Shown here in pieces: positions 1 to 64,000 of a stretch of DNA of 64,000 nt. Made by a program: the position numbers and the translations under genes. The DNA lies in contig NC_087246.1 of NCBI RefSeq assembly GCF_037042905.1, positions 32,488,001-32,552,000 on the forward strand, in the 5' to 3' direction. How positions within the stretch are numbered: position 1 is the first letter of the stretch; each line of letters opens with the position of its first letter. Source of the DNA: Lytechinus pictus. Lineage: Eukaryota. The notes under the pieces are model-generated. The model was not told the origin of the DNA, did no database searches, and saw nothing but the letters and a program-made list of their open reading frames with translations.

Positions 1-3000
1 TGCTTTCAATGACAGATGCAGCTGCCTTTAGACCAGCCAATTCTTCATTCAATCTATCCTTTTCCTCTCTGACGTTATCCACCTCCTTGATGAGCTCCTC
101 TGAAAGGTAACAAAAGATTAACAAAGCAATAGAAATTGTAATTTTTATCAGTATTTTCTTTGTTAAAGGATATTGGCTGGAATTACATATTTATAAAATT
201 TTGAGTTCAGATGAATGAGAAAGCAGCATTCTTCGACAAATGCCATGTCACTGTTATTCACTGTATTTCCGCATGGATCACTAAAAAAAGACATTTTAAA
301 TTTACACATTAATTTAGACATTGAGATGCCAATGGAAAATTCATGTGTCTAGACTATAAAGAAATGGCTGACATAAATAGGAAGTGGATATAAAACATAC
401 ATGATATTTCCTCCATAATACAAATAATATTGTTTGATAATAAATACAGCCAGTTGTCTTCATCTATTGGCCTATGCCCCCCCCCCCCCGAGTCCTTCAA
501 TACTCTTGCACTTTGTAGGTGAGCTGCCATGTACAGGAGTAAATCATTCAAGGAATATAATCCTACCGGATATCCATTTACAACTTTTGTACTTGTGTAT
601 CATTGTCAAAGTGTTAAAATATATTGTCAACTCATCCACTCAACACATGCTCTACCTTCATTAAGTGTAATGCCATTATGTCCACCAACATTTAGTCTAA
701 AAGCCTTTTGGTCCAACAACCAGTTGGTCCAATAATCACTTCGTGTAATCACCAGTCCATCTCTATGACCATTTTGTCTCATAACCAGTTGGTCTAATAC
801 CCATTTTCTTTTCATTAATATTTCGCCCAATTAACAATTAGTCCAATTAGACTAAATGGTATATGGACTTAATGGCATTTAGACCATGTGTAGGGACAGT
901 GATTTTCCGTTTCAAAAAATTGCCTTTTCCGTTTCAGAAAATCTCAAATTCCGTTTCAGCATGTCAGAAAACGGAAATTCCGTTTCCCCATAGACTTTGT
1001 ACACACAGAAAAGTGACAATTCCGTTTACACATTGAATAGCAAAATCACAACACGTACACTCGCACTGGTCAAAATTTGTATCTGCTACTGTACCAACAA
1101 CACAATAGAATCCGTTCTAATCGGATCTATGCGGGTGCATAAAATATTTTTACAAACCCATTTAGCATGCATACATCCTCACCTTTCACATTATTAGCAT
1201 TATTTCACCGTGAAATGATATTTCATCGATAATTTTTGGTTTTTTGGACATCGTTATCATCAGTCAACGGCTTTTGCCAATCCGCCATCTTGGATTTTAA
1301 GACCACGATATCGTGCTGTTACATCTTCAAACGTAGAGGGCAGCAACACACGACCGTGTAGTTGAACGATATGTGTGCATGTGAAGCCCAACCCGGCCGG
1401 CCGGGTACGGGTGAGGGGTACAATCGAGTGCAGTCACGATGTGTGAATTGTCATGATAGTAGCGAAGTGAGATCGTGTTTTCTGGGGTTTTGTGGCCATT
1501 CAATATTCTCATTTTGTTGTGATTTTGGAGTAATTTCTGTTGCTATTCTGTGTATTTTGAGGGAAAATACGTTTTCCGTGATTTTCCGTTTGAAATGCCA
1601 CTTCCCGTTTCAAAAGGCCCTTTCCGTGAATTCCGTCCGTTTTCCGCGATCGCGGAAAATCACTGTCCCTACATGTCGTTAGTGGCGAACTAATGGTAGA
1701 CCAAATAATAGTAGACGAGTCGAGTTGGTGATTGGATGACTTGGTATCAGACCAAATAGACATTAATAAACCCTCAAGGACAGCAGATATGCAATAGATG
1801 AATTACCTTGATTGCTTGTTCAATTAGAGTTTTGTTGTCTTTCATGTCAGGATGCCAAACATTAAATTATGGGGTATTATAAATCAACAGTTGTATAATT
1901 AGGCAATCTTCATGTATTGTTCTTTGAATAATTTACAACCTACCATGATGATCATATGATACACTTACGTGTACAAGACTTTCTGATAATTAGTCATTAA
2001 AAAATGGGAATAGAAAGGAGGAAACCAGGAATGGATTAAGGGGATGCACCCCATAAAATTTCAACCACAAGAAGAAGGAAAAAAAAACTAAAATGCCTTT
2101 GTTTGGGGCCAATGATCTTCACTTTTATTTGATTTTTTTTTCTTTGGCCTTTGGTCAATATTTTGTGTGTAAAAGCCCATTATTTGTTGGTGACAACCTT
2201 CTTTTTTCTTCTTTGCACCCCTTGAAAATAATCCTGGATCCGAAGCTGGAAACTTGGTTAGGTTTGACATTATTATGGCACTTCCTCTTGGAACCTCGTG
2301 AGCTGGATAAGGAATATAGGTCTGGGTTTTCTTGCCTATGATTACATGTACATGCATTGTCCCCAATTTAATAATTTATTGTGAGATCAGGGGAGTGTTT
2401 CATGAAAGTACTTGTCGGACAAAACATCCGACAAGTCCAGCTTTATCTGACAGTTACCATAGTAATGGTGGTTCATAGCCAATCAAAATCAAGGAAAGTT
2501 GTCAGATCTGACAACTTGTCGGACAAAAATGTTGATGAAACGCTCTCCAGGCCTTACAATTGTATATACAAGGCCATTTTTCTTCAGGGCAAATTCTATA
2601 TTACAGCAGAAATTGAAATATTTGTAATAAAAAGGGCACAACAAAATATCTGAGGCCAATCAATATGAAATCCAAGGTCATGGCCTTTGGGGCCAGCCTT
2701 GGATGAATTCAAATAATAAGAGATACATCAGTGATATGTCCTCTACCCTGTCATTTATTCAGAGTTCAATATCACAATGATCCCATTTTGTCTCATCTCA
2801 TTCCAATGTCCTCTCATCTTTTCAAAAATCTGACTACCCCTCTTTCATCTAAAGAGCTTATTTTCATTTCAATGTTTCCATTTCCTCTTATTTAACATGA
2901 ATGATGAGACATGATTGTACAGTAGGCCTTTTTCTAAATTGAACATTGAAACTTACGTTCTCTGGACAAGTAGAGTTCTTTGAATTTTGCTCTCTTTTGA

Positions 3001-5182
3001 GCAAAGTCTTCCTCTTGAAGTTTCTTTTCTTGCAGGACTGCCTGTAGAGAAGACTCCAGATCACCTACCCTTTGCTGGACACTGAGTACTTCCCCTGGAA
3101 AGATTTAAAGTTAGATAAGAAATGTATACACTGGTTGGTCAAAGTGTTACAAAGTGGTAAACAAACAGTAAAACCTACATGCATGACTGTAGGCCTACTT
3201 AAAAAAAATAGACTGAATTGGGAGGGATTGTCGACTCGGAGAACCACCTTACAATCTTTAACACTAAAAGTTCAACCAAAAAATGTATTTTTGAATAATG
3301 GCATACAACGCTTTGTTAAAAATAAAAGATTTACATTGTTGATTTTAAAACATAAAAATGTCAGAGGAATATGCTGGTTTAATCATCAGAGGAAAAAGAA
3401 GCAAAAACTCTAAAAATTCTAATACAAAAATGATTTGAGTAGACTGTCTGAAACAAATTTCAGTGGCAACTTCATTTGTCTGATAGGAAAATAACACACC
3501 CTGACTTTAGACAGAAATTTGATCCGCTCAAAACCCACAATTTACGTCAGCCAAATTGATTTTTTTTATTTTTCATATACATGTAGTTTGATAAAGCAGA
3601 ACATTAGTCATTATAAATGCCTCAACTAAAACCTAAATTTCTACCTGATTCAACAATTCTCAGTTTACCTGGAAAGTACTGTAGGCCTACTACCGGTATA
3701 CATTTCTGCCACAGATACACTCCAATGGTACATGTACATGTAGGTAACACACAAATTGATGAACAAACTTGCAGCATTATTACAATGAATTTCTATTGAA
3801 CTCTACTATTTCTGAAAATTCTTACTCAATTTCTGATCAAACTGGAGAAATGACTGTGAAATGACTAAAAGAGCTGTGGAGATCAGAAAAAAAACTTGAC
3901 CTCATGCCAATTTAGCTCAACAGGGGCCAACCACAATTCTATGTACAGGGAATAATTTTGCGAACCAAAATTCATTGGCATATTTTAAGGCTGAACATTG
4001 TTATTTGTTGTTAAGAGGCTCTCAATAATGTTCTTTACAGTCCTATGTAAAAAAAAAATCTGCTACACAAAATAAGACCTTTTGCAATTTGTGGTCTTTA
4101 TTGCCTATTGACTAATTGAGTACTTTTTTTGTCAGGCTTTGATAATCATTTTGGGGTAAAAAAAGGGGAGCTGGATTAGTTTAATTTGATCATCTACCAA
4201 CAGGAAATTGTTTTTTAATTAAGGCCTAGTTTACATTTAGGTTTGGGGAAGGGTGACTACTTCAATTCATCATGCCGGCTCATGCCTTTGTTCGTCCAAG
4301 GTCAAGCATCTAAAAATTATACCCCAACTTGGACATAAATAAATGGCGCAATGCCCGCATGACCTTGTTGTTAAGTAGGCAACTTCAGGTGGATATTAGG
4401 AAAGGCTTTTCCAGCATGTTTTATATGCTCACAATGAGGCCCAATATCTACGATTCACAAAACTGTTTGAATTTTCACCCAGAATTCGCAACTGAATAAG
4501 TGCCTATGTTTATGTTAAGTTGATTTCTACTTTACAAAAAAAAAATTTGCATAAAATTTGTCAAAAAATAACCCCTTTTCTCAAATTTCAAGCATTTAAT
4601 TGTCATTGACATTGCAATTGATTTAAATGTCAGAGACCCAGACTGAGGCAGAGTCAAGAGTCTCGTCATTCTAAACTTTTTGGGCTCGCATTTTGCAACA
4701 TAAAAGTTCATCGATATCATCATTTCATGTTTAAACTTAAAGTTAGGCCTACTCTATGCTACTTGCTAGTTCTAACATTAGGCTTTCTCGCTCTCCAAGC
4801 ATTAGACTATGTAACGTGTCGTTAGTGAACTACGTCTATGTCACAGACCAAAATAATGCTGCGAATTTGACATGGCTGTGTGCGTCACAGGACGCCACAG
4901 GACGCACTGCTATTACCAGCGCATGAAAACTTGTACGTACACATATCCCATGTCATTGGCACAATTCTGTGATACAATAATACGAATCACACAGGAGCTA
5001 AATCCCCGATCCCCGGGTATAGCATATGTATGCGCATGATGGGAGTGGACACAGACTGGACAGAGATGCTCCCGTGATATTGAAAAAATAATAATAATAA
5101 TAATTGACAAGGGGCTACTCCTTAACTCACCTTCGATATCCATGTGGCGTGCTGGAAAAGTATTTTGATCGTGACTTGACAT
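1..5182 (-). CDS. RABEP1: Rab GTPase-binding effector protein 1 (Rabaptin-5) homologue, first three coding exons; gene continues beyond window start
   Basis: Exons 5182-5131 (MSSHDQNTFPARHMDIE/G, donor GTGAGT), 3094-2957 (EVLSVQQRVGDLESSLQAVLQEKKLQEEDFAQKRAKFKELYLSRE/Q, TTCCAG acceptor, GTAAGT donor) and 99-1 (ELIKEVDNVREEKDRLNEELAGLKAAASVIES, TTTCAG acceptor). Both introns are phase 1 and the exons join in frame. QKRAKFKELYL matches the Rabaptin-5 N-terminal coiled coil. The exon 1 start codon is less certain (alternative ATG at 5143). Confidence 0.88.
891..1671. mobile_element. Non-autonomous hAT-like DNA transposon
   Basis: Perfect 19-bp TIRs TAGGGACAGTGATTTTCCG / CGGAAAATCACTGTCCCTA, with subterminal TTCCGTTT repeats. 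Flanks are CATGTG / CATGTC (6 bp, 1 mismatch). It interrupts an older GGTCYAA/AGACCAA-module repeat (~690-890 and 1678-1772). Confidence 0.8.
2391..2547. mobile_element. PIF/Harbinger-like MITE
   Basis: Imperfect TIRs GGGAGTGTTTCATGAA / TTGATGAAACGCTCTC with CAG on both sides (CWG-type 3-bp TSD) and internal TTGTCGGACAA repeats. Confidence 0.65.
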
Positions 5183-5351
5183 TGCAACAGCAGCTACGTT
5201 GTACACGACGAGACTCTAAAAGGAAAATTTGATCACTCCCTTTTTGTCCATCCGGAGTGCCGATAGGCGATACGGTATACGCGAATAGCGAAGATGGATT
5301 AATAAATGCATATGCAGTGCATGCAGTGCAGTGCTAACTGCTGCCAATCTA

Positions 5352-5593
5352 CACTGCAAAAACTCTGGTGTTGATTTAACACCAGCCCGGAATCTATATA
5401 TGTCCACACCAGAGAAGTATTGAAACAACACCAGTGTGGAATCAAACCGATGCTGTTTTGATACTAATTGGTGCTGTATAAACACCTAACTAGTGTTAAA
5501 CCGAAACGAAACTGGTTTTGTTCAACACTTCTCTGGTGTGGACATATATAGATTCCGGGCTGGTGTTAAATCAACACCAGAGTTTTTGCAGTG
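5352..5593. mobile_element. Palindromic TA-flanked MITE (family A, copy 1)
   Basis: TA|CACTGCAAAAACTCTGGTGTTGATTTAACACCAGCCCGGAATC...|TA with inverted arms of about 70 bp. A near-identical copy is at 30162-30402. Confidence 0.9.
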
Positions 5594-5794
5594 TACTGTA
5601 CATTTTTAGTATCATAAATATCAGAATCTCAGATACATACAAAATATATTCTATTTCTATCTTTTGAAGTAAACTTTGATTTGATACACTTAAAAACATT
5701 AAAACTAAATTTTCAAAGAAGTTTGGTAACTATAGTAGGCCTACAACACGTTAAATTATTGACTTCCGTAGGAGTTTTTCGCTATTGTACGTTG

Positions 5795-7158
5795 CACAGT
5801 GAATGAAATCCTTGTCATTAGCACCAAATTTCGTATAAAGTTACTTCAGCACCTAAATATTTAAAGTATGCAAAAATTAACATGGGTTGATGATGAGCTT
5901 GATTATTTTCTATTGAGCTTTGAAGTATACCCATTTTTAAGGTTTTGGAAAATACGCAATAAAAATAATTTTGAATTTTACCACAACAAGATCACAGCGT
6001 TGAGTTTAAACCCGCGATGGTTACTCAGTCAAAATCTAACATGAACACTGTAATTCGGAATTCAATAGAATAGAATCCACTCATACTGCTATTCGTTTGG
6101 TCTTCAAAGAGTATAGCAGCACCTATAGCTTCGATTTAAAAGAAAAAGGTGTGAATGACGACAAAAATATATCAAAAAAGGGACAAAAACCCATCATCAT
6201 TTTCACCAAACTTTCACCAAACTAGTCATAGTTGTGTAGATAAAGGTACAATATACTAAAGAGATGTGAACATTAAAAATTGGGGGTTCATGTGCTTGTT
6301 TTCAAACTACCGGCACTTTTGTTGGAGCAAATGTGCTTCAGAACTCAAAACAGCGGCGTTAACTTGAAATGCTTGTATCCGAGAAAAAGAAAATTTCTGC
6401 ACCGCTATTCCATTTACCAAACTCGACTGACTCATAATGATTCGTCATATTCAGCACTGCAGGGCCTATTCTGAATTGACGTAGAAAAAAAGGTGGTCCA
6501 TAGATTATTTTCAGCTAATAGCTTCATAAAATAACACATCGAGATTTGTTGTAGAATTTTTAAAAGCAATTTTGCTCCAACAAAAGTACTGATAGCTTTT
6601 TAAAACAAGCACATGAACCCCTAATTTCTAATGTTCATACATCTTTAGTATACCTTCCTCTACAATAATGCAACATTAATTTGGTGAAAATGACATGGGT
6701 TTTGAATAAAGTGCATCATTCATTGTACTTCTTTTTTTTGTACATGCATTTTGAATATTTTAGAAGTTTTGCCGTTAACACCTTATTTTCAAGATGTAAG
6801 GTGGTGATACTCTTGAAAGAGAAAACAAATGGCAATATGAGTGAAATCTTTATCTTAAGTATGTAATTCTGAATTATAATGTAAAATTTGAGGGAATTTA
6901 GATAGATTTTGACTGCATGAGTAATAGAGGCATAAACTCAACGTTGTGATCATAGTCGTGGGGTCTAAAAATGCAAAATTTATTTTTATTGCGTATCATT
7001 TTCTCGAGACCTTTTAAACGGGTGAACTTCATAGCTCGATATATCAATTAATCATGCACATGAACCCATTTTGGGGGGCATATTTCGAATACCTAGGTGC
7101 AAAAGTATAACTCTGTGCAAAATTTGGTGAAAATGACATGGTTGTCATTTTAACTGTG
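5795..7158. repeat. Large degenerate inverted-repeat (foldback) element
   Basis: 5795-~6130 is an imperfect reverse complement of ~6790-7158, and ~6190-6335 of ~6568-6700 (e.g. GGGTTCATGTGCTTGTTTT vs AAAACAAGCACATGAACCC; TTTTGTTGGAGCAAA vs TTTGCTCCAACAAAAG). No TSD found. Confidence 0.65.
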
Positions 7159-7331
7159 GATTCATAGAGATTTCCCATACATAATAATGATAGTAATACT
7201 TTCATAGTGTTATTGTTGTTGTTCTTTACGGCGTTTCATTATTTTTATCATTTTTAAACAGAAGTTCCCTTTTCCCCACTCAACATTTTTTTTGGTCACA
7301 TTGTAATAGCAGACTAAAAGATGATTACTCT

Positions 7332-10043
7332 GGTATCAGGACAACTACCCCCTGGAAAATCACCCCCCGGACAACTACCCCCCGGACAATTACCCCCGGA
7401 CAACTACCCCCGGACAATTACCCCCCGGACAACTACCCCCGGACAATTACCCCCCGGACAATAACCCCCCGGACAACTACCCCTGGACAATTACCCCCGG
7501 ACAATTACACCCCGGACAATTACCCCCCGGACAACTACCCCCTAGACAAAGAGAGTGCACAGAGTCATACGTCGGCCGTACGTTTGACGTAAGAAGTACT
7601 CAAGGCATTCTCGAGTATCTTGGAATCAAACGTAAGCCGTAAGAAAGCTGTAAAATTGAGCTCCATCCATAGGCGGATCCAGGGGGGCCGAGGGGCCCGC
7701 CCTCCCCCCCCCCTATTGGCAGAGCAAACAAATGAAAAAAAGGGGGAAAGAAAGGAAAAAAGAAAAAGAAGGGAAAAGAAAGGAGGAAAAATAAGATGAG
7801 AGAGACGAGTGAAAAAAAAAGGTCAGGGGATGTCTTGGAAAATGATTAAAAAATATATTTCATGTCACTGTATTAATTTTTTCACTCGCCCTTCGCGCTC
7901 GCATAGCCTGTTCGATCAGATACACATCTTGTTAAATAGGCTGATATGTAGCTTAAAATATCAAGTTTTGAAGTCGATATTACAAAGCATATTTCAGCTC
8001 GGACATTATTCATTATTTTGTTTGATTTACAAACTGATTTTTAAGTGCTCTGTTTAATGTCCGTTTTATGGTGTGAATATAACTTGCAGCTTGCGCTATG
8101 CGCTCGCATTATTTGATTTGCCAAATTATATAACAAACTACTTAAAACCCCCCTTTTATGACAGTTTACCAAAAATTATGTCTCACGATTTGCGCTCGCA
8201 TTTTTGTTAAAAATATATCAACTCACAAATCCTATTCATGATTACAAAAGTGCTTAAAATATCCAGTTTTCAGGCCTCAGTGTCAACACATTTTACTCAC
8301 TCATTTAGGCTTATTACATTAATAAATATGATAATAAAATTTTCATGAATTCCCAATGACTAAATTGTCCCTTTTCAGAAAAGAATATCTACAATATCAC
8401 AGTTTTTTATGTTTCATATCGCGCTCAGGAAGAGGAATGAGAAAGTTGTCATCATTTTCATATGATGACAAAATGTCCTTAGACCTAGAATGTCCAGGTC
8501 CTAGGTCAAAATAATAATGAAGATATCAGCTCGCGCTTCACACTCGCATCATTTATTAAGTGCTTTCCACATCCACTTCACAATTTCCCTACACAATGCT
8601 TTAGATAGTGCTCAAATTCACCATTTTCATACCGGAATATCAAGTATTTTCCGCTCGCGCTTCGCGCTCGCATTGCTTTTTCGATGAGATTAATATATTG
8701 CTCAATAAAGGCTGATATGGAGCTTAAAATATCAAGTTTCGAAGTCAATATACAAAACATATTTCATCTCGGATATTGAGCTTTCATTATTTTTAAATTT
8801 ACAAATTGATTTTTCAAGTGCTCTGTAAAATGTCCGTTTTATGGTCTAAATATTAATATTTTCAGCTCACGCTGCTCGGTCGCATTATTTGATTTGCATA
8901 GGCCTACTTCTTTATAAATTCTTACAAACCGTCCTTAAAATGCACCTTAAATGAATTGTATACTATCATGATTGCCAATTTGTATAGAAAAAAACACTGT
9001 ATTTGATTATGTCATATTGTTTACCATTTAGTAAATTTGGTACTTAATTTCCATCTTTGATGTTTAATTGCTTTCACCCAAGAATAATACACACAAAAAC
9101 ACCTTGTAATTTACAAGGTGTTCTTGTGTGTATTATCTTTGCATAAAGTTTTTTAGCTTACTGTATTAAGTTATAAGGCCACATTTTAATCTGGAATGTG
9201 CACCAACTGTTTTATAATTCTTAGCTTCTTGTTAGTTGAACTGTTTTAAAATAACAGATTTATAGGTCTACTTGATAGTGTTGATAGTTGCGTTATCGAC
9301 TTTCAATATTTCTACCTATGAAGGTGTCTTTTTTTACGTTTTATCTATTTGCCTGATTCTTTCATGAAATTAAACCCAAAATAAATATTTTAAAAAATCA
9401 GATCATTTGGAATCAGAGATATTCAGCATTTGTGATTATTATGACTAATCGTGTTCAATTGTTCTATGAAAACTTAGAATGAGGGCCAGTTTACAAATTT
9501 TCTGATGTATATATGCATAGCCAAACGGGAGGTTTCGGGTGCAAGCCCCCCCCCCCCATTTTTCATGATGCAGAAGGCGCCGCTAAACAAAAACAAAAAA
9601 GGAAAAAAGAAGAAAGTGAAAGAACAGGAGAAAGAGCAATATAAAAGAGAAAGAAAAAGTTATAAACGTAAGATAAAGTAGAAAATATTTCGGAAACCTG
9701 TGCCACCGACCAAAACTAACAATGGGTCCCGCTTAATTCTAACATTGATGCTGGAGAGAAGGGGGAATTTTCTGAACGTAATTGTCCGGGGGGGGGGTAA
9801 TTGTCCGGGGGTAGTTGTCCGGGGGTAGTTGTCCGGGGGGTAGTTGTCCGGGGGGGTAGTTGTCCGGGGGGGTAATTGTCCGGGGGTCATTGTCCGGGGG
9901 GTAGTTGTCCTCGGGGGGTAGTTGTCCTCGAGGGGGTAATTGTTCAGGGGGTAATTGTCCGGGGGGTAATCGTCCTCGGGGGTAATTGTCCGGGGGGTAG
10001 TTGTCCGGGGGGTGATTGTCCAGGGGGTAGTTGTCCTAGAACC
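7332..10043. mobile_element. Foldback/Mutator-like element with minisatellite arms (GGACAAYTACCCCCC)n
   Basis: Left arm 7339-7546 and inverted right arm 9779-10036. Termini are GGTATCAGGAC...GTCCTAGAACC. Exact 9-bp TSD GATTACTCT at 7323-7331 and 10044-10052. Confidence 0.88.
7668..8940 (-). mobile_element. Truncated copy of the GCGAAGC-repeat hAT family, nested in the foldback element
   Basis: Starts CATAGGCGGATCCAGGGGGG and is a reverse-complement homologue of ~23900-25080, with repeated CGCGCTTCGCGCTCGC motifs. The right boundary is approximate. Confidence 0.75.
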
Positions 10044-10189
10044 GATTACTCTATCTCAAATGCTCCTCCTTGCTTCTATTGCTTCAATGTTTGTTTCTTT
10101 TTACATATATCTTAATGTGTATTAATGAAATTTAAATCCATTTTAACATGTTAATAATAATCATTGTAAACGACATCATCAACCGGTGA

Positions 10190-12826
10190 TGAAATAACAT
10201 TTTGGCTATCCCTATATCAATACGGATTTCGTAGTGACCACTCAACAGAACTAGCTCTTTTCGAATTAACAAATACTATAATTGACTCCTTTGAGCACGA
10301 CTCATTCACAATAGGGATATCTATTGACTTGTCAAAGGCGTTTGACACAATTAATCATAATTATATTTTTATCAAAACTAACTAACTATGGTATTCGTGG
10401 AACTGCCCTCGACCTTTTTTCAAGTTACATCTCAAATCGTAAACAATGCACCGTTTATAACTCCGTTCAGTCTGAATTTAGGACAATTGAATGTGGAGTA
10501 CCACAAGGGTCATTACTTGGCCCACTTTTGTTTATTTTATTTATTAATGACATTTATCGTTCGTCAAATCTCCTTTCCTTTATCATGTACGCCGACGATA
10601 CCAATATTGTTTATTCTGATAGAAATCTTTATCACTTGTGTGAAACTGTAAATACTGAACTAACAAATGTTTGTAAATGGTTTTGTGCAAACAAGCTTAC
10701 CATTAACTATAAAAAATGCAATTACATTATATTCCGTAACTCCACAAGGCGCATTGATCTTAATCATGTAGTGGTAAAACTTAACAACCAAATTATTCCC
10801 AGAGTTGAAAATACTAGGTTTCTTGGCGTTATCATTGATAGTAATTTAACATGGATACATCACATAAATGAAATTGAGAACAAAGTTGCAAAAAATATCA
10901 GAATAATGCATCGCCTAAGTTTTTACTTGCCTAAAACTGAATTGCGTACATTATATTGCTCTTTAATCTTGCCATATTTTTATTACTGTAATTTGGTCTG
11001 GGCGAACACATACCAAACCCATTTTAAGAAATTATGTTCCCTTCAAAATAAAATTGTGCGTATTATTTCTCCAGATGACAATATACCACTAGCAAATACT
11101 AAAAATTTGTTCATTCCCTAAAATTGTTGAAATTAGACGACATCAATAAACTTCAACAATGTCATTTTCTCTACAGGTGTTTAAATCATCAAATTCCACA
11201 TAAATTTCGTGATTTGTTTACGCATGTTTCCAACATACATTATTTTGATACCCGCTCAAATAATAAAATATTTATTCCCAAACATAAAAAAATAATCTTC
11301 CAACACAACATTCGTTATACTGGCCCCAAAATATGGAACGAAATTCCGGATTACATAAAACAATCTCTATCGTCAACTAGCTTTAAGTATAAAATGAAAA
11401 AACTGCTTCTGTCATTTCATATATAAATATTTTCCACCTTACGTTTCCTTTTGACTTTAAGTTAACATGAACCATGGACAATTGTTGTTGCGGCATTTAT
11501 AATTTGCCCCCACTGATACATTTGTTGAGCACTCTATTTCATACAGTAATTCATGCCCGCCTCCCCGCTCACGTCTCCCTCTCTCGTTCCCTTTCCTTCT
11601 CTTCTTTTCTCTGCCCTTTCCTTTGTATCGTTTTTTGTCGCATTGTATTTTTGCAGAGACTCCAACACTCCCGCTTTCAGCGGGAGATCTCCCGCCGAAA
11701 GCCCTTTTTGGCAAAATCTCCCGTTCTCCCGCTTGAGATTTTATATCTCCCGCCCAGTCCCTGTGTCTCCCCGGTGTCTCCCGCATAAGATGTATTTTCT
11801 CCCGCTTTAAATGATCTTTCTCCCGCCCAAACACCTTTTAAAAACCGGAAATATATTTTCTTATCCAAGCCGATATTCAAGTTAAGACTTAAGTAGAGCG
11901 TCAAGTCTCTCCTATTGGCGCGCCCCGCTGTGGCGCTTGGAGCAATCGTACTCCAGAGATAATAAAGTATTGAGACAAGATGGATGGGCATATCAACTTT
12001 AAGGCCGTGAGGTAGTATGTCTTCACTGGTTGATACGGATAAAGGTATCACAAAAATGAATGACTTTGTAGATGTTTATCAATTTCATATGCATGCCTGA
12101 ATAATGATATATGAAAAGTTTTATTAAGTTTTATCAAGCCAAAATGTATGATTTGATTCATTCAATTGTTAATTACTTGGTACCCTCCTAGGTTGTACAG
12201 ATTGGGGGGGGGGGGCAATAAATAAAGAAAGAAAGAAAAAAAAAAGAGAGAAAAGGAACGACAGTAGGGTGAGATATGATATTATTATTTGTTAATATGA
12301 TTTCAAAATCTTTGACAAAATTGGATATCTGAAATAAAACATAAAAAATTCGCTCGCTCGCAACTGTTTATCAATTTTACGCGATATGCCATATCTAGCC
12401 TCTTCGTTTTTTTTGCTCATTACGCCACTGGTGCCATCATATAAAAAATTAGCCTGAGATAGCATAAGAGAGCATCTAGAACCCTAGAGCTTCCTGGGCC
12501 TAGTGGGCCCAGGATCCCGGCCGCAAGGGACTTCGCGCTCGTGATGTGCGCGAAACGCACATCAAATTAGAGTCTCCAGTTTGCTAGGGGATCCAGGCGG
12601 GAGAATATCCAGATCAGAAGGTGCTTGGGGTTGGAGTCTCTGTTTTTGTCTATAGGCGTATCCCGCCACAAGCCTCGGCTTTTAGGGTATACGCCTTCTT
12701 CTTTAAACCAAACATGTACATATTTATATTCCTCATAACAATTTGATTTTTGTATGAATTAATGTTTATGAAAATTGTTTTGAAGTGGAAGCAAATAAAT
12801 GTTTATTTGAATTGAATTGAATTGAA
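10190..12826 (+). mobile_element. 5'-truncated L2/Crack-type LINE (RT remnant with frameshifts, 3' UTR and tail)
   Basis: QYGFR..STELAL, DLSKAFDT, GVPQGSLLGPLLF, YADDT and FLGVIID motifs, with frameshifts near 10360 and 11120 and a stop at 11426. AATAAA and an (ATTGA)n tail at ~12794-12826. The 3' UTR is interrupted by a TIR element. Confidence 0.9.
11654..12642. mobile_element. Non-autonomous TIR transposon (hAT-like, 6-bp TSD) inserted in the LINE 3' UTR
   Basis: TIRs CAGAGACTCCAAC / GTTGGAGTCTCTG, exact flanking repeat TTTTTG on both sides, subterminal TCTCCCGC repeats. Confidence 0.8.
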
Positions 12827-14228
12827 TAGCTGGCCACGAGAGTTGATGGGTCCTTTTGATTTGTTATTTCTTTGCCAGAAATTAAATAAATGAATAAGAA
12901 AGAATATTGCTTTGGGTAGACCTAAAGTTATTTTCAAGTAAAAAAAAAGGGTTAAAAGAGAGGCATGACAACCTTCAGTTGGTATCAGGCGCGGATTTTT
13001 TTTAATTATTTATTATTGTTGTTTTTTAATTCTTGGTTATTCTGAACTTATTTGATCGATGAAATATTAAGAAATTCAGCTCGCACTTAACATGCTTAAC
13101 GCTTGCATTTACTTTTTAGTTATATACCTATCCTGGTTATAATAACAAGAAACTGCTTATAATGCCAAGTTATTGGCAGGTTGTAATATGAACATTTCAA
13201 ATCGCGCTTCGTGCTCGCATTATTTGATTGGTGAGATATGTATCCTCTTCATAAATCATGGAAAACAGTCCTTAACAGGTCCCTTTTCATGTCAGATATA
13301 AATTTCAGTTCTCGTTTTGTGCTCGCATTTATTAATTTTTTTTTAGTTCGGGTACGCATTCGATGTGTATGATTTAAAAAAAAATGCTCAGAATGTTCGA
13401 TTTTCAGATCAAACTTTATGAAATATCAAAAACGTTGAGCTCGTACATCGCGCTCGCAATATTGAATAACCTTATTTTGTTTGTAAGAAAAGACTTTCAT
13501 GACTTTCGATTGAGTTAGAATAACCCACTCAAATCCACCAAAAACCAGCTTTTATAGCAGCTGATCACGAAAAATTTGGATGAAAATACTCCCCTCCTCC
13601 TTGAAGCGAAAGCTGGATCCGCCCCTGTTAGTCGGGTAAAATATCATAGTAGCGGGAAAGCTGAACTAGAGTTGTGCCTCCCCCCCCTCCCAGTTCAAGT
13701 TCGGAGTGACGCCCATGATCATGGTGCAAACTTGAAATGCCATTCTGTCGGGGTGAGCATTGAACATGGCATTGAAGTGCTAATGACAACATAACCTCTG
13801 TTTCTTACGTTGGATAATACAAATAATTTATTTCACTTTATTTTATACAAAAAAACGCCCACACATCCAATGTTTCCGAGGTTTGCACATGGACTTCTTT
13901 CTCACATATTTTTTATCATATAATGTAATAAAAAAATACGAGAAATAAGTCCATGTGCAAACCTCGGAAACATTTAATGTGAGAGCGTTTATATTTTTAT
14001 GAAACACCTTAATCAAAATTGTTTTATAAACAAACGATGTCTCTTTTACAATAATACGTTTTGACCATGATTTACCATTGATCATACCAATCAAAACGCC
14101 CTCTTACATGGATTGTTTTCATTCATACCTGTCATGCCTGTGATCCAAAAACATAGGACAATTTTGTCGTACAAAATCCCCCGTTATGATTCTACAGTAT
14201 ATGTTTTCTCTCGAAAAGATAGAATTAA

Positions 14229-14690
14229 AGGGGTACTCCAGGCTGAAGATAATATGATTTGAACAGATAAAGAAAATCAGACAAACAATACACGGAAGAT
14301 TTTATCAAAATCGGACAAGGGCTAACGAATGACATTTTAAAGACTTGTATTATTTTGGTTAAACAGTTCTAGACATGTCTTCATGATATAATCAAAGGGG
14401 TACTCCAGGCTGAAGATAATATGATTTGAACAGATAAAGAAAATCAGACAAACAATACACGGAAGATTTTATCAAAATCGGACAAGGGCTGACGAATGAC
14501 ATTTTAAAGAATGGCATTATTTTGGTTTAACAGTTTATGTCTTCATGAATTTTCAATGAGCAAACTTAGGATATATCCCCACATGTTCTTTCGTATTTTA
14601 TACATGGAATTAGGTTTATTCATATCATGCCCTCCAAGAAAGAAAAGAAATGGATTTATAACTGATTTAATACATGTTATGTATAATATA
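14229..14690 (+). mobile_element. Partial TTAA-flanked (Kolobok/piggyBac-like) MITE with an internal 167-bp tandem duplication
   Basis: TTAA|AGGGGTACTCCAGGCTGAAGATAAT start, repeated at 14396. Paralogous to the complete element at 17049-17604. Confidence 0.65.
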
Positions 14691-15023
14691 GGTTATTTTA
14701 TGTGCCGGACGAGTTTATGAAATAAACATGTTTAAAAAATCTGTCATTCAATCAAAGTCCCAAAAGCTTCTCAAAGATGGAAGATTCTACGCTGGGGGGG
14801 GGGGTCCTTTTTTTATGGCACCAACTTTGCACTAGATAATCTTTTAAGGCACTTTCTTGGGTTCGCACAAAGGCTATCTCATTTTACCTTATAAATCTGT
14901 ATATTACCCTCATTGTATACATCATCAAGCTCAATTCATTCAAGCATTATTATTTTGAATTGGGATTAGACCTATAGTTAAAATAAGTTTCAAACATAGA
15001 CTAAATGAAATGACCAATTTTAA

Positions 15024-15609
15024 AGAGGAATCCAACCGGGATAAAAACTTGTTTTTAGAGGAAAAAGAAAAAAATCAGACAAGCTTACAGATGAAGGTTT
15101 AAACAATATTACACAAACAATAAGAAAGTTGTGAATTTTTGAAAGTTGTCAATATTGGTTATCACTTTACCCATGGAAACTTCAAATTGGCTGCATAAGT
15201 GATGTCATAGTGATGTAAGGCAAGGACTGTTCTATGTACTCCAATACATAAAATGGCTAATTGAAAAGAAAAAAAATTCTCAAAAATTTAACTTGTAATT
15301 ATAATTTTCTTTCATGAGGAAATAAATCAATATTATACTACCTAGTTTATATTTAGATTACTGCCCCAGGGGAATGGGTACTTAGGAGAAACCACAAATC
15401 CATGATAATTCAGTAAATGGCCTATGGAAAAGTTGTCCCTACCCCTTGTCGTGATTTACTTATCCAATTACCAATTGAAATCTATAGTCTTTTGAAGCAG
15501 TCATAACTTTCTTATTGCTTTTCCGATTTCTTTCAAACTTTCACCATCCTTTTCTATTTATTTTTCTCCTCTCCAACACAACATTTTATGACCAATTCTA
15601 GATTTCCTT
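15024..15609. mobile_element. TTAA-flanked non-autonomous element present only in the first MAPEG unit
   Basis: TTAA on both sides. The paralogous position near 17890 lacks this segment. TIR similarity is weak. Confidence 0.55.
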
Positions 15610-16154
15610 TTAAGTTCCCCATGCAAACTGTTTGGCAGGCATTCAAGTTACGTACCTTGCCTCGCTCCCAAGCTTTATGTGAATTGTTTTTTTTTCAGAG
15701 ACAGACGAAATCCTATACACTAAATACATTGTAAACATACTTTAAAAAATCTCTCTACTGTGTTTATAGTTCAAAGTCCAAATCAAAGGTAAAATTCAGA
15801 CTTGGCAATTTTTAGGCACTTCCTTTCATGAGTATATCAGATTCAATTGATTGGAATACAGCTCAACATAAACAAACGCAGACTTATGATTCTGGATTCA
15901 ATCAAAACACCAGGTCTGCAGAAGTGTAACCTTAAATCTTGATACACTATACGGCTATTCTGCTTTAGCTCCGTCAAACAAACTCAACTCGCTGTAATTA
16001 TTAGTTGCTTATCTTATTTATGAACATATTAAACAGCTGGACAACTACAAACGGTTTCTTACTAAGAGGGCGGGGACTAAGAGTCGTCGAAAAACTGTTG
16101 GCTGTGTAATTTTATCAGTTTACACTTCCGAAACAGGAATCTTAATCTTCCAAC

Positions 16155-16712
16155 ATGGTTCAGGGTCAACAATGGACAGTGGTGAAGTTTGCATCCACTG
16201 GAATAGCATTCATGGCTTTCGTTCTTTACCTTTACCAGGCAGGTTCTCTTCCATTTATACCGACCAAAAACGCCCCGAAGTCGGATGGCGAGCGTCTGAC
16301 CTATGCTTTCCGTTGCCTGGCATTTTCCATCCTGCCCCTCTTCATGGGCATCAGAGCTGTGGGAAACAAACGATTCAGTAACATCGACACCCTTGGGGCA
16401 GATCCGACCGCACCGGTCGACCCCGTCAAACATCGAGACTTCTTGACCCGCCAAAGGAATCTCCAGAATACCTTGGAGCAGACAGTCTTACACATCGGAG
16501 CAGTCCTAGCCCTGGCATCAAGTCTCCCACTTGATCAACTCTCCGTGATACCCGTCTTGGTCTTCTTCTTCGTCATCGGTCGGATCACCTACTATATTGG
16601 ATATCTTTACTTTGATAACCAACTTTACAGAGGGTTTGGTTTTGGTGTAACGTTCATGCCATCTGTAGTTGGCCTTGGTTATGCCCTCTTTATCATAATT
16701 TTTCGAAATTAG
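16155..16712 (+). CDS. TMEM79-like MAPEG-superfamily membrane protein, copy 1 (185 aa, single coding exon)
   Basis: Four hydrophobic segments; LQNTLEQ motif, GRITYYIGY, and YRGFGFGVTFMP resembling the TMEM79 C-terminal RGFGYGLTFLP. Start context CCAACATGG. Intact in both tandem copies. Confidence 0.88.
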   Translation: MVQGQQWTVVKFASTGIAFMAFVLYLYQAGSLPFIPTKNAPKSDGERLTYAFRCLAFSILPLFMGIRAVGNKRFSNIDTLGADPTAPVDPVKHRDFLTRQRNLQNTLEQTVLHIGAVLALASSLPLDQLSVIPVLVFFFVIGRITYYIGYLYFDNQLYRGFGFGVTFMPSVVGLGYALFIIIFRN

Positions 16713-17048
16713 TGTTCTGACCCAATCCGAATTCTCGTTATATTAATTAGGGTGTATGATGATGAGGGTATAAATGTTTTAGCGAATGACTCAATTTAGT
16801 ATAAATCGTATGATTTTAGGCATGATACTCTAACAGCCATTGATAAGTTAGTTTCTCTCTAAGGAGGTATATATTTTGTTTAAGTATTGTATCTTCATGT
16901 ACATGCAAGCCGTATGTCAAGAAAATAAGTATCATCCATTATGATTCATAAAGTAAGTACATGATTATCTCAGTGCACTCATGAGAAACGTGTCTTTTTG
17001 TTATGATTTAACAGTAAATGTTTTTATCTCGAAAAGAAATAGAATTAC

Positions 17049-17604
17049 AGGGATACTCCAGGCTGATAATAATGTGATTTGAACAGATAAAAAAATCAGA
17101 CAAACAATACACTGAAGATTTTATCAAAATCGAACAAGGGCTAACGAATGACATTTTAAACTGAAGATTTGCATTATTTTAGTGAAACAATTCTATATAT
17201 GTCTTCATGAATATTCAATGAGCAAACTAATGATGTCATATCCCCACACGTTCTTTCGTATTAATACGTGAAATTTATTCAAATTATGTCCTCCAAGATA
17301 TAAAAGAATTGGATTGATAACTGATTTAATACAAGTTATTTTATTATTAAGGGGACATCATACACACATTATATTAAATAACTAAGATTTCATGTTTATA
17401 AGAAAAGGGAAATTTGAGACGTGACACTACCAGCCCACCTGATGGATTTTTATGACGACGCGCATAATAAAAAAAACAATAACACAAAACATTGCTAAAA
17501 TTTAAAATTCAATAACTTCGTTATTTGTTATCAGATTTTGATGAAATTTTCAACAGTTTGCCCGTTTAATATAGATAAAATTATTTTCAGCCCGGATTAC
17601 CCCT
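17049..17604. mobile_element. TTAA-flanked (Kolobok/piggyBac-like) MITE
   Basis: TIRs AGGGATACTCCAGGCTGA / TCAGCCCGGATTACCCCT, flanked by TTAC and TTAA. A related remnant ends at 48156. Confidence 0.7.
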
Positions 17605-18431
17605 TTAAAATGAGCTGCTTGCGTGTTTTGTGCCGGAAAAGTTTATGAAATCTTTGTTTAATCATAGTCCAAAAAGCTTCTCAACTACGCTATGGGGGTC
17701 TTTTTCTAATGGCACCAACTTTGGACTTTAAAGGCCCTTTCTTCGTTCACACAAAAGCTGTCTCATTTTACCCTATAAATCTTTATAAATCACGTACCCT
17801 CATCAAGCTCATTTCATTCAAGCATTACTATTTTTTTCTGGGGGTTGGACCTGTAGTTTGAATAAGTTGAAAATAAAGATTAAATGAAATGACCCATGCA
17901 AACTCTTTGACATGCATTTTAGTCTCGTCCTTACCCTTGCTCCCAAGCTTTATATGAATTATTTAAAAAAAAACACGAAATCCTGCACTTGTAAACATAC
18001 TTGAAAAACCACTCAACTGTGTTTATAGTTCAAAGTCCAGAATCTGGACTCCAGATCGGAGATAAAGTTCGGACTCGGTCTTATTTAAGGCACTTCTTTT
18101 CTTTAGTACATCAGATTCAATTATTGATCTGAATAGAGCTCAACATTAGTAAACGCAGACTTATGGTTCTGGATTCAATCAAAACACCGGTTTCTGCAGA
18201 GGTATAACCTTAAATCTCGATGCATTATACACATCTATACTGCTTTATTCTGCTTTTGCCCCGTCAAACAAATTATTATTAGCTCGCTGTAAGTTGCACA
18301 TCATAATTTATGAACATACTAAAACAGCTGGTCTACTACAAAAGGTTTCTTACTATAAGAGTCGTCGAAAAACTGTTGGCTGTGCTATTTTTTAGTTTAC
18401 ATTTCCTAAACAAGAATCTTAATCTTCCAAC

Positions 18432-18989
18432 ATGGTTCAGGGTCAACAATGGACTGTAGTGACGTTTGTATCCACTGGAATAGCATTCATGGCATTCGTT
18501 CTTTACCTTTACCAGACAGGTTCTCTTCCATTTATACCGACCAAAAACGCCCCGAAGTCGGATGGCGAGCGTCTGACCTATGCTTTCCGTTGCCTGGCAT
18601 TTTCTATCTTGCCCCTCTTTATGGGCATCAGAGCTGTGGCAGATAAACGATTTGGTAACATCGACACCCTTGGGGCAGATCCGACCGCACCGGTCGACCC
18701 CGTCAAACATCGAGACTTCTTGACCCGCCAAAGGAATCTCCAGAATACCTTGGAGCAGACAGTCTTACACATCGGAGCAGTCCTAGCCCTAGCATCAAGT
18801 CTCCCACATGATCAACTCTCCGTGATACCCGTCTTGGTCTCCTTCTTCGTCATCGGTCGGATCACCTACTATATTGGATATCTTTACTTTGATAACCAAC
18901 TTTACAGAGCATTTGGTTTTGGTGTAACATTCATTCCATCTGTAGTTGGCCTTTGTTATGCCCTCTTTATCATAGGTTTTCGAAATTAG
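18432..18989 (+). CDS. TMEM79-like MAPEG-superfamily membrane protein, copy 2 (185 aa)
   Basis: Tandem paralogue of 16155-16712 with 12 amino-acid differences and the same motifs. Confidence 0.88.
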   Translation: MVQGQQWTVVTFVSTGIAFMAFVLYLYQTGSLPFIPTKNAPKSDGERLTYAFRCLAFSILPLFMGIRAVADKRFGNIDTLGADPTAPVDPVKHRDFLTRQRNLQNTLEQTVLHIGAVLALASSLPHDQLSVIPVLVSFFVIGRITYYIGYLYFDNQLYRAFGFGVTFIPSVVGLCYALFIIGFRN

Positions 18990-20728
18990 AGTTCTAACTC
19001 AATCCGAATTCTCGTTATATTAGGGTGTATGATGGTGTGGGTATAAATGCTTTTAGCGAATGACTCAATTTAGTATAAATCGTATGATTCTAGGCATGAT
19101 ACCCTTACAGCCTCTAATAAGTTGCTCTCTTACGACTTAGGAGGTATATATTCTTTAAGTATTGTTTCTTCATGTACATGCAAACCGTATGTCAATAAAA
19201 AAAAGAACTATTATCTATTATGATTCATAAATTATGTGCATGATTAACATCTGTATTGATCTTCATGATTATTTCTTCATTATAGAGATATATGTTACAA
19301 TCGACACCTATATCTCTCTACAGTCATGACAGTGATACGAAGTACAGTTCTCTCTGTAGATCAATCCTAAATCACTACTAAAAAGAAAGATTTTGTTAGA
19401 CTGTTTCCCCTTTTTTCTTTTTAAAGAGAAGGGTCCAATATGAAATACAATCCCCATCTAACCTTATGATTATAATCAAAACCTCTGAAAACAGTTGAAA
19501 AGACACCTTTGCCTAAATGAGGAGAAAAAATATTGACATAGAGATATATTCATGTTAACATTATATGCGCTAAGAAGTATAGTGTTATTCGCATATGATT
19601 TACCTGACACAAGAAACATAATGTAACATAGATGTGTTCCTTCTGTAGATTAATTGATTGAATAAAATAATATAGAGATAATATTGTAACTCTAACAGTC
19701 ACTATCATCATTATTATTATTTTCATCATTTTTCCCGTCAGAGATGAAAACAAAGCTCAAGAGAAGGAAAATGATGGTTACAATTAGGATTTCTCAGTGT
19801 ATTGCTTAAAAACATGAAAGCATGAAAAAAACGAAGGTCATTTTGTTCCACGTACAATTTGACAAGCAAAAAAAAAAGGGGTGGTGGGGTCCTCTCACTG
19901 GTGTATGGACAACCTATTCCCATTGGAAATAGTTGCTGTGACTCTCAAACGGAGGTGACAGGGACCGGATATGCCCCCCCCCCCCTATCCAAAACTGGGT
20001 ATTAGCTTACAAGGCTCAGACCTCTCCGTTCCATACTCTTCTTCCTTGCTTAATTTCTTCGAAGTTTTTACCTGAAACTTCAGAGGAAGTGTTTGTGATT
20101 GTGTGTGTTTGTAAGGATGCACTTCTGGGGACATATCCTTACATTTAACCAATCAACCGGGGACGTATGCGTTGTTAAGAGTTGATGTTGAAGGGTGAAG
20201 ATTTGTGTGTGAGGAGGATTAATGCGGATGGGTGTGGGTGATTGTGGGGGAGTAGGCCTAAGAGGGAGATTGTGAGGGCATAGAGTGGGATAGAGTGTGT
20301 GTGTGATGGGTGAAGGTGGGTGAGTGAGTATACGTCAATGGGGGCCGGAGGGTTTAGTGCGTGCATGAGTTCATGTGAGTGGGGGAGGGTTATAGCTCAG
20401 GAGGGAGTAGACCTTTTAATTGTGTGGGGTTGTATATAGTTTGAGTGAGGGAGGTGGTGTCCGGGTGAGGGTGGGGAGGGAGGGTGTGAGCATGTACGTG
20501 AGTGCAGTGCTGAAGGATACTGTTAAGGTGTGGGTGAGAAGGAGTTACGGAGAATGTGAGTATGTTTAAGTGTGGGGTTTGAAGCGAGGGAAGTTGTGTG
20601 GTGAGGAAGGAAGGGAGTATGTGTACACGGGGCGAGTGAGTGTGGTTGGTCGAGGAGCTCGTTTGCGTGTGCAAGGAGATGGTGAGGGAGGGTCGGGGGA
20701 GGGTGTGAGTGGAAAGTAATATTAGATT

Positions 20729-22215
20729 GTGTATCATGTAATAATAAAAGAAGATCTAAACTTCAAAGAGATACTTAGCAAAATAAAAAGACTTTTGGGA
20801 TGGTGGAAACAAAGGGATCTAACCCTAATGGGTAAAATACATTTGTTGAAAAGTTATGCATTATCAAAATTAAATTACGTCTCGTCACTTTTAGTTGTTC
20901 CTAACTGGTTGTTCGTTGAGGTGGAACGGATCACTTTTGAGTTTTTATGGTCAGGTAAAGACCGTATAAAGAGAAACATTATGTATCAGGATTACTCACA
21001 CGGTGGGTTAAGAATGATGAATTTTAAGTTGTTCATAAAGGCCCAACGTCTAATGTGGCTGAAACGTCTATTATACGGGGAACGCAATGCTGGGTGGAAA
21101 TTGTATTTTGATTTCTGTTTTAGATCACTCGGTGGGAGACTGTTATTTCTATGCGATTTTGATATTTGCAAATTAACACAGATAATGCCACAATTTTATT
21201 CTGAAATGCTGAAGGCTTTGCAAGATATGAGAAAATATAGATATATACAAAAGAGGAAGTAAACCCGATTATATTTAATAATAAGAATGTATGTGTAAGA
21301 GGTAAAATGATTTTTGATATTGATCTTTATAATAAGGGAATATACACTGTAGATCATATTTTTGATAACGGGGTTGTGAGACCTGTGGCTTATTTTCAAA
21401 ATCTTGGGGTAACCGCAGATGAACTGCTCCACATTATTGATATAGTACATGCTATTCCAACTACTTGGAAAAATGCGTATAGCTCTATTAAATTTATAAA
21501 GATTGACGATGAGAACTTCAATGTTAATTTGAATATCAGTAAGCTGGAAACTACTTTTGAGGTGATTAAATCAAAAACGATTTATAGTTGTTTTGTTGAA
21601 AATTTACGGGAAACTTATAATTTAACATTGAAAAATAAAAACATTAATTTGAATTTTACAGATGTTGAAATGTGTAATAGGCTTGCCCAAACCAGGAGCA
21701 TAACTTTGATTAGGAAACAAAGATAATTCCAGTTCTTACTTTTACACGGGGCGATTTATACCAAAGAACAGTTATTGAGATTCGGGTATGTTAAAGACAG
21801 TTTATGCTCTTTTTGTGGCAGAGAAACCGAATCATACATTCATATTTTTCTAAATTGTTCCAAGGTAAAACCTTTATGGGAATTTTTTATTAAATATTTC
21901 TGTATGTCTGAATTAAGAGATTTAGAATGGAAAGATATACATTTGGGATTATCTGGAAGTACGAATAGAAATAATTGTGTAAACTGTATAATCTTTTTCA
22001 TCAAATATGCCATTTTCCAATCCAGAACTAATGGTCAGGTTCCTTCCTGCCATAAGATACAAAAATATATTGCGGAACGTAGGGAGGAAGAAAAATGCTT
22101 GGCTAGAAAATCGGGCAAATTGAGTATACATGTAAAGAAATGGGAAGAACTGAAGGTGAATGAGGCAGTGAATGCAAACAGGTGTGAAGCGTCTGCTGGT
22201 GCTGTGAGTATGTAA
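20729..22215 (+). mobile_element. Decayed L1/Tx1-clade LINE, 3' part of ORF2
   Basis: LTLMGKIHLLKS..SKLNY, FLWSGK..IKR..GGL and the zinc-knuckle CSFC..ESYIHIFLNC. Frameshift near 21260 and an in-frame stop at 21724-21726. A GT-rich 3' UTR follows. Confidence 0.85.
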
Positions 22216-23059
22216 TGGTATGTCCGCGTGTGAATGCGAGTGTGCAATGGTATATGTCCGCGTGTGAATGTGAGTGCTTGCTGCCAGGGATGGGGGGGGG
22301 GGGGTCTTCCTATCTCCATGGTTAGCAAAATATATGTTTGAGTAGATCCAAAAAGAAAGAATATTTTGTTTGGGGTGTGGAAAATGTTTTGTTTGTTTTA
22401 TTTTGTTGATGTTGTGTTTTGTTTTGTTTTCGTGTGTGCTTTATATATAAAATCTTTATTCAGATTATTGTATATTTTCTAAGAATAAACATAGAGACTT
22501 TTTTTTTCTGTATTGTCTTACAAAAGTTGGAGGAATGGATATACATGTATAAGTACTTTTTTTATTATGGGATAACCTCTTCACTTAAAAAAGTCTGTAC
22601 TTTTGATTTTTCATCATACAATACGGTATTATTATACAGTAAATACATGTGAAATTACGAGGTTTTTGTTATTGGTATTATGGGTTATGATAATATTTGT
22701 TTGAAAAATTTATATCAAGATGTATATTATTTCATTAGTTATATTGCTGTATAAGTGTACTTCACTTTAATTTGCATACATGTATTTGATTTATTACCCT
22801 TGTATGTATGAAAAATGTAATAGTATCTGAATAAAGGCTAAAAAAGCAAGAAAAAAAATTCATGTGGGTGATGTGTGCCGCAGAAGCGTCGATCCTGGGG
22901 GCAGGGGGGGGGGCGATCGCTCCACCAACGAAAATATTGGGGGGAAGCAAGCATAGCGTTTTGCCCCCCCCCCCCAATAATTCCGTAAGTGCGGGAAATG
23001 ATTCCATCAATTCCATCTAGAAAAAAGCTTTCCGAAGTGGTATTAATAATGGCCATAGC

Positions 23060-25080
23060 CAGGGGCGGATCCAGCCTTCGCCAATGGGGGGGGGGGGGGG
23101 GGCCCGGAATTTTTTTCCCCGATCGGCTGTTCGAAGATGATTTTTGCCGAGTTATTTGGTTTCTTTGAAGGGGTAGTCACTTCTTAGCTTTATACTTGTT
23201 GAATAAACATAAATATATAATACCATAATCCTTATTTATATAATGCGAGCGCCAAGCGCGAGCTAATTTTTTTTGGAAACTTATGTATTTTTTCCTAAAA
23301 TTGTGAACATTCTGGGCAATGTTTGTTATCCTGAAAAAGATGTGTATGCAAATCAATAATTACTACGAACGTGAAGCGCGAGCACAAATGAACTGATGGA
23401 AAAGGTACTGTTAAAGACTACTTGACTAGCCATGAAGACGTTACATATTTTAAAAATCAAATAATGCGAGCGCGAAGCGCGAGCTGAATTTTTTTGAAAT
23501 TTTTACCTAAGGAATGGAAATTCTAAGCACTTTTTGTAACTTAAACAGAATAGGTATACACCTAAACAATTGATGCGAGCGCGAAGCGCGAGCGGAAAAT
23601 TTCGAGATTTAGACCTACTGAACGAGACACTCTATTCAAGTTTTGTAAATCATGAAAAGGATGAGTAAGTGGGGATCTTCCTTACATTAATAATGCGAGC
23701 GCAGAGCGCGAGCAGAAATATTTTATATACGTTTTGAACTGATCGAAAAGGTACCTGTTAAGGACTGCTTGCACTTAGCCATGAAGACGTTACATATTTC
23801 AACAATCAAATAATGCGAGCGCGAAGCGCGAGCTGAAAAAATATCAAGATTTAAACCTAAAAACGGGACACTCTATCCATGTTTTGTAAATCATGAAAAG
23901 AATGAGAAATAGGGGATCTTCCTATACATTACTAATGCGAGCACAAAACGAGAGCAGAAAATGTTTGATATTGTGATCTGAAACTGGATAATAATTTAGT
24001 AGAGAACAAGTTATCTATCTGAACAAACATGCGCGGGCGTGTTTCATATTTAGACCTAGAATCTAGGCATTCTAAATAATCTTTGATCGCGCGAGCTTAA
24101 ACTATTTGATATTCCTATCTGAAAAAAACGTCAATTTCAGCTCTATTTTTTAAGCACTTTGTAGGAAAATTGTGAGGTGGATATGGATTGCACTTAATAA
24201 AGAGCTGATATTTTCAATTATTATTACTTTGAGTTTTTAGGACCGGGACATCCTTAGGACATGCTTATGACAATGATGACTATCTTCCTATTCCTCTTGC
24301 TAGGTGCGAGATGAAACAAAAGGGACAATTTAATTATTATATTAATATCTTATTCATTAATTCCTAATGAGGGCGCGAAATCTGATATTATGGCCTGAAA
24401 ACTGGACATTTTAAGCACTTTTGTAATTATAAATAGGATGCATCAAGATGCACCAAAATTTTTGATAAACTGCCATGAAAAGGGGATTTTAAGTAGTTTG
24501 TTGTATAATCAATATTGAGACATAATTATATAACTTGCCAATCAAAATGCGAGCGTGCAGCGCTAGCTGATACGTTTTGACAATCAGACCTGAAGAGGGA
24601 TATTTTGAAAACTGTATGGAATACGCGAAAATAATAGGTACTTGATAAATCAAAATTTGCGAGCGCGCAGCACGAGCAGACAATGTTAATATTCAGACCA
24701 TGAAACTGACATTTTTACAGAGCACTTTAAAAAAATCAATTTGTAAATCACACAAAATAATGAAAGTTATATTTCCGAGGTGAAATATGTTTTGTATATT
24801 GACTTCCAAATTTGATATTTAAACTCCATATTGAACAAGATATGAAAATCACCTAACAGGCAATGCGAGGGCGAAGCGCGAGCGAAAATTTTATATAGTG
24901 ACATGAAAGATTATATTTATTTTTAAGTCTTCCCCTCATCTTATTTTATTCACTCGTCTTCCTCCTCTTCTTTTTTTCCTTCTCTTTCCCCTCCTTTCCC
25001 CCTTTTTTCTTTCTTTCCTTTCTTTTTGCTCCGCCAATAGGGGGAGGGGGGCCCCTCGCCCCCCCCTGGATCCGCCTATG
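23060..25080 (+). mobile_element. Complete 2.0-kb non-autonomous hAT element with internal ~120-bp tandem subrepeats
   Basis: TIRs CAGGGGCGGATCCAG / CTGGATCCGCCTATG, exact 8-bp TSD GCCATAGC (23052-23059 and 25081-25088), recurring ATGCGAGCGCGAAGCGCGAGC motif. Confidence 0.9.
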
Positions 25081-25141
25081 GCCATAGCTATTGCTAATTT
25101 AGAAAAAAACCTTAACTTAATCAATGTAGGCATGCCTGCTG

Positions 25142-26800
25142 AAATTTTTTTTTTTTGATTTGAATTTATTTTTCTTCTACATAACAATATAATATAACAT
25201 AAATGTAACAAACATATATTGACAATAAATCAGGTATAAATCATTTAGCATAAAATTAATAGCAGAAGATGGATTGCCATAGTAAGCAAAAAAATGCTTG
25301 AAAAATATGACAAACCGAAACATATTTTAACCATATAATCATATTATGAGCAGAATGGACAATAACAAATTATTAAAGTATCAATTAAGTATAATATAAA
25401 AAAGAGAAAAACAAAATCTAACAAGCCAAAACTTGCTATAANNNNNNNNNNNNNNNNNNNNNNNNNNNNNNNNNNNNNNNNNNNNNNNNNNNNNNNNNNN
25501 NNNNNNNNNNNNNNNNNNNNNNNNNNNNNNNNNNNNNNNNNNNNNNNNNNNNNNNNNNNNNNNNNNNNNNNNNNNNNNNNNNATGATGGAAACGGAATAT
25601 TGGAACATGATTATGACACAAGAAAGTTTATTTTACATATTCCGATAGTAACATGACCTTAACTTTAGCTTTGAATGAGTGTAGGGAGCAAGAGGATTTA
25701 ATTGAGTCTGGGAGAGGATTCCAAAGGTCAGGACCATGATGTCTTACGGATCTCTGGGCAATACGTAGTTTTGGATTGACTAAATGTAAATTAGAGGAAT
25801 TACGGGTGGGGTAATCATGAATGGTTTTATTCAAAGTATAAAAATTTTGAAATGAATTTGGTAGCATCCCATTTAAATACTTGAAAATGAACAATAAACT
25901 TTGTAGTGTATTAATGTCAAATACTGTCAGAGTTTTTAATTGGTAAAATAATGGTTTGGAGTGAGATAAATATTGTGAACCGGTACAAATGCGAAGCGCT
26001 TTCTTTTGCAATAAGTGAATAGAATTTATTTTTGTTTTGTTTGTTGTGGCCCATACTAAATTGCTATACGTTATATACGGTAAAATCAATGAATTATAAA
26101 GCAACGCAAGTGTTTTGCAAGGAATACATTTCTTTAATTTATATAGTATACCAACATTCCTAGAAATAGAAGTTATTATATGGCGTATATGTTCGTTCCA
26201 ATTTAAATTTTCGTCAATGACGACACCCAAAAACTTCGTTTGATGCTTTCTTTCAAGAGGAACATTATCTATAAATATGTTGTAATGTATGTCATTTATG
26301 TGAGATTGTATGTGTTTAAAATACATGAAATTAGTTTTGTTGATATTGAGAGACAATTTGTTACATTTAAACCATAAAGATAATTTCAGTAACTCATTAT
26401 TTAGTGTGTCAACTAGGGTGTTAAGGTTATAATGTGAGTAAAATATGTTAGTATCATCTGCAAATAATATAAACGATAGAAGAGAAGTTGTATTAGTTAA
26501 GTCATTGATATATAATAAAAAAAGTAATGGGCCTAATATCGATCCTTGTGGGACACCGCATCGGATTGGTAGAAAAGTTGAAGAAACATTATTAAATACA
26601 ACATATTGTTTTCTATTGGTTAAATAGCTTTGAAACCAGGAAAGAGCAACACCACGAATTCCATAAGAGTAAAGTTTTTGAAGTAAAATTTGGTGGTCAA
26701 TCGTATCAAAGGCCTTTGATAGATCCATAAATACCCCTATTACATGTTCTTTATTGGCTATAGAATCTGTTATTTTATCATATAATCTAATCAGCGCAAA
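25142..26800 (-). mobile_element. 5'-truncated L2/Crack-type LINE with uninterrupted RT C-terminal ORF (25628-~26800)
   Basis: DLSKAFDT, GVPQGSILGPLLF, FADDT and FLGVVID motifs. The 3' UTR spans the N gap and ends in AATAAA plus an A-rich tail at ~25142-25170. Confidence 0.9.
25442..25582. other. Assembly gap (141 N)
   Basis: Run of N within the LINE 3' UTR. Confidence 0.99.
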
Positions 26801-27148
26801 TTGGCTTGGTAAAACGCGTTCGCATGATGTCATCAGCAAACATATAGACTCCTGTCCAGCTGTCACAATATTGATTAGAAACCTTCGGGATTCATATTAG
26901 GTGAGGTATAGTACGTCCAAGAGTTGGATAAATATTGTCAGAAGTGAAGACTACTCTGTCAGTAACTGTCAAGCACCTAAAAACCTATTTGCTTATACAT
27001 GTCTTTTATATCTTCTGCTATTGTCCTTTATATCTTAAATGTTGTCTTTCAATCACATGGGTTTTTTTCTGTGGCGGGGGATCACTTGTCTATATCCATG
27101 CACGCACGTTTTGACATACATCCTTATCACATTTTTTTTAATATTAGA

Positions 27149-27297
27149 GGTGCGGAGGTGTTGTGGCTCAGTGGATGGGTCTTCGGACCTAGAACCATAA
27201 GGTTCGGGGTTTAAATCCTTCCGCAGGGCTCGCATCCTTTGGCAAGGGGCTTATCTTCATTTGCCACTCTCCACCCAGGTGTAATAAATGGGTACTC
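27149..27297 (+). mobile_element. tRNA-derived SINE, 5' part
   Basis: A-box-like TGGCTCAGTGG and B-box-like GGTTTAAATCC, followed by the core CCTTTGGCAAGG...CCACTCTCCACCCAGGTGTAATAAATGGGTAC, which is shared with the SINE at 63651. Confidence 0.75.
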
Positions 27298-28884
27298 GTC
27301 ATATTCAAATGACTTTGATCAATTAGTATTGACACAGCTAATCTTAATAATCTGTCTTTACCTTTCTGTAAATAGGAATGTTGGTAAATGATAATCTTCA
27401 TTTTTGTTAATATATTCTAAAATATAATCATTCCATTATGGGTAGTAGTGAATGGAATTACACTGATATATCTCTCATCGTTTTGTTCTCGTGCAATCAA
27501 AGGCAAGACAGTTTTAGACAACATGGCAAGCACAAAAATCAAGAGAACCAGATCACAGCGATCACGACACTAAAACGATCTCCGTCGCACTGGTCACAAT
27601 GAGTCTAGCCCCATCAACGGTTATCCAAGAAATCATTGAAGCAATATGGACAGCGACGAGGAATGTGAAGACGATTCTCTTTGATCTTGTTGGAAGAGTG
27701 TATCTTTCTAAACCAATTTTTTTTAATCCCCCTGAAATCAAACTGAAAGAACATAACAATTAACGTTTATGGAACATCCATATATATCAAAAAGTTCCTT
27801 ATCGATTTTATTATTTCAGAAAAAGAGTTTCTTAATTGGTTTAAAAGGCTGCACAACCAAGGTAGAGTTAACTGGCGCAGGGGTCGCATTGATCAAGAAG
27901 GATGCACCCGGGGGGGGGGGGGGGGCTTGCATTTGCACTCGTACTCCGGCTTGCTGAACCTTGCGATTCCCCCAAACGTGGGGCACTCGGACGTACAATT
28001 TATGATATTGGAGATCTGCGTTCGCGCTATCTCCTACAAGTCAACTCAAAATCGTGTACAAAAACGTAAAAACGACCATCTTGGTTGTGATTTTTTGCAT
28101 GGCAACCCCCCCCCCCCCACTTTCGGCTCAGCCCCCCCCCCCTTTCAAAACCGTTCCGCGGCCCCTGTAACTAATGCGAAGAAAGATAAAATCCACACGT
28201 ACAGGATACATGCTTTATGTCACTGCTTTTATTAATACGTCTATCGTGTTGTTGTCGAATTTGACTTCGCCCCAATGATTTTTTTTTCAAGTGGTGAAAA
28301 AGGCCAATAGGAGAAAAATAAAACAAATGTGAAAAAAGAGAAAAGAAGAGCATTAAATTAGCAGTGTAAACTATATTCACTTCAACTGAGATGAAAGTAG
28401 TTTGCCTTGCCCCTTATCAAAATACCATTTCACAGCCCCTGGTTCAGGCAATATTTTCAGTGACATCCTTATCTTAAACCTCCGATTTCATCAAATACTC
28501 ACGAAAGCTGGAAGGATGTTCTCTATTCCTTTTAACAATCGCTTTGGAAGGTGGGTGGAATGGGCCTTTAAAAGAGGGTTTTTACTTTGGGAACATGAAA
28601 TACCGGGATTAACAAGTAGTCAATGTCACCGATAGAATGTGATCTCTGGACTCAGTCAGTACACTATGTTTTCAAACATGATATAGGGCATGTGATATCA
28701 CGACGTTGTTGGATGCGCACATAATATAATCACACCTTAAACGATCGCGTTATCTTAACTCTCAAAAGCTCAAGGGATTGTAAGGTGAGGATCGAATCTT
28801 TCAAAGTCTTGTTCGTTCACACTGCATGCTCAACGACGTAGTCAATCTCCGAATCCTGCTTCCCGGCTGAGATCAAGTTTCACC

Positions 28885-29155
28885 ATGGTTGTCAAGGTTT
28901 ACGTGGATTACAGTTCGCAGCCTAGCCGCGCTCTTGTCATCTTCCTCAGAAACACCAAAATCCCTTTCGAAATCGTAGAAGTAAACCTGATGGGAGGTAA
29001 GCGCTATTGAATTCGAATTAATGAAAACCAATACGAAAACAGATCATGATTTCTTGTAAATGAACATTATTATGCATGTTGTTTTAGTTGAAGATGGGCG
29101 ATCTTGAAACTGTGATCGCTGATTGAATGATTTTTTTCCTTCTTTTCTTGGTCGT

Positions 29156-29189
<34 letters not shown>

Positions 29190-32100
29190 GGGGGGGGTCC
29201 CATGGCACCAAATCCTGCGTCTATTTTCCAGTGGGAGGGGGGTAGTCCTTAATAGAAAATTATTTCCTTCTTTCCTGGTCATGAAACTTTCATTTATTTA
29301 TTTCCTTTTTTTTTTTGGGGGGGGGGGTCCCATGGCAGCAATCCCCACGTTTGTATTCCAGTGGGGGGAGGGGTAGTCCTTAAGACCAATTTTTAAAGCA
29401 ATATTTGCATATTTCTAAAACAAGATTAGATACTTCGTAAGGTCTAGATCAGTAATGCGAGCGCAAAGAAATCCTGAAAATGAGCCGTATTGAGGACTCT
29501 TAACGGAATTCATGGTTATTTCCATTTTATACACTCCATTCAAATTTAAATTTCCCTTTAGTATGTATTTTACATCACATACCTGATTAAAGAAAATTAA
29601 CAAGAATAGAAAGATGGTAAAATAAACGGGAACCTTTATGTGTGCTTGGTTGCAGGGTGGGGGAAATTTAAAAAGATAATGCGATGTATAAATCATTAAA
29701 CAGTTTTCAAAATGAATGTTTTTATTCAATAACAATAAATATTAAAAAAAAATTATGTGAAAACAATATCAATGGTCATTATGCGTAATACGATAACAAT
29801 CTACTATCACCATGATAATCGCCATTATTATTATTACAATTACTAGTACTATAATTATTATTATCAATATTATTATTATCATTATTATTGTTATCATCTG
29901 TTATTGCTATTATCATTATTATTACTATTATCATTTATTATTATACTTGTCGTTTGATTCATCATATTGAAATATTACGTTCGACCTGATCAGGGATGAT
30001 AACACAGGCCATCACCCCCTCATTTGAAATATAGGGGGGATATTGGCCCCTACCCACCCCCCCCCCTCCCCGATCGACACCCATGGTTAATCCTGTTAGC
30101 TCTCACAAGTTTATCCTTGAAATGTGAATTCGTACAATCGGTTCGTGAAATATGCATTATACACTGCAAAAACTCCGGTGTTGATTTAACATCAGCCCGG
30201 AAGCTATAGATGTCCACACCAGAGAAATATTGAAACAACACCAGTTTGGTATCAAACCGATGCTGTTTTAATACTAATTGGTGTTGTATAAACACCTATC
30301 TGGTGTTAGACCAAAACGAAACTGGTGTTGTTTAACACTTCTCTGGTGTGGACATTATAGATTCCTGGCTGGTGTTAAATCAACACCAGAGTTTTTGCAG
30401 TGTAGGCAAAAGAAGTTGATCAAATGATTTGAAAATATCATTGATAAAAAGAATAAACGAAAGGGACCTAAAAAAGATCCTTGATGAACACCATATGCAA
30501 TCACTTAAAGTTAAGATCGAGTTGCGTTGGTACATTGATGACAATTATAAAGATAGCCAGAAAAATAGATCACCACGTAACATCTGCTACATAAGATTGT
30601 TCTACGGATATCAATGAAAATTACACCTAACCAAAACTGTATCCGCACATCTTTCTTCACAAGACAGCAAAAGCACATACAAGCATTCTAAATGGAAATA
30701 TGACGCCCAACCTGTTATCCATCCACTGTAACATTAAATTGCCGCAATGTTCTTCGGTTTTGACCTGGATTTTGCTTCATGAAGATGTTCTGAAGTCACT
30801 TTCACTCACGTTAAGCGACTGACCTCCCCTGGCAGATCCAGGGGGCACAGCCAGCCCGTGCCCCCCCCCTTTGAGATGCACAAATTTTTTCGTGGACGAA
30901 ATCCCCTGAATTTTCGGTTGAAACACCTTTTTTTTTGCTTGTCAAACTTTTCCTGGGGAAAATGTGCCCACTCTTTCGAAAAATCCTGGATCCGCCCCTG
31001 CAGACCTATCTGGCAGTGTCTAAAACTCGTCAAATTCCAGTTATTCGTAAACGCATTAATAACTTTATGACCAGCTTTATAAAACATCATATGATCATGG
31101 TGATGCAATTTACAAATATTAGACCAATTGCTATTTCGTTCATGACCAGCAATCCAGCATGAATTAAATTTCATGAAATGGCACCTGGATAACAACACGA
31201 TCTTCTTTCCACCATCGAAAATAAACTATGCTGCAACTGGTCAGTATGCGGATTAGATTGTTGCGAAATCGCCTCCGAAAAGAGAGGAATAAAATAGAGG
31301 AGCTAAAAATCAGTATAGCATTGAAACAGATTCAATCTACCAAAATCTAGAACCAACATTCTTGATAAAATTAATATCAAGGATGAAAATCAGAGCAAAC
31401 ATAAGAAAATAATAATGATATTGTTGATGAAGTAAAGTTGTGATGAATAAATGATATTTAGAATTATAACAAAAGCTTAATTGGGTATTTTTTCTTCGAT
31501 AAAAACACAAAACAAACAAACCAAACAAAAAACACTATCGATTTATAATTTTGTTTAACATTTACAAAACAGCTAATTGTTAATAAAGAATGTTTATCCA
31601 TGTATTTGTTAATCTTTTCATTTATTAATTTTTCTTTTACATTTATCAACGTTGTGAATTGTTTTGTTCAGAAGACCATCAGAAACCCGAGTTTGTAAAA
31701 ATAACTCCTCTCTGCACTGTACCAGCCATTCAAGACGGTGACTTCAGCATGGGTGAAACGTAAGTTAGTGTCCCTTGTGTTAAAATTGAAGGAACAATCA
31801 CCTTCTGATATTTCAGAATACATAATATTTGGGAATACTTATGTCATAGGCTTTGTTGACTATGGGTCACGAGTCAGCATTGTGTGGATTGGATCAGCTA
31901 CAGCCTCTTTGATCAGTATAATCTCAAGTCCATTACTATTAATTACTATGGCCTGTCATGTACGTTGTTGGTTTTATACCAACCATTCCTACTGGACAGA
32001 ACACAGCGTCCCACAGTGAGTGCCACAGTGTGGGACACAATATGAAATCACATTCACACTGTTAAATTTGAGCATTTTAACGTGTGAACAGTCACACTGT

Positions 32101-35100
32101 CGAGGTGTTCAGTAGAAATATCTTCATATTGTTGAATTTGAGCATGTTAACAGTGTGAATACCATTTTCACATAAATTGTGTCATTTCCAGCAGGGATTA
32201 AATGCTTAAATCACATTGCCTTATTATATTTCCTTATCAAAATAATTTTCCCAGCTGTATAGTTTTTACACCATTTATAAAATATTATTTTGCAGAGAAA
32301 ATAAGGGTTACGTTATTATTTTCGAGTATTCTTGTTTTTCTAATAGAGGCCAAAATAATGCATAGGCCTGTCAAATTTGTATAACGAAAATCAACAACCT
32401 ATTTTATTGTTTATGCATTAAAAATATCAATTAACTATACGTGGCGCAGTGTTACGTAGAAGATTCACGGGGAATGGAGTTGCTTCGAAGATAGTTGCCC
32501 CTTAGCATTTTTTCATGCCGTGCCTTTATTTCAGAATGCACAATTATCCCCTAGGGACCGAAAACGGCATGGTATTTTACATGTCTATGTATTACTAGGA
32601 GAAAAACTCATTTACCCTGTATGACCCATAATTATGATATATGTAATGATCAAACTGAATTCGTAAAGAGAGAGTGAACTTAATCATTGAGAATATACCC
32701 GATATTGTCATTAGGTAGAGTTTTCGCATTTACTACGGGGAAACTCTCTACAACGCATCGATTTCTTTGAAAATGCAATTAAAATCACAATGAAGAGCTC
32801 AGAGGCTTTTGTCAAAAATTGCTGGACTGGGACAGCAGATCATCCGAAGATTTGCACCGGACGAACAATATTGAAAAATTTGTCGTTGTCCAGAGTCAAG
32901 AGATTCCGATGCTGCCCGGTCCACCAACTTTCGACAAAAGCCTTTCAGCTCTTCATTGTGCTTTGACTTGCATTTTCAAAGGACTTGGTGCATTGTAGAG
33001 ATTTTCCCCGTAGTAGATGCGAAAAGTCCTGATATCATACCTGAAAAATCCAGTAATCATGGTAAAAAGCTATACACTATTATTTTTCTGCGAGATTTCG
33101 ATCTCCATTTTGCAAATTGCAATTGTATATGGGTCCATCAAATATGTGACTCGCATGATTTTTAGTGCTGTGTCACCCAAAGAGGTTCCACGAGACCCCA
33201 TATGCAAACTGACATGTTGGAAAAAAATCCATACATTTTCATATTCCTACGGAATGTTGCCTCATTATGATAAAAACACACACTCAGGCACTATTCTAAA
33301 ATCTAAGACATTTTTAAAGCAGATAATCTAAAGACATAACCGAGTACTTTTGATTCAATATGATATTTTAGTATTTGCATTCATCTCGGTTTTTTCTTCA
33401 ATTGATGGAAATTTATTTAGATAATTATAAAATAGGTATATTATTTCAAGCATCGCGATTGACCACTACGCGTCACATGACATCCAACTTGTGTTTTGCA
33501 TGCACGGCAGTGCAAAAGGTGCGCAACGAAAATTTGCATTGCACGCTCAAGCAGACCAGTGCGGTAGAAGTCCCGAGAGAAGTCAAACAAAACTGCACTG
33601 TAACTTTTTAAGAATTTGTTTCTGTGTTGCTATTTTATAAAACAAATAAAGCACTTGCTCTGTCGTACGTAAAAGTAAATGCAGAGAAAGCTTGGTTTCT
33701 TCAGATGGTGCACACTGGGCACTCGCCGCCAGCGGCTCGTGCACAGTGCGGCAGCTATCTAAAGAAACCTCGCGTGCAGCGTGCTCTGCATCCACTAACG
33801 CACTCGGCTGCGTGCATTATTTGTATACTAGTGAACCGAGTAGCATAATATTAATAAAGCCGATCTACAAGCGAGGCCCTCTATCTTGGGCTTTAGCCCG
33901 TAAAAAAATCGCAATCGCGTATGCAAATTGAGAGCGCCCTCGATTCTCTCTGTTCTTGGTATAAGATGTGAAGTTCGTATAGGTCCTCGGTTGCCATTGT
34001 AGGTAATTGCCCAAACACCAACACACACCTACCCTAACCCGCACCCACACGCACCCTACTATGTGCTCAATGTCCCTCTCACATTTCTCCTTTACACCAA
34101 GACAGGCTCGGACTACTTTGGCTCCCTATATACGTTGAGTCATTAACGTAGACATTCACACTCATTGAGAAACTTTTTTTTTTATAAGCGCCAATATGGC
34201 GGCTCAGCGATACAGCCGGGGTGTTTGGTTTATTTATTTATTTATTATTTATTTCTTACAAATCTTTATCGAGAGTGACAATACCAAGTATTAGACACAG
34301 TAAATATCCATATAAATTAACCTACATAGTTATTATTACTATAATGCAGAGTGGCGATCATCAGGTACTTGGCAACAAAGTATGCAGACCTAGTCCCCGA
34401 CCACTGGTACCCGAAGGATCTAGAGAAAAGAGCCAAAGTTGATGAATACATGGCATTTCATCATACAGGAACAAGAGGAGGATGTTGTGGAATCTTCTTC
34501 AGTGAGGTAAGTTGCACTGTATGAACTTTCCTTTATTTTGGCTGTTCACCAGTAGCGTTATGAGCATGATATTTTGAGAGGGCCAGATATGGCGGATGGA
34601 GCAAAGGTTCTTTTGAAAAATGCGGTGGTTTTTTGCCGAGTAATGTGAGTTAGCAAGGATTTTTTGCCTTTTTAATACAAAAAAGAACAATGTAATATTT
34701 CAGCCTTTCCTTTCATTTTCTGTCCTGTTCTTTTTCTTTTTTCTAGGGATTGTACAATTTTTTGTTTTGTTCTGTTTTTTTTTAGGGATGGTGCCTCCTC
34801 CAGCCCCCAACCCCCCCCCCCCATTCTGTACGCCAGCGCTGTACATTGATAATGATTCAACTGTTCTTGGGGATGTTAGAGTTTAATTTCATTTTCATGA
34901 TTTTGGGTGCGAATTTTTAGACAAATTTCTTTCTGGCGTTAGTGTGCCAAACTAAATTAACTTTTTACTTCAACGAAACCGATTCATATAATAATCTATT
35001 GCATGTTCTTTTCGTTTTTCTTTGAAACCCCTCCCCGCCCAGTTATGGCTGACGCAAGTTACGATGGGGTAATTATTATTTGAGTCTCATCCTCAAATCA

Positions 35101-36986
35101 CGGTTAATTGATTAAAGATGGATTGTACTCGTCACCTGTAATTTTATCAAGTATACATCAGTATACTTGATAGATTTTCCAAAGCAAGTACAACTTCTTG
35201 ATGGGCACCATTGGGTGTGTGTGTTTCCCTTTGAACGCCCCAAGTAGGCAGGGGTCTGGGAATAATTTTTGAAAAGGGGGTGCTGGTTTGGATTTAAAAA
35301 AATTGAAAAGCAAAATAAACTGGGGTTCCGTTTCAAAATGAAGTTGACTTTGGACAGAGAAAAATTGATAAGAAAAAAAAGGGTTTTCTCTTTAAAATGA
35401 AGGTGATTTTGGTCAGAACAAATTTGACGTAAAAAAAGTTATCGTTCTAAAAGGAAGGTGGATTTCTACATTTTAGCATGTGTGTAACGCCCCTAGTACC
35501 CCCCCCCCCCCCCGCTTCTGAGGACCATGCATAGAAACTCTATGGCGCCATGCAAGTAAAGCACATAGTCACTCCGCAAATATTAAGTAATACCTTGTTT
35601 GGATCTTGATCTTACAGGTTCTTATCCCGTTATTATCAGAAGGAAAGGAGCATGCATCGGAGGAAACATTGAAGAGAGACGAAGAAAATCTTACCAAGCA
35701 ACTTGATAAGCTGGAGAATGCTTTCTTACAGGACAATGATTGGTTGGCCGGGGATGACATCTCAATTGCTGATGTGCTGGCTGTTTCTGAGGTAATGCTG
35801 CTTTAAAAAATCATTCTGTTATTAGAATACATTGAATAATTCGCATGCATTCGTAATTCCGAAGGTTCGTATTTCCGAAGGTTCGGATATTCCGAAAGTT
35901 CTTTATTCCGAAGGTTCGTATTTCCGAAGGTTCGTAATTCCGAAGGTTCGTTAGTCCGAAAACGAAATGAGGTTCGTAATTCCGAAGGTTCGTTAGTCCG
36001 AAAACGAAGTGAGGTTCGTAATTCCGAAGGTTCGTTAATCCGAAAACGAAATGAGGTTCGTAATTCCGAAGTTTGTTAGTCCGAAAACTAATGATTAACG
36101 AACCTAAATTATTTCGTTTTCGGATTATCGAACCTTCGGAATAACGAACCTTCTGAATAACGCCACAAATGTTCGGATTAACGAACCCTTTTACGTTTTC
36201 GGATTAACGAACATCGAGGTATAGGCAATTTACGTGTTTCGGAATTACGAACCGTCGGAATAAAGAACCTTCGGAATTACGAACCTTCGGAATTACGAAG
36301 TGTAACCGAATAATTAATATCTGGAATCTTACGGGTTTGTGGTATGCAACGTTCATTGATAGACAACTGTATAGCCCACAACGCTGATTAATAAAAAAAA
36401 TTGATCCATGAACGTAGAAAGAAACTATTCCTACCTCCATGCAAAGGGCACGGTTCATTGATAGCATGCCTCTCGAAGAAGCAGAATTTTGCCTCACTCC
36501 CATTACCTCCACGATTTTCCACAACTGCTCGCGTAATGAAAATAATACAATACAAATACGAAGACGTAACACATTTAGAATGAAGGTCGTGTTATTTTCT
36601 CCAAACAAAAGAGTTACTTTCGCGTTGTCAAATAAAAAGATCCTTTAAAAATGTTCATGATGACTGAATTATTTTTCAATAGCAGTTTGGAGTTCTGGGA
36701 ATACTTCAAATTGATAAGGGATTAATACTTTCATTATGAAGTCGTATAAGTTAAACATTTATTACATTACAGATATCCCATTTTCACGCAATTTTATAGG
36801 CTCATATTTTTTTTCTTATGGGCACAGATGATGGAGAATACCCTGCATGGACGAGACGTGACAGTGGGTCGACCTAAACTCAAGGCATTCGTAGACCGCG
36901 TCAAGGATCGTCTGAATCCCATCTTTGATGAAATTCACGCAGAGATGTATGCGTGGAAGGACAAATACTGTAGTGAAATACTCTAA
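28885..36986 (+). CDS. Glutathione S-transferase theta class, gene 1 (5 exons, 229 aa)
   Basis: Exons 28885-28996, 31672-31759, 34350-34506, 35618-35791 and 36828-36986, all with GT-AG introns, totalling 690 nt in frame. Motifs DYSSQPSR, TVPAIQDGDF, HWYPKDL..RAKVDEY, GDDISIAD and GRPKL. The 112- and 88-nt first two exons match the mammalian GSTT exon pattern. Confidence 0.93.
29825..29945. repeat. Imperfect (TAT/CAT)n microsatellite
   Basis: Visible trinucleotide run. Confidence 0.8.
30162..30402. mobile_element. Palindromic TA-flanked MITE (family A, copy 2), in GST gene 1 intron 1
   Basis: TA|CACTGCAAAAACTC...GTTTTTGCAGTG|TA; homologous to 5352-5593. Confidence 0.9.
30828..30990. mobile_element. 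Short hAT-like MITE (GGCGGATCC family); further copies at ~45092-45281 and ~55285-55493
   Basis: Ends C(A/C)CTGGC(G/A)GATCC / GGATCCGCCCCTG with degenerate 8-bp flanking repeats (GGTAAGAT / GGTAAGGG at the GST intron 4 copies). Confidence 0.65.
32720..33025. repeat. ~300-bp imperfect inverted repeat in GST gene 1 intron 2
   Basis: TTTTCGCATTTACTACGGGGAAA...GGACAGCA pairs with TGCTGCCCGGTCC...TTTTCCCCGTAGTAGATGCGAAAA; arms are about 115 bp. Confidence 0.85.
35842..36307. mobile_element. Foldback/Mutator-like element with (TTCGTAATTCCGAAGG)n arms, copy 1, in GST gene 1 intron 4
   Basis: Tandem ~16-bp units that flip orientation near 36090. Termini CGCATGCATTCG...CGAAGTGTAACC. 8-bp TSD GAATAATT. 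Confidence 0.85.
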
Positions 36987-39261
36987 TTGAAAATTGTTTA
37001 ACAAATGTAGCCTATATATTCTCTCTGATCATTATCTGAAAATGCGGAATCGTTTTTTTTTAATACTGACAGAATAAGAAACAAATAAATATGTGCAACA
37101 TTAAAATAAAAAATTAAAGATTAAAATAAAAATCATCTGCAATTGCTCATACACTCACATCCCCATACCAACAATCGCACGTGAACACAGACCCTTCCGT
37201 CCACAAACCCTGACAATTTTGTAGATTTTCAATTCAATAGGTCCTACATAGACTTTTTTATATATGAGATAAAGTTGTTGCGGAATCTTTGAAAGAAGTT
37301 GGAAGGGGATTCCACTCTTACAATCCACTCTTACAACGATAAAAGTTAATGACTTTAGAGATGAAGCAAGTCATACTTTGGGAACATGAACATTATCTTT
37401 TGGTCGAGAAGCATAATTTGAGAGTAGACAGACAATAGCATTTCAGTGGGAAAAGCCAATTCTTAATTGAGTACATAAAGATTAAAGTATCAAAAGTAAT
37501 AACTTCACGTAAAGCCAAAATATGATTTTTTTTTTAAGCGGGCTTGCCTTCACTTTGCATATGGGAGTTATTACCCAGTATATCACCTAAAATGGTATTC
37601 ATTTTTTTTGTGTGTTCCTTTCCCTTGTTTAAAGAGTACAGGATAAATATTCTGACTTTGCATTACATAATCATGATAATAGGATTATCAATTTGTTATT
37701 CTTAATACAGCTTTCCCTTTTCCAGAACGAGAGTTTAATAAACGTTTAAACATTTTATTATTTTTCTTTATGGATATCATAAGGTCAGCTGTTAGCCAAG
37801 GGTTCTTTAAAATACCTTTCATTTTTCACTTTGACTTCAGGTCTGTGGAATCCTTTGTAACAAATAGAGTGAAAGACTCACATCATAAAAATATCATTAT
37901 GATTATTGGCATTTAACATTACTCCAATCGACTTCAACGAGTTATTTATTGAATTAAAATATAATTATTATCGTCATTACCCTCACTTTGCAGAAATTGT
38001 GATTGCCATTGATTTGTACCCCAAAAAAAATAGTTAAATGGTCTTGAGATGTCAGCTATGAACAAAGCAAATTTCATTATCCATTTCATTATCGAAAATT
38101 ATACAAACTATGCATGTTATGCCATCTGTTAAAGTTTCATATATGCTTTTGATATTCTTGTTGGTTTCGTAATGAAAGTTTTTTGAAAAAAATGAAAGGT
38201 TTTGAAAACACATAAAAAAAAGCTTTATTTTTCATGAGTACTTGCTTTTAATTAATTAATGTTGTAGTCATCTTGAATGTAGACAGTAGGTTTATGATTC
38301 CCACATCTTAATCATAATCAAGCATGTTCCAAGATAGATCTGATCTTATCTAATAAAAATATCTTTCATCTGTGTAAGTGGCAACACCATCCCCTAATTC
38401 ATTGTGTCTCTTTATATTTGCAAGATCATAACCATCTATATATATTTTTTTTTTCTTGATTGAAACCATGTCTCTGTCACACCAATCGTTGTAAACTTAT
38501 GATTTATGTTTGTTAACATTGTTCAAAATGCATCAAAGTTATGGCTTAAACTGCTATAATTAACATAAAGAAGTGCAAAAACATTAGCATTTGTTTAATT
38601 GTCACTAAATTCTTCACAAAGAGTATATGAAAAATTCATTGCTTTTATTTTATAGGAAACAAGCCGAACTGAAATACAAGTTTTCATTATTGCATGTAAC
38701 ATTTTCGTCATTGCAGTTAATACCGTAATAAAAATGGATTGATTTTAACATTTTTCAAAGTGCATGTTCAGATTCAACGTTTTTATTTAGATGGAAATAT
38801 ACATGATTTTTTATCATTATACAAATATTGACTACTCATGATTAAGTTTTCATTCCCGAGGTGGTTTTCTTATCTGCCCTTCTATCAACGCTCGGGCAAT
38901 ACAGAATATTATTCTCAGTTTGATTAGAAAGTAGTTTTCGCGAACGGGATAACCAAGTAAAGGTGTTGTCTTCCGCAAATTTGACCCTGTTGCTGGAGTT
39001 TATATTATAATAATAATAATATAGGTATATTTACCCAGGGTCGCCACTTTAGTTCGAAAACTGTTCTACCAGCGGGCTGGTGATATTGATACACTGCATG
39101 CCAATATCAGTTTAGAAAACGACCGTGCGTTACAGTACATTTCGTTTCTAAAGTAAAAAAAAAACACATTTAAACAGAATAGGCCTATGTGTATGCCTAT
39201 ATACTAGAATCTATGCTGATTAAATTGCTCAATGACAGCCTAAAGTGCAGGTCAAAATAAA

Positions 39262-39986
39262 GGATCAGATGCATTTTTAAAAGAAGCAATTGCTGGCAAG
39301 CAATGGCTCCAAGCACAACCAATAGCTTACCGAGCAAAATATCATGCTTCCGCAATTTTGCTTTATTTCATATAACCCTTTGCTAGTGCTTGAACCCTTA
39401 ATTGCCTTCAGAAAGAAGTTCAGAGAGCAATTGCTAATGGTTTGAACGTCACGCTGCACGGGTGCAAACACGACTCACAGAAAGGCAGGACTCGAACGCA
39501 AAGGTGTACGTGTGGCAGTGAAAATTACCGCTTCTATAACATCTTACTATACACTGCTATACATGGTGTCAAACTTACATGCTTTCTTTTTGATAAATTT
39601 ATAAATTTGGCATTTGGTTTGCACTTACTAGGAATAAGACATGTACACGCATGCTACTGTACACCTTGGGGTTCTCTCTCAGGTGCATAAACAAATATTT
39701 AAAAAAAAACCGCTAACGCTCTGATCAAGCAAACGCTCAAGCTGCCCTGACGGAGCTTGAAAAAAACCCAAGCAAGTGCTTAAACTCACAAGCGAAATAT
39801 GTTAGCCTTATGAATACGCTTTTTGCAAAAGCTAAATCATCAAGAAAATGCTAGCAGTCAGCGTAAGCGATTGTTTAAACTTACTAGCAAAAACATTTGC
39901 TCGCTCACTTTTATGCATATACGGAATAAAGCAAGAGCCAAGCAAAAGCCTAGAAAAGGCAATTGCTACTTTTATGCATCCGACCC
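39262..39986. mobile_element. TIR element (Harbinger-like) present only in duplication unit 1
   Basis: Ends GGATCAGATGCAT..AAAAGAAGCAATTGC / GCAATTGCTACTTTTATGCATCCGACCC. Absent at the paralogous site ~49800. Confidence 0.7.
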
Positions 39987-40695
39987 ATAGACTCGTCTTC
40001 AGAGAGCATTCAATGGTATCACGATTCAGGGTTCAAAGTCAACCGTTTGAATACACAATACACGCTCATTCATAGGCCTCCAAATGTTAATTTACTATTA
40101 ACCTTCGATCTCTGTAAATAATTCGTAAAGAATAAAATAAAAAAGTAAAGGTCAGCAAAATTTGGGATACCTCCTTCTTAACCCCACCTACCTAGATCGA
40201 ACTCAAACTGAGCGCAAACGATCCGTAGTAATCCGTGTTTTCTTTTTTTCTGACGCCAAGAGTACGCATTGAAAAAAGGAGAGATTTATTGCGTTTAGCT
40301 TCTTTAGTTTTTCTTGGGAATAAATGTAGTTTCTTCGCCAGCTTTCCCTTGCTCCCCTCACTTTTTCCTTTTGCAACCCCTGAATGTATAGCGTCCATGG
40401 TATAGGCCTACATGCCCTCTTGCCAAGACCTTTGATACGCCATGTAGGATATATTGTCAATATTTTCATGTAATTTGTTTACTTTATAAAGGTCAATATC
40501 GTTCACGAGCCCGTTTCTCTTCAGGAGATAAATATCTTTATCACTGCGACCAAGGAGCTTCCAACACACAAAGACAAGAGAGTCTAGTGTCATATTCTGG
40601 AATTGTTCTTTTCCATCTACATTCGAAGCCTCGATTGCGAGCAATTAATCCGGAGACACTCAGTTATAGCACTTTTCCGACGATCAAGATTAACC

Positions 40696-43600
40696 ATGGT
40701 TGTCAAGGTTTACGTCGATCTCCTTTCGCAGCCTTGCCGCGCTCTTGTCATCTTCCTCAAAAACACCAAAATCCCGTTCGAAATTGAGAAAGTAAATTTG
40801 AAGGCTGGTAAGCATTATAATTAATTTTTCTTACGTATTTCCAAGGGATTCTAACACTTTTGTTGACATTATCGATGTCAAAGGTACTTCATAAAATGAT
40901 TTACGATTAAAGATTGTGTTAATCCTAAACATCTCTGGTCAGATGTACCACTTTCTCATATCGATAATCATACTACTATGATTGTAAGACTGGAAGTATG
41001 AAGAGTAGACCAGGGACCCGTCTTACAAAGAGTTACGATTGATCCAATCAATCGTAACTCTATGGAAATCCAACTATGTCATAATTTTTTCTTTCGGAGA
41101 TTTGTTTGATATCCGTTGAAAACAAAAAGAAGCATACTGAATTGTCAAGAAAACAGTTAATGTATGAATATACATCATTTCTAGTAATTATTTTGAACAA
41201 ACATGTATTTTAGATGTTGACGTTGCTGGCTTTCCATAGTTGCGATAGATGAGATCAATCGCAACTCTTTGTAAGACGGGTCCCTGATGTATACATGTAA
41301 TTTTGCAGTTGTACTTACGAAGTCGACTCGAAAGCTAGCCTTGTTTCAAATTACATTATACTATATCTGTGAGTTTGAATGTTGGGAATGTGGTATCTTT
41401 CTACTTTCCAGAATAAAAATTCTTCGTATTTTATTTATTCATTTTATATATATATATATTTTTTTTTTTTTGGGGGGGGGAGAAGGATATCATTTCTTAC
41501 CCAATACTTGTTAAGTTTGGGGTTCTTTTATAGCTATTGTTAAGGGCGGGGTTCGTAACCAATACTTTTTTAGGGTAGCGCTTAACAATACTAAACTTGT
41601 TAAGGGGTGCGTTTTCAGATCATTGAAACTACTTGTTCAGGGTATGTTTTAAAACCCCCATGGATATTCATGATATCCACTGGTCAATGGAACTACCCCC
41701 TCCCCCCTCATCAGGCCAGTCATGATTGTTCAACATAAATTTCCCTTTCCATTTCATAACTGTTAAAAAAGAGGTAATTTTTCTGGAGAGGGGGGCATCC
41801 AAGGGGTTTACCGTTTGGCTCAACTTTTTGGTCACATATTTTTTGGCGGCATCTAAGGCCGTACGTAAATTTTTTTTTCATGGGGGAGGGGTGAAATGAT
41901 ATAGAGGTTATCCCAGTTTCCTCTTTTCTTTATTATCAGCAGATTAAATAGGCCTACATGTTTGCCTTTTCTTCTTGAGTCAATAGTCGTGCTTTGAACA
42001 ATCATTATTATCCACATTTAAATAAGGTTAGTAAACAAGCAAAAATTGCAAGTCATATTTGCTCTAAGATGGCACTTGCACCTGTATGAAAAATTCATTG
42101 GTTTTTGGAGCTTAACGTGATTCAATTTTTTTCCCCGAGGTATACTGCCCTTTTTCATGTTTGTACATGCTCAATAATATTCTGGCTCGTTTATTCATTC
42201 TTTCTCAAATATTCTGTCTTTTTGTTAAATCATCGATTTATAATAATTTCATTTCATCTCATCTCGTTTACTTCCATTTCCAACCATCACAATAAGTCAT
42301 CTTTTATCAATCTTTATAAATTAATGCAAAAATTGAGTACAAAATAGTCAAGACAAGTATGCAACAGGTCGGCGATGGAGGAGGCTGCTAAAAATTAAAA
42401 GTCGAGTTTGTAGAGGACAGTCTCATATTAAAAGCATTCTTAAAATAGTAAAGATCAAATTAGAAAAAATTAAAAAATCTACAAAATGACAAGAAGAGCA
42501 TATTAAAGACTTATCTACACTCTTAAAATGTTGGGCAACAGACTGTCCACACAACAATTGGTCACAAAATTTATCCAACTCTGGGTAGTTTTCAACCAAT
42601 ACTGTGTAGTTTTCACCCAAAGCACACATTATTGGTTTAAAACTACCCAGAATTGGATAAAGTTTTAACCAATTGTTGTGTGGACAGTAATTATGTTGTG
42701 CAACATTTTCTAAGAGTGTAGTTAAATGAATGGTGTCCAGAAATATAACAAGAAAGATAAGATCATGAAAAAGAGAGGGGGAAATTTTCCGAATCTTGCA
42801 CCGACACTCACTATGAAACCCAATGTTTTAATTTATAAATAACTAATTTCTATTAACCCGTTTAACAAAAATCATTTATGAATTCATTCATCTATTCATA
42901 ATTTTGTTTGTGATTCCGTTTTTCAGGAGAACATAGGAAACCTGAGTTTGTAAAGATAGCCCCTCTCTGTACCGTACCGGCTATCCAAGATGGTGACTTC
43001 AGCATGGGAGAAACGTAAGATCTATTATCGTATTTTTCTACGTGCTACTCACATTTCTTGTTTCTTTGATAAAGGATGAATACAAAATATATATTATTTT
43101 GTTTAAATGATGACGACGTTCAAATGGTGAAACGACACATTAATGAGGTCCAATAATTACTATTGGCAAAAAATAAAATATCAATGACGATACTGGTAAT
43201 CATGGTGATAACGTAAACAGATGATTATGCCAAAATTAATTATGATAAAGATAATCCGTGCAATGGTGTTTTTAATTAAATCATTACAGAATGCTCAGTT
43301 CAGTTGCTCTGAAATATACATTTACGCACTAACCACAAAGAATTACTGGATTATCGTGTGTTTTTTGCAGAGTGGCGATTATCAAATACCTGGCAACAAA
43401 ATATGCAGACCTAGTCCCTGACCACTGGTACCCGAAGGATCTAGAAAAAAGAGCCAGAGTTGATGAATACATGGCCTTTCATCATACAGGAACAAGAGGA
43501 GGATGTTGTGGAATCTTCATCAGCGAAGTGAGAAGCACCATTAAGAGTGTTCCATCTATCTGGATTTTCGGTTTACACATGAGGGGGGGGGGGGGTGGAT

Positions 43601-45545
43601 TGAAAATTTAAGCACACTGGACCAGAAGGGGTCCACTTGTTTGGGTAGGGTAATGGTTATTTATCGTAGATGTCTGTTCATAGTCTGCAGGCGCAGACCC
43701 TGATTGAAACTGTGATCAATAAGTGTGTCTCCACGCAAAGACTAGCACATACAAAACTTGCTGTTTCAATTCAATTCATGAGCGAGAGGGCCTTCAGTAC
43801 ATAAGACATGAGTTGGCTGCGCAGTCAGACCCTTAACTCCTTAACTCGAGTGAAGGGTTTGCACAGCAGACTATCCAGATCCAGTCCCCTTCCTCGGTGA
43901 ATTAATTAAGAGTCAACTATTTACAAAGCCCGCACGATGCCTCTACACAGTTTCGTAAAACCTATAGAAGATTATGCCCCCACCCCCCCAATAAAAAAAA
44001 AAGAAGAAGAAGAAGAAGAAGGAAGAGGAGGAGAAGGAGAAGAAGAAGATTATGAAGAAGAAGGAGAAGAAGAAAAATATATTATAAAAATATAGATGAA
44101 AATATTTTAAAGATATATGAATGCATAAATATAAATAAAAATGCAAAAGAAATTTAAAAATTTGAGTATTAATGAATTTCACTTTAATAGCACAGTTCAA
44201 GTTAAAAAGCCATCCTCTCAGAATATCTTATTTTTATACATAAAAACAATATACTCAACGCACACACATACACTCGCCCGAACACCCCCACACACGCATA
44301 CCTTCGCATTAAATAACAGTGTTATCTTTGGCGAATTCAAACTCCAGAACAGAATTGATAAGCTAATAGCAGTGTTTGATTCAACAAGTCGATTTTTTAA
44401 TGTTCTTTTTAATACAGGTTATCATCCCATTGTTTTCGGAAGGGAAAGAGCATGCATCGGAGGAAAGGTTGAAAAGAGATACAGAGAATTTGACCAAACA
44501 ACTTGATAAGCTGGAGAATGCTTTCTTACAGGACAATGACTGGTTGGTCGGAGATGACATCTCTGTGGCGGATGTGCTTGCCGTTTCCGAGGTAAAACGG
44601 CAACAACAACTAAACAAAGATATACCACCAAAATCTATTAGGCTGTTAATCTAATTTTAAAAAGGGGGAGGAAATATGATGAAAATGTCATTGAATATTT
44701 CAAGCACGATATAATACATAGAAAAGCCAACATGGAAATGTTTTGGACTTTGTCATGCAAATACTTTCATTAGTAAATTCATTTGTGAAATCCTATTACC
44801 AATATTCATTCAATCTAGATCAGAGTTTGGTTATTTATGTCTTATTTCAATATCTTATATTTTTATCAACTATTGTATGTGTATTGTATGTATCAATCAT
44901 TTTTGTAAACTGTACGCAATTCAGCCGTAAGGCTGCTATGTGCAATGTTTTTTTTTAATACCGAAATAACTTACTGTGCACCAGTGCCATATACTTGGAA
45001 CCTTGTAAGTTGCAATTTTGCACCTTCTTCGTTTTAATGAAAGGTGCACAATTTCACATTAAATGTATACCCCGGTGAGACATCGGTAAGATCACTGGCG
45101 GATCCGGGGGGGGGGGGGGGCAAAGCTGGCCCGTGCCCCTCCCCCTTTTGAGAGGCACAATTAACATTTGCAATATAAGAATGCTGTTAAAACAGAAGTG
45201 CCCCCCTTTTGGGGGGCTTGTCATATTTTTCATCGAGAAAAGGTGCCCCCCCCCCTTTAAAAAATCCTGGATCCGTCCCTGGGTAAGGGCTATGCAAAGT
45301 TGGACATATATAATTTTACAATAAATAATCTTTCTTAACAAATACAGACACTATTATGCAAAGTTATTGTTTATTTACCTTTTTTCAATGATCAGATCAT
45401 GGAAAATACCGTAAACGGACGTGACGTCACAGAGGAGAGACCGAAGCTCAGAGCTTTCGTAGATCGGGTGAAGGACCGTCTTAACCCAACATTTGATGAA
45501 GTCCACGAAGCCTTGTATGCATGGAGGGATAGCTACAAGAAATAA
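40696..45545 (+). CDS. Glutathione S-transferase theta class, gene 2 (5 exons, 226 aa)
   Basis: Exons 40696-40807, 42927-43014, 43371-43527, 44418-44591 and 45396-45545, GT-AG, 681 nt in frame. N-terminal motif DLLSQPCR as in GSTT1. Confidence 0.93.
41014..41283. mobile_element. PIF/Harbinger-like MITE (family B, copy 1), in GST gene 2 intron 1
   Basis: TIRs GGACCCGTCTTACAAAGAGTT / AACTCTTTGTAAGACGGGTCC, flanked by CAG and CTG. Empty site in the paralogous unit at ~50905. Confidence 0.85.
42518..42718. mobile_element. TA-flanked MITE (CACTCTTA...TAAGAGTG); related copies at ~52997-53196, ~62140-62351, ~48301-48517 and ~56300-56544
   Basis: Inverted ends CACTCTTAAAATGTTG / CAACATTTTCTAAGAGTG with TA flanks. 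Confidence 0.7.
43998..44075. repeat. (GAA/GAG)n microsatellite
   Basis: Visible repeat; a shorter version is at the paralogous site ~54467-54497. Confidence 0.85.
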
Positions 45546-45595
45546 ATTTTCTTTATAAAATATGTTTTGAATTCAAGAAGACTTGCTTGGCATCA

Positions 45596-45803
45596 AATAA
45601 TCTATAATTTGTCTAATCAAAATGTATCTTGAACAAAAAATTGTATACATTCCATCTATTTCCTACGAATCTGTTAATTGATTATTGAAGTATTCTTATG
45701 ACACTTATTCTGTTTTGTATCTTCATACATATGTATATATATGTTTGTTATGTTTATTATCAGAAAATGGAAGTGAAATAAACTAAACTGAACTGAAACT
45801 GAA
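45596..45803 (+). mobile_element. LINE 3'-end fragment just downstream of the GST gene 2 stop codon
   Basis: T-rich segment ending AATAAA + CTAAACTGAACTGAAACTGAA. Absent downstream of gene 3. Confidence 0.6.
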
Positions 45804-45934
45804 ATATTATTCTCACCACTCCCCCCTCTCTCTCTCTCTTCCTCTATAAACTTTCTGTCTTTTTATCTCTCTCTCCCCGTCTCTCCCTCCAAATCCATCT
45901 TTCTGTCCCTGGATATATTAAACACTGTGAAATA

Positions 45935-47022
45935 TTATATATTATCACCCGTATCAGACATCTGAGCTGGTCATTTACAAAACCGTATTTCCCTGTATTT
46001 TATTATTATCAGGAAGGGATAGGTATATTGTTTGTATTTTCCTCGGTCTCAATGCGCGTATTGACTTTGCATGCAGAGACGACGCAAAATATACCTTTAT
46101 ATTTTCCCTGGTCTCACATCCGGGCCTTTGAGGATGCGAATGAAGTGATACGCTTCATAATGTTCCGCGCACCAACGATCTACGTCATAATAAAGACAAC
46201 GCTGGATCTGGGCGCTTGCAAGTACGTCATAATGGTAAAGTGCAGAGCCTAGACACTGATATTATCATGACACAACAGAACTCTATTCTTAAAAGATATC
46301 ACTGTTATCATGATTTTTGCTCTAGATATCTGATTTGGATGATAATAAAAATATTGACTGCCCTTCTTTCGGGGAACATCAAATATATTGCCCTTAAAAG
46401 ACCCATATTGCCCTCGTCTAAAAACTCGGGCCAATATGATTCTTTTGCTGGCAATATATTTGATGTTCCCCTCAAGACCAGTCAATATTATATAATTATA
46501 TCCTACATAGAGTAAATCCTGTATAGTGATTGGTTCAAGTAGCATCATGTGACCTAATATATTTCAACTATGATGTTGCGTGACGTCAGACCTCGATATA
46601 TTTTTGGATAAACCAATATTATGACGTCATTATTTCACAAAACTGGATATCTCGGCGCACCGGCTTGCGCGCTCTCTCTCCCGGGCGCGCAAGTCCAGCG
46701 CGATGCGTCAGCGCAGACACTAATCTGCGTTCCGCTGAGCGCCGTGGCTCGGAGAAAAGTAGGTAATTCAACGCAAGTAACAGGACTTTGCATGCTCAGC
46801 GCATAGATTTTGGTTATAAATTATTAAAAGTAGGATATAAAACAAATATATCAGGCGTTTCATTCGAAAGCATAGTGGGAATTATTAATCCTCGGTTGAA
46901 CTGGCAAAACTACTAAATTTCCCTCGGGGCTTCGCCCCTCAGGGAGAAATAGTAATTGCCAGACCAACCTCGGATAAATAATTCCACTATACTTTCTCAA
47001 AGCCTGATACATTTGTTTACTA
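45935..47022. mobile_element. Unclassified insertion(s) carrying two long hairpins, specific to unit 1
   Basis: Absent at the paralogous site ~55955. Hairpins at 46350-46489 and 46849-47009. Confidence 0.6.
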
Positions 47023-47319
47023 ACATCCAATTGCCATATCTTCTTATATTGCAAAGAACCATTTTCGTCGACTTTTTAATAGACCTGATTGTCAACTTCA
47101 TTTTCATGAAACGCTGCGTCACATATGAAATCGTTTAGTAAATTTTTTCCTCCAAGAACTAGAAAAATTAAATTGACAATTGATTTAGTGCATTAGATAT
47201 TTATTGCTGCAACTTATTTCATTATAAAAGAGACATATTATTCACACAAGTATGAAATAATGAAAAAAATATGATTTTATGTAATAACATAAGAAAACGG
47301 AAAGTGGAGATGTGACATC

Positions 47320-47974
47320 GATTCTAGGACATCTACCCCCTGGACATCCACCCCCCGGACATCTACCACCCGGACATCCACCCCCCGGACATCCACCCCC
47401 TTAGGACATCTACCCCCTAGGACAAGTACCCCCCGGACATCTACCCCCCGGACATCTACCCCCTAGGACATCTACCCCCCCGGACATTTACCCCCCGGAC
47501 AAGTACCCCCAGGACATTTACCCCCCGGACATCTACCCCCCGGACATTTACCCCCTGGACATTTACCCCCCCCCAGACAGGCTACCCCCGGGCATCTACT
47601 CACGGATATTTTGGATACGGGGGGTAAATGTCCGGGGGGTAGATGTCCAAGAGGTAGATGTCCGGGGGGGTAGATGTCCGGGGGGTAGATGACCGGGGGA
47701 TAGATGTCCGGGGGGTAATTGTCCGGGGGTAGATGTCCGGGGGGTAGATGTCCGGGGGGTAATTGTCCGGGGGGTAGATGTCCGGGGGGTAATTGTCCGG
47801 GGGGTAGATGTCCGGGGGGTAGATGTCCGGGGGGTAGATGTCCGGGGGGTAGATGTCCTAGGGGGTACTTGTCCTAGGGGGTAGATGTCCTAAGGGGGTG
47901 GATGTCCGGGGGGTGGATGTCCGGGTGGTGGATGTCCGGGGGATGGATGTCCAGGGGGTAGATATCCGGATACG
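47320..47974. mobile_element. Foldback/Mutator-like element with (GGACATCTACCCCCC)n arms and almost no spacer
   Basis: Arms 47327-~47605 and inverted ~47618-47966. Termini GATTCTAGGAC...ATCCGGATACG are related to those of 7332-10043. Degenerate 9-bp TSD TGTGACATC / AGCGCCATC. Inserted in a TTAA-MITE remnant that ends at 48156. Confidence 0.85.
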
Positions 47975-50585
47975 AGCGCCATCATCAGCCCATCTAATGA
48001 ATATTCATGACGACTGTTTTCACAAAATATTGCTAAACTTTAAACTTCAATAACTTTATTATTTGTTATCCGATTTCGATGAAATTTTCAGCATTTTGCT
48101 CAGTGAATTCTACTCTATGTATTAAGATATGAATATTTTCAGCCCGGACCATCCCTTTAAAACAATATAATGTCAATAAGTACAATCATCATCTTCAGTA
48201 TTAATTCTACTTATTATTGGTTCAGATAATTGTCATCTTTAACGAACGTATTCCAAAAATTAACAGAATACATATACCTTCTGTATTCACAAGAATTATG
48301 CACTCTAAAAAATATTGGGTAAAAATGCTCCATGAGGGAAATTATGTGTCCAACCAACATTGGGCATTTCTTTTGGGCATTTTTATTTATCCAGTGTGAT
48401 GAAAATTTTGCCCATCCTAAAGTAATTGCTGCTTATTTGTTAACCTTATTGGACAATATGCTTCCCGCATTGGTCAAAATACTGGTTAAAATTTTTACCC
48501 AGTATTTATTTACAGTGTCCAGAAATTGCTTGTTTAGTCAGTGTATACATCTAATTAGTTATATTCCTCCAATAGCATTATTTGAACAATTTTCAAGATA
48601 TTCTGCGACTTTGGATATTTCTTATATCGCTTGGAGTTAAATTGTCATGAAATAGGGTCAGAAAAAGAAATTGATATTGTTTCGCCAAATTATTGTTAAG
48701 ATTCACATTTTGCTTTTCCCCCTTTATTGTAGCGATTGTAGCGATAGTCAATAATGTAAAATATTCAACAAATCTATGCAGAAACAGATTATGAATTAAA
48801 TCGTGCATAATACACTCTTATCAAAACATTACTTTGATTTGTACGCCAGTAAAGCGGGAACGTGTGTTTATGGACAAATGAAGTGAGATTGTTTACATAT
48901 ATGAATTTTCTTAGTTCTTTGTTCATTCTGTACATGTTATTTTTTCTGTTTGATTAAGAGCGAAATGTAAATAAAGTCGGACAATGCAAAAGTCATTTTC
49001 CATTGTTCATTTGATTCGTTTCATTATCGTTTTTAATTCACAAAACGTCAAATAATTTTTCCTTCAAAAATTAATCAAACAACAACAAAAAAATGCTTGC
49101 ATCATTTAATCGAGAACAGCTGTAATTTTGCATTAACTATTAAACAATTCAGCGAATTAGTACTTTGTTCATCACTCGGGACTATAAAACAAAATTCAGT
49201 GTATCATCTGGGCTAATCTTTAAAACAGTTGTTTGTATTTCATAAATTCATGAGAAGTTGACATTTATCAGCAATGCATGCAGCAACAGATCTACGCGCA
49301 ATTCTTGTCTATAAAACACGTTCTTGTGACACATTTCCGTTCCCAATTTACACATTGTACATCAGCTCAAGTACACCATTCCTTTTGCCACATGAACTGT
49401 GTGTTACCAAGTCTTATCCTTTTTTTTGTATTTTTGTTTCTATTGAAAGAATCAAACATATTGACATAGAGAAAAAAAACGTAATCGTATTACCATTTCT
49501 GAGTAAAAAAAAAAAAACATAAAACGAAAAAGGACAACACAAGACGACACAACACACCACAATATATACAAATCTGGATTATTGTCTCCCTTTTGCGAAT
49601 GGGATAACCAAGTAAAGGTGTTGTCTTCCGCAAAACTGATCCTGTTGCTGGAGCTCATATTGATACACTGTATAGAAAACTATCGTGCGTTACTTTCAAA
49701 AGTAACACACTAACATATATTTTAACAAAATATGTATATTGACTAGAATTTATGCTGAATAAATTTCTCAATGGTAGCCTAAGGTGCAAGTCGAAATAAA
49801 GTCTCATTTTCAGACACAGGCAATGGTATCACGATTCAGGGTTCAAAGTCAGCCATTTGAATACACAATACACTCTCATTGATAGACCTCCAAATATTAA
49901 TTCATTATCAACCTTCGATCTCGGCAAATAATTCGTTAAGAATGAACTAAGAAATAAAGGTCAGCAAAATTTTGGACACCTCCTTCTCTAAACCCCACCT
50001 ACCTGGATCGAACTCAAACTGTGCGCAAACGATCCATAACCAGTGATTTCTTTCCTTCTTTTGTTTTAAGTATTCCATGATCGAATGCGTATTGAGGGGA
50101 AACCACGCTGGTCGGGTGGGGGCGAGTGCTGAAACCACATACCTGACGCCAGGAGTATCGCTGAAAAAACGAAGGGAGATTAATAGCGTTTAGCTTCTTT
50201 AGTTTTTCTTGGGAATACTATTGTTGCTTCTTCGCCATCCTCCCTTTGCCCTTCGTCGGTCTCCCCCCCCTTCACCTTTGCCTTTTGCAACCCCTGAATG
50301 TATAGCGCCCAGGGTATCTTGCAAAGCCCTTTGATACGCCATTGATTTGAGGATGTATTGTCAATATTTTCACGTAATTTGTTTACTTTATAAAGGTCAA
50401 TATCGTTCACGAGCCCGTTTCTCTTCAGAAGATAAATATCTTTATCACTGCGACAAAGACAAGAGAGTCCATAGCAGTGTCATATTCTGGAATTGTTCTT
50501 TTCCATCCACATTCGAAGGCTTGATTGCGAGCAATTAATCCGGAGACACTCAGTTATAGCACTTTTGCCACGATCAAGATTAACC

Positions 50586-53500
50586 ATGGTTGTCAAGGTT
50601 TACGTCGATCTCCTTTCGCAGCCTTGCCGCGCTCTTGTCATCTTCCTCAAGAACACCAAAATCCCGTTCGAAATTGAGAAAGTAAATTTGAAGGCTGGTA
50701 AGCATTATAATTAAATTTTCTTACGTATTTCCAAGGGATTCTAACACTTTTGTTGACATTATCGATGTCAAAGGTACTTCATAAAATGATTAACGATTAA
50801 AGATTGTGTTAATCCTAAACATCTCTGGTCAGATGTACCACTTTCTCATATATATCGATAATCATACTACTATGATTGTAAGACTGGAAATATGAAGAGT
50901 AAACCTGATGTATACATGTAATTTCGCAGTTGTACTGACGAAGTTGACTCGAAATCGATCAAAGCTAGCCTTGTTTCTAATATACTATATCTGTGAGTTT
51001 GACGTCGCTTTGCATGGTGTGACTGCAGTAATAATGCTATAGTCACATCAACCAAACCGAAAGGATTTCATTAAAAATAGGATTGGTGGTTCTGGCCCGA
51101 ATTTGGTATCGAATGCGTGACTGTGCCATTAGCATGATTAGTAAGCAGATGGCAGAAGTGTTTTGGTCATTCCTAGAGAACGGTATAGGACATCGTCGTT
51201 GTGATCTGTCAGTCCTAGTTGTAAACCTTTTATTTCGAGCCATGTTGCCATCAAGAAGGGATCAATCCATCCCGGGATGGGAGAGGGGGGGGGGGGCATT
51301 CCCATTGACATGTGGATACCAAATTGTCAAAAAACGCGCAAAAAATTATATCATTTTCAAGAATCAGGGTATCAGAAACACTCCCATGCTGGAAAAGGGA
51401 TACATATTGCGGCAACCTACGTGATTAGGGTTTGATCTACAAGGGTATGAAGGAATAAGAATATATTAAAAAGGGTACCTTTTTGCCAGCATTACGCGTT
51501 TAGGGTCCGATTTACCCCGCGATTTACCCCGAGTCGATTTATGTTATTTTCATTTCACTTATTGTTTCTGCAACCTTTCAATTTCATACAAATTAACAAA
51601 GAAAATACATATTTCATTACAAAATATTTAACAATACAAAGTCGTATTTTCTATAACACAATGATTCAAGAAGGCTGCTGGGGTTGCCATTATTTAGTTT
51701 GACTGCGTGGCAACCGTGGAAAACAATCACGAATTATATTTAATAATACAATCTTAATGTAAGAATGCAGAATGGGGTGTATTGCGAGTGAAATGCACAA
51801 GACTTACATGGAACAGAGCAGTGATGCTCTTTGTTGGGAATATGGTATCTTTCTACTTTCCAGAATAAAAATTCTTCGTATTTTATTTATTTATTATTAT
51901 TTTTTTTTTTTTTTGGGGGGGGAAGGATATCATTTCTTACCCAATACTTGCTTAGTTCGGGGTTCTTTTATAGCTATTGTTAAGGGCGGGGTGCGTAACC
52001 AATATACTTTTGGAGGGTAGCGTTTCACACTATACTGTACTTGTAAGTGGTGTGTTTTTAGATCATTGAAAATACGTGTTCAGTGTATGTTTTAAACCCC
52101 CCATGGATATGCATGATATCCACTGGTCAATGGAACTACCTTCTCCCTCCTCATCAGGCCAGTCATAATAGTACAACATAAATTTACCTTTGCATTCCAT
52201 TAACTATTAAAAAGAGGTAATTTTTCTGGAGGGGGGGGCAGGCATCCATGGGATTGACCTTTTTGGATCAACGTTTTGGTCACGTATTTTTTGGCAGCAT
52301 CTATAATACCGTACGTACGATCTTTTTTGATGGGGGAGGGGGTGAAATTATATTGAAGTCATCCAAGTTTGTTCAAATGCCTCTCAAGTTTTCTTTATTA
52401 TCAGCAGATTAAATAGGCCTGCATGTTTGCCTTTTCTTCTTGAGTCAATAGTCGTGCTTTGAACAATCATTATTATCCACATGTAAATAAAGTTAGTAAG
52501 CAAACAAAATTTGCAAGTCATGTTTGCTATAAAATGTCACTTGCACCTGTATGAAACATCCATTAGTTTTGGGGAGCTTAACTTCAGTTGAATCATCTTT
52601 TTCTCCGAGGTACTGCCCTTTTTCATGTTTGTACATGCTCAAAAATATCCTGGCTTTGCTTGTTCATTCATTCTTTCTCAAATATTCGGTCTTTTGTTAA
52701 ATTATTGATTTATAATAATTTCATCTCATCGCGTTTACTTCCATTTCCAACCATCACAATAAGTCATCTTCTACCGATCTTTATAATACACTAAATGCAA
52801 AACTTGAGTACAAAATAGTCAGGACAAGTATGCAACAGGTTGGGGATGGAGGAGGCTGCTAAAAAAATAAAAGTCGAGTTTGTAGAGGACAGTCTCATAT
52901 TAAAAGCATTCTTAGAAATAGTATAGATCAAAGGAAAATAACATTTAAAAAAATAATCTACAAAATGACAAGGAGAGCATATTAAAGACTTATCTACACT
53001 TTTAAAATGTTGGGCAACATACTGTCGACCACACAACAATTGGTTACAAAATTTATCAAATTCTGGGTAGTTTTCAACCAATACTGTGTAGTTTCCACCC
53101 AAAGCACACATTATTGGTTTAAAACTACACAGAATTGGATAAAGTTTTAACCCATTGACGTGTGGACAGTATGTTGCCCAATATTTTCTAAGAGTGTGTA
53201 AAGAAAAATAACAAGAAAGACAAGAACATGAAGAAGAGAGGAAGAAACTTTCCGAATCTTGCACCGACACTCACTATGAAACCCAATGTTTTAATTCATA
53301 AAAAACTAATTTCTATTAACCCGTTTAACAAAAATTATTTATGAATTCATTCATCTATTCATAATTTTGTTTGTGATTCCGTTTTTCAGGAGAACATAGG
53401 AAACCTGACTTTGTAAAGATAACCCCTCTCTGCACTGTTCCAGCTATCCAAGATGGTGACTTCAGCCTGGGAGAAACGTAAGATCTATTATCGTATTTTT

Positions 53501-55750
53501 CTTCGTGCTACTCACATTTCTTGTTTCTTTGATAAAGGGGGATGATTACAAAATATATATTATTTTGTTTCAATGATGACGACGTTCAAATGGTGAAACG
53601 ACACATTAATGAGGTCCAATAATTACTATTGGCAAAAAATAAAATATCAATGACGATACTGGTAATCATGGTGATAACGTAAACAGATGATTATGCCAAA
53701 ATTAATTATGATAAAGATAATCCGTGCAATGGTGTTTTAATTAAATCATTACAGAATGCTCAGTTCAGTTGCTCTGTTAAAAAGGAGACACAAAGAAATA
53801 TACATTTACGCACATACCCACAAAGAAATACTGAAATATCGTTTTTTTGCAGAGTGGCGATTATCAAGTACCTGGCGACCAAGTATGCAGACCTAGTCCC
53901 TGACCACTGGTACCCGAAGGATCTGGAGAAAAGAGCCAGAGTTGATGAATACATGGCATTTCATCATACAGGAACAAGAGGGGGATGTTGTGGAATCTTC
54001 ATCAGTGAGGTGAAAAGCACTATTAAGAGTTTTCCATCTTTCTGGATTTTCGGTTACACAGTCATGGGGGGGGGGGGGTGTGGACTGAAAATTAAAACAC
54101 ATCGGTCTAAGGCTTCATAGAAGGGGCCCACTTGCTTGTGCGTAAATCACTTTTGTTTGAGCAGGGGAATGGTTATTCATCGTAGCTGTCTGTTCATAGT
54201 CTGCAGGCGCAGACCCTGATTAAATATTTGATCAATAAGTGTGTCTCCACGCAAAGACTAGCACATACAAAACTTGCTGTTTCAATTCAATTCATGAGCG
54301 AGAAGGGCCTTCGGTATACAAGGCATGAATAGGCTGCACATTCAGACCCTTAACTAGCCAGAGTGAAGGGTTTGCACAGCAGACTAGTCTGTTCATCAGG
54401 GCCCAGCAAAGGTCTAGTCCCCTTCCTCGGTGAATTGGTAAAGAGTCAACTAATAACAAAACCCGCAGAAGAAGGAGAAGAAGAAGAAGAAGAAGAACGG
54501 AAGTGATATGCTAATAGCAGTGTTTGATTCAACAAGTCGATATTTTTAATGTTCTTTTTAATACAGGTTCTCATCCCATTGTTTTCGGAAGGGAAAGAGC
54601 ATGCATCGGAGGAAAGGTTGAAAAGAGATACAGAGAATTTGACCAAACAACTTGATAAGCTGGAGAATGCTTTCTTACAGGACAATGACTGGTTGGTCGG
54701 AGTTGACATCTCTGTGGCGGATGTGCTTGCCGTTTCCGAGGTAAAACGGCAACAACAAATAGAAAAAAAGTGTACCACCAAAATCTATTAGGCTGTTAAT
54801 TAATTTTTTTTGTAAATGGGCAGAAAATATGCTGAAAATGTCATTGAATATTGCTAGAACGATATAATACATAGAAATGCCAACAGGGAAATATTTTGGA
54901 GTTTGTCATGCAAAGAGCAATATTTTGGGGTCATCTGAAGATTTTTGTTTACATGAAGTAATCTATAAAAAAAAGTAACATACTATACGTTAATTGCATA
55001 TTTCATTTATAAACATCATCATGTATGCTCATTAAGTGATTAAATAGCCTCCCATATATGAATCGCATAAAAGCAAATTAAGTAATGGTTAAATTCAAAC
55101 CTCTTCACTCCAAGAAAAATAGTTTCTATTTTCCCCTTTTTATGTGATTTTTTTCCTGATAACTTACTGTGGACCAGTGCCATATACTGGGAGCCTTGTA
55201 GGTTGCAATTTGCACCTTCTTCCCTTTAATGAAAGGTGCACAATTTCACATTAAATGTATACCCCGGTGTGACATCGGTAAGATCACTGGCGGATCCAGG
55301 GGGGCACAGCCGGCCCGTGCCCCTCCCCCTTTTAAGAGGCACAATTAAAATTCGTAATATAAAATGCCGTTAAAACAGAAGTGTCCCCTCCTTTGAAAGT
55401 GAAGACCCTTTTTTTCATTTTTTTTTTGCTCGTCAAATTTTTCCTCGGGAAAATGTGCCCCCCCCCCTTCGAAAAATCCTGGATCCGCCCCTGGGTAAGG
55501 GCTAAGTTGGACATATATAATTTTACAATAAATAATATTTCTTAACAAATAGGCACTATTATGCATAGTTATTGTTAATTTACTTTTTTTCAACGATCAG
55601 ATGATGCAAAATACCATAAACGGACGTGACGTCACAGAGGGGCGACCGAAGCTCAGAGCTTTCGTAGATCGGGTGAAGAATCGTCTTAACCCAACCTTTG
55701 ATGAAGTCCACGAAGTCTTGTATGCAAGGAGGGATAGCTACGAGAAATAA
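50586..55750 (+). CDS. Glutathione S-transferase theta class, gene 3 (5 exons, 226 aa)
   Basis: Exons 50586-50697, 53390-53477, 53853-54009, 54567-54740 and 55601-55750, GT-AG, 681 nt in frame. Confidence 0.92.
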
Positions 55751-56960
55751 ATTTTCTTCATAACATTTGTTTTGAATAAATTCAAGAAGCTTTGCTTGGC
55801 ATCAGAAATTATTATCACCCCTCCCCCCCCTCTCTCTCTCTCTCTCTCTCTTCCTCTATAAACTTTTTTTTCTGTCTTTTCTTCTCTGTATCCCTGTCTC
55901 TCCCTCCAAATGTCTCTTTCTGTCCCTGGATAATTATATTGAACACTGCTGAAATACATCCAATTGCCATATCTTTTATTGCAAAGAACCATTTTCGTCG
56001 ACTTTTTAATAGACCAGATTGTCAACTTCATTTCCATGAAACGATGCATCACATTATGTAACCATTTAGTAAATAGTAATGAGGTGAAATACTGGTAAAA
56101 TACTAATCGAGGTTAGCCCCAATATATAATGCAATAGTATTAATAATTTAAAACAATAATTTCAGCTAATGTCAGTAAGTACAATCATCATCTTCAGTAT
56201 TAATTCTACTTATTATTGGTTCAGATAATTGTCATCTTTAACGAACGTATTTCAAAAATTAACAGTATACATATATCTTCTGTATTCACCAAAATTATGC
56301 ACTCTAAAAAATATTGGGTAAAAATGCTCCATGAGGGTAATTATTAAACATTGGGCATTTCTTTTGGGCATTTTTATTTATCCTGTGTGATGCAAATGTT
56401 GCCCATTCTAAAGTAATTGCTGCTTATTTGTAACCTTACTGGACAATATGCTTCCCGCATTGGGTCAAATACTGCCCAAAAATTGGTTGGAAACATAATT
56501 ACCCTTGTGCTGGTTAAGATTTTACCCAATATTTTTTTACAGTGTACAGAAAGTACTTGTTTAGGCAGTGTATACAAGCATCTAATTAGTTATATTCCTC
56601 CAACAGCATTATTTTGAACAATTTTCTAGATATTATGCTTCGGATGTTTTTTATTTATATCACTTGCAGATAAATTTCTTAAAATAGGGTAAAAAAAGAA
56701 ATTGATATTGTTTCGCTAATTTGTTGTTAAGATTCACATTTCGCTTTTTTTTTTGTTCCTTGATTGTAGCGATAGTCAATAATGTAAAATAATCAACAAA
56801 TCTATGCAGAAACAGATTATGAATTAAATCGTGCATAATAAACTCCTATCAAAATATTTGCTTGATTTGTACGCCAGTAGATCGGAAACGTGTGTTTATG
56901 GACAAATAAAGTGAGATTGTTTTAATTTATGAATTTTCGTAGTTCTCTGTACATTCTGTA

Positions 56961-57191
56961 CACAGCAAAAACTGTGGTGTTAACCGGTTTGCACAGAGGA
57001 CCACGACAGTCATTTTACACCGGTGTTGAATTGACAGTGTTAGTTTAATACCTACAGGTGTTATTACAACACCTTTGGTTGTTACATTTACACTCTTTGG
57101 TGTTCAATCTACAGGGTGTAATTTTAACACCTCAGGGTGTGGTCCTCTATTAAGACCAACTGGTGTCAGTTTTAACACAGTTTTAACAGTG
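56961..57191. mobile_element. TA-flanked MITE (family C); inverted copy at 62428-62666
   Basis: TA|CACAGCAAAAACTGTG...CACAGTTTTAACAGTG|TA. Empty site CATTCTGTACATG in unit 1 at ~48925-48935. Confidence 0.85.
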
Positions 57192-57442
57192 TAGATGTTC
57201 GGAGCGAAATATAAATAAAATCGGACAATGCAAAGATATTTTCCATTATTCATTTTATTCGTTTCATTAAAATCACACAACGTAAGATAATTTTTCCTTG
57301 AAAAATTAATCAAACGACAAAAAAATGCTTGCATCATTTAATCGAGAACCGGTGTGATTTTGCATTAACTCTTGAAAAATTCAGCGAATTAGTACTTTGT
57401 TCATCACTCGGGACTATAAAACAAAATTCAGTGTATCATCTG

Positions 57443-57713
57443 GGCCCCGTCTTACAAAGAATTGAGATTAATTTGATCAATCGCAACTATGGACGGCCAG
57501 CAAGGTCAACATATAAAATACATGTTTGTTAAAATAAAATTTTTAGATATGAATGTATATCAATAAATTCATTGATTTATTGACAATTCGGTGTGTTCTC
57601 CTTTGTTTACAAGGACATCTTACAAATTTCCTGTAGAAGAAATTATGACACTGATGGATTTCCATAGAGTTACGATTGATTTGATCGATCGTAACTCTTT
57701 GTAAGACAGAGCC
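57443..57713. mobile_element. PIF/Harbinger-like MITE (family B, copy 2)
   Basis: CTG|GGCCCCGTCTTACAAAGA...TCTTTGTAAGACAGAGCC|CTG. Empty site in unit 1 at ~49208. Confidence 0.85.
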
Positions 57714-59267
57714 CTGGTTTTGCAAATCTTTAAAAAAGTTGTATTTCATAAATTCATGAGAAGTTGACATTTATCAGCAATGCATGCAGGCTGCAGCAAC
57801 AGATCATACGCGCAATTCTTGTCTAAAACACGTTCCTGTGACACCTATAAGTTCACAATTAACACATTGTACATCAGCTCAAGTACACCATTCCTTTTGC
57901 TGCATGAACGGTGTGTTCCCAAGAGCTATCCGTATTTGATAAATTCTCCCAAAAGCTGATGTAAACCCAGCCTACATATATAGTTGGATTATGCAGTGAG
58001 TAATGATAATATCGAAATACATAAATAGAGAGCAAAATTTCAAGGAGCAGACAGTGAACTTATTGAACTAAAGTTCAGCGATATTTTAAGAAAGACGTGC
58101 ATATGCATAGGTGGGCTGATGATGTCATATCCCCATTTACCTTTTTCTAATATTGACATTAGGAGGGTGCAGCCGACAAGCTTCGCTTCTTATAGCAGCC
58201 TCCTCCATTCCCAACCTGTTCATATGATAATTTTGATTATAATTATTGTACATAGAAATTTGCTGTTATGTTTTCCTGCTTTAAATTGTATATCAAAATG
58301 TACGAAACAAATGGCTAATGTTGGAATGGAAATAAACGTTGTCATATACGTTAAAACATCTTCTCCCTTGTAGCAAAATAAGTTTCAGCTGCAATTGGTT
58401 TACGCAATTTTGGTCGATCCTATTTTTTTTAAAACATTCTTTGATGACAAACTGAAGAGAAATACAAAAAAAAAAGAGTGGGGTAGTGTCATCGCTCGCT
58501 CATTGCACATTTTATGAGGCCATGTACATATAGAACTGTTTCAACTAAATAATGCCCAAAATGAACTGTCATGATACTTAGTAACTTTGTTATTCCTTGT
58601 CCTATTTTGATGAAATCTTCAGTGTTCTGTTTGCCTGATTTTACTCTATTCTAGTCATGTAATTTGCAGACTGGAAATCCTCTTTGAAGACATGTAGCTC
58701 CCAATTAGAATATAAGTTAGCTGTACCTTATAAGAATTACTTAAGGTAATTTTGCCTGATCATGGTCATAAAAACGAAAGCCAATATGCAAAAACTTAAT
58801 TCCGACAGATACAAGTATCTTTCAAAGCTCTTTTAAGTGTATAAGGCTTATCAACGGAATGAGACAAAACTGAGAAGTGAAAGTTTCATGACAGATCTGA
58901 TAAAAAATTAGAAAATTCATGACAGTACGTTGGATGGTTCGGTAAATCAATCGACTGAGGAATACATTTAGGCCTATACATAGTTTCCTCAAACAAATTC
59001 ATTTTCATCTGCTGCCAGCCGTAGCATTAAACACAGTATAGATTAAAACACCTATGCTTTAAGAATATTCAGTTGGGTAATATGTATGATAAAAATAATT
59101 CAAAATGCAGACATTATTCTCAAAATTACTTTCAAAAGAAATTGGGAAATGGACCCCGAAGAAGACCTAAACATCTAAGCTGTTATACCCACACCTTCAT
59201 TGCGCTAATTTACCTTCTTTTAGTATAATCCATTTTTAGTAACTTAATTTCAGTGTTCCTAGACCTG

Positions 59268-59396
59268 GGGCCCGTAACACAAAGCTTAGCAATGATCGTA
59301 GAACATTTTTCTACGATTAATTCCATTGGCTACAATGTACAATCAATCGTAGAAATCAAGCGTACGATTAATCGCTAACCTTTGTGTTACGTGACC
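59268..59396. mobile_element. Short Harbinger-like MITE
   Basis: CTG|GGGCCCGTAACACAAAG.TTAGC / GCTAACCTTTGTGTTACGTGACC inverted ends. Confidence 0.65.
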
Positions 59397-59551
59397 CTTA
59401 TGTCATTCGTTGACTAACAAAGTATAAAACTTTGAAAAGAAAACATCAAGAATGAATTGACATCACACTTACTTGATTATTAAAGCTGGAACTGATCTAA
59501 CCCATGCATGTTGGATTCTAAATCGGGAGCATCAGCAAATAGACCCCGAGA

Positions 59552-61394
59552 ATCATTCTGCATCCTTTATGTCATATTTTTAATTTATCACTATCTTCTG
59601 CCATAGTTCCTTCTAAAATGAAAATCTCAAAAGTTATTCCTGTACATAAAAAAGGTGATCTACATGATGTCTCTAATTATCGTCCCATTTCACTACTACC
59701 ATATTTTTCAAAGATTTTAGAAAGAATTGTTTATAATCGATTATATAATTTTCTTAACTGCAACTCTCTTTTAAATGATGTGCAATATGGATTTTTAAAA
59801 AATGTTTCCACTGAAATGGCCCTAATTAACTTACATGATTATGTTATCAACTCACTAAATAAAAAATTACACACTATCGGAATATTTTTAGACCTTAGCA
59901 AGGCTTTTGACTGCATTGATTATAATATACTTTTACACAAATTACAGTTTTATGGAATTAGGGGTCATGTATTAAGTTGGTTTCAGAATTATTTATTAAA
60001 TCGTGTGCAATACGTATCATATAAAAATGTTTTATCTGAACCATTAAATGTTTTATGTGGTGTGCCCCAAGGATCAATCCTCGGACCGCTATTATTTCTA
60101 ATATTTATTAATGATTTACCAAAATGTTCAGACAAATTGAAATTTTTGTTATTTGCGGATGATACCAATATTTTAGTTTCTGATAATACACTACAATCTT
60201 TGAATAATGTTTTGAATCAAGAATTACCTCATGTAACCGCATGGTTTTACTATAACAAACTCTCTTTGAATATGGATAAATCGAACTATATATTATTTCA
60301 TGGACATAATAGAGTAAATGATATTGAAGTATTAGATATTAAAATGAATAATCAAGTTATCAAACGTGTAAGTAATTCAAAGTTTTTAGGCGTTTTAATT
60401 GACGAAAGACTTTCATGGAATAATCACATAATGGATGTGACAAATAAAATATCTAAGAATATCGGTATCATCCGCAAACTTAGTGATTTCTTGCCTCAAC
60501 ACATTCTTTTAACTTTGTATAATACCTTAATCTTGCCTTACTTGTCTTACTGTAATGTAGTGTGGGCAAATACATATCCTTCAAAACTAGAAAGATTGTT
60601 TATTTTACAAAAAAGAGTAATCCGAATATGTTCATTTTCTCACAGATTGGCCCACACTAAAGAACTTTTCGTGAAATTCAATGTTCTAAATATCTATCAA
60701 CTCAATTCCTACTTTTGTGCAAAATTAATTTTTAAACATAAACATAATATACTCCATAATTCAATATCGTCTATGCTTGATTTAAATGTTAATATTCATG
60801 ATTATAATACAAGAAACAAAAATAAATATCACTTATGGACTGTAAATAAAAATTATGTATTATTCTCATTTAGACACCATGCTCCAGCTGTTTGGAACAA
60901 TCTTCCAATTGAAATAAGATCAATCGGTTCAACGAACGCTTTTAGCAGGAAATTGAAACTATATTTAATCAATAGTGTGTGAAAGCAAGGATTTTTACTG
61001 CCTTTGTGTGTTTATGTATTGGGTTTGTGCGGTTAAACGTGTTTTAACTTATGTTTATAGTATTACATGTACATGTATTATCAAATGATTTCAGTTATTG
61101 AATTAAATTTTAAATGAGCATTTTATCAAATTTGTAATTTCAATTTGGCTTATTTTATTTTTTTATGTAAGGGTGGTTATCTCGACAAACCTTGATAGGT
61201 TTTTATGACCACCTAATTCCAATATTGTATCTCTCTATTGTCATTTGTATCTGTTTAATACTTGTTTTACATGTACCTTATATTTTCTTGCCTTATTATT
61301 GCACATTGTATTTGTTATTACTGTATTCTATACTCTGTATTGATTTTTATTGGAATTGAATAAAACATTGAATTGAATTGAATTGAAAATTGAA
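59552..61394 (+). mobile_element. 5'-truncated L2/Crack-type LINE with uninterrupted RT ORF (to 60982)
   Basis: NYRPISLL, QYGF, DLSKAFD, GVPQGSILGPLLF, FADDT and FLGVLID motifs; AATAAA and an (ATTGA)n tail at ~61359-61394. Confidence 0.92.
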
Positions 61395-61707
61395 ATCTGC
61401 TCAATATAAACTAGAAATTTGAAGTAACAGAGTTGGAATGATATAGGTCACTAGGCCAAACCTACGAATCAACCCTGCTGAAAAAAAAGTATCATATAGT
61501 GTTATCACAGTGTATTCACATAGTGGGCTATGTGAAAATATTATTTACACTGTTAAAACGCTCAATTTCAACAGTGTGAAGATATTTTCACACTTTGGAC
61601 GCTCGACGGTCACACTGTGGACACTCGACAGTGCGACTGTTCACAGCGTGTTCACATGGTCGACTATGAGAATAAAGGCCACCGCACACCTTACGACTGT
61701 TCGCGGT

Positions 61708-62017
61708 CGCATACATTCGTAATTCCGAAGCTTCGTTATTCGGAAGGTTCGGTTATTCCGAAGGTTCGTATTTCCGAAGGTTCGTAAATCCGAAGGTTCG
61801 TTAGTCCGAAAACGAAATGAGGTTCGTAATTCCGAAGGTTCGTTAATCCGAAAACGAAATGAGGTTCGTAATTCCGAAGGTTCGTTAATCCGAAAACGAA
61901 ATGAGGTTCGTAATTCCGAAGGTTCGTTAATCCGAAAACGAAATGAGGTTCGTAAGTTCGTGTTTCGGAATTACGAACCTTCGGAATAAAGAACCTTCGG
62001 AATTACGAAGTGTCACC
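61708..62017. mobile_element. Foldback/Mutator-like element with (TTCGTAATTCCGAAGG)n arms, copy 2
   Basis: Same termini as 35842-36307. Exact 9-bp TSD GTTCGCGGT at 61699-61707 and 62018-62026. Confidence 0.88.
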
Positions 62018-62427
62018 GTTCGCGGTCCGATTTTAGAACAAATCGCATATTGATCATTTTCTGAAAAAGTGAAGGGAACATATCATTTTATTTCATATAT
62101 TGAAGAAGGCTGAGCATCGACATTTTTATTATATATAGACACTCAAAATGCTGGGCAACATACTGTCCACTGTTTTGGGAAATGTAATTTTCGTAATATA
62201 TATATATTCTGGGCAATTATTATCCAATTGAGCAAATTTATTACCCGATTATTAGTTTTTACTATCCAATTTGGTCAGATTTTGTGGACAGTATGTTGTC
62301 CAGTGATGGTTAAAAAAAATTGGGCCTTTTTGCCTAACCTTTTTAAGAGTGTACTGTACATCGTAGGACCTGCGTCATTACTATTTTACCACTGAGTTCT
62401 ACACGATATAGGCTTACTGTCAGTATA

Positions 62428-62666
62428 CACTGTAAAAACTGTGGTGTTAAAACTGACACCAGTGGGTGTTAATAGAGGACCACACCCTCTGGTGTTAAAA
62501 TTACACCCTAGAGATTGAATATAACACCAAAGAGTGTACATGTAACAACCAAAGGTGTTGCAATAACACCTATAGGTGCTAAACTAACACTGTCAATTTA
62601 ACATCGGTGTAAAATAACTGGTGTGGTCCTCTATGTACACCGGTTAACACCGCATTTTTTGCTGTG
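62428..62666. mobile_element. TA-flanked MITE (family C) upstream of GST gene 4
   Basis: Reverse-complement homologue of 56961-57191 with TA flanks. Confidence 0.85.
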
Positions 62667-62992
62667 TATGTTCAACCAAAGGCAGAATTTGTACGAAGGT
62701 AATATAACGATCCAAGTGAACACGTTTAATAGTGAAAAGACTTCAACTAAATACGTTTTATATCGCTATGCACCAAAACACTCCTCTATTTCGAAACCAA
62801 CTCATTAGTTATTCCACAATCTCAAAGTTCGGCCAGTCATGTGATCACTTGGATCCAAGTTGGATCGTTATATTACCTACGCGACATCGGCGCGACATAC
62901 GTCTGGAGAGAAGATCTTGCTTGATTATCATCGTCAAAGGACATGCAATTTCTTCGAATCCACGTCTGACAAGAAAAAAAAAACTCTTCATC

Positions 62993-63104
62993 ATGGTTGT
63001 CAAGATTTACATTGATACGCTATCCCAGCCTTGCCGATCGCTCATCATCTTCCTCAAGAACACCAAGATTCCGTTCGAATTGGTAACGGTCAACCTCCGA
63101 GATG
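62993..63104 (+). CDS. Glutathione S-transferase theta class, gene 4, exon 1 (remainder presumably beyond the window)
   Basis: MVVKIYIDTLSQPCRSLIIFLKNTKIPFELVTVNLRD/G; 112 nt followed by a GTAATA donor, the same length and phase as exon 1 of the other three genes. Confidence 0.85.
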
Positions 63105-63650
63105 GTAATACTTTTCTTATTATTTTGCAAAATATGTGGGATTTGTTGCTGTTCGATATCAATATGATTTATTAATCTGTAGGACTATCATCTTTATCAT
63201 ATTCATTCATCTGATTACCGCTCGCGAAAGGGTTCCTTCAAATCTCTCAATATTACATGAACCTTACAGAAGTTGTTAAACAGTTTATCATGTTTAAACA
63301 ATCATGTGTAATTTATTGAAGATTTAATAAAAAATTAACTTTGTTGTTTTCGTTTTCAAACATTCGTTTAAACTTAAAGGACTACTATGGAGTTCATATA
63401 GTAGCCAGCGTTGTACAAAATTGGTCGGAAAAAATTTGAATAGCCCCCACCCACAAAAAAAGTGTTTCACTACAAAATGAAGGTAATTTTGGTTACATAT
63501 TTTTTTCATTTTTACACATCTTCCAGAATACTAGTACCTGGGGGTGCTGCCCATGGAGAATAATACACGCAGCCCCCCCCCCCCCCCAAGGAATTTTTGG
63601 GGGTGCCATGATTAACAAGCCAGAAGTGGATGGCGTGACCATTCAGATGC

Positions 63651-63998
63651 AAGCGTCGTGGTGTAGCGGTTCTGACACTCCCCTGGTAATCAGAGGGTCG
63701 TATGGTCGAATCCCACCGTAGCCTAGCGTCCTTTGGCAAGGCGTCAAGCCATATTTTTCCACTCTCTATCCAGGTGTTAAATGGCTATCAAGTAGGATGC
63801 GAAAGTCTATGTAGTATTTTTTAAGAAATTGGGTATTGGAACTCTTGTTGGAATGCTCCCCATGGAGTGGAGAAAATCATTCATTAATTTTAAGCGTCCG
63901 TGCCAGGATACGAAGACAGGGATAATAATTGCATTGTAAAGCGCTTAGAAGCAAAGTATATTAAGCGCTATATAAATGGAACTATATTTATTATTATT
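63651..63998 (+). mobile_element. Near full-length tRNA-derived SINE with L2-like 3' tail
   Basis: A box TGGTGTAGCGG, B-box-like GGTCGAATCCC, core CCTTTGGCAAGG..CCAGGTGTTAAATGG, tail TGTAAAGCGC..GCGCTATATAAAT..(TAT)n. Confidence 0.8.
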
Positions 63999-64000
63999 CA

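What the first reader, a model, noticed from the sequence alone, without database searches (positions are those of the whole stretch)
16155..63104. Tandem TMEM79-like MAPEG genes directly upstream of a theta-GST array: candidate glutathione-defence gene cluster
Seen: two MAPEG-like genes and at least four theta GSTs lie on the same strand within 47 kb, with only transposon debris recognisable between them, and both families are locally expanded. Established: MAPEG proteins (MGST1-3, LTC4S, PTGES) and cytosolic GSTs are structurally unrelated families that both use glutathione; TMEM79 is MAPEG-related with an unresolved biochemical function. Inference: this may be a co-regulated membrane plus cytosolic detoxification cluster and a guilt-by-association clue to TMEM79-like function. 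Chance adjacency is a real alternative.
Basis: partly seen in the sequence, partly recalled or inferred. Interest (0 to 1): 0.72.

Follow-up and report, generated by a model that had tools for sequence, protein, structure and literature searches.

The report
Membrane and cytosolic glutathione-enzyme genes adjacent
In the sea urchin Lytechinus pictus, two copies of a small membrane (MAPEG-type) gene sit next to four theta-class glutathione transferase genes, and the same order is found in the sister species, but nothing tested shows that the two groups work or are switched on together.

Summary
The window is Lytechinus pictus chromosome C2. It holds two intronless 185-aa MAPEG-domain genes at 16155-16712 and 18432-18989, which are 94% identical and which NCBI names 'TMEM79-like'. 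About 9.9 kb downstream on the same strand is an array of four intact five-exon theta-class GST genes: three in the window and a fourth that starts at 62993.

The assembly gap lies in retrotransposon debris. L. variegatus joins the flanking blocks 189 bp apart, so the scaffold join is sound.

The MAPEG proteins model as a five-helix MAPEG fold and a confident homotrimer. The residues that align with the MGST1 glutathione-site motif are 94-100% conserved across 100 relatives, so a glutathione-dependent membrane enzyme is likely.

The 'co-regulated defence cluster' reading is unsupported:
- The adjacency is shown only within the genus Lytechinus.
- Other MAPEG and GST-theta loci in the same genome are unlinked.
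- Diadema, Patiria and Acanthaster homologues have no GST within 10 kb.
- 50 kb of S. purpuratus GST-theta arrays hold no MAPEG gene.
- ARE-like sites are not enriched.
- Three RNA-seq runs gave no reads on either MAPEG gene.

Orthology to vertebrate TMEM79 could not be tested. My verdict is a real but ordinary neighbourhood of two tandemly expanding families, of modest interest.

The parts
1..3083 (-). 5' exons of a Rabaptin (RABEP1-like) gene, transcribed away from the MAPEG genes. Exon matches lie at window 1-88 and 2949-3083, and the rest of the gene lies upstream of the window.
   Evidence: PF03528 exon matches at C2:32487930-32488088 and 32490949-32491083 on the minus strand. Further Rabaptin and Rab5-bind exons extend back to C2:32455406.
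10324..11426 (+). LINE reverse-transcriptase fragment in the 13 kb spacer between the Rabaptin gene and MAPEG_1.
   Evidence: RVT_1 E 1.1e-15; ORFs listed.
16155..16712 (+). MAPEG_1: an intronless 185-aa MAPEG-domain gene that NCBI names 'TMEM79-like'.
   Evidence: PF01124 E 1.2e-14. It is 99% identical to XP_054765796 of L. pictus. The AlphaFold model has pLDDT 94.5 and a MAPEG fold. The trimer model scores 0.83 against 0.00 for the best control.
18432..18989 (+). MAPEG_2: a tandem duplicate of MAPEG_1, 94% identical at the protein level, with dN/dS 0.37.
   Evidence: The duplicated unit 15618-16967 matches 17893-19246 at 85% over 1396 bp.
20729..27061 (.). Lineage-specific insertion of retrotransposon debris. 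It contains LINE ORF fragments at 20729-22215 (+), the assembly gap at 25442-25582, and an RT ORF at 25628-26866 (-).
   Evidence: zf-RVT and RVT_1 hits and the gap sequence. In L. variegatus locus B the flanking blocks are 189 bp apart.
28885..36986 (+). GSTT_a: theta-class GST of 229 aa. Exons are 28885-28996, 31672-31759, 34350-34506, 35618-35791 and 36828-36986.
   Evidence: Gene model with GT-AG introns. It is 94.8% identical to the L. variegatus 229-aa GST (P0178), which is the length of the GST called downstream of each MAPEG array there.
40696..45545 (+). GSTT_b: theta-class GST of 226 aa. Exons are 40696-40807, 42927-43014, 43371-43527, 44418-44591 and 45396-45545.
   Evidence: The model equals NCBI P0177 at 100%. 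Pfam finds GST_N and GST_C. The best solved relative is human GSTT1, E 9e-50.
50586..55750 (+). GSTT_c: theta-class GST of 226 aa, a recent segmental duplicate of GSTT_b (94% protein identity, dN/dS 0.18). Exons are 50586-50697, 53390-53477, 53853-54009, 54567-54740 and 55601-55750.
59618..60982 (+). LINE reverse-transcriptase ORF between GSTT_c and GSTT_d.
   Evidence: RVT_1 E 9.8e-34.
62993..63104 (+). GSTT_d exon 1. Exons 2-5 lie beyond the window, at window-equivalent 64950-65037, 65673-65829, 67148-67321 and 68353-68502. Intron 3 has a GC donor.
   Evidence: The model equals NCBI P0188 at 100%.

Best explanation
Two gene families that each expand by local tandem duplication happen to be neighbours on Lytechinus chromosome C2. 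No coupling between them is shown.

Family 1 is a pair of intronless genes for small five-helix MAPEG membrane proteins. They most likely form homotrimers that bind glutathione at the subunit interfaces and act as membrane-bound glutathione transferases or peroxidases on lipophilic substrates. This function is inferred, not shown.

Family 2 is four ordinary cytosolic theta-class GSTs. GSTT_b, c and d keep the LSQPCR motif that aligns with the human GSTT1 active-site region, and GSTT_a keeps the Ser-Gln-Pro core as SSQPSR.

Each gene is a separate open reading frame or gene model. The two families are separated by 4.4 kb of ancestral spacer, which retrotransposon insertions have enlarged to 9.9 kb in L. 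pictus. The neighbourhood predates the L. pictus / L. variegatus split, but it is not shown to be older. No functional coupling was found: no shared regulation, no conserved linkage beyond the genus, and no shared element.
For: Identity of the parts:
- The MAPEG genes match Pfam MAPEG.
- Their structure model has pLDDT 94.5 with an extra N-terminal helix plus a four-helix core.
- The top 39 Foldseek matches are all mPGES-1, LTC4S or MGST2, with TM-score by target 0.53-0.75.
- The homotrimer model scores ipSAE 0.83 against 0.00 for the best control. The three runs agree in at least 96% of contacts and the partner pLDDT is 80. That mark was reached by 21 of 30 proteins solved as pairs of one chain and by 0 of 23 solved as single chains.
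- GSTT_b matches Pfam GST_N and GST_C, and its best solved relatives are GSTT1 and GSTT2.

Glutathione site: across 100 relatives averaging about 30% identity, R73 is kept in 99%, N105 in 99%, T106 in 100%, E108 in 94%, Q109 in 98%, R143 in 100%, Y150 in 100% and R159 in 99%. A profile alignment to an MGST1-like exon of L. pictus, itself aligned to solved MGST1 (2h8a), places R101, N105, E108, R143, Y150 and R159 on MGST1 R73, N77, E80, R113, Y120 and R129.

Selection: dN/dS is 0.37 for the MAPEG pair, 0.18 for GSTT_b against c, and 0.11 for a against b.

Linkage within the genus: both L. variegatus loci carry MAPEG copies followed on the same strand by a 229-aa GST, 4.4-7.7 kb downstream.

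Independence of the two families:
- L. pictus MAPEG paralogues at C2:24.85 Mb, C2:24.77 Mb and C10:25.68 Mb have no GST beside them. The three-gene GST-theta array at C2:16.64 Mb has no MAPEG beside it.
- The L. variegatus orthologue of the 24.85 Mb copy lies between a PRMT gene and an EF-hand gene.
- There is no GST within 10 kb of the homologues in Diadema, Patiria or Acanthaster.
- There is no MAPEG gene in two S. purpuratus GST-theta sub-arrays, 50 kb in all.
- ARE-like sites number 6 against 6.4 expected.
Against: Adjacency of two glutathione-using families, kept in two species, is what a functional cluster would also look like.

The tests outside the genus are incomplete. They reach only 10 kb of flank. 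The orthology of the Diadema pair to the window clade is unresolved, because the tree gives a polytomy. Only part of the S. purpuratus GST region was seen.

Co-expression was not measured. The RNA runs are of unknown tissue and stage, only about 6% of each was read, and no GST exon could be laid in the same call.

The profile alignment to MGST1 is weak (hhalign probability 15%, E 0.0018). The trimer pass may simply reflect the model's memory of solved MAPEG trimers.
Confidence: 0.68

Rival explanations
1. A co-regulated glutathione-defence cluster. In this reading the membrane MAPEG enzymes and the cytosolic theta GSTs share regulatory input, for example a stress-responsive enhancer. Their linkage is kept by selection because together they cover lipophilic and soluble electrophiles.
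For: The genes lie on the same strand and are close: 4.4 kb of ancestral spacer. The order is kept in both Lytechinus species and at both L. variegatus loci. Both families plausibly use glutathione. Both are copy-number dynamic, as environmental-response genes often are.
Against: Conservation between two congeners needs no selection, because flanking non-coding DNA is still about 85% identical. The other loci of both families in the same genome are unlinked. No GST lies within 10 kb of the homologues in three other echinoderms. The sampled S. purpuratus GST-theta arrays hold no MAPEG gene. ARE-like motifs are not enriched. The MAPEG genes gave no reads in three RNA-seq runs.
Confidence: 0.17
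2. The MAPEG-like proteins are not enzymes. Instead they act as regulators of the vertebrate TMEM79/mattrin kind, an ER protein that binds USP8 and Frizzled. In that case the neighbourhood with GSTs says nothing about glutathione.
For: NCBI names them TMEM79-like. Chen et al. 2020 (PMC7521923) report Tmem79 homologues in cnidarians, annelids, molluscs and Saccoglossus, and a non-enzymatic role in human cells and Xenopus. The model has an extra N-terminal membrane helix in front of the MAPEG core. Five membrane helices have also been described for TMEM79, but that is from my recollection and was not checked here.
Against: The proteins are only 185 aa long. From recollection, they lack the roughly 200-residue N-terminal region of the 394-aa human TMEM79. 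The MGST1-type glutathione-site residues are nearly invariant across the family, including bacterial members, which fits catalysis better than a metazoan signalling role. No protein of vertebrate TMEM79 length appears among the best 150 profile hits.
Confidence: 0.12
3. The adjacency is a scaffolding artefact, because an assembly gap lies between the MAPEG pair and the GST array.
For: The gap at 25442-25582 lies between the two families.
Against: The independent L. variegatus assembly has the same order at two loci. It places the L. pictus blocks from either side of the gap 189 bp apart.
Confidence: 0.02

Closest known systems
MAPEG superfamily enzymes (MGST1, mPGES-1/PTGES, MGST2, LTC4S)
   Same: They share the Pfam MAPEG domain, the four-helix core fold and a predicted homotrimer with helices 1 and 2 at the interface. 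The motif R-x3-N-x2-E in helix 2 and the R...Y...R residues in helices 3-4 align with MGST1 R73, N77, E80, R113, Y120 and R129.
   Different: No solved MAPEG is detectable by sequence or by profile, and identity in the structural alignments is only 12-20%. The sea urchin proteins have an extra N-terminal membrane helix, residues 3-28. Their genes are intronless, whereas the canonical MGST-like genes of the same genome match exon by exon.
Vertebrate TMEM79 / mattrin
   Same: Both are distant MAPEG relatives. NCBI's automatic name for the sea urchin proteins is 'TMEM79-like'. The literature counts invertebrate homologues as Tmem79 (PMC7521923).
   Different: The sea urchin proteins consist of the membrane domain alone (185 aa). 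Orthology was not testable here. The nearest relatives found are 170-200-aa proteins of many eukaryotes and bacteria, not proteins of TMEM79 length.
Bacterial and protist short MAPEG family proteins (about 180 aa, annotated 'MAPEG family protein' or 'YecN with MAPEG domain')
   Same: They have the same length and the same invariant residues. A family profile matches them at E 1e-33 to 1e-39, and an echinoid-only profile matches them at about 1e-29.
   Different: They fall in a separate clade from the echinoderm sequences in the tree. The profile used included a member of bacterial type, which inflates those scores.
Human GSTT1/GSTT2 cluster (22q11.23)
   Same: Both are tandem arrays of five-exon theta-class GST genes. 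The LSQPCRA active-site stretch aligns residue for residue with human GSTT1.
   Different: From recollection, the human cluster is interleaved with MIF and DDT genes and has no MAPEG neighbour. Here the upstream neighbour is a MAPEG pair.

Membership tests
MAPEG superfamily (PF01124) | Match to the family profile above the curated threshold | tested here: met
   54.9 and 52.8 bits against a cut-off of 23.4.
MAPEG superfamily (PF01124) | Four-helix membrane bundle fold | tested here: met
   The model has pLDDT 94.5. The top 39 Foldseek PDB matches are all mPGES-1, LTC4S or MGST2, at probability 1.00 and TM-score by target up to 0.75, although E-values are only 0.015 or weaker.
MAPEG superfamily (PF01124) | Glutathione-site residues (helix-2 R-x3-N-x2-E; helix 3-4 Arg/Tyr/Arg) | tested here: met
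   N105, E108, R143, Y150 and R159 are 94-100% conserved in 100 relatives, and R101 in 64%. They align with MGST1 R73, N77, E80, R113, Y120 and R129 through an L. pictus MGST1-like exon. That profile alignment is weak (probability 15%). The role of these MGST1 residues comes from my own knowledge.
MAPEG superfamily (PF01124) | Homotrimer | tested here: inconclusive
   The prediction supports a trimer: ipSAE 0.83 against 0.00 for the best control. The pass may be from the model's memory of solved MAPEG trimers, and it is not a measurement.
MAPEG superfamily (PF01124) | Glutathione binding or catalysis | not testable with these tools
   This needs recombinant protein assays.
TMEM79 / mattrin orthologue | Groups with vertebrate TMEM79 rather than other MAPEG branches in a phylogeny | not tested
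   No vertebrate TMEM79 sequence could be obtained. It was not among the best 150 of 1320 profile hits nor among the 120 listed. Only NCBI's automatic name supports the link.
TMEM79 / mattrin orthologue | Long cytosolic N-terminal region before the membrane domain (human protein 394 aa, from recollection) | tested here: not met
   The whole protein is 185 aa and its first helix begins at residue 3.
Theta-class cytosolic GST | GST_N and GST_C domains, with GSTT1/GSTT2 as the closest solved relatives | tested here: met
   Pfam hits. GSTT1 scores E 9e-50 and GSTT2 E 1e-40, against 6e-22 for the delta class.
Theta-class cytosolic GST | N-terminal catalytic serine in the SQPCR motif | tested here: met
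   LSQPCR is present in b, c and d and SSQPSR in a. The stretch aligns with LLSQPCRA of human GSTT1. The catalytic role of this serine comes from my own knowledge.
Functional (co-regulated) gene cluster | Linkage conserved beyond what recent common descent explains | tested here: not met
   Linkage is present in L. variegatus only. It is absent within 10 kb in Diadema, Patiria and Acanthaster, absent from 50 kb of S. purpuratus GST-theta arrays, and the paralogous loci in L. pictus are unlinked. Coverage outside the genus is partial.
Functional (co-regulated) gene cluster | Co-expression or a shared regulatory element | tested here: inconclusive
   There were no reads on the MAPEG genes in three RNA runs, and no GST exon could be laid in the same call. 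The ARE-like motif is at chance level.

The most novel reading that the evidence does not exclude
The short five-helix 'TMEM79-like' MAPEG proteins are active membrane glutathione transferases or peroxidases. In Lytechinus they would be induced together with the adjacent theta GSTs as a two-compartment detoxification module. That would be the first biochemical clue that the TMEM79 branch of MAPEG descends from, or still is, a glutathione enzyme.
Probability: 0.1. Interest if true: 0.6.

Novelty: new member of a known kind. Interest (0 to 1): 0.3.

Why it matters
If the two families were shown to be co-induced, this would be a rare animal example of a physically linked membrane-plus-cytosolic glutathione detoxification unit. 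It would also be a handle on the unknown biochemistry of TMEM79-type MAPEG proteins.

As it stands, the useful results are smaller:
- All four GST-theta gene models and the MAPEG pair are verified.
- The scaffold join across the gap is validated.
- The sea urchin 'TMEM79-like' proteins keep an MGST1-type glutathione site, which makes a simple enzyme assay worthwhile.
- The linkage is dated to no earlier than can be shown for the genus Lytechinus.

Tried and rejected
1. Sequence and profile searches of the MAPEG proteins against all PDB chains found no MAPEG entry. Only the fold search did.

2. I tried to reach vertebrate TMEM79 with a profile headed by a 348-aa homologue. The search returned almost only alphaproteobacterial 180-aa MAPEG proteins and no TMEM79, so TMEM79 orthology stays untested.

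3. The ESM Atlas structure search gave only unrelated helical proteins with TM-scores below 0.5 for the query. The feature search gave generic MAPEG clusters with scores below 0.9.

4. Exon-wise Pfam GST_N over the genome missed the window's GST exons. I found them by comparing ORF fragments within the window.

6. P0004, an ENA contig, gave no DNA and only prokaryote-style gene calls, so it is uninformative.

7. For RNA, the runs that 'hold' the stretch (X1-X4 and X15-X18) also cover intergenic DNA evenly, so they look like DNA and are not evidence of transcription.

8. The ARE motif scan was at chance level.

9. The scaffolding-artefact reading is rejected.

10. Literature searches found no paper on a MAPEG-GST cluster in animals or on sea urchin TMEM79-like genes.


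Full report
**Origin of the window.** The window is G000:C2:32488001-32552000 of an 812 Mb genome. The first MAPEG ORF is 99% identical to XP_054765796, 'transmembrane protein 79-like [Lytechinus pictus]'. My spliced GST models b and d are 100% identical to L. pictus 'glutathione S-transferase theta-1-like' proteins. The organism is therefore the sea urchin Lytechinus pictus.

**The observation.**
- Two single-exon ORFs of 185 aa lie at 16155-16712 and 18432-18989 on the + strand. Both match Pfam MAPEG above threshold (E 1.2e-14 and 5.8e-14) and they are 94% identical. They sit in a tandem unit of about 2.3 kb: 15618-16967 matches 17893-19246 at 85%.
- I found the GST exons by comparing ORF fragments within the window and assembled them into three complete five-exon genes with GT-AG introns.
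It is completed by four exons just beyond the window, one of them after a GC donor.
- A genome-wide search with exon 4 finds exactly these four copies here, a separate three-gene array at C2:16.64-16.68 Mb, and one weak match at 31.22 Mb.
- GSTT_b and GSTT_c are part of a roughly 10 kb segmental duplication that includes the introns. They are 94% identical in protein. GSTT_a is 82-83% identical to them.
- GSTT_b has GST_N and GST_C domains. Its best solved relatives are human GSTT1 (E 9e-50) and GSTT2 (E 1e-40), far ahead of the delta and epsilon classes. The LSQPCRA active-site stretch is aligned.

**The gap.** The N run at 25442-25582 lies in AT-rich sequence next to a reverse-transcriptase ORF on the minus strand and touches no gene. 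The L. pictus blocks 19777-20732 and 27062-27855, on either side of the gap, are only 189 bp apart in L. variegatus locus B. The stretch 20.7-27.06 kb is therefore a lineage-specific insertion full of LINE fragments, and the order 'MAPEG then GST' does not depend on the scaffold join. The only other recognisable content between the families is RT debris. Upstream, a Rabaptin gene lies on the minus strand with its first exons at window 1-88 and 2949-3083, so it is transcribed away from the MAPEG genes.

**What the MAPEG proteins are.**
- Neither the protein nor a seven-sequence profile detects any solved MAPEG by sequence.
- An exhaustive profile search finds 1320 relatives. Nearly all are 170-200 aa and come from many eukaryotes and bacteria. 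None of the best 150 has the length of vertebrate TMEM79.
- An AlphaFold model built on 100 relatives is confident (pLDDT 94.5). It shows an N-terminal membrane helix, residues 3-28, followed by a four-helix core.
- The 39 best Foldseek matches in the PDB are all mPGES-1, LTC4S or MGST2.
- Across the 100 relatives, which average about 30% identity, R73, N105, T106, E108, Q109, R143, Y150 and R159 are 94-100% conserved.
- To place these residues with tools, I fetched an MGST1-like exon of the same genome. It aligns to solved MGST1 (2h8a residues 73-148, E 2e-23). I then aligned the family profile to that exon. R101, N105, E108, R143, Y150 and R159 fall on MGST1 R73, N77, E80, R113, Y120 and R129. 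The hhalign probability is only 15%, but the register agrees with the Pfam match.
- From my own knowledge, these are the glutathione-binding and catalytic positions of MGST1 and mPGES-1.
- A three-copy model scores ipSAE 0.83 against 0.00 for the best control. The three runs agree in at least 96% of contacts and the partner pLDDT is 80. The interface is formed by residues 44-66 and 97-123. This pass may reflect the model's memory of solved MAPEG trimers.
- dN/dS between the two copies is 0.37.
- My reading is that these are probably glutathione-dependent membrane enzymes. This is inferred, with odds of about 55-60%.
- Whether they are orthologues of TMEM79 could not be tested, because no TMEM79 sequence was reachable. 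The name is NCBI's automatic one. The literature does count invertebrate homologues as Tmem79 and assigns vertebrate TMEM79 a non-enzymatic role with USP8 and Frizzled (PMC7521923).

**Is the neighbourhood meaningful? Within the genus.**
- L. variegatus has two loci on CM031016.1, at 57.14 and 59.86 Mb.
- One locus has a frameshifted copy plus two intact MAPEG copies. The other has three intact copies.
- Each array is followed on the same strand by a 229-aa GST, 7.7 and 4.4 kb downstream. A 229-aa L. variegatus GST, P0178, is 94.8% identical to GSTT_a.
- The two loci are about 96% identical over 8.9 kb. They may be haplotigs rather than a true duplication.
- The adjacency therefore predates the species split. 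Flanking non-coding DNA of the two species is still about 85% identical, so retained order needs no selection.

**Within L. pictus.**
- A paralogue at C2:24.85 Mb is collinear over 18 kb with the L. variegatus gene P0002, which lies between a PRMT gene and an EF-hand gene.
- This paralogue carries a 2-bp and a 24-bp deletion in L. pictus.
- Fragments with a stop codon lie at 24.77 Mb, and a 48%-identical copy lies on C10.
- None of these copies has a GST nearby. The 16.64 Mb GST-theta array has no MAPEG.

**Outside the genus.**
- Diadema setosum has a tandem MAPEG pair with no GST within 10 kb.
- Patiria has a single gene between fibrinogen-domain genes.
- Acanthaster has four tandem copies inside an intron of a CUB gene.
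- Two S. purpuratus GST-theta sub-arrays, 50 kb in all, hold no MAPEG.
- There are caveats. The flanks are only 10 kb. The tree leaves the Diadema pair in a polytomy with the C10 and window clades. The S. purpuratus region was only partly seen.

**Regulation and expression.** An ARE-like motif occurs 6 times against 6.4 expected by chance. In three rRNA-depleted RNA-seq runs of this species, with about 8 million records read from each, no read lies on either MAPEG coding sequence. A dispersed repeat in the same stretch reaches a depth of 13-16. The tissue and stage are unknown, and no GST exon could be included under the 6 kb limit, so co-expression remains untested.

**Chance.** This is a rough inference, not a computation. 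With some tens of loci for glutathione-using families among tens of thousands of genes, one adjacent pair somewhere in a genome is not rare. The scan has already flagged another 'GST beside a suggestive neighbour' locus in this genome (s1-322116), which is a reminder that such pairs are selected after the fact.

**Verdict.** The most useful lead is the intact glutathione-site motif in the short TMEM79-like MAPEG family, which can be tested at the bench.

Noticed in passing
G000:C2:24852100-24852760 (L005 about 5100-5760, minus strand): The L. pictus paralogue that is orthologous to intact L. variegatus LOC121409498 carries a 2-bp and a 24-bp deletion early in the coding sequence, so it is probably a pseudogene. 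NCBI models it as an odd 130-aa protein (P0007).
   Followed up: partly
window-equivalent 65829/65830 (L002 1829/1830): Intron 3 of GSTT_d has a GC donor (GAG|GCGAGT) where the three paralogues have GT. The NCBI protein P0188 nevertheless matches the model at 100%.
   Followed up: partly
window 47327-47571 and 47618-47969: Two arrays of a 15-bp unit (GGACATCTACCCCCC and its reverse complement) face each other between GSTT_b and GSTT_c. They account for the local GC peak of 0.46.
   Followed up: no
window 35928-36088 and 61778-61955: The same 42-bp tandem repeat occurs in intron 4 of GSTT_a and about 1 kb upstream of GSTT_d.
   Followed up: no
window 15200-15593 and 17170-17563: A dispersed repeat upstream of each MAPEG copy attracts RNA-seq reads at depth 13-16. 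The reads run on into unlike sequence, so the transcripts come from other copies of the repeat elsewhere in the genome.
   Followed up: no
L019 (Acanthaster planci DF978506.1:67337-89070): Four tandem MAPEG copies lie inside an intron of a large CUB-domain gene on the opposite strand. Tandem expansion of this MAPEG family recurs across echinoderms: Lytechinus 2-3 copies, Diadema 2, Acanthaster 4.
   Followed up: partly
L012-L015 (L. variegatus CM031016.1, 57.14 and 59.86 Mb): Two MAPEG-GST loci 2.7 Mb apart are about 96% identical over 8.9 kb. This could be an uncollapsed haplotype or a recent segmental duplication.
   Followed up: no
L003 8207-8815 (+), about 16 kb beyond GSTT_d: The next recognisable ORF downstream of the GST array is cysteine/histidine-rich and looks like a TRAF-type zinc finger. 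It is unrelated to glutathione metabolism and was not checked against Pfam.
   Followed up: no
proteins P0197-P0314: Alphaproteobacterial 'MAPEG family' proteins of about 180 aa (Brevundimonas, Bosea, Microvirga) match the family profile at E 1e-33 to 1e-39. This short five-helix MAPEG type is therefore not specific to animals.
   Followed up: partly
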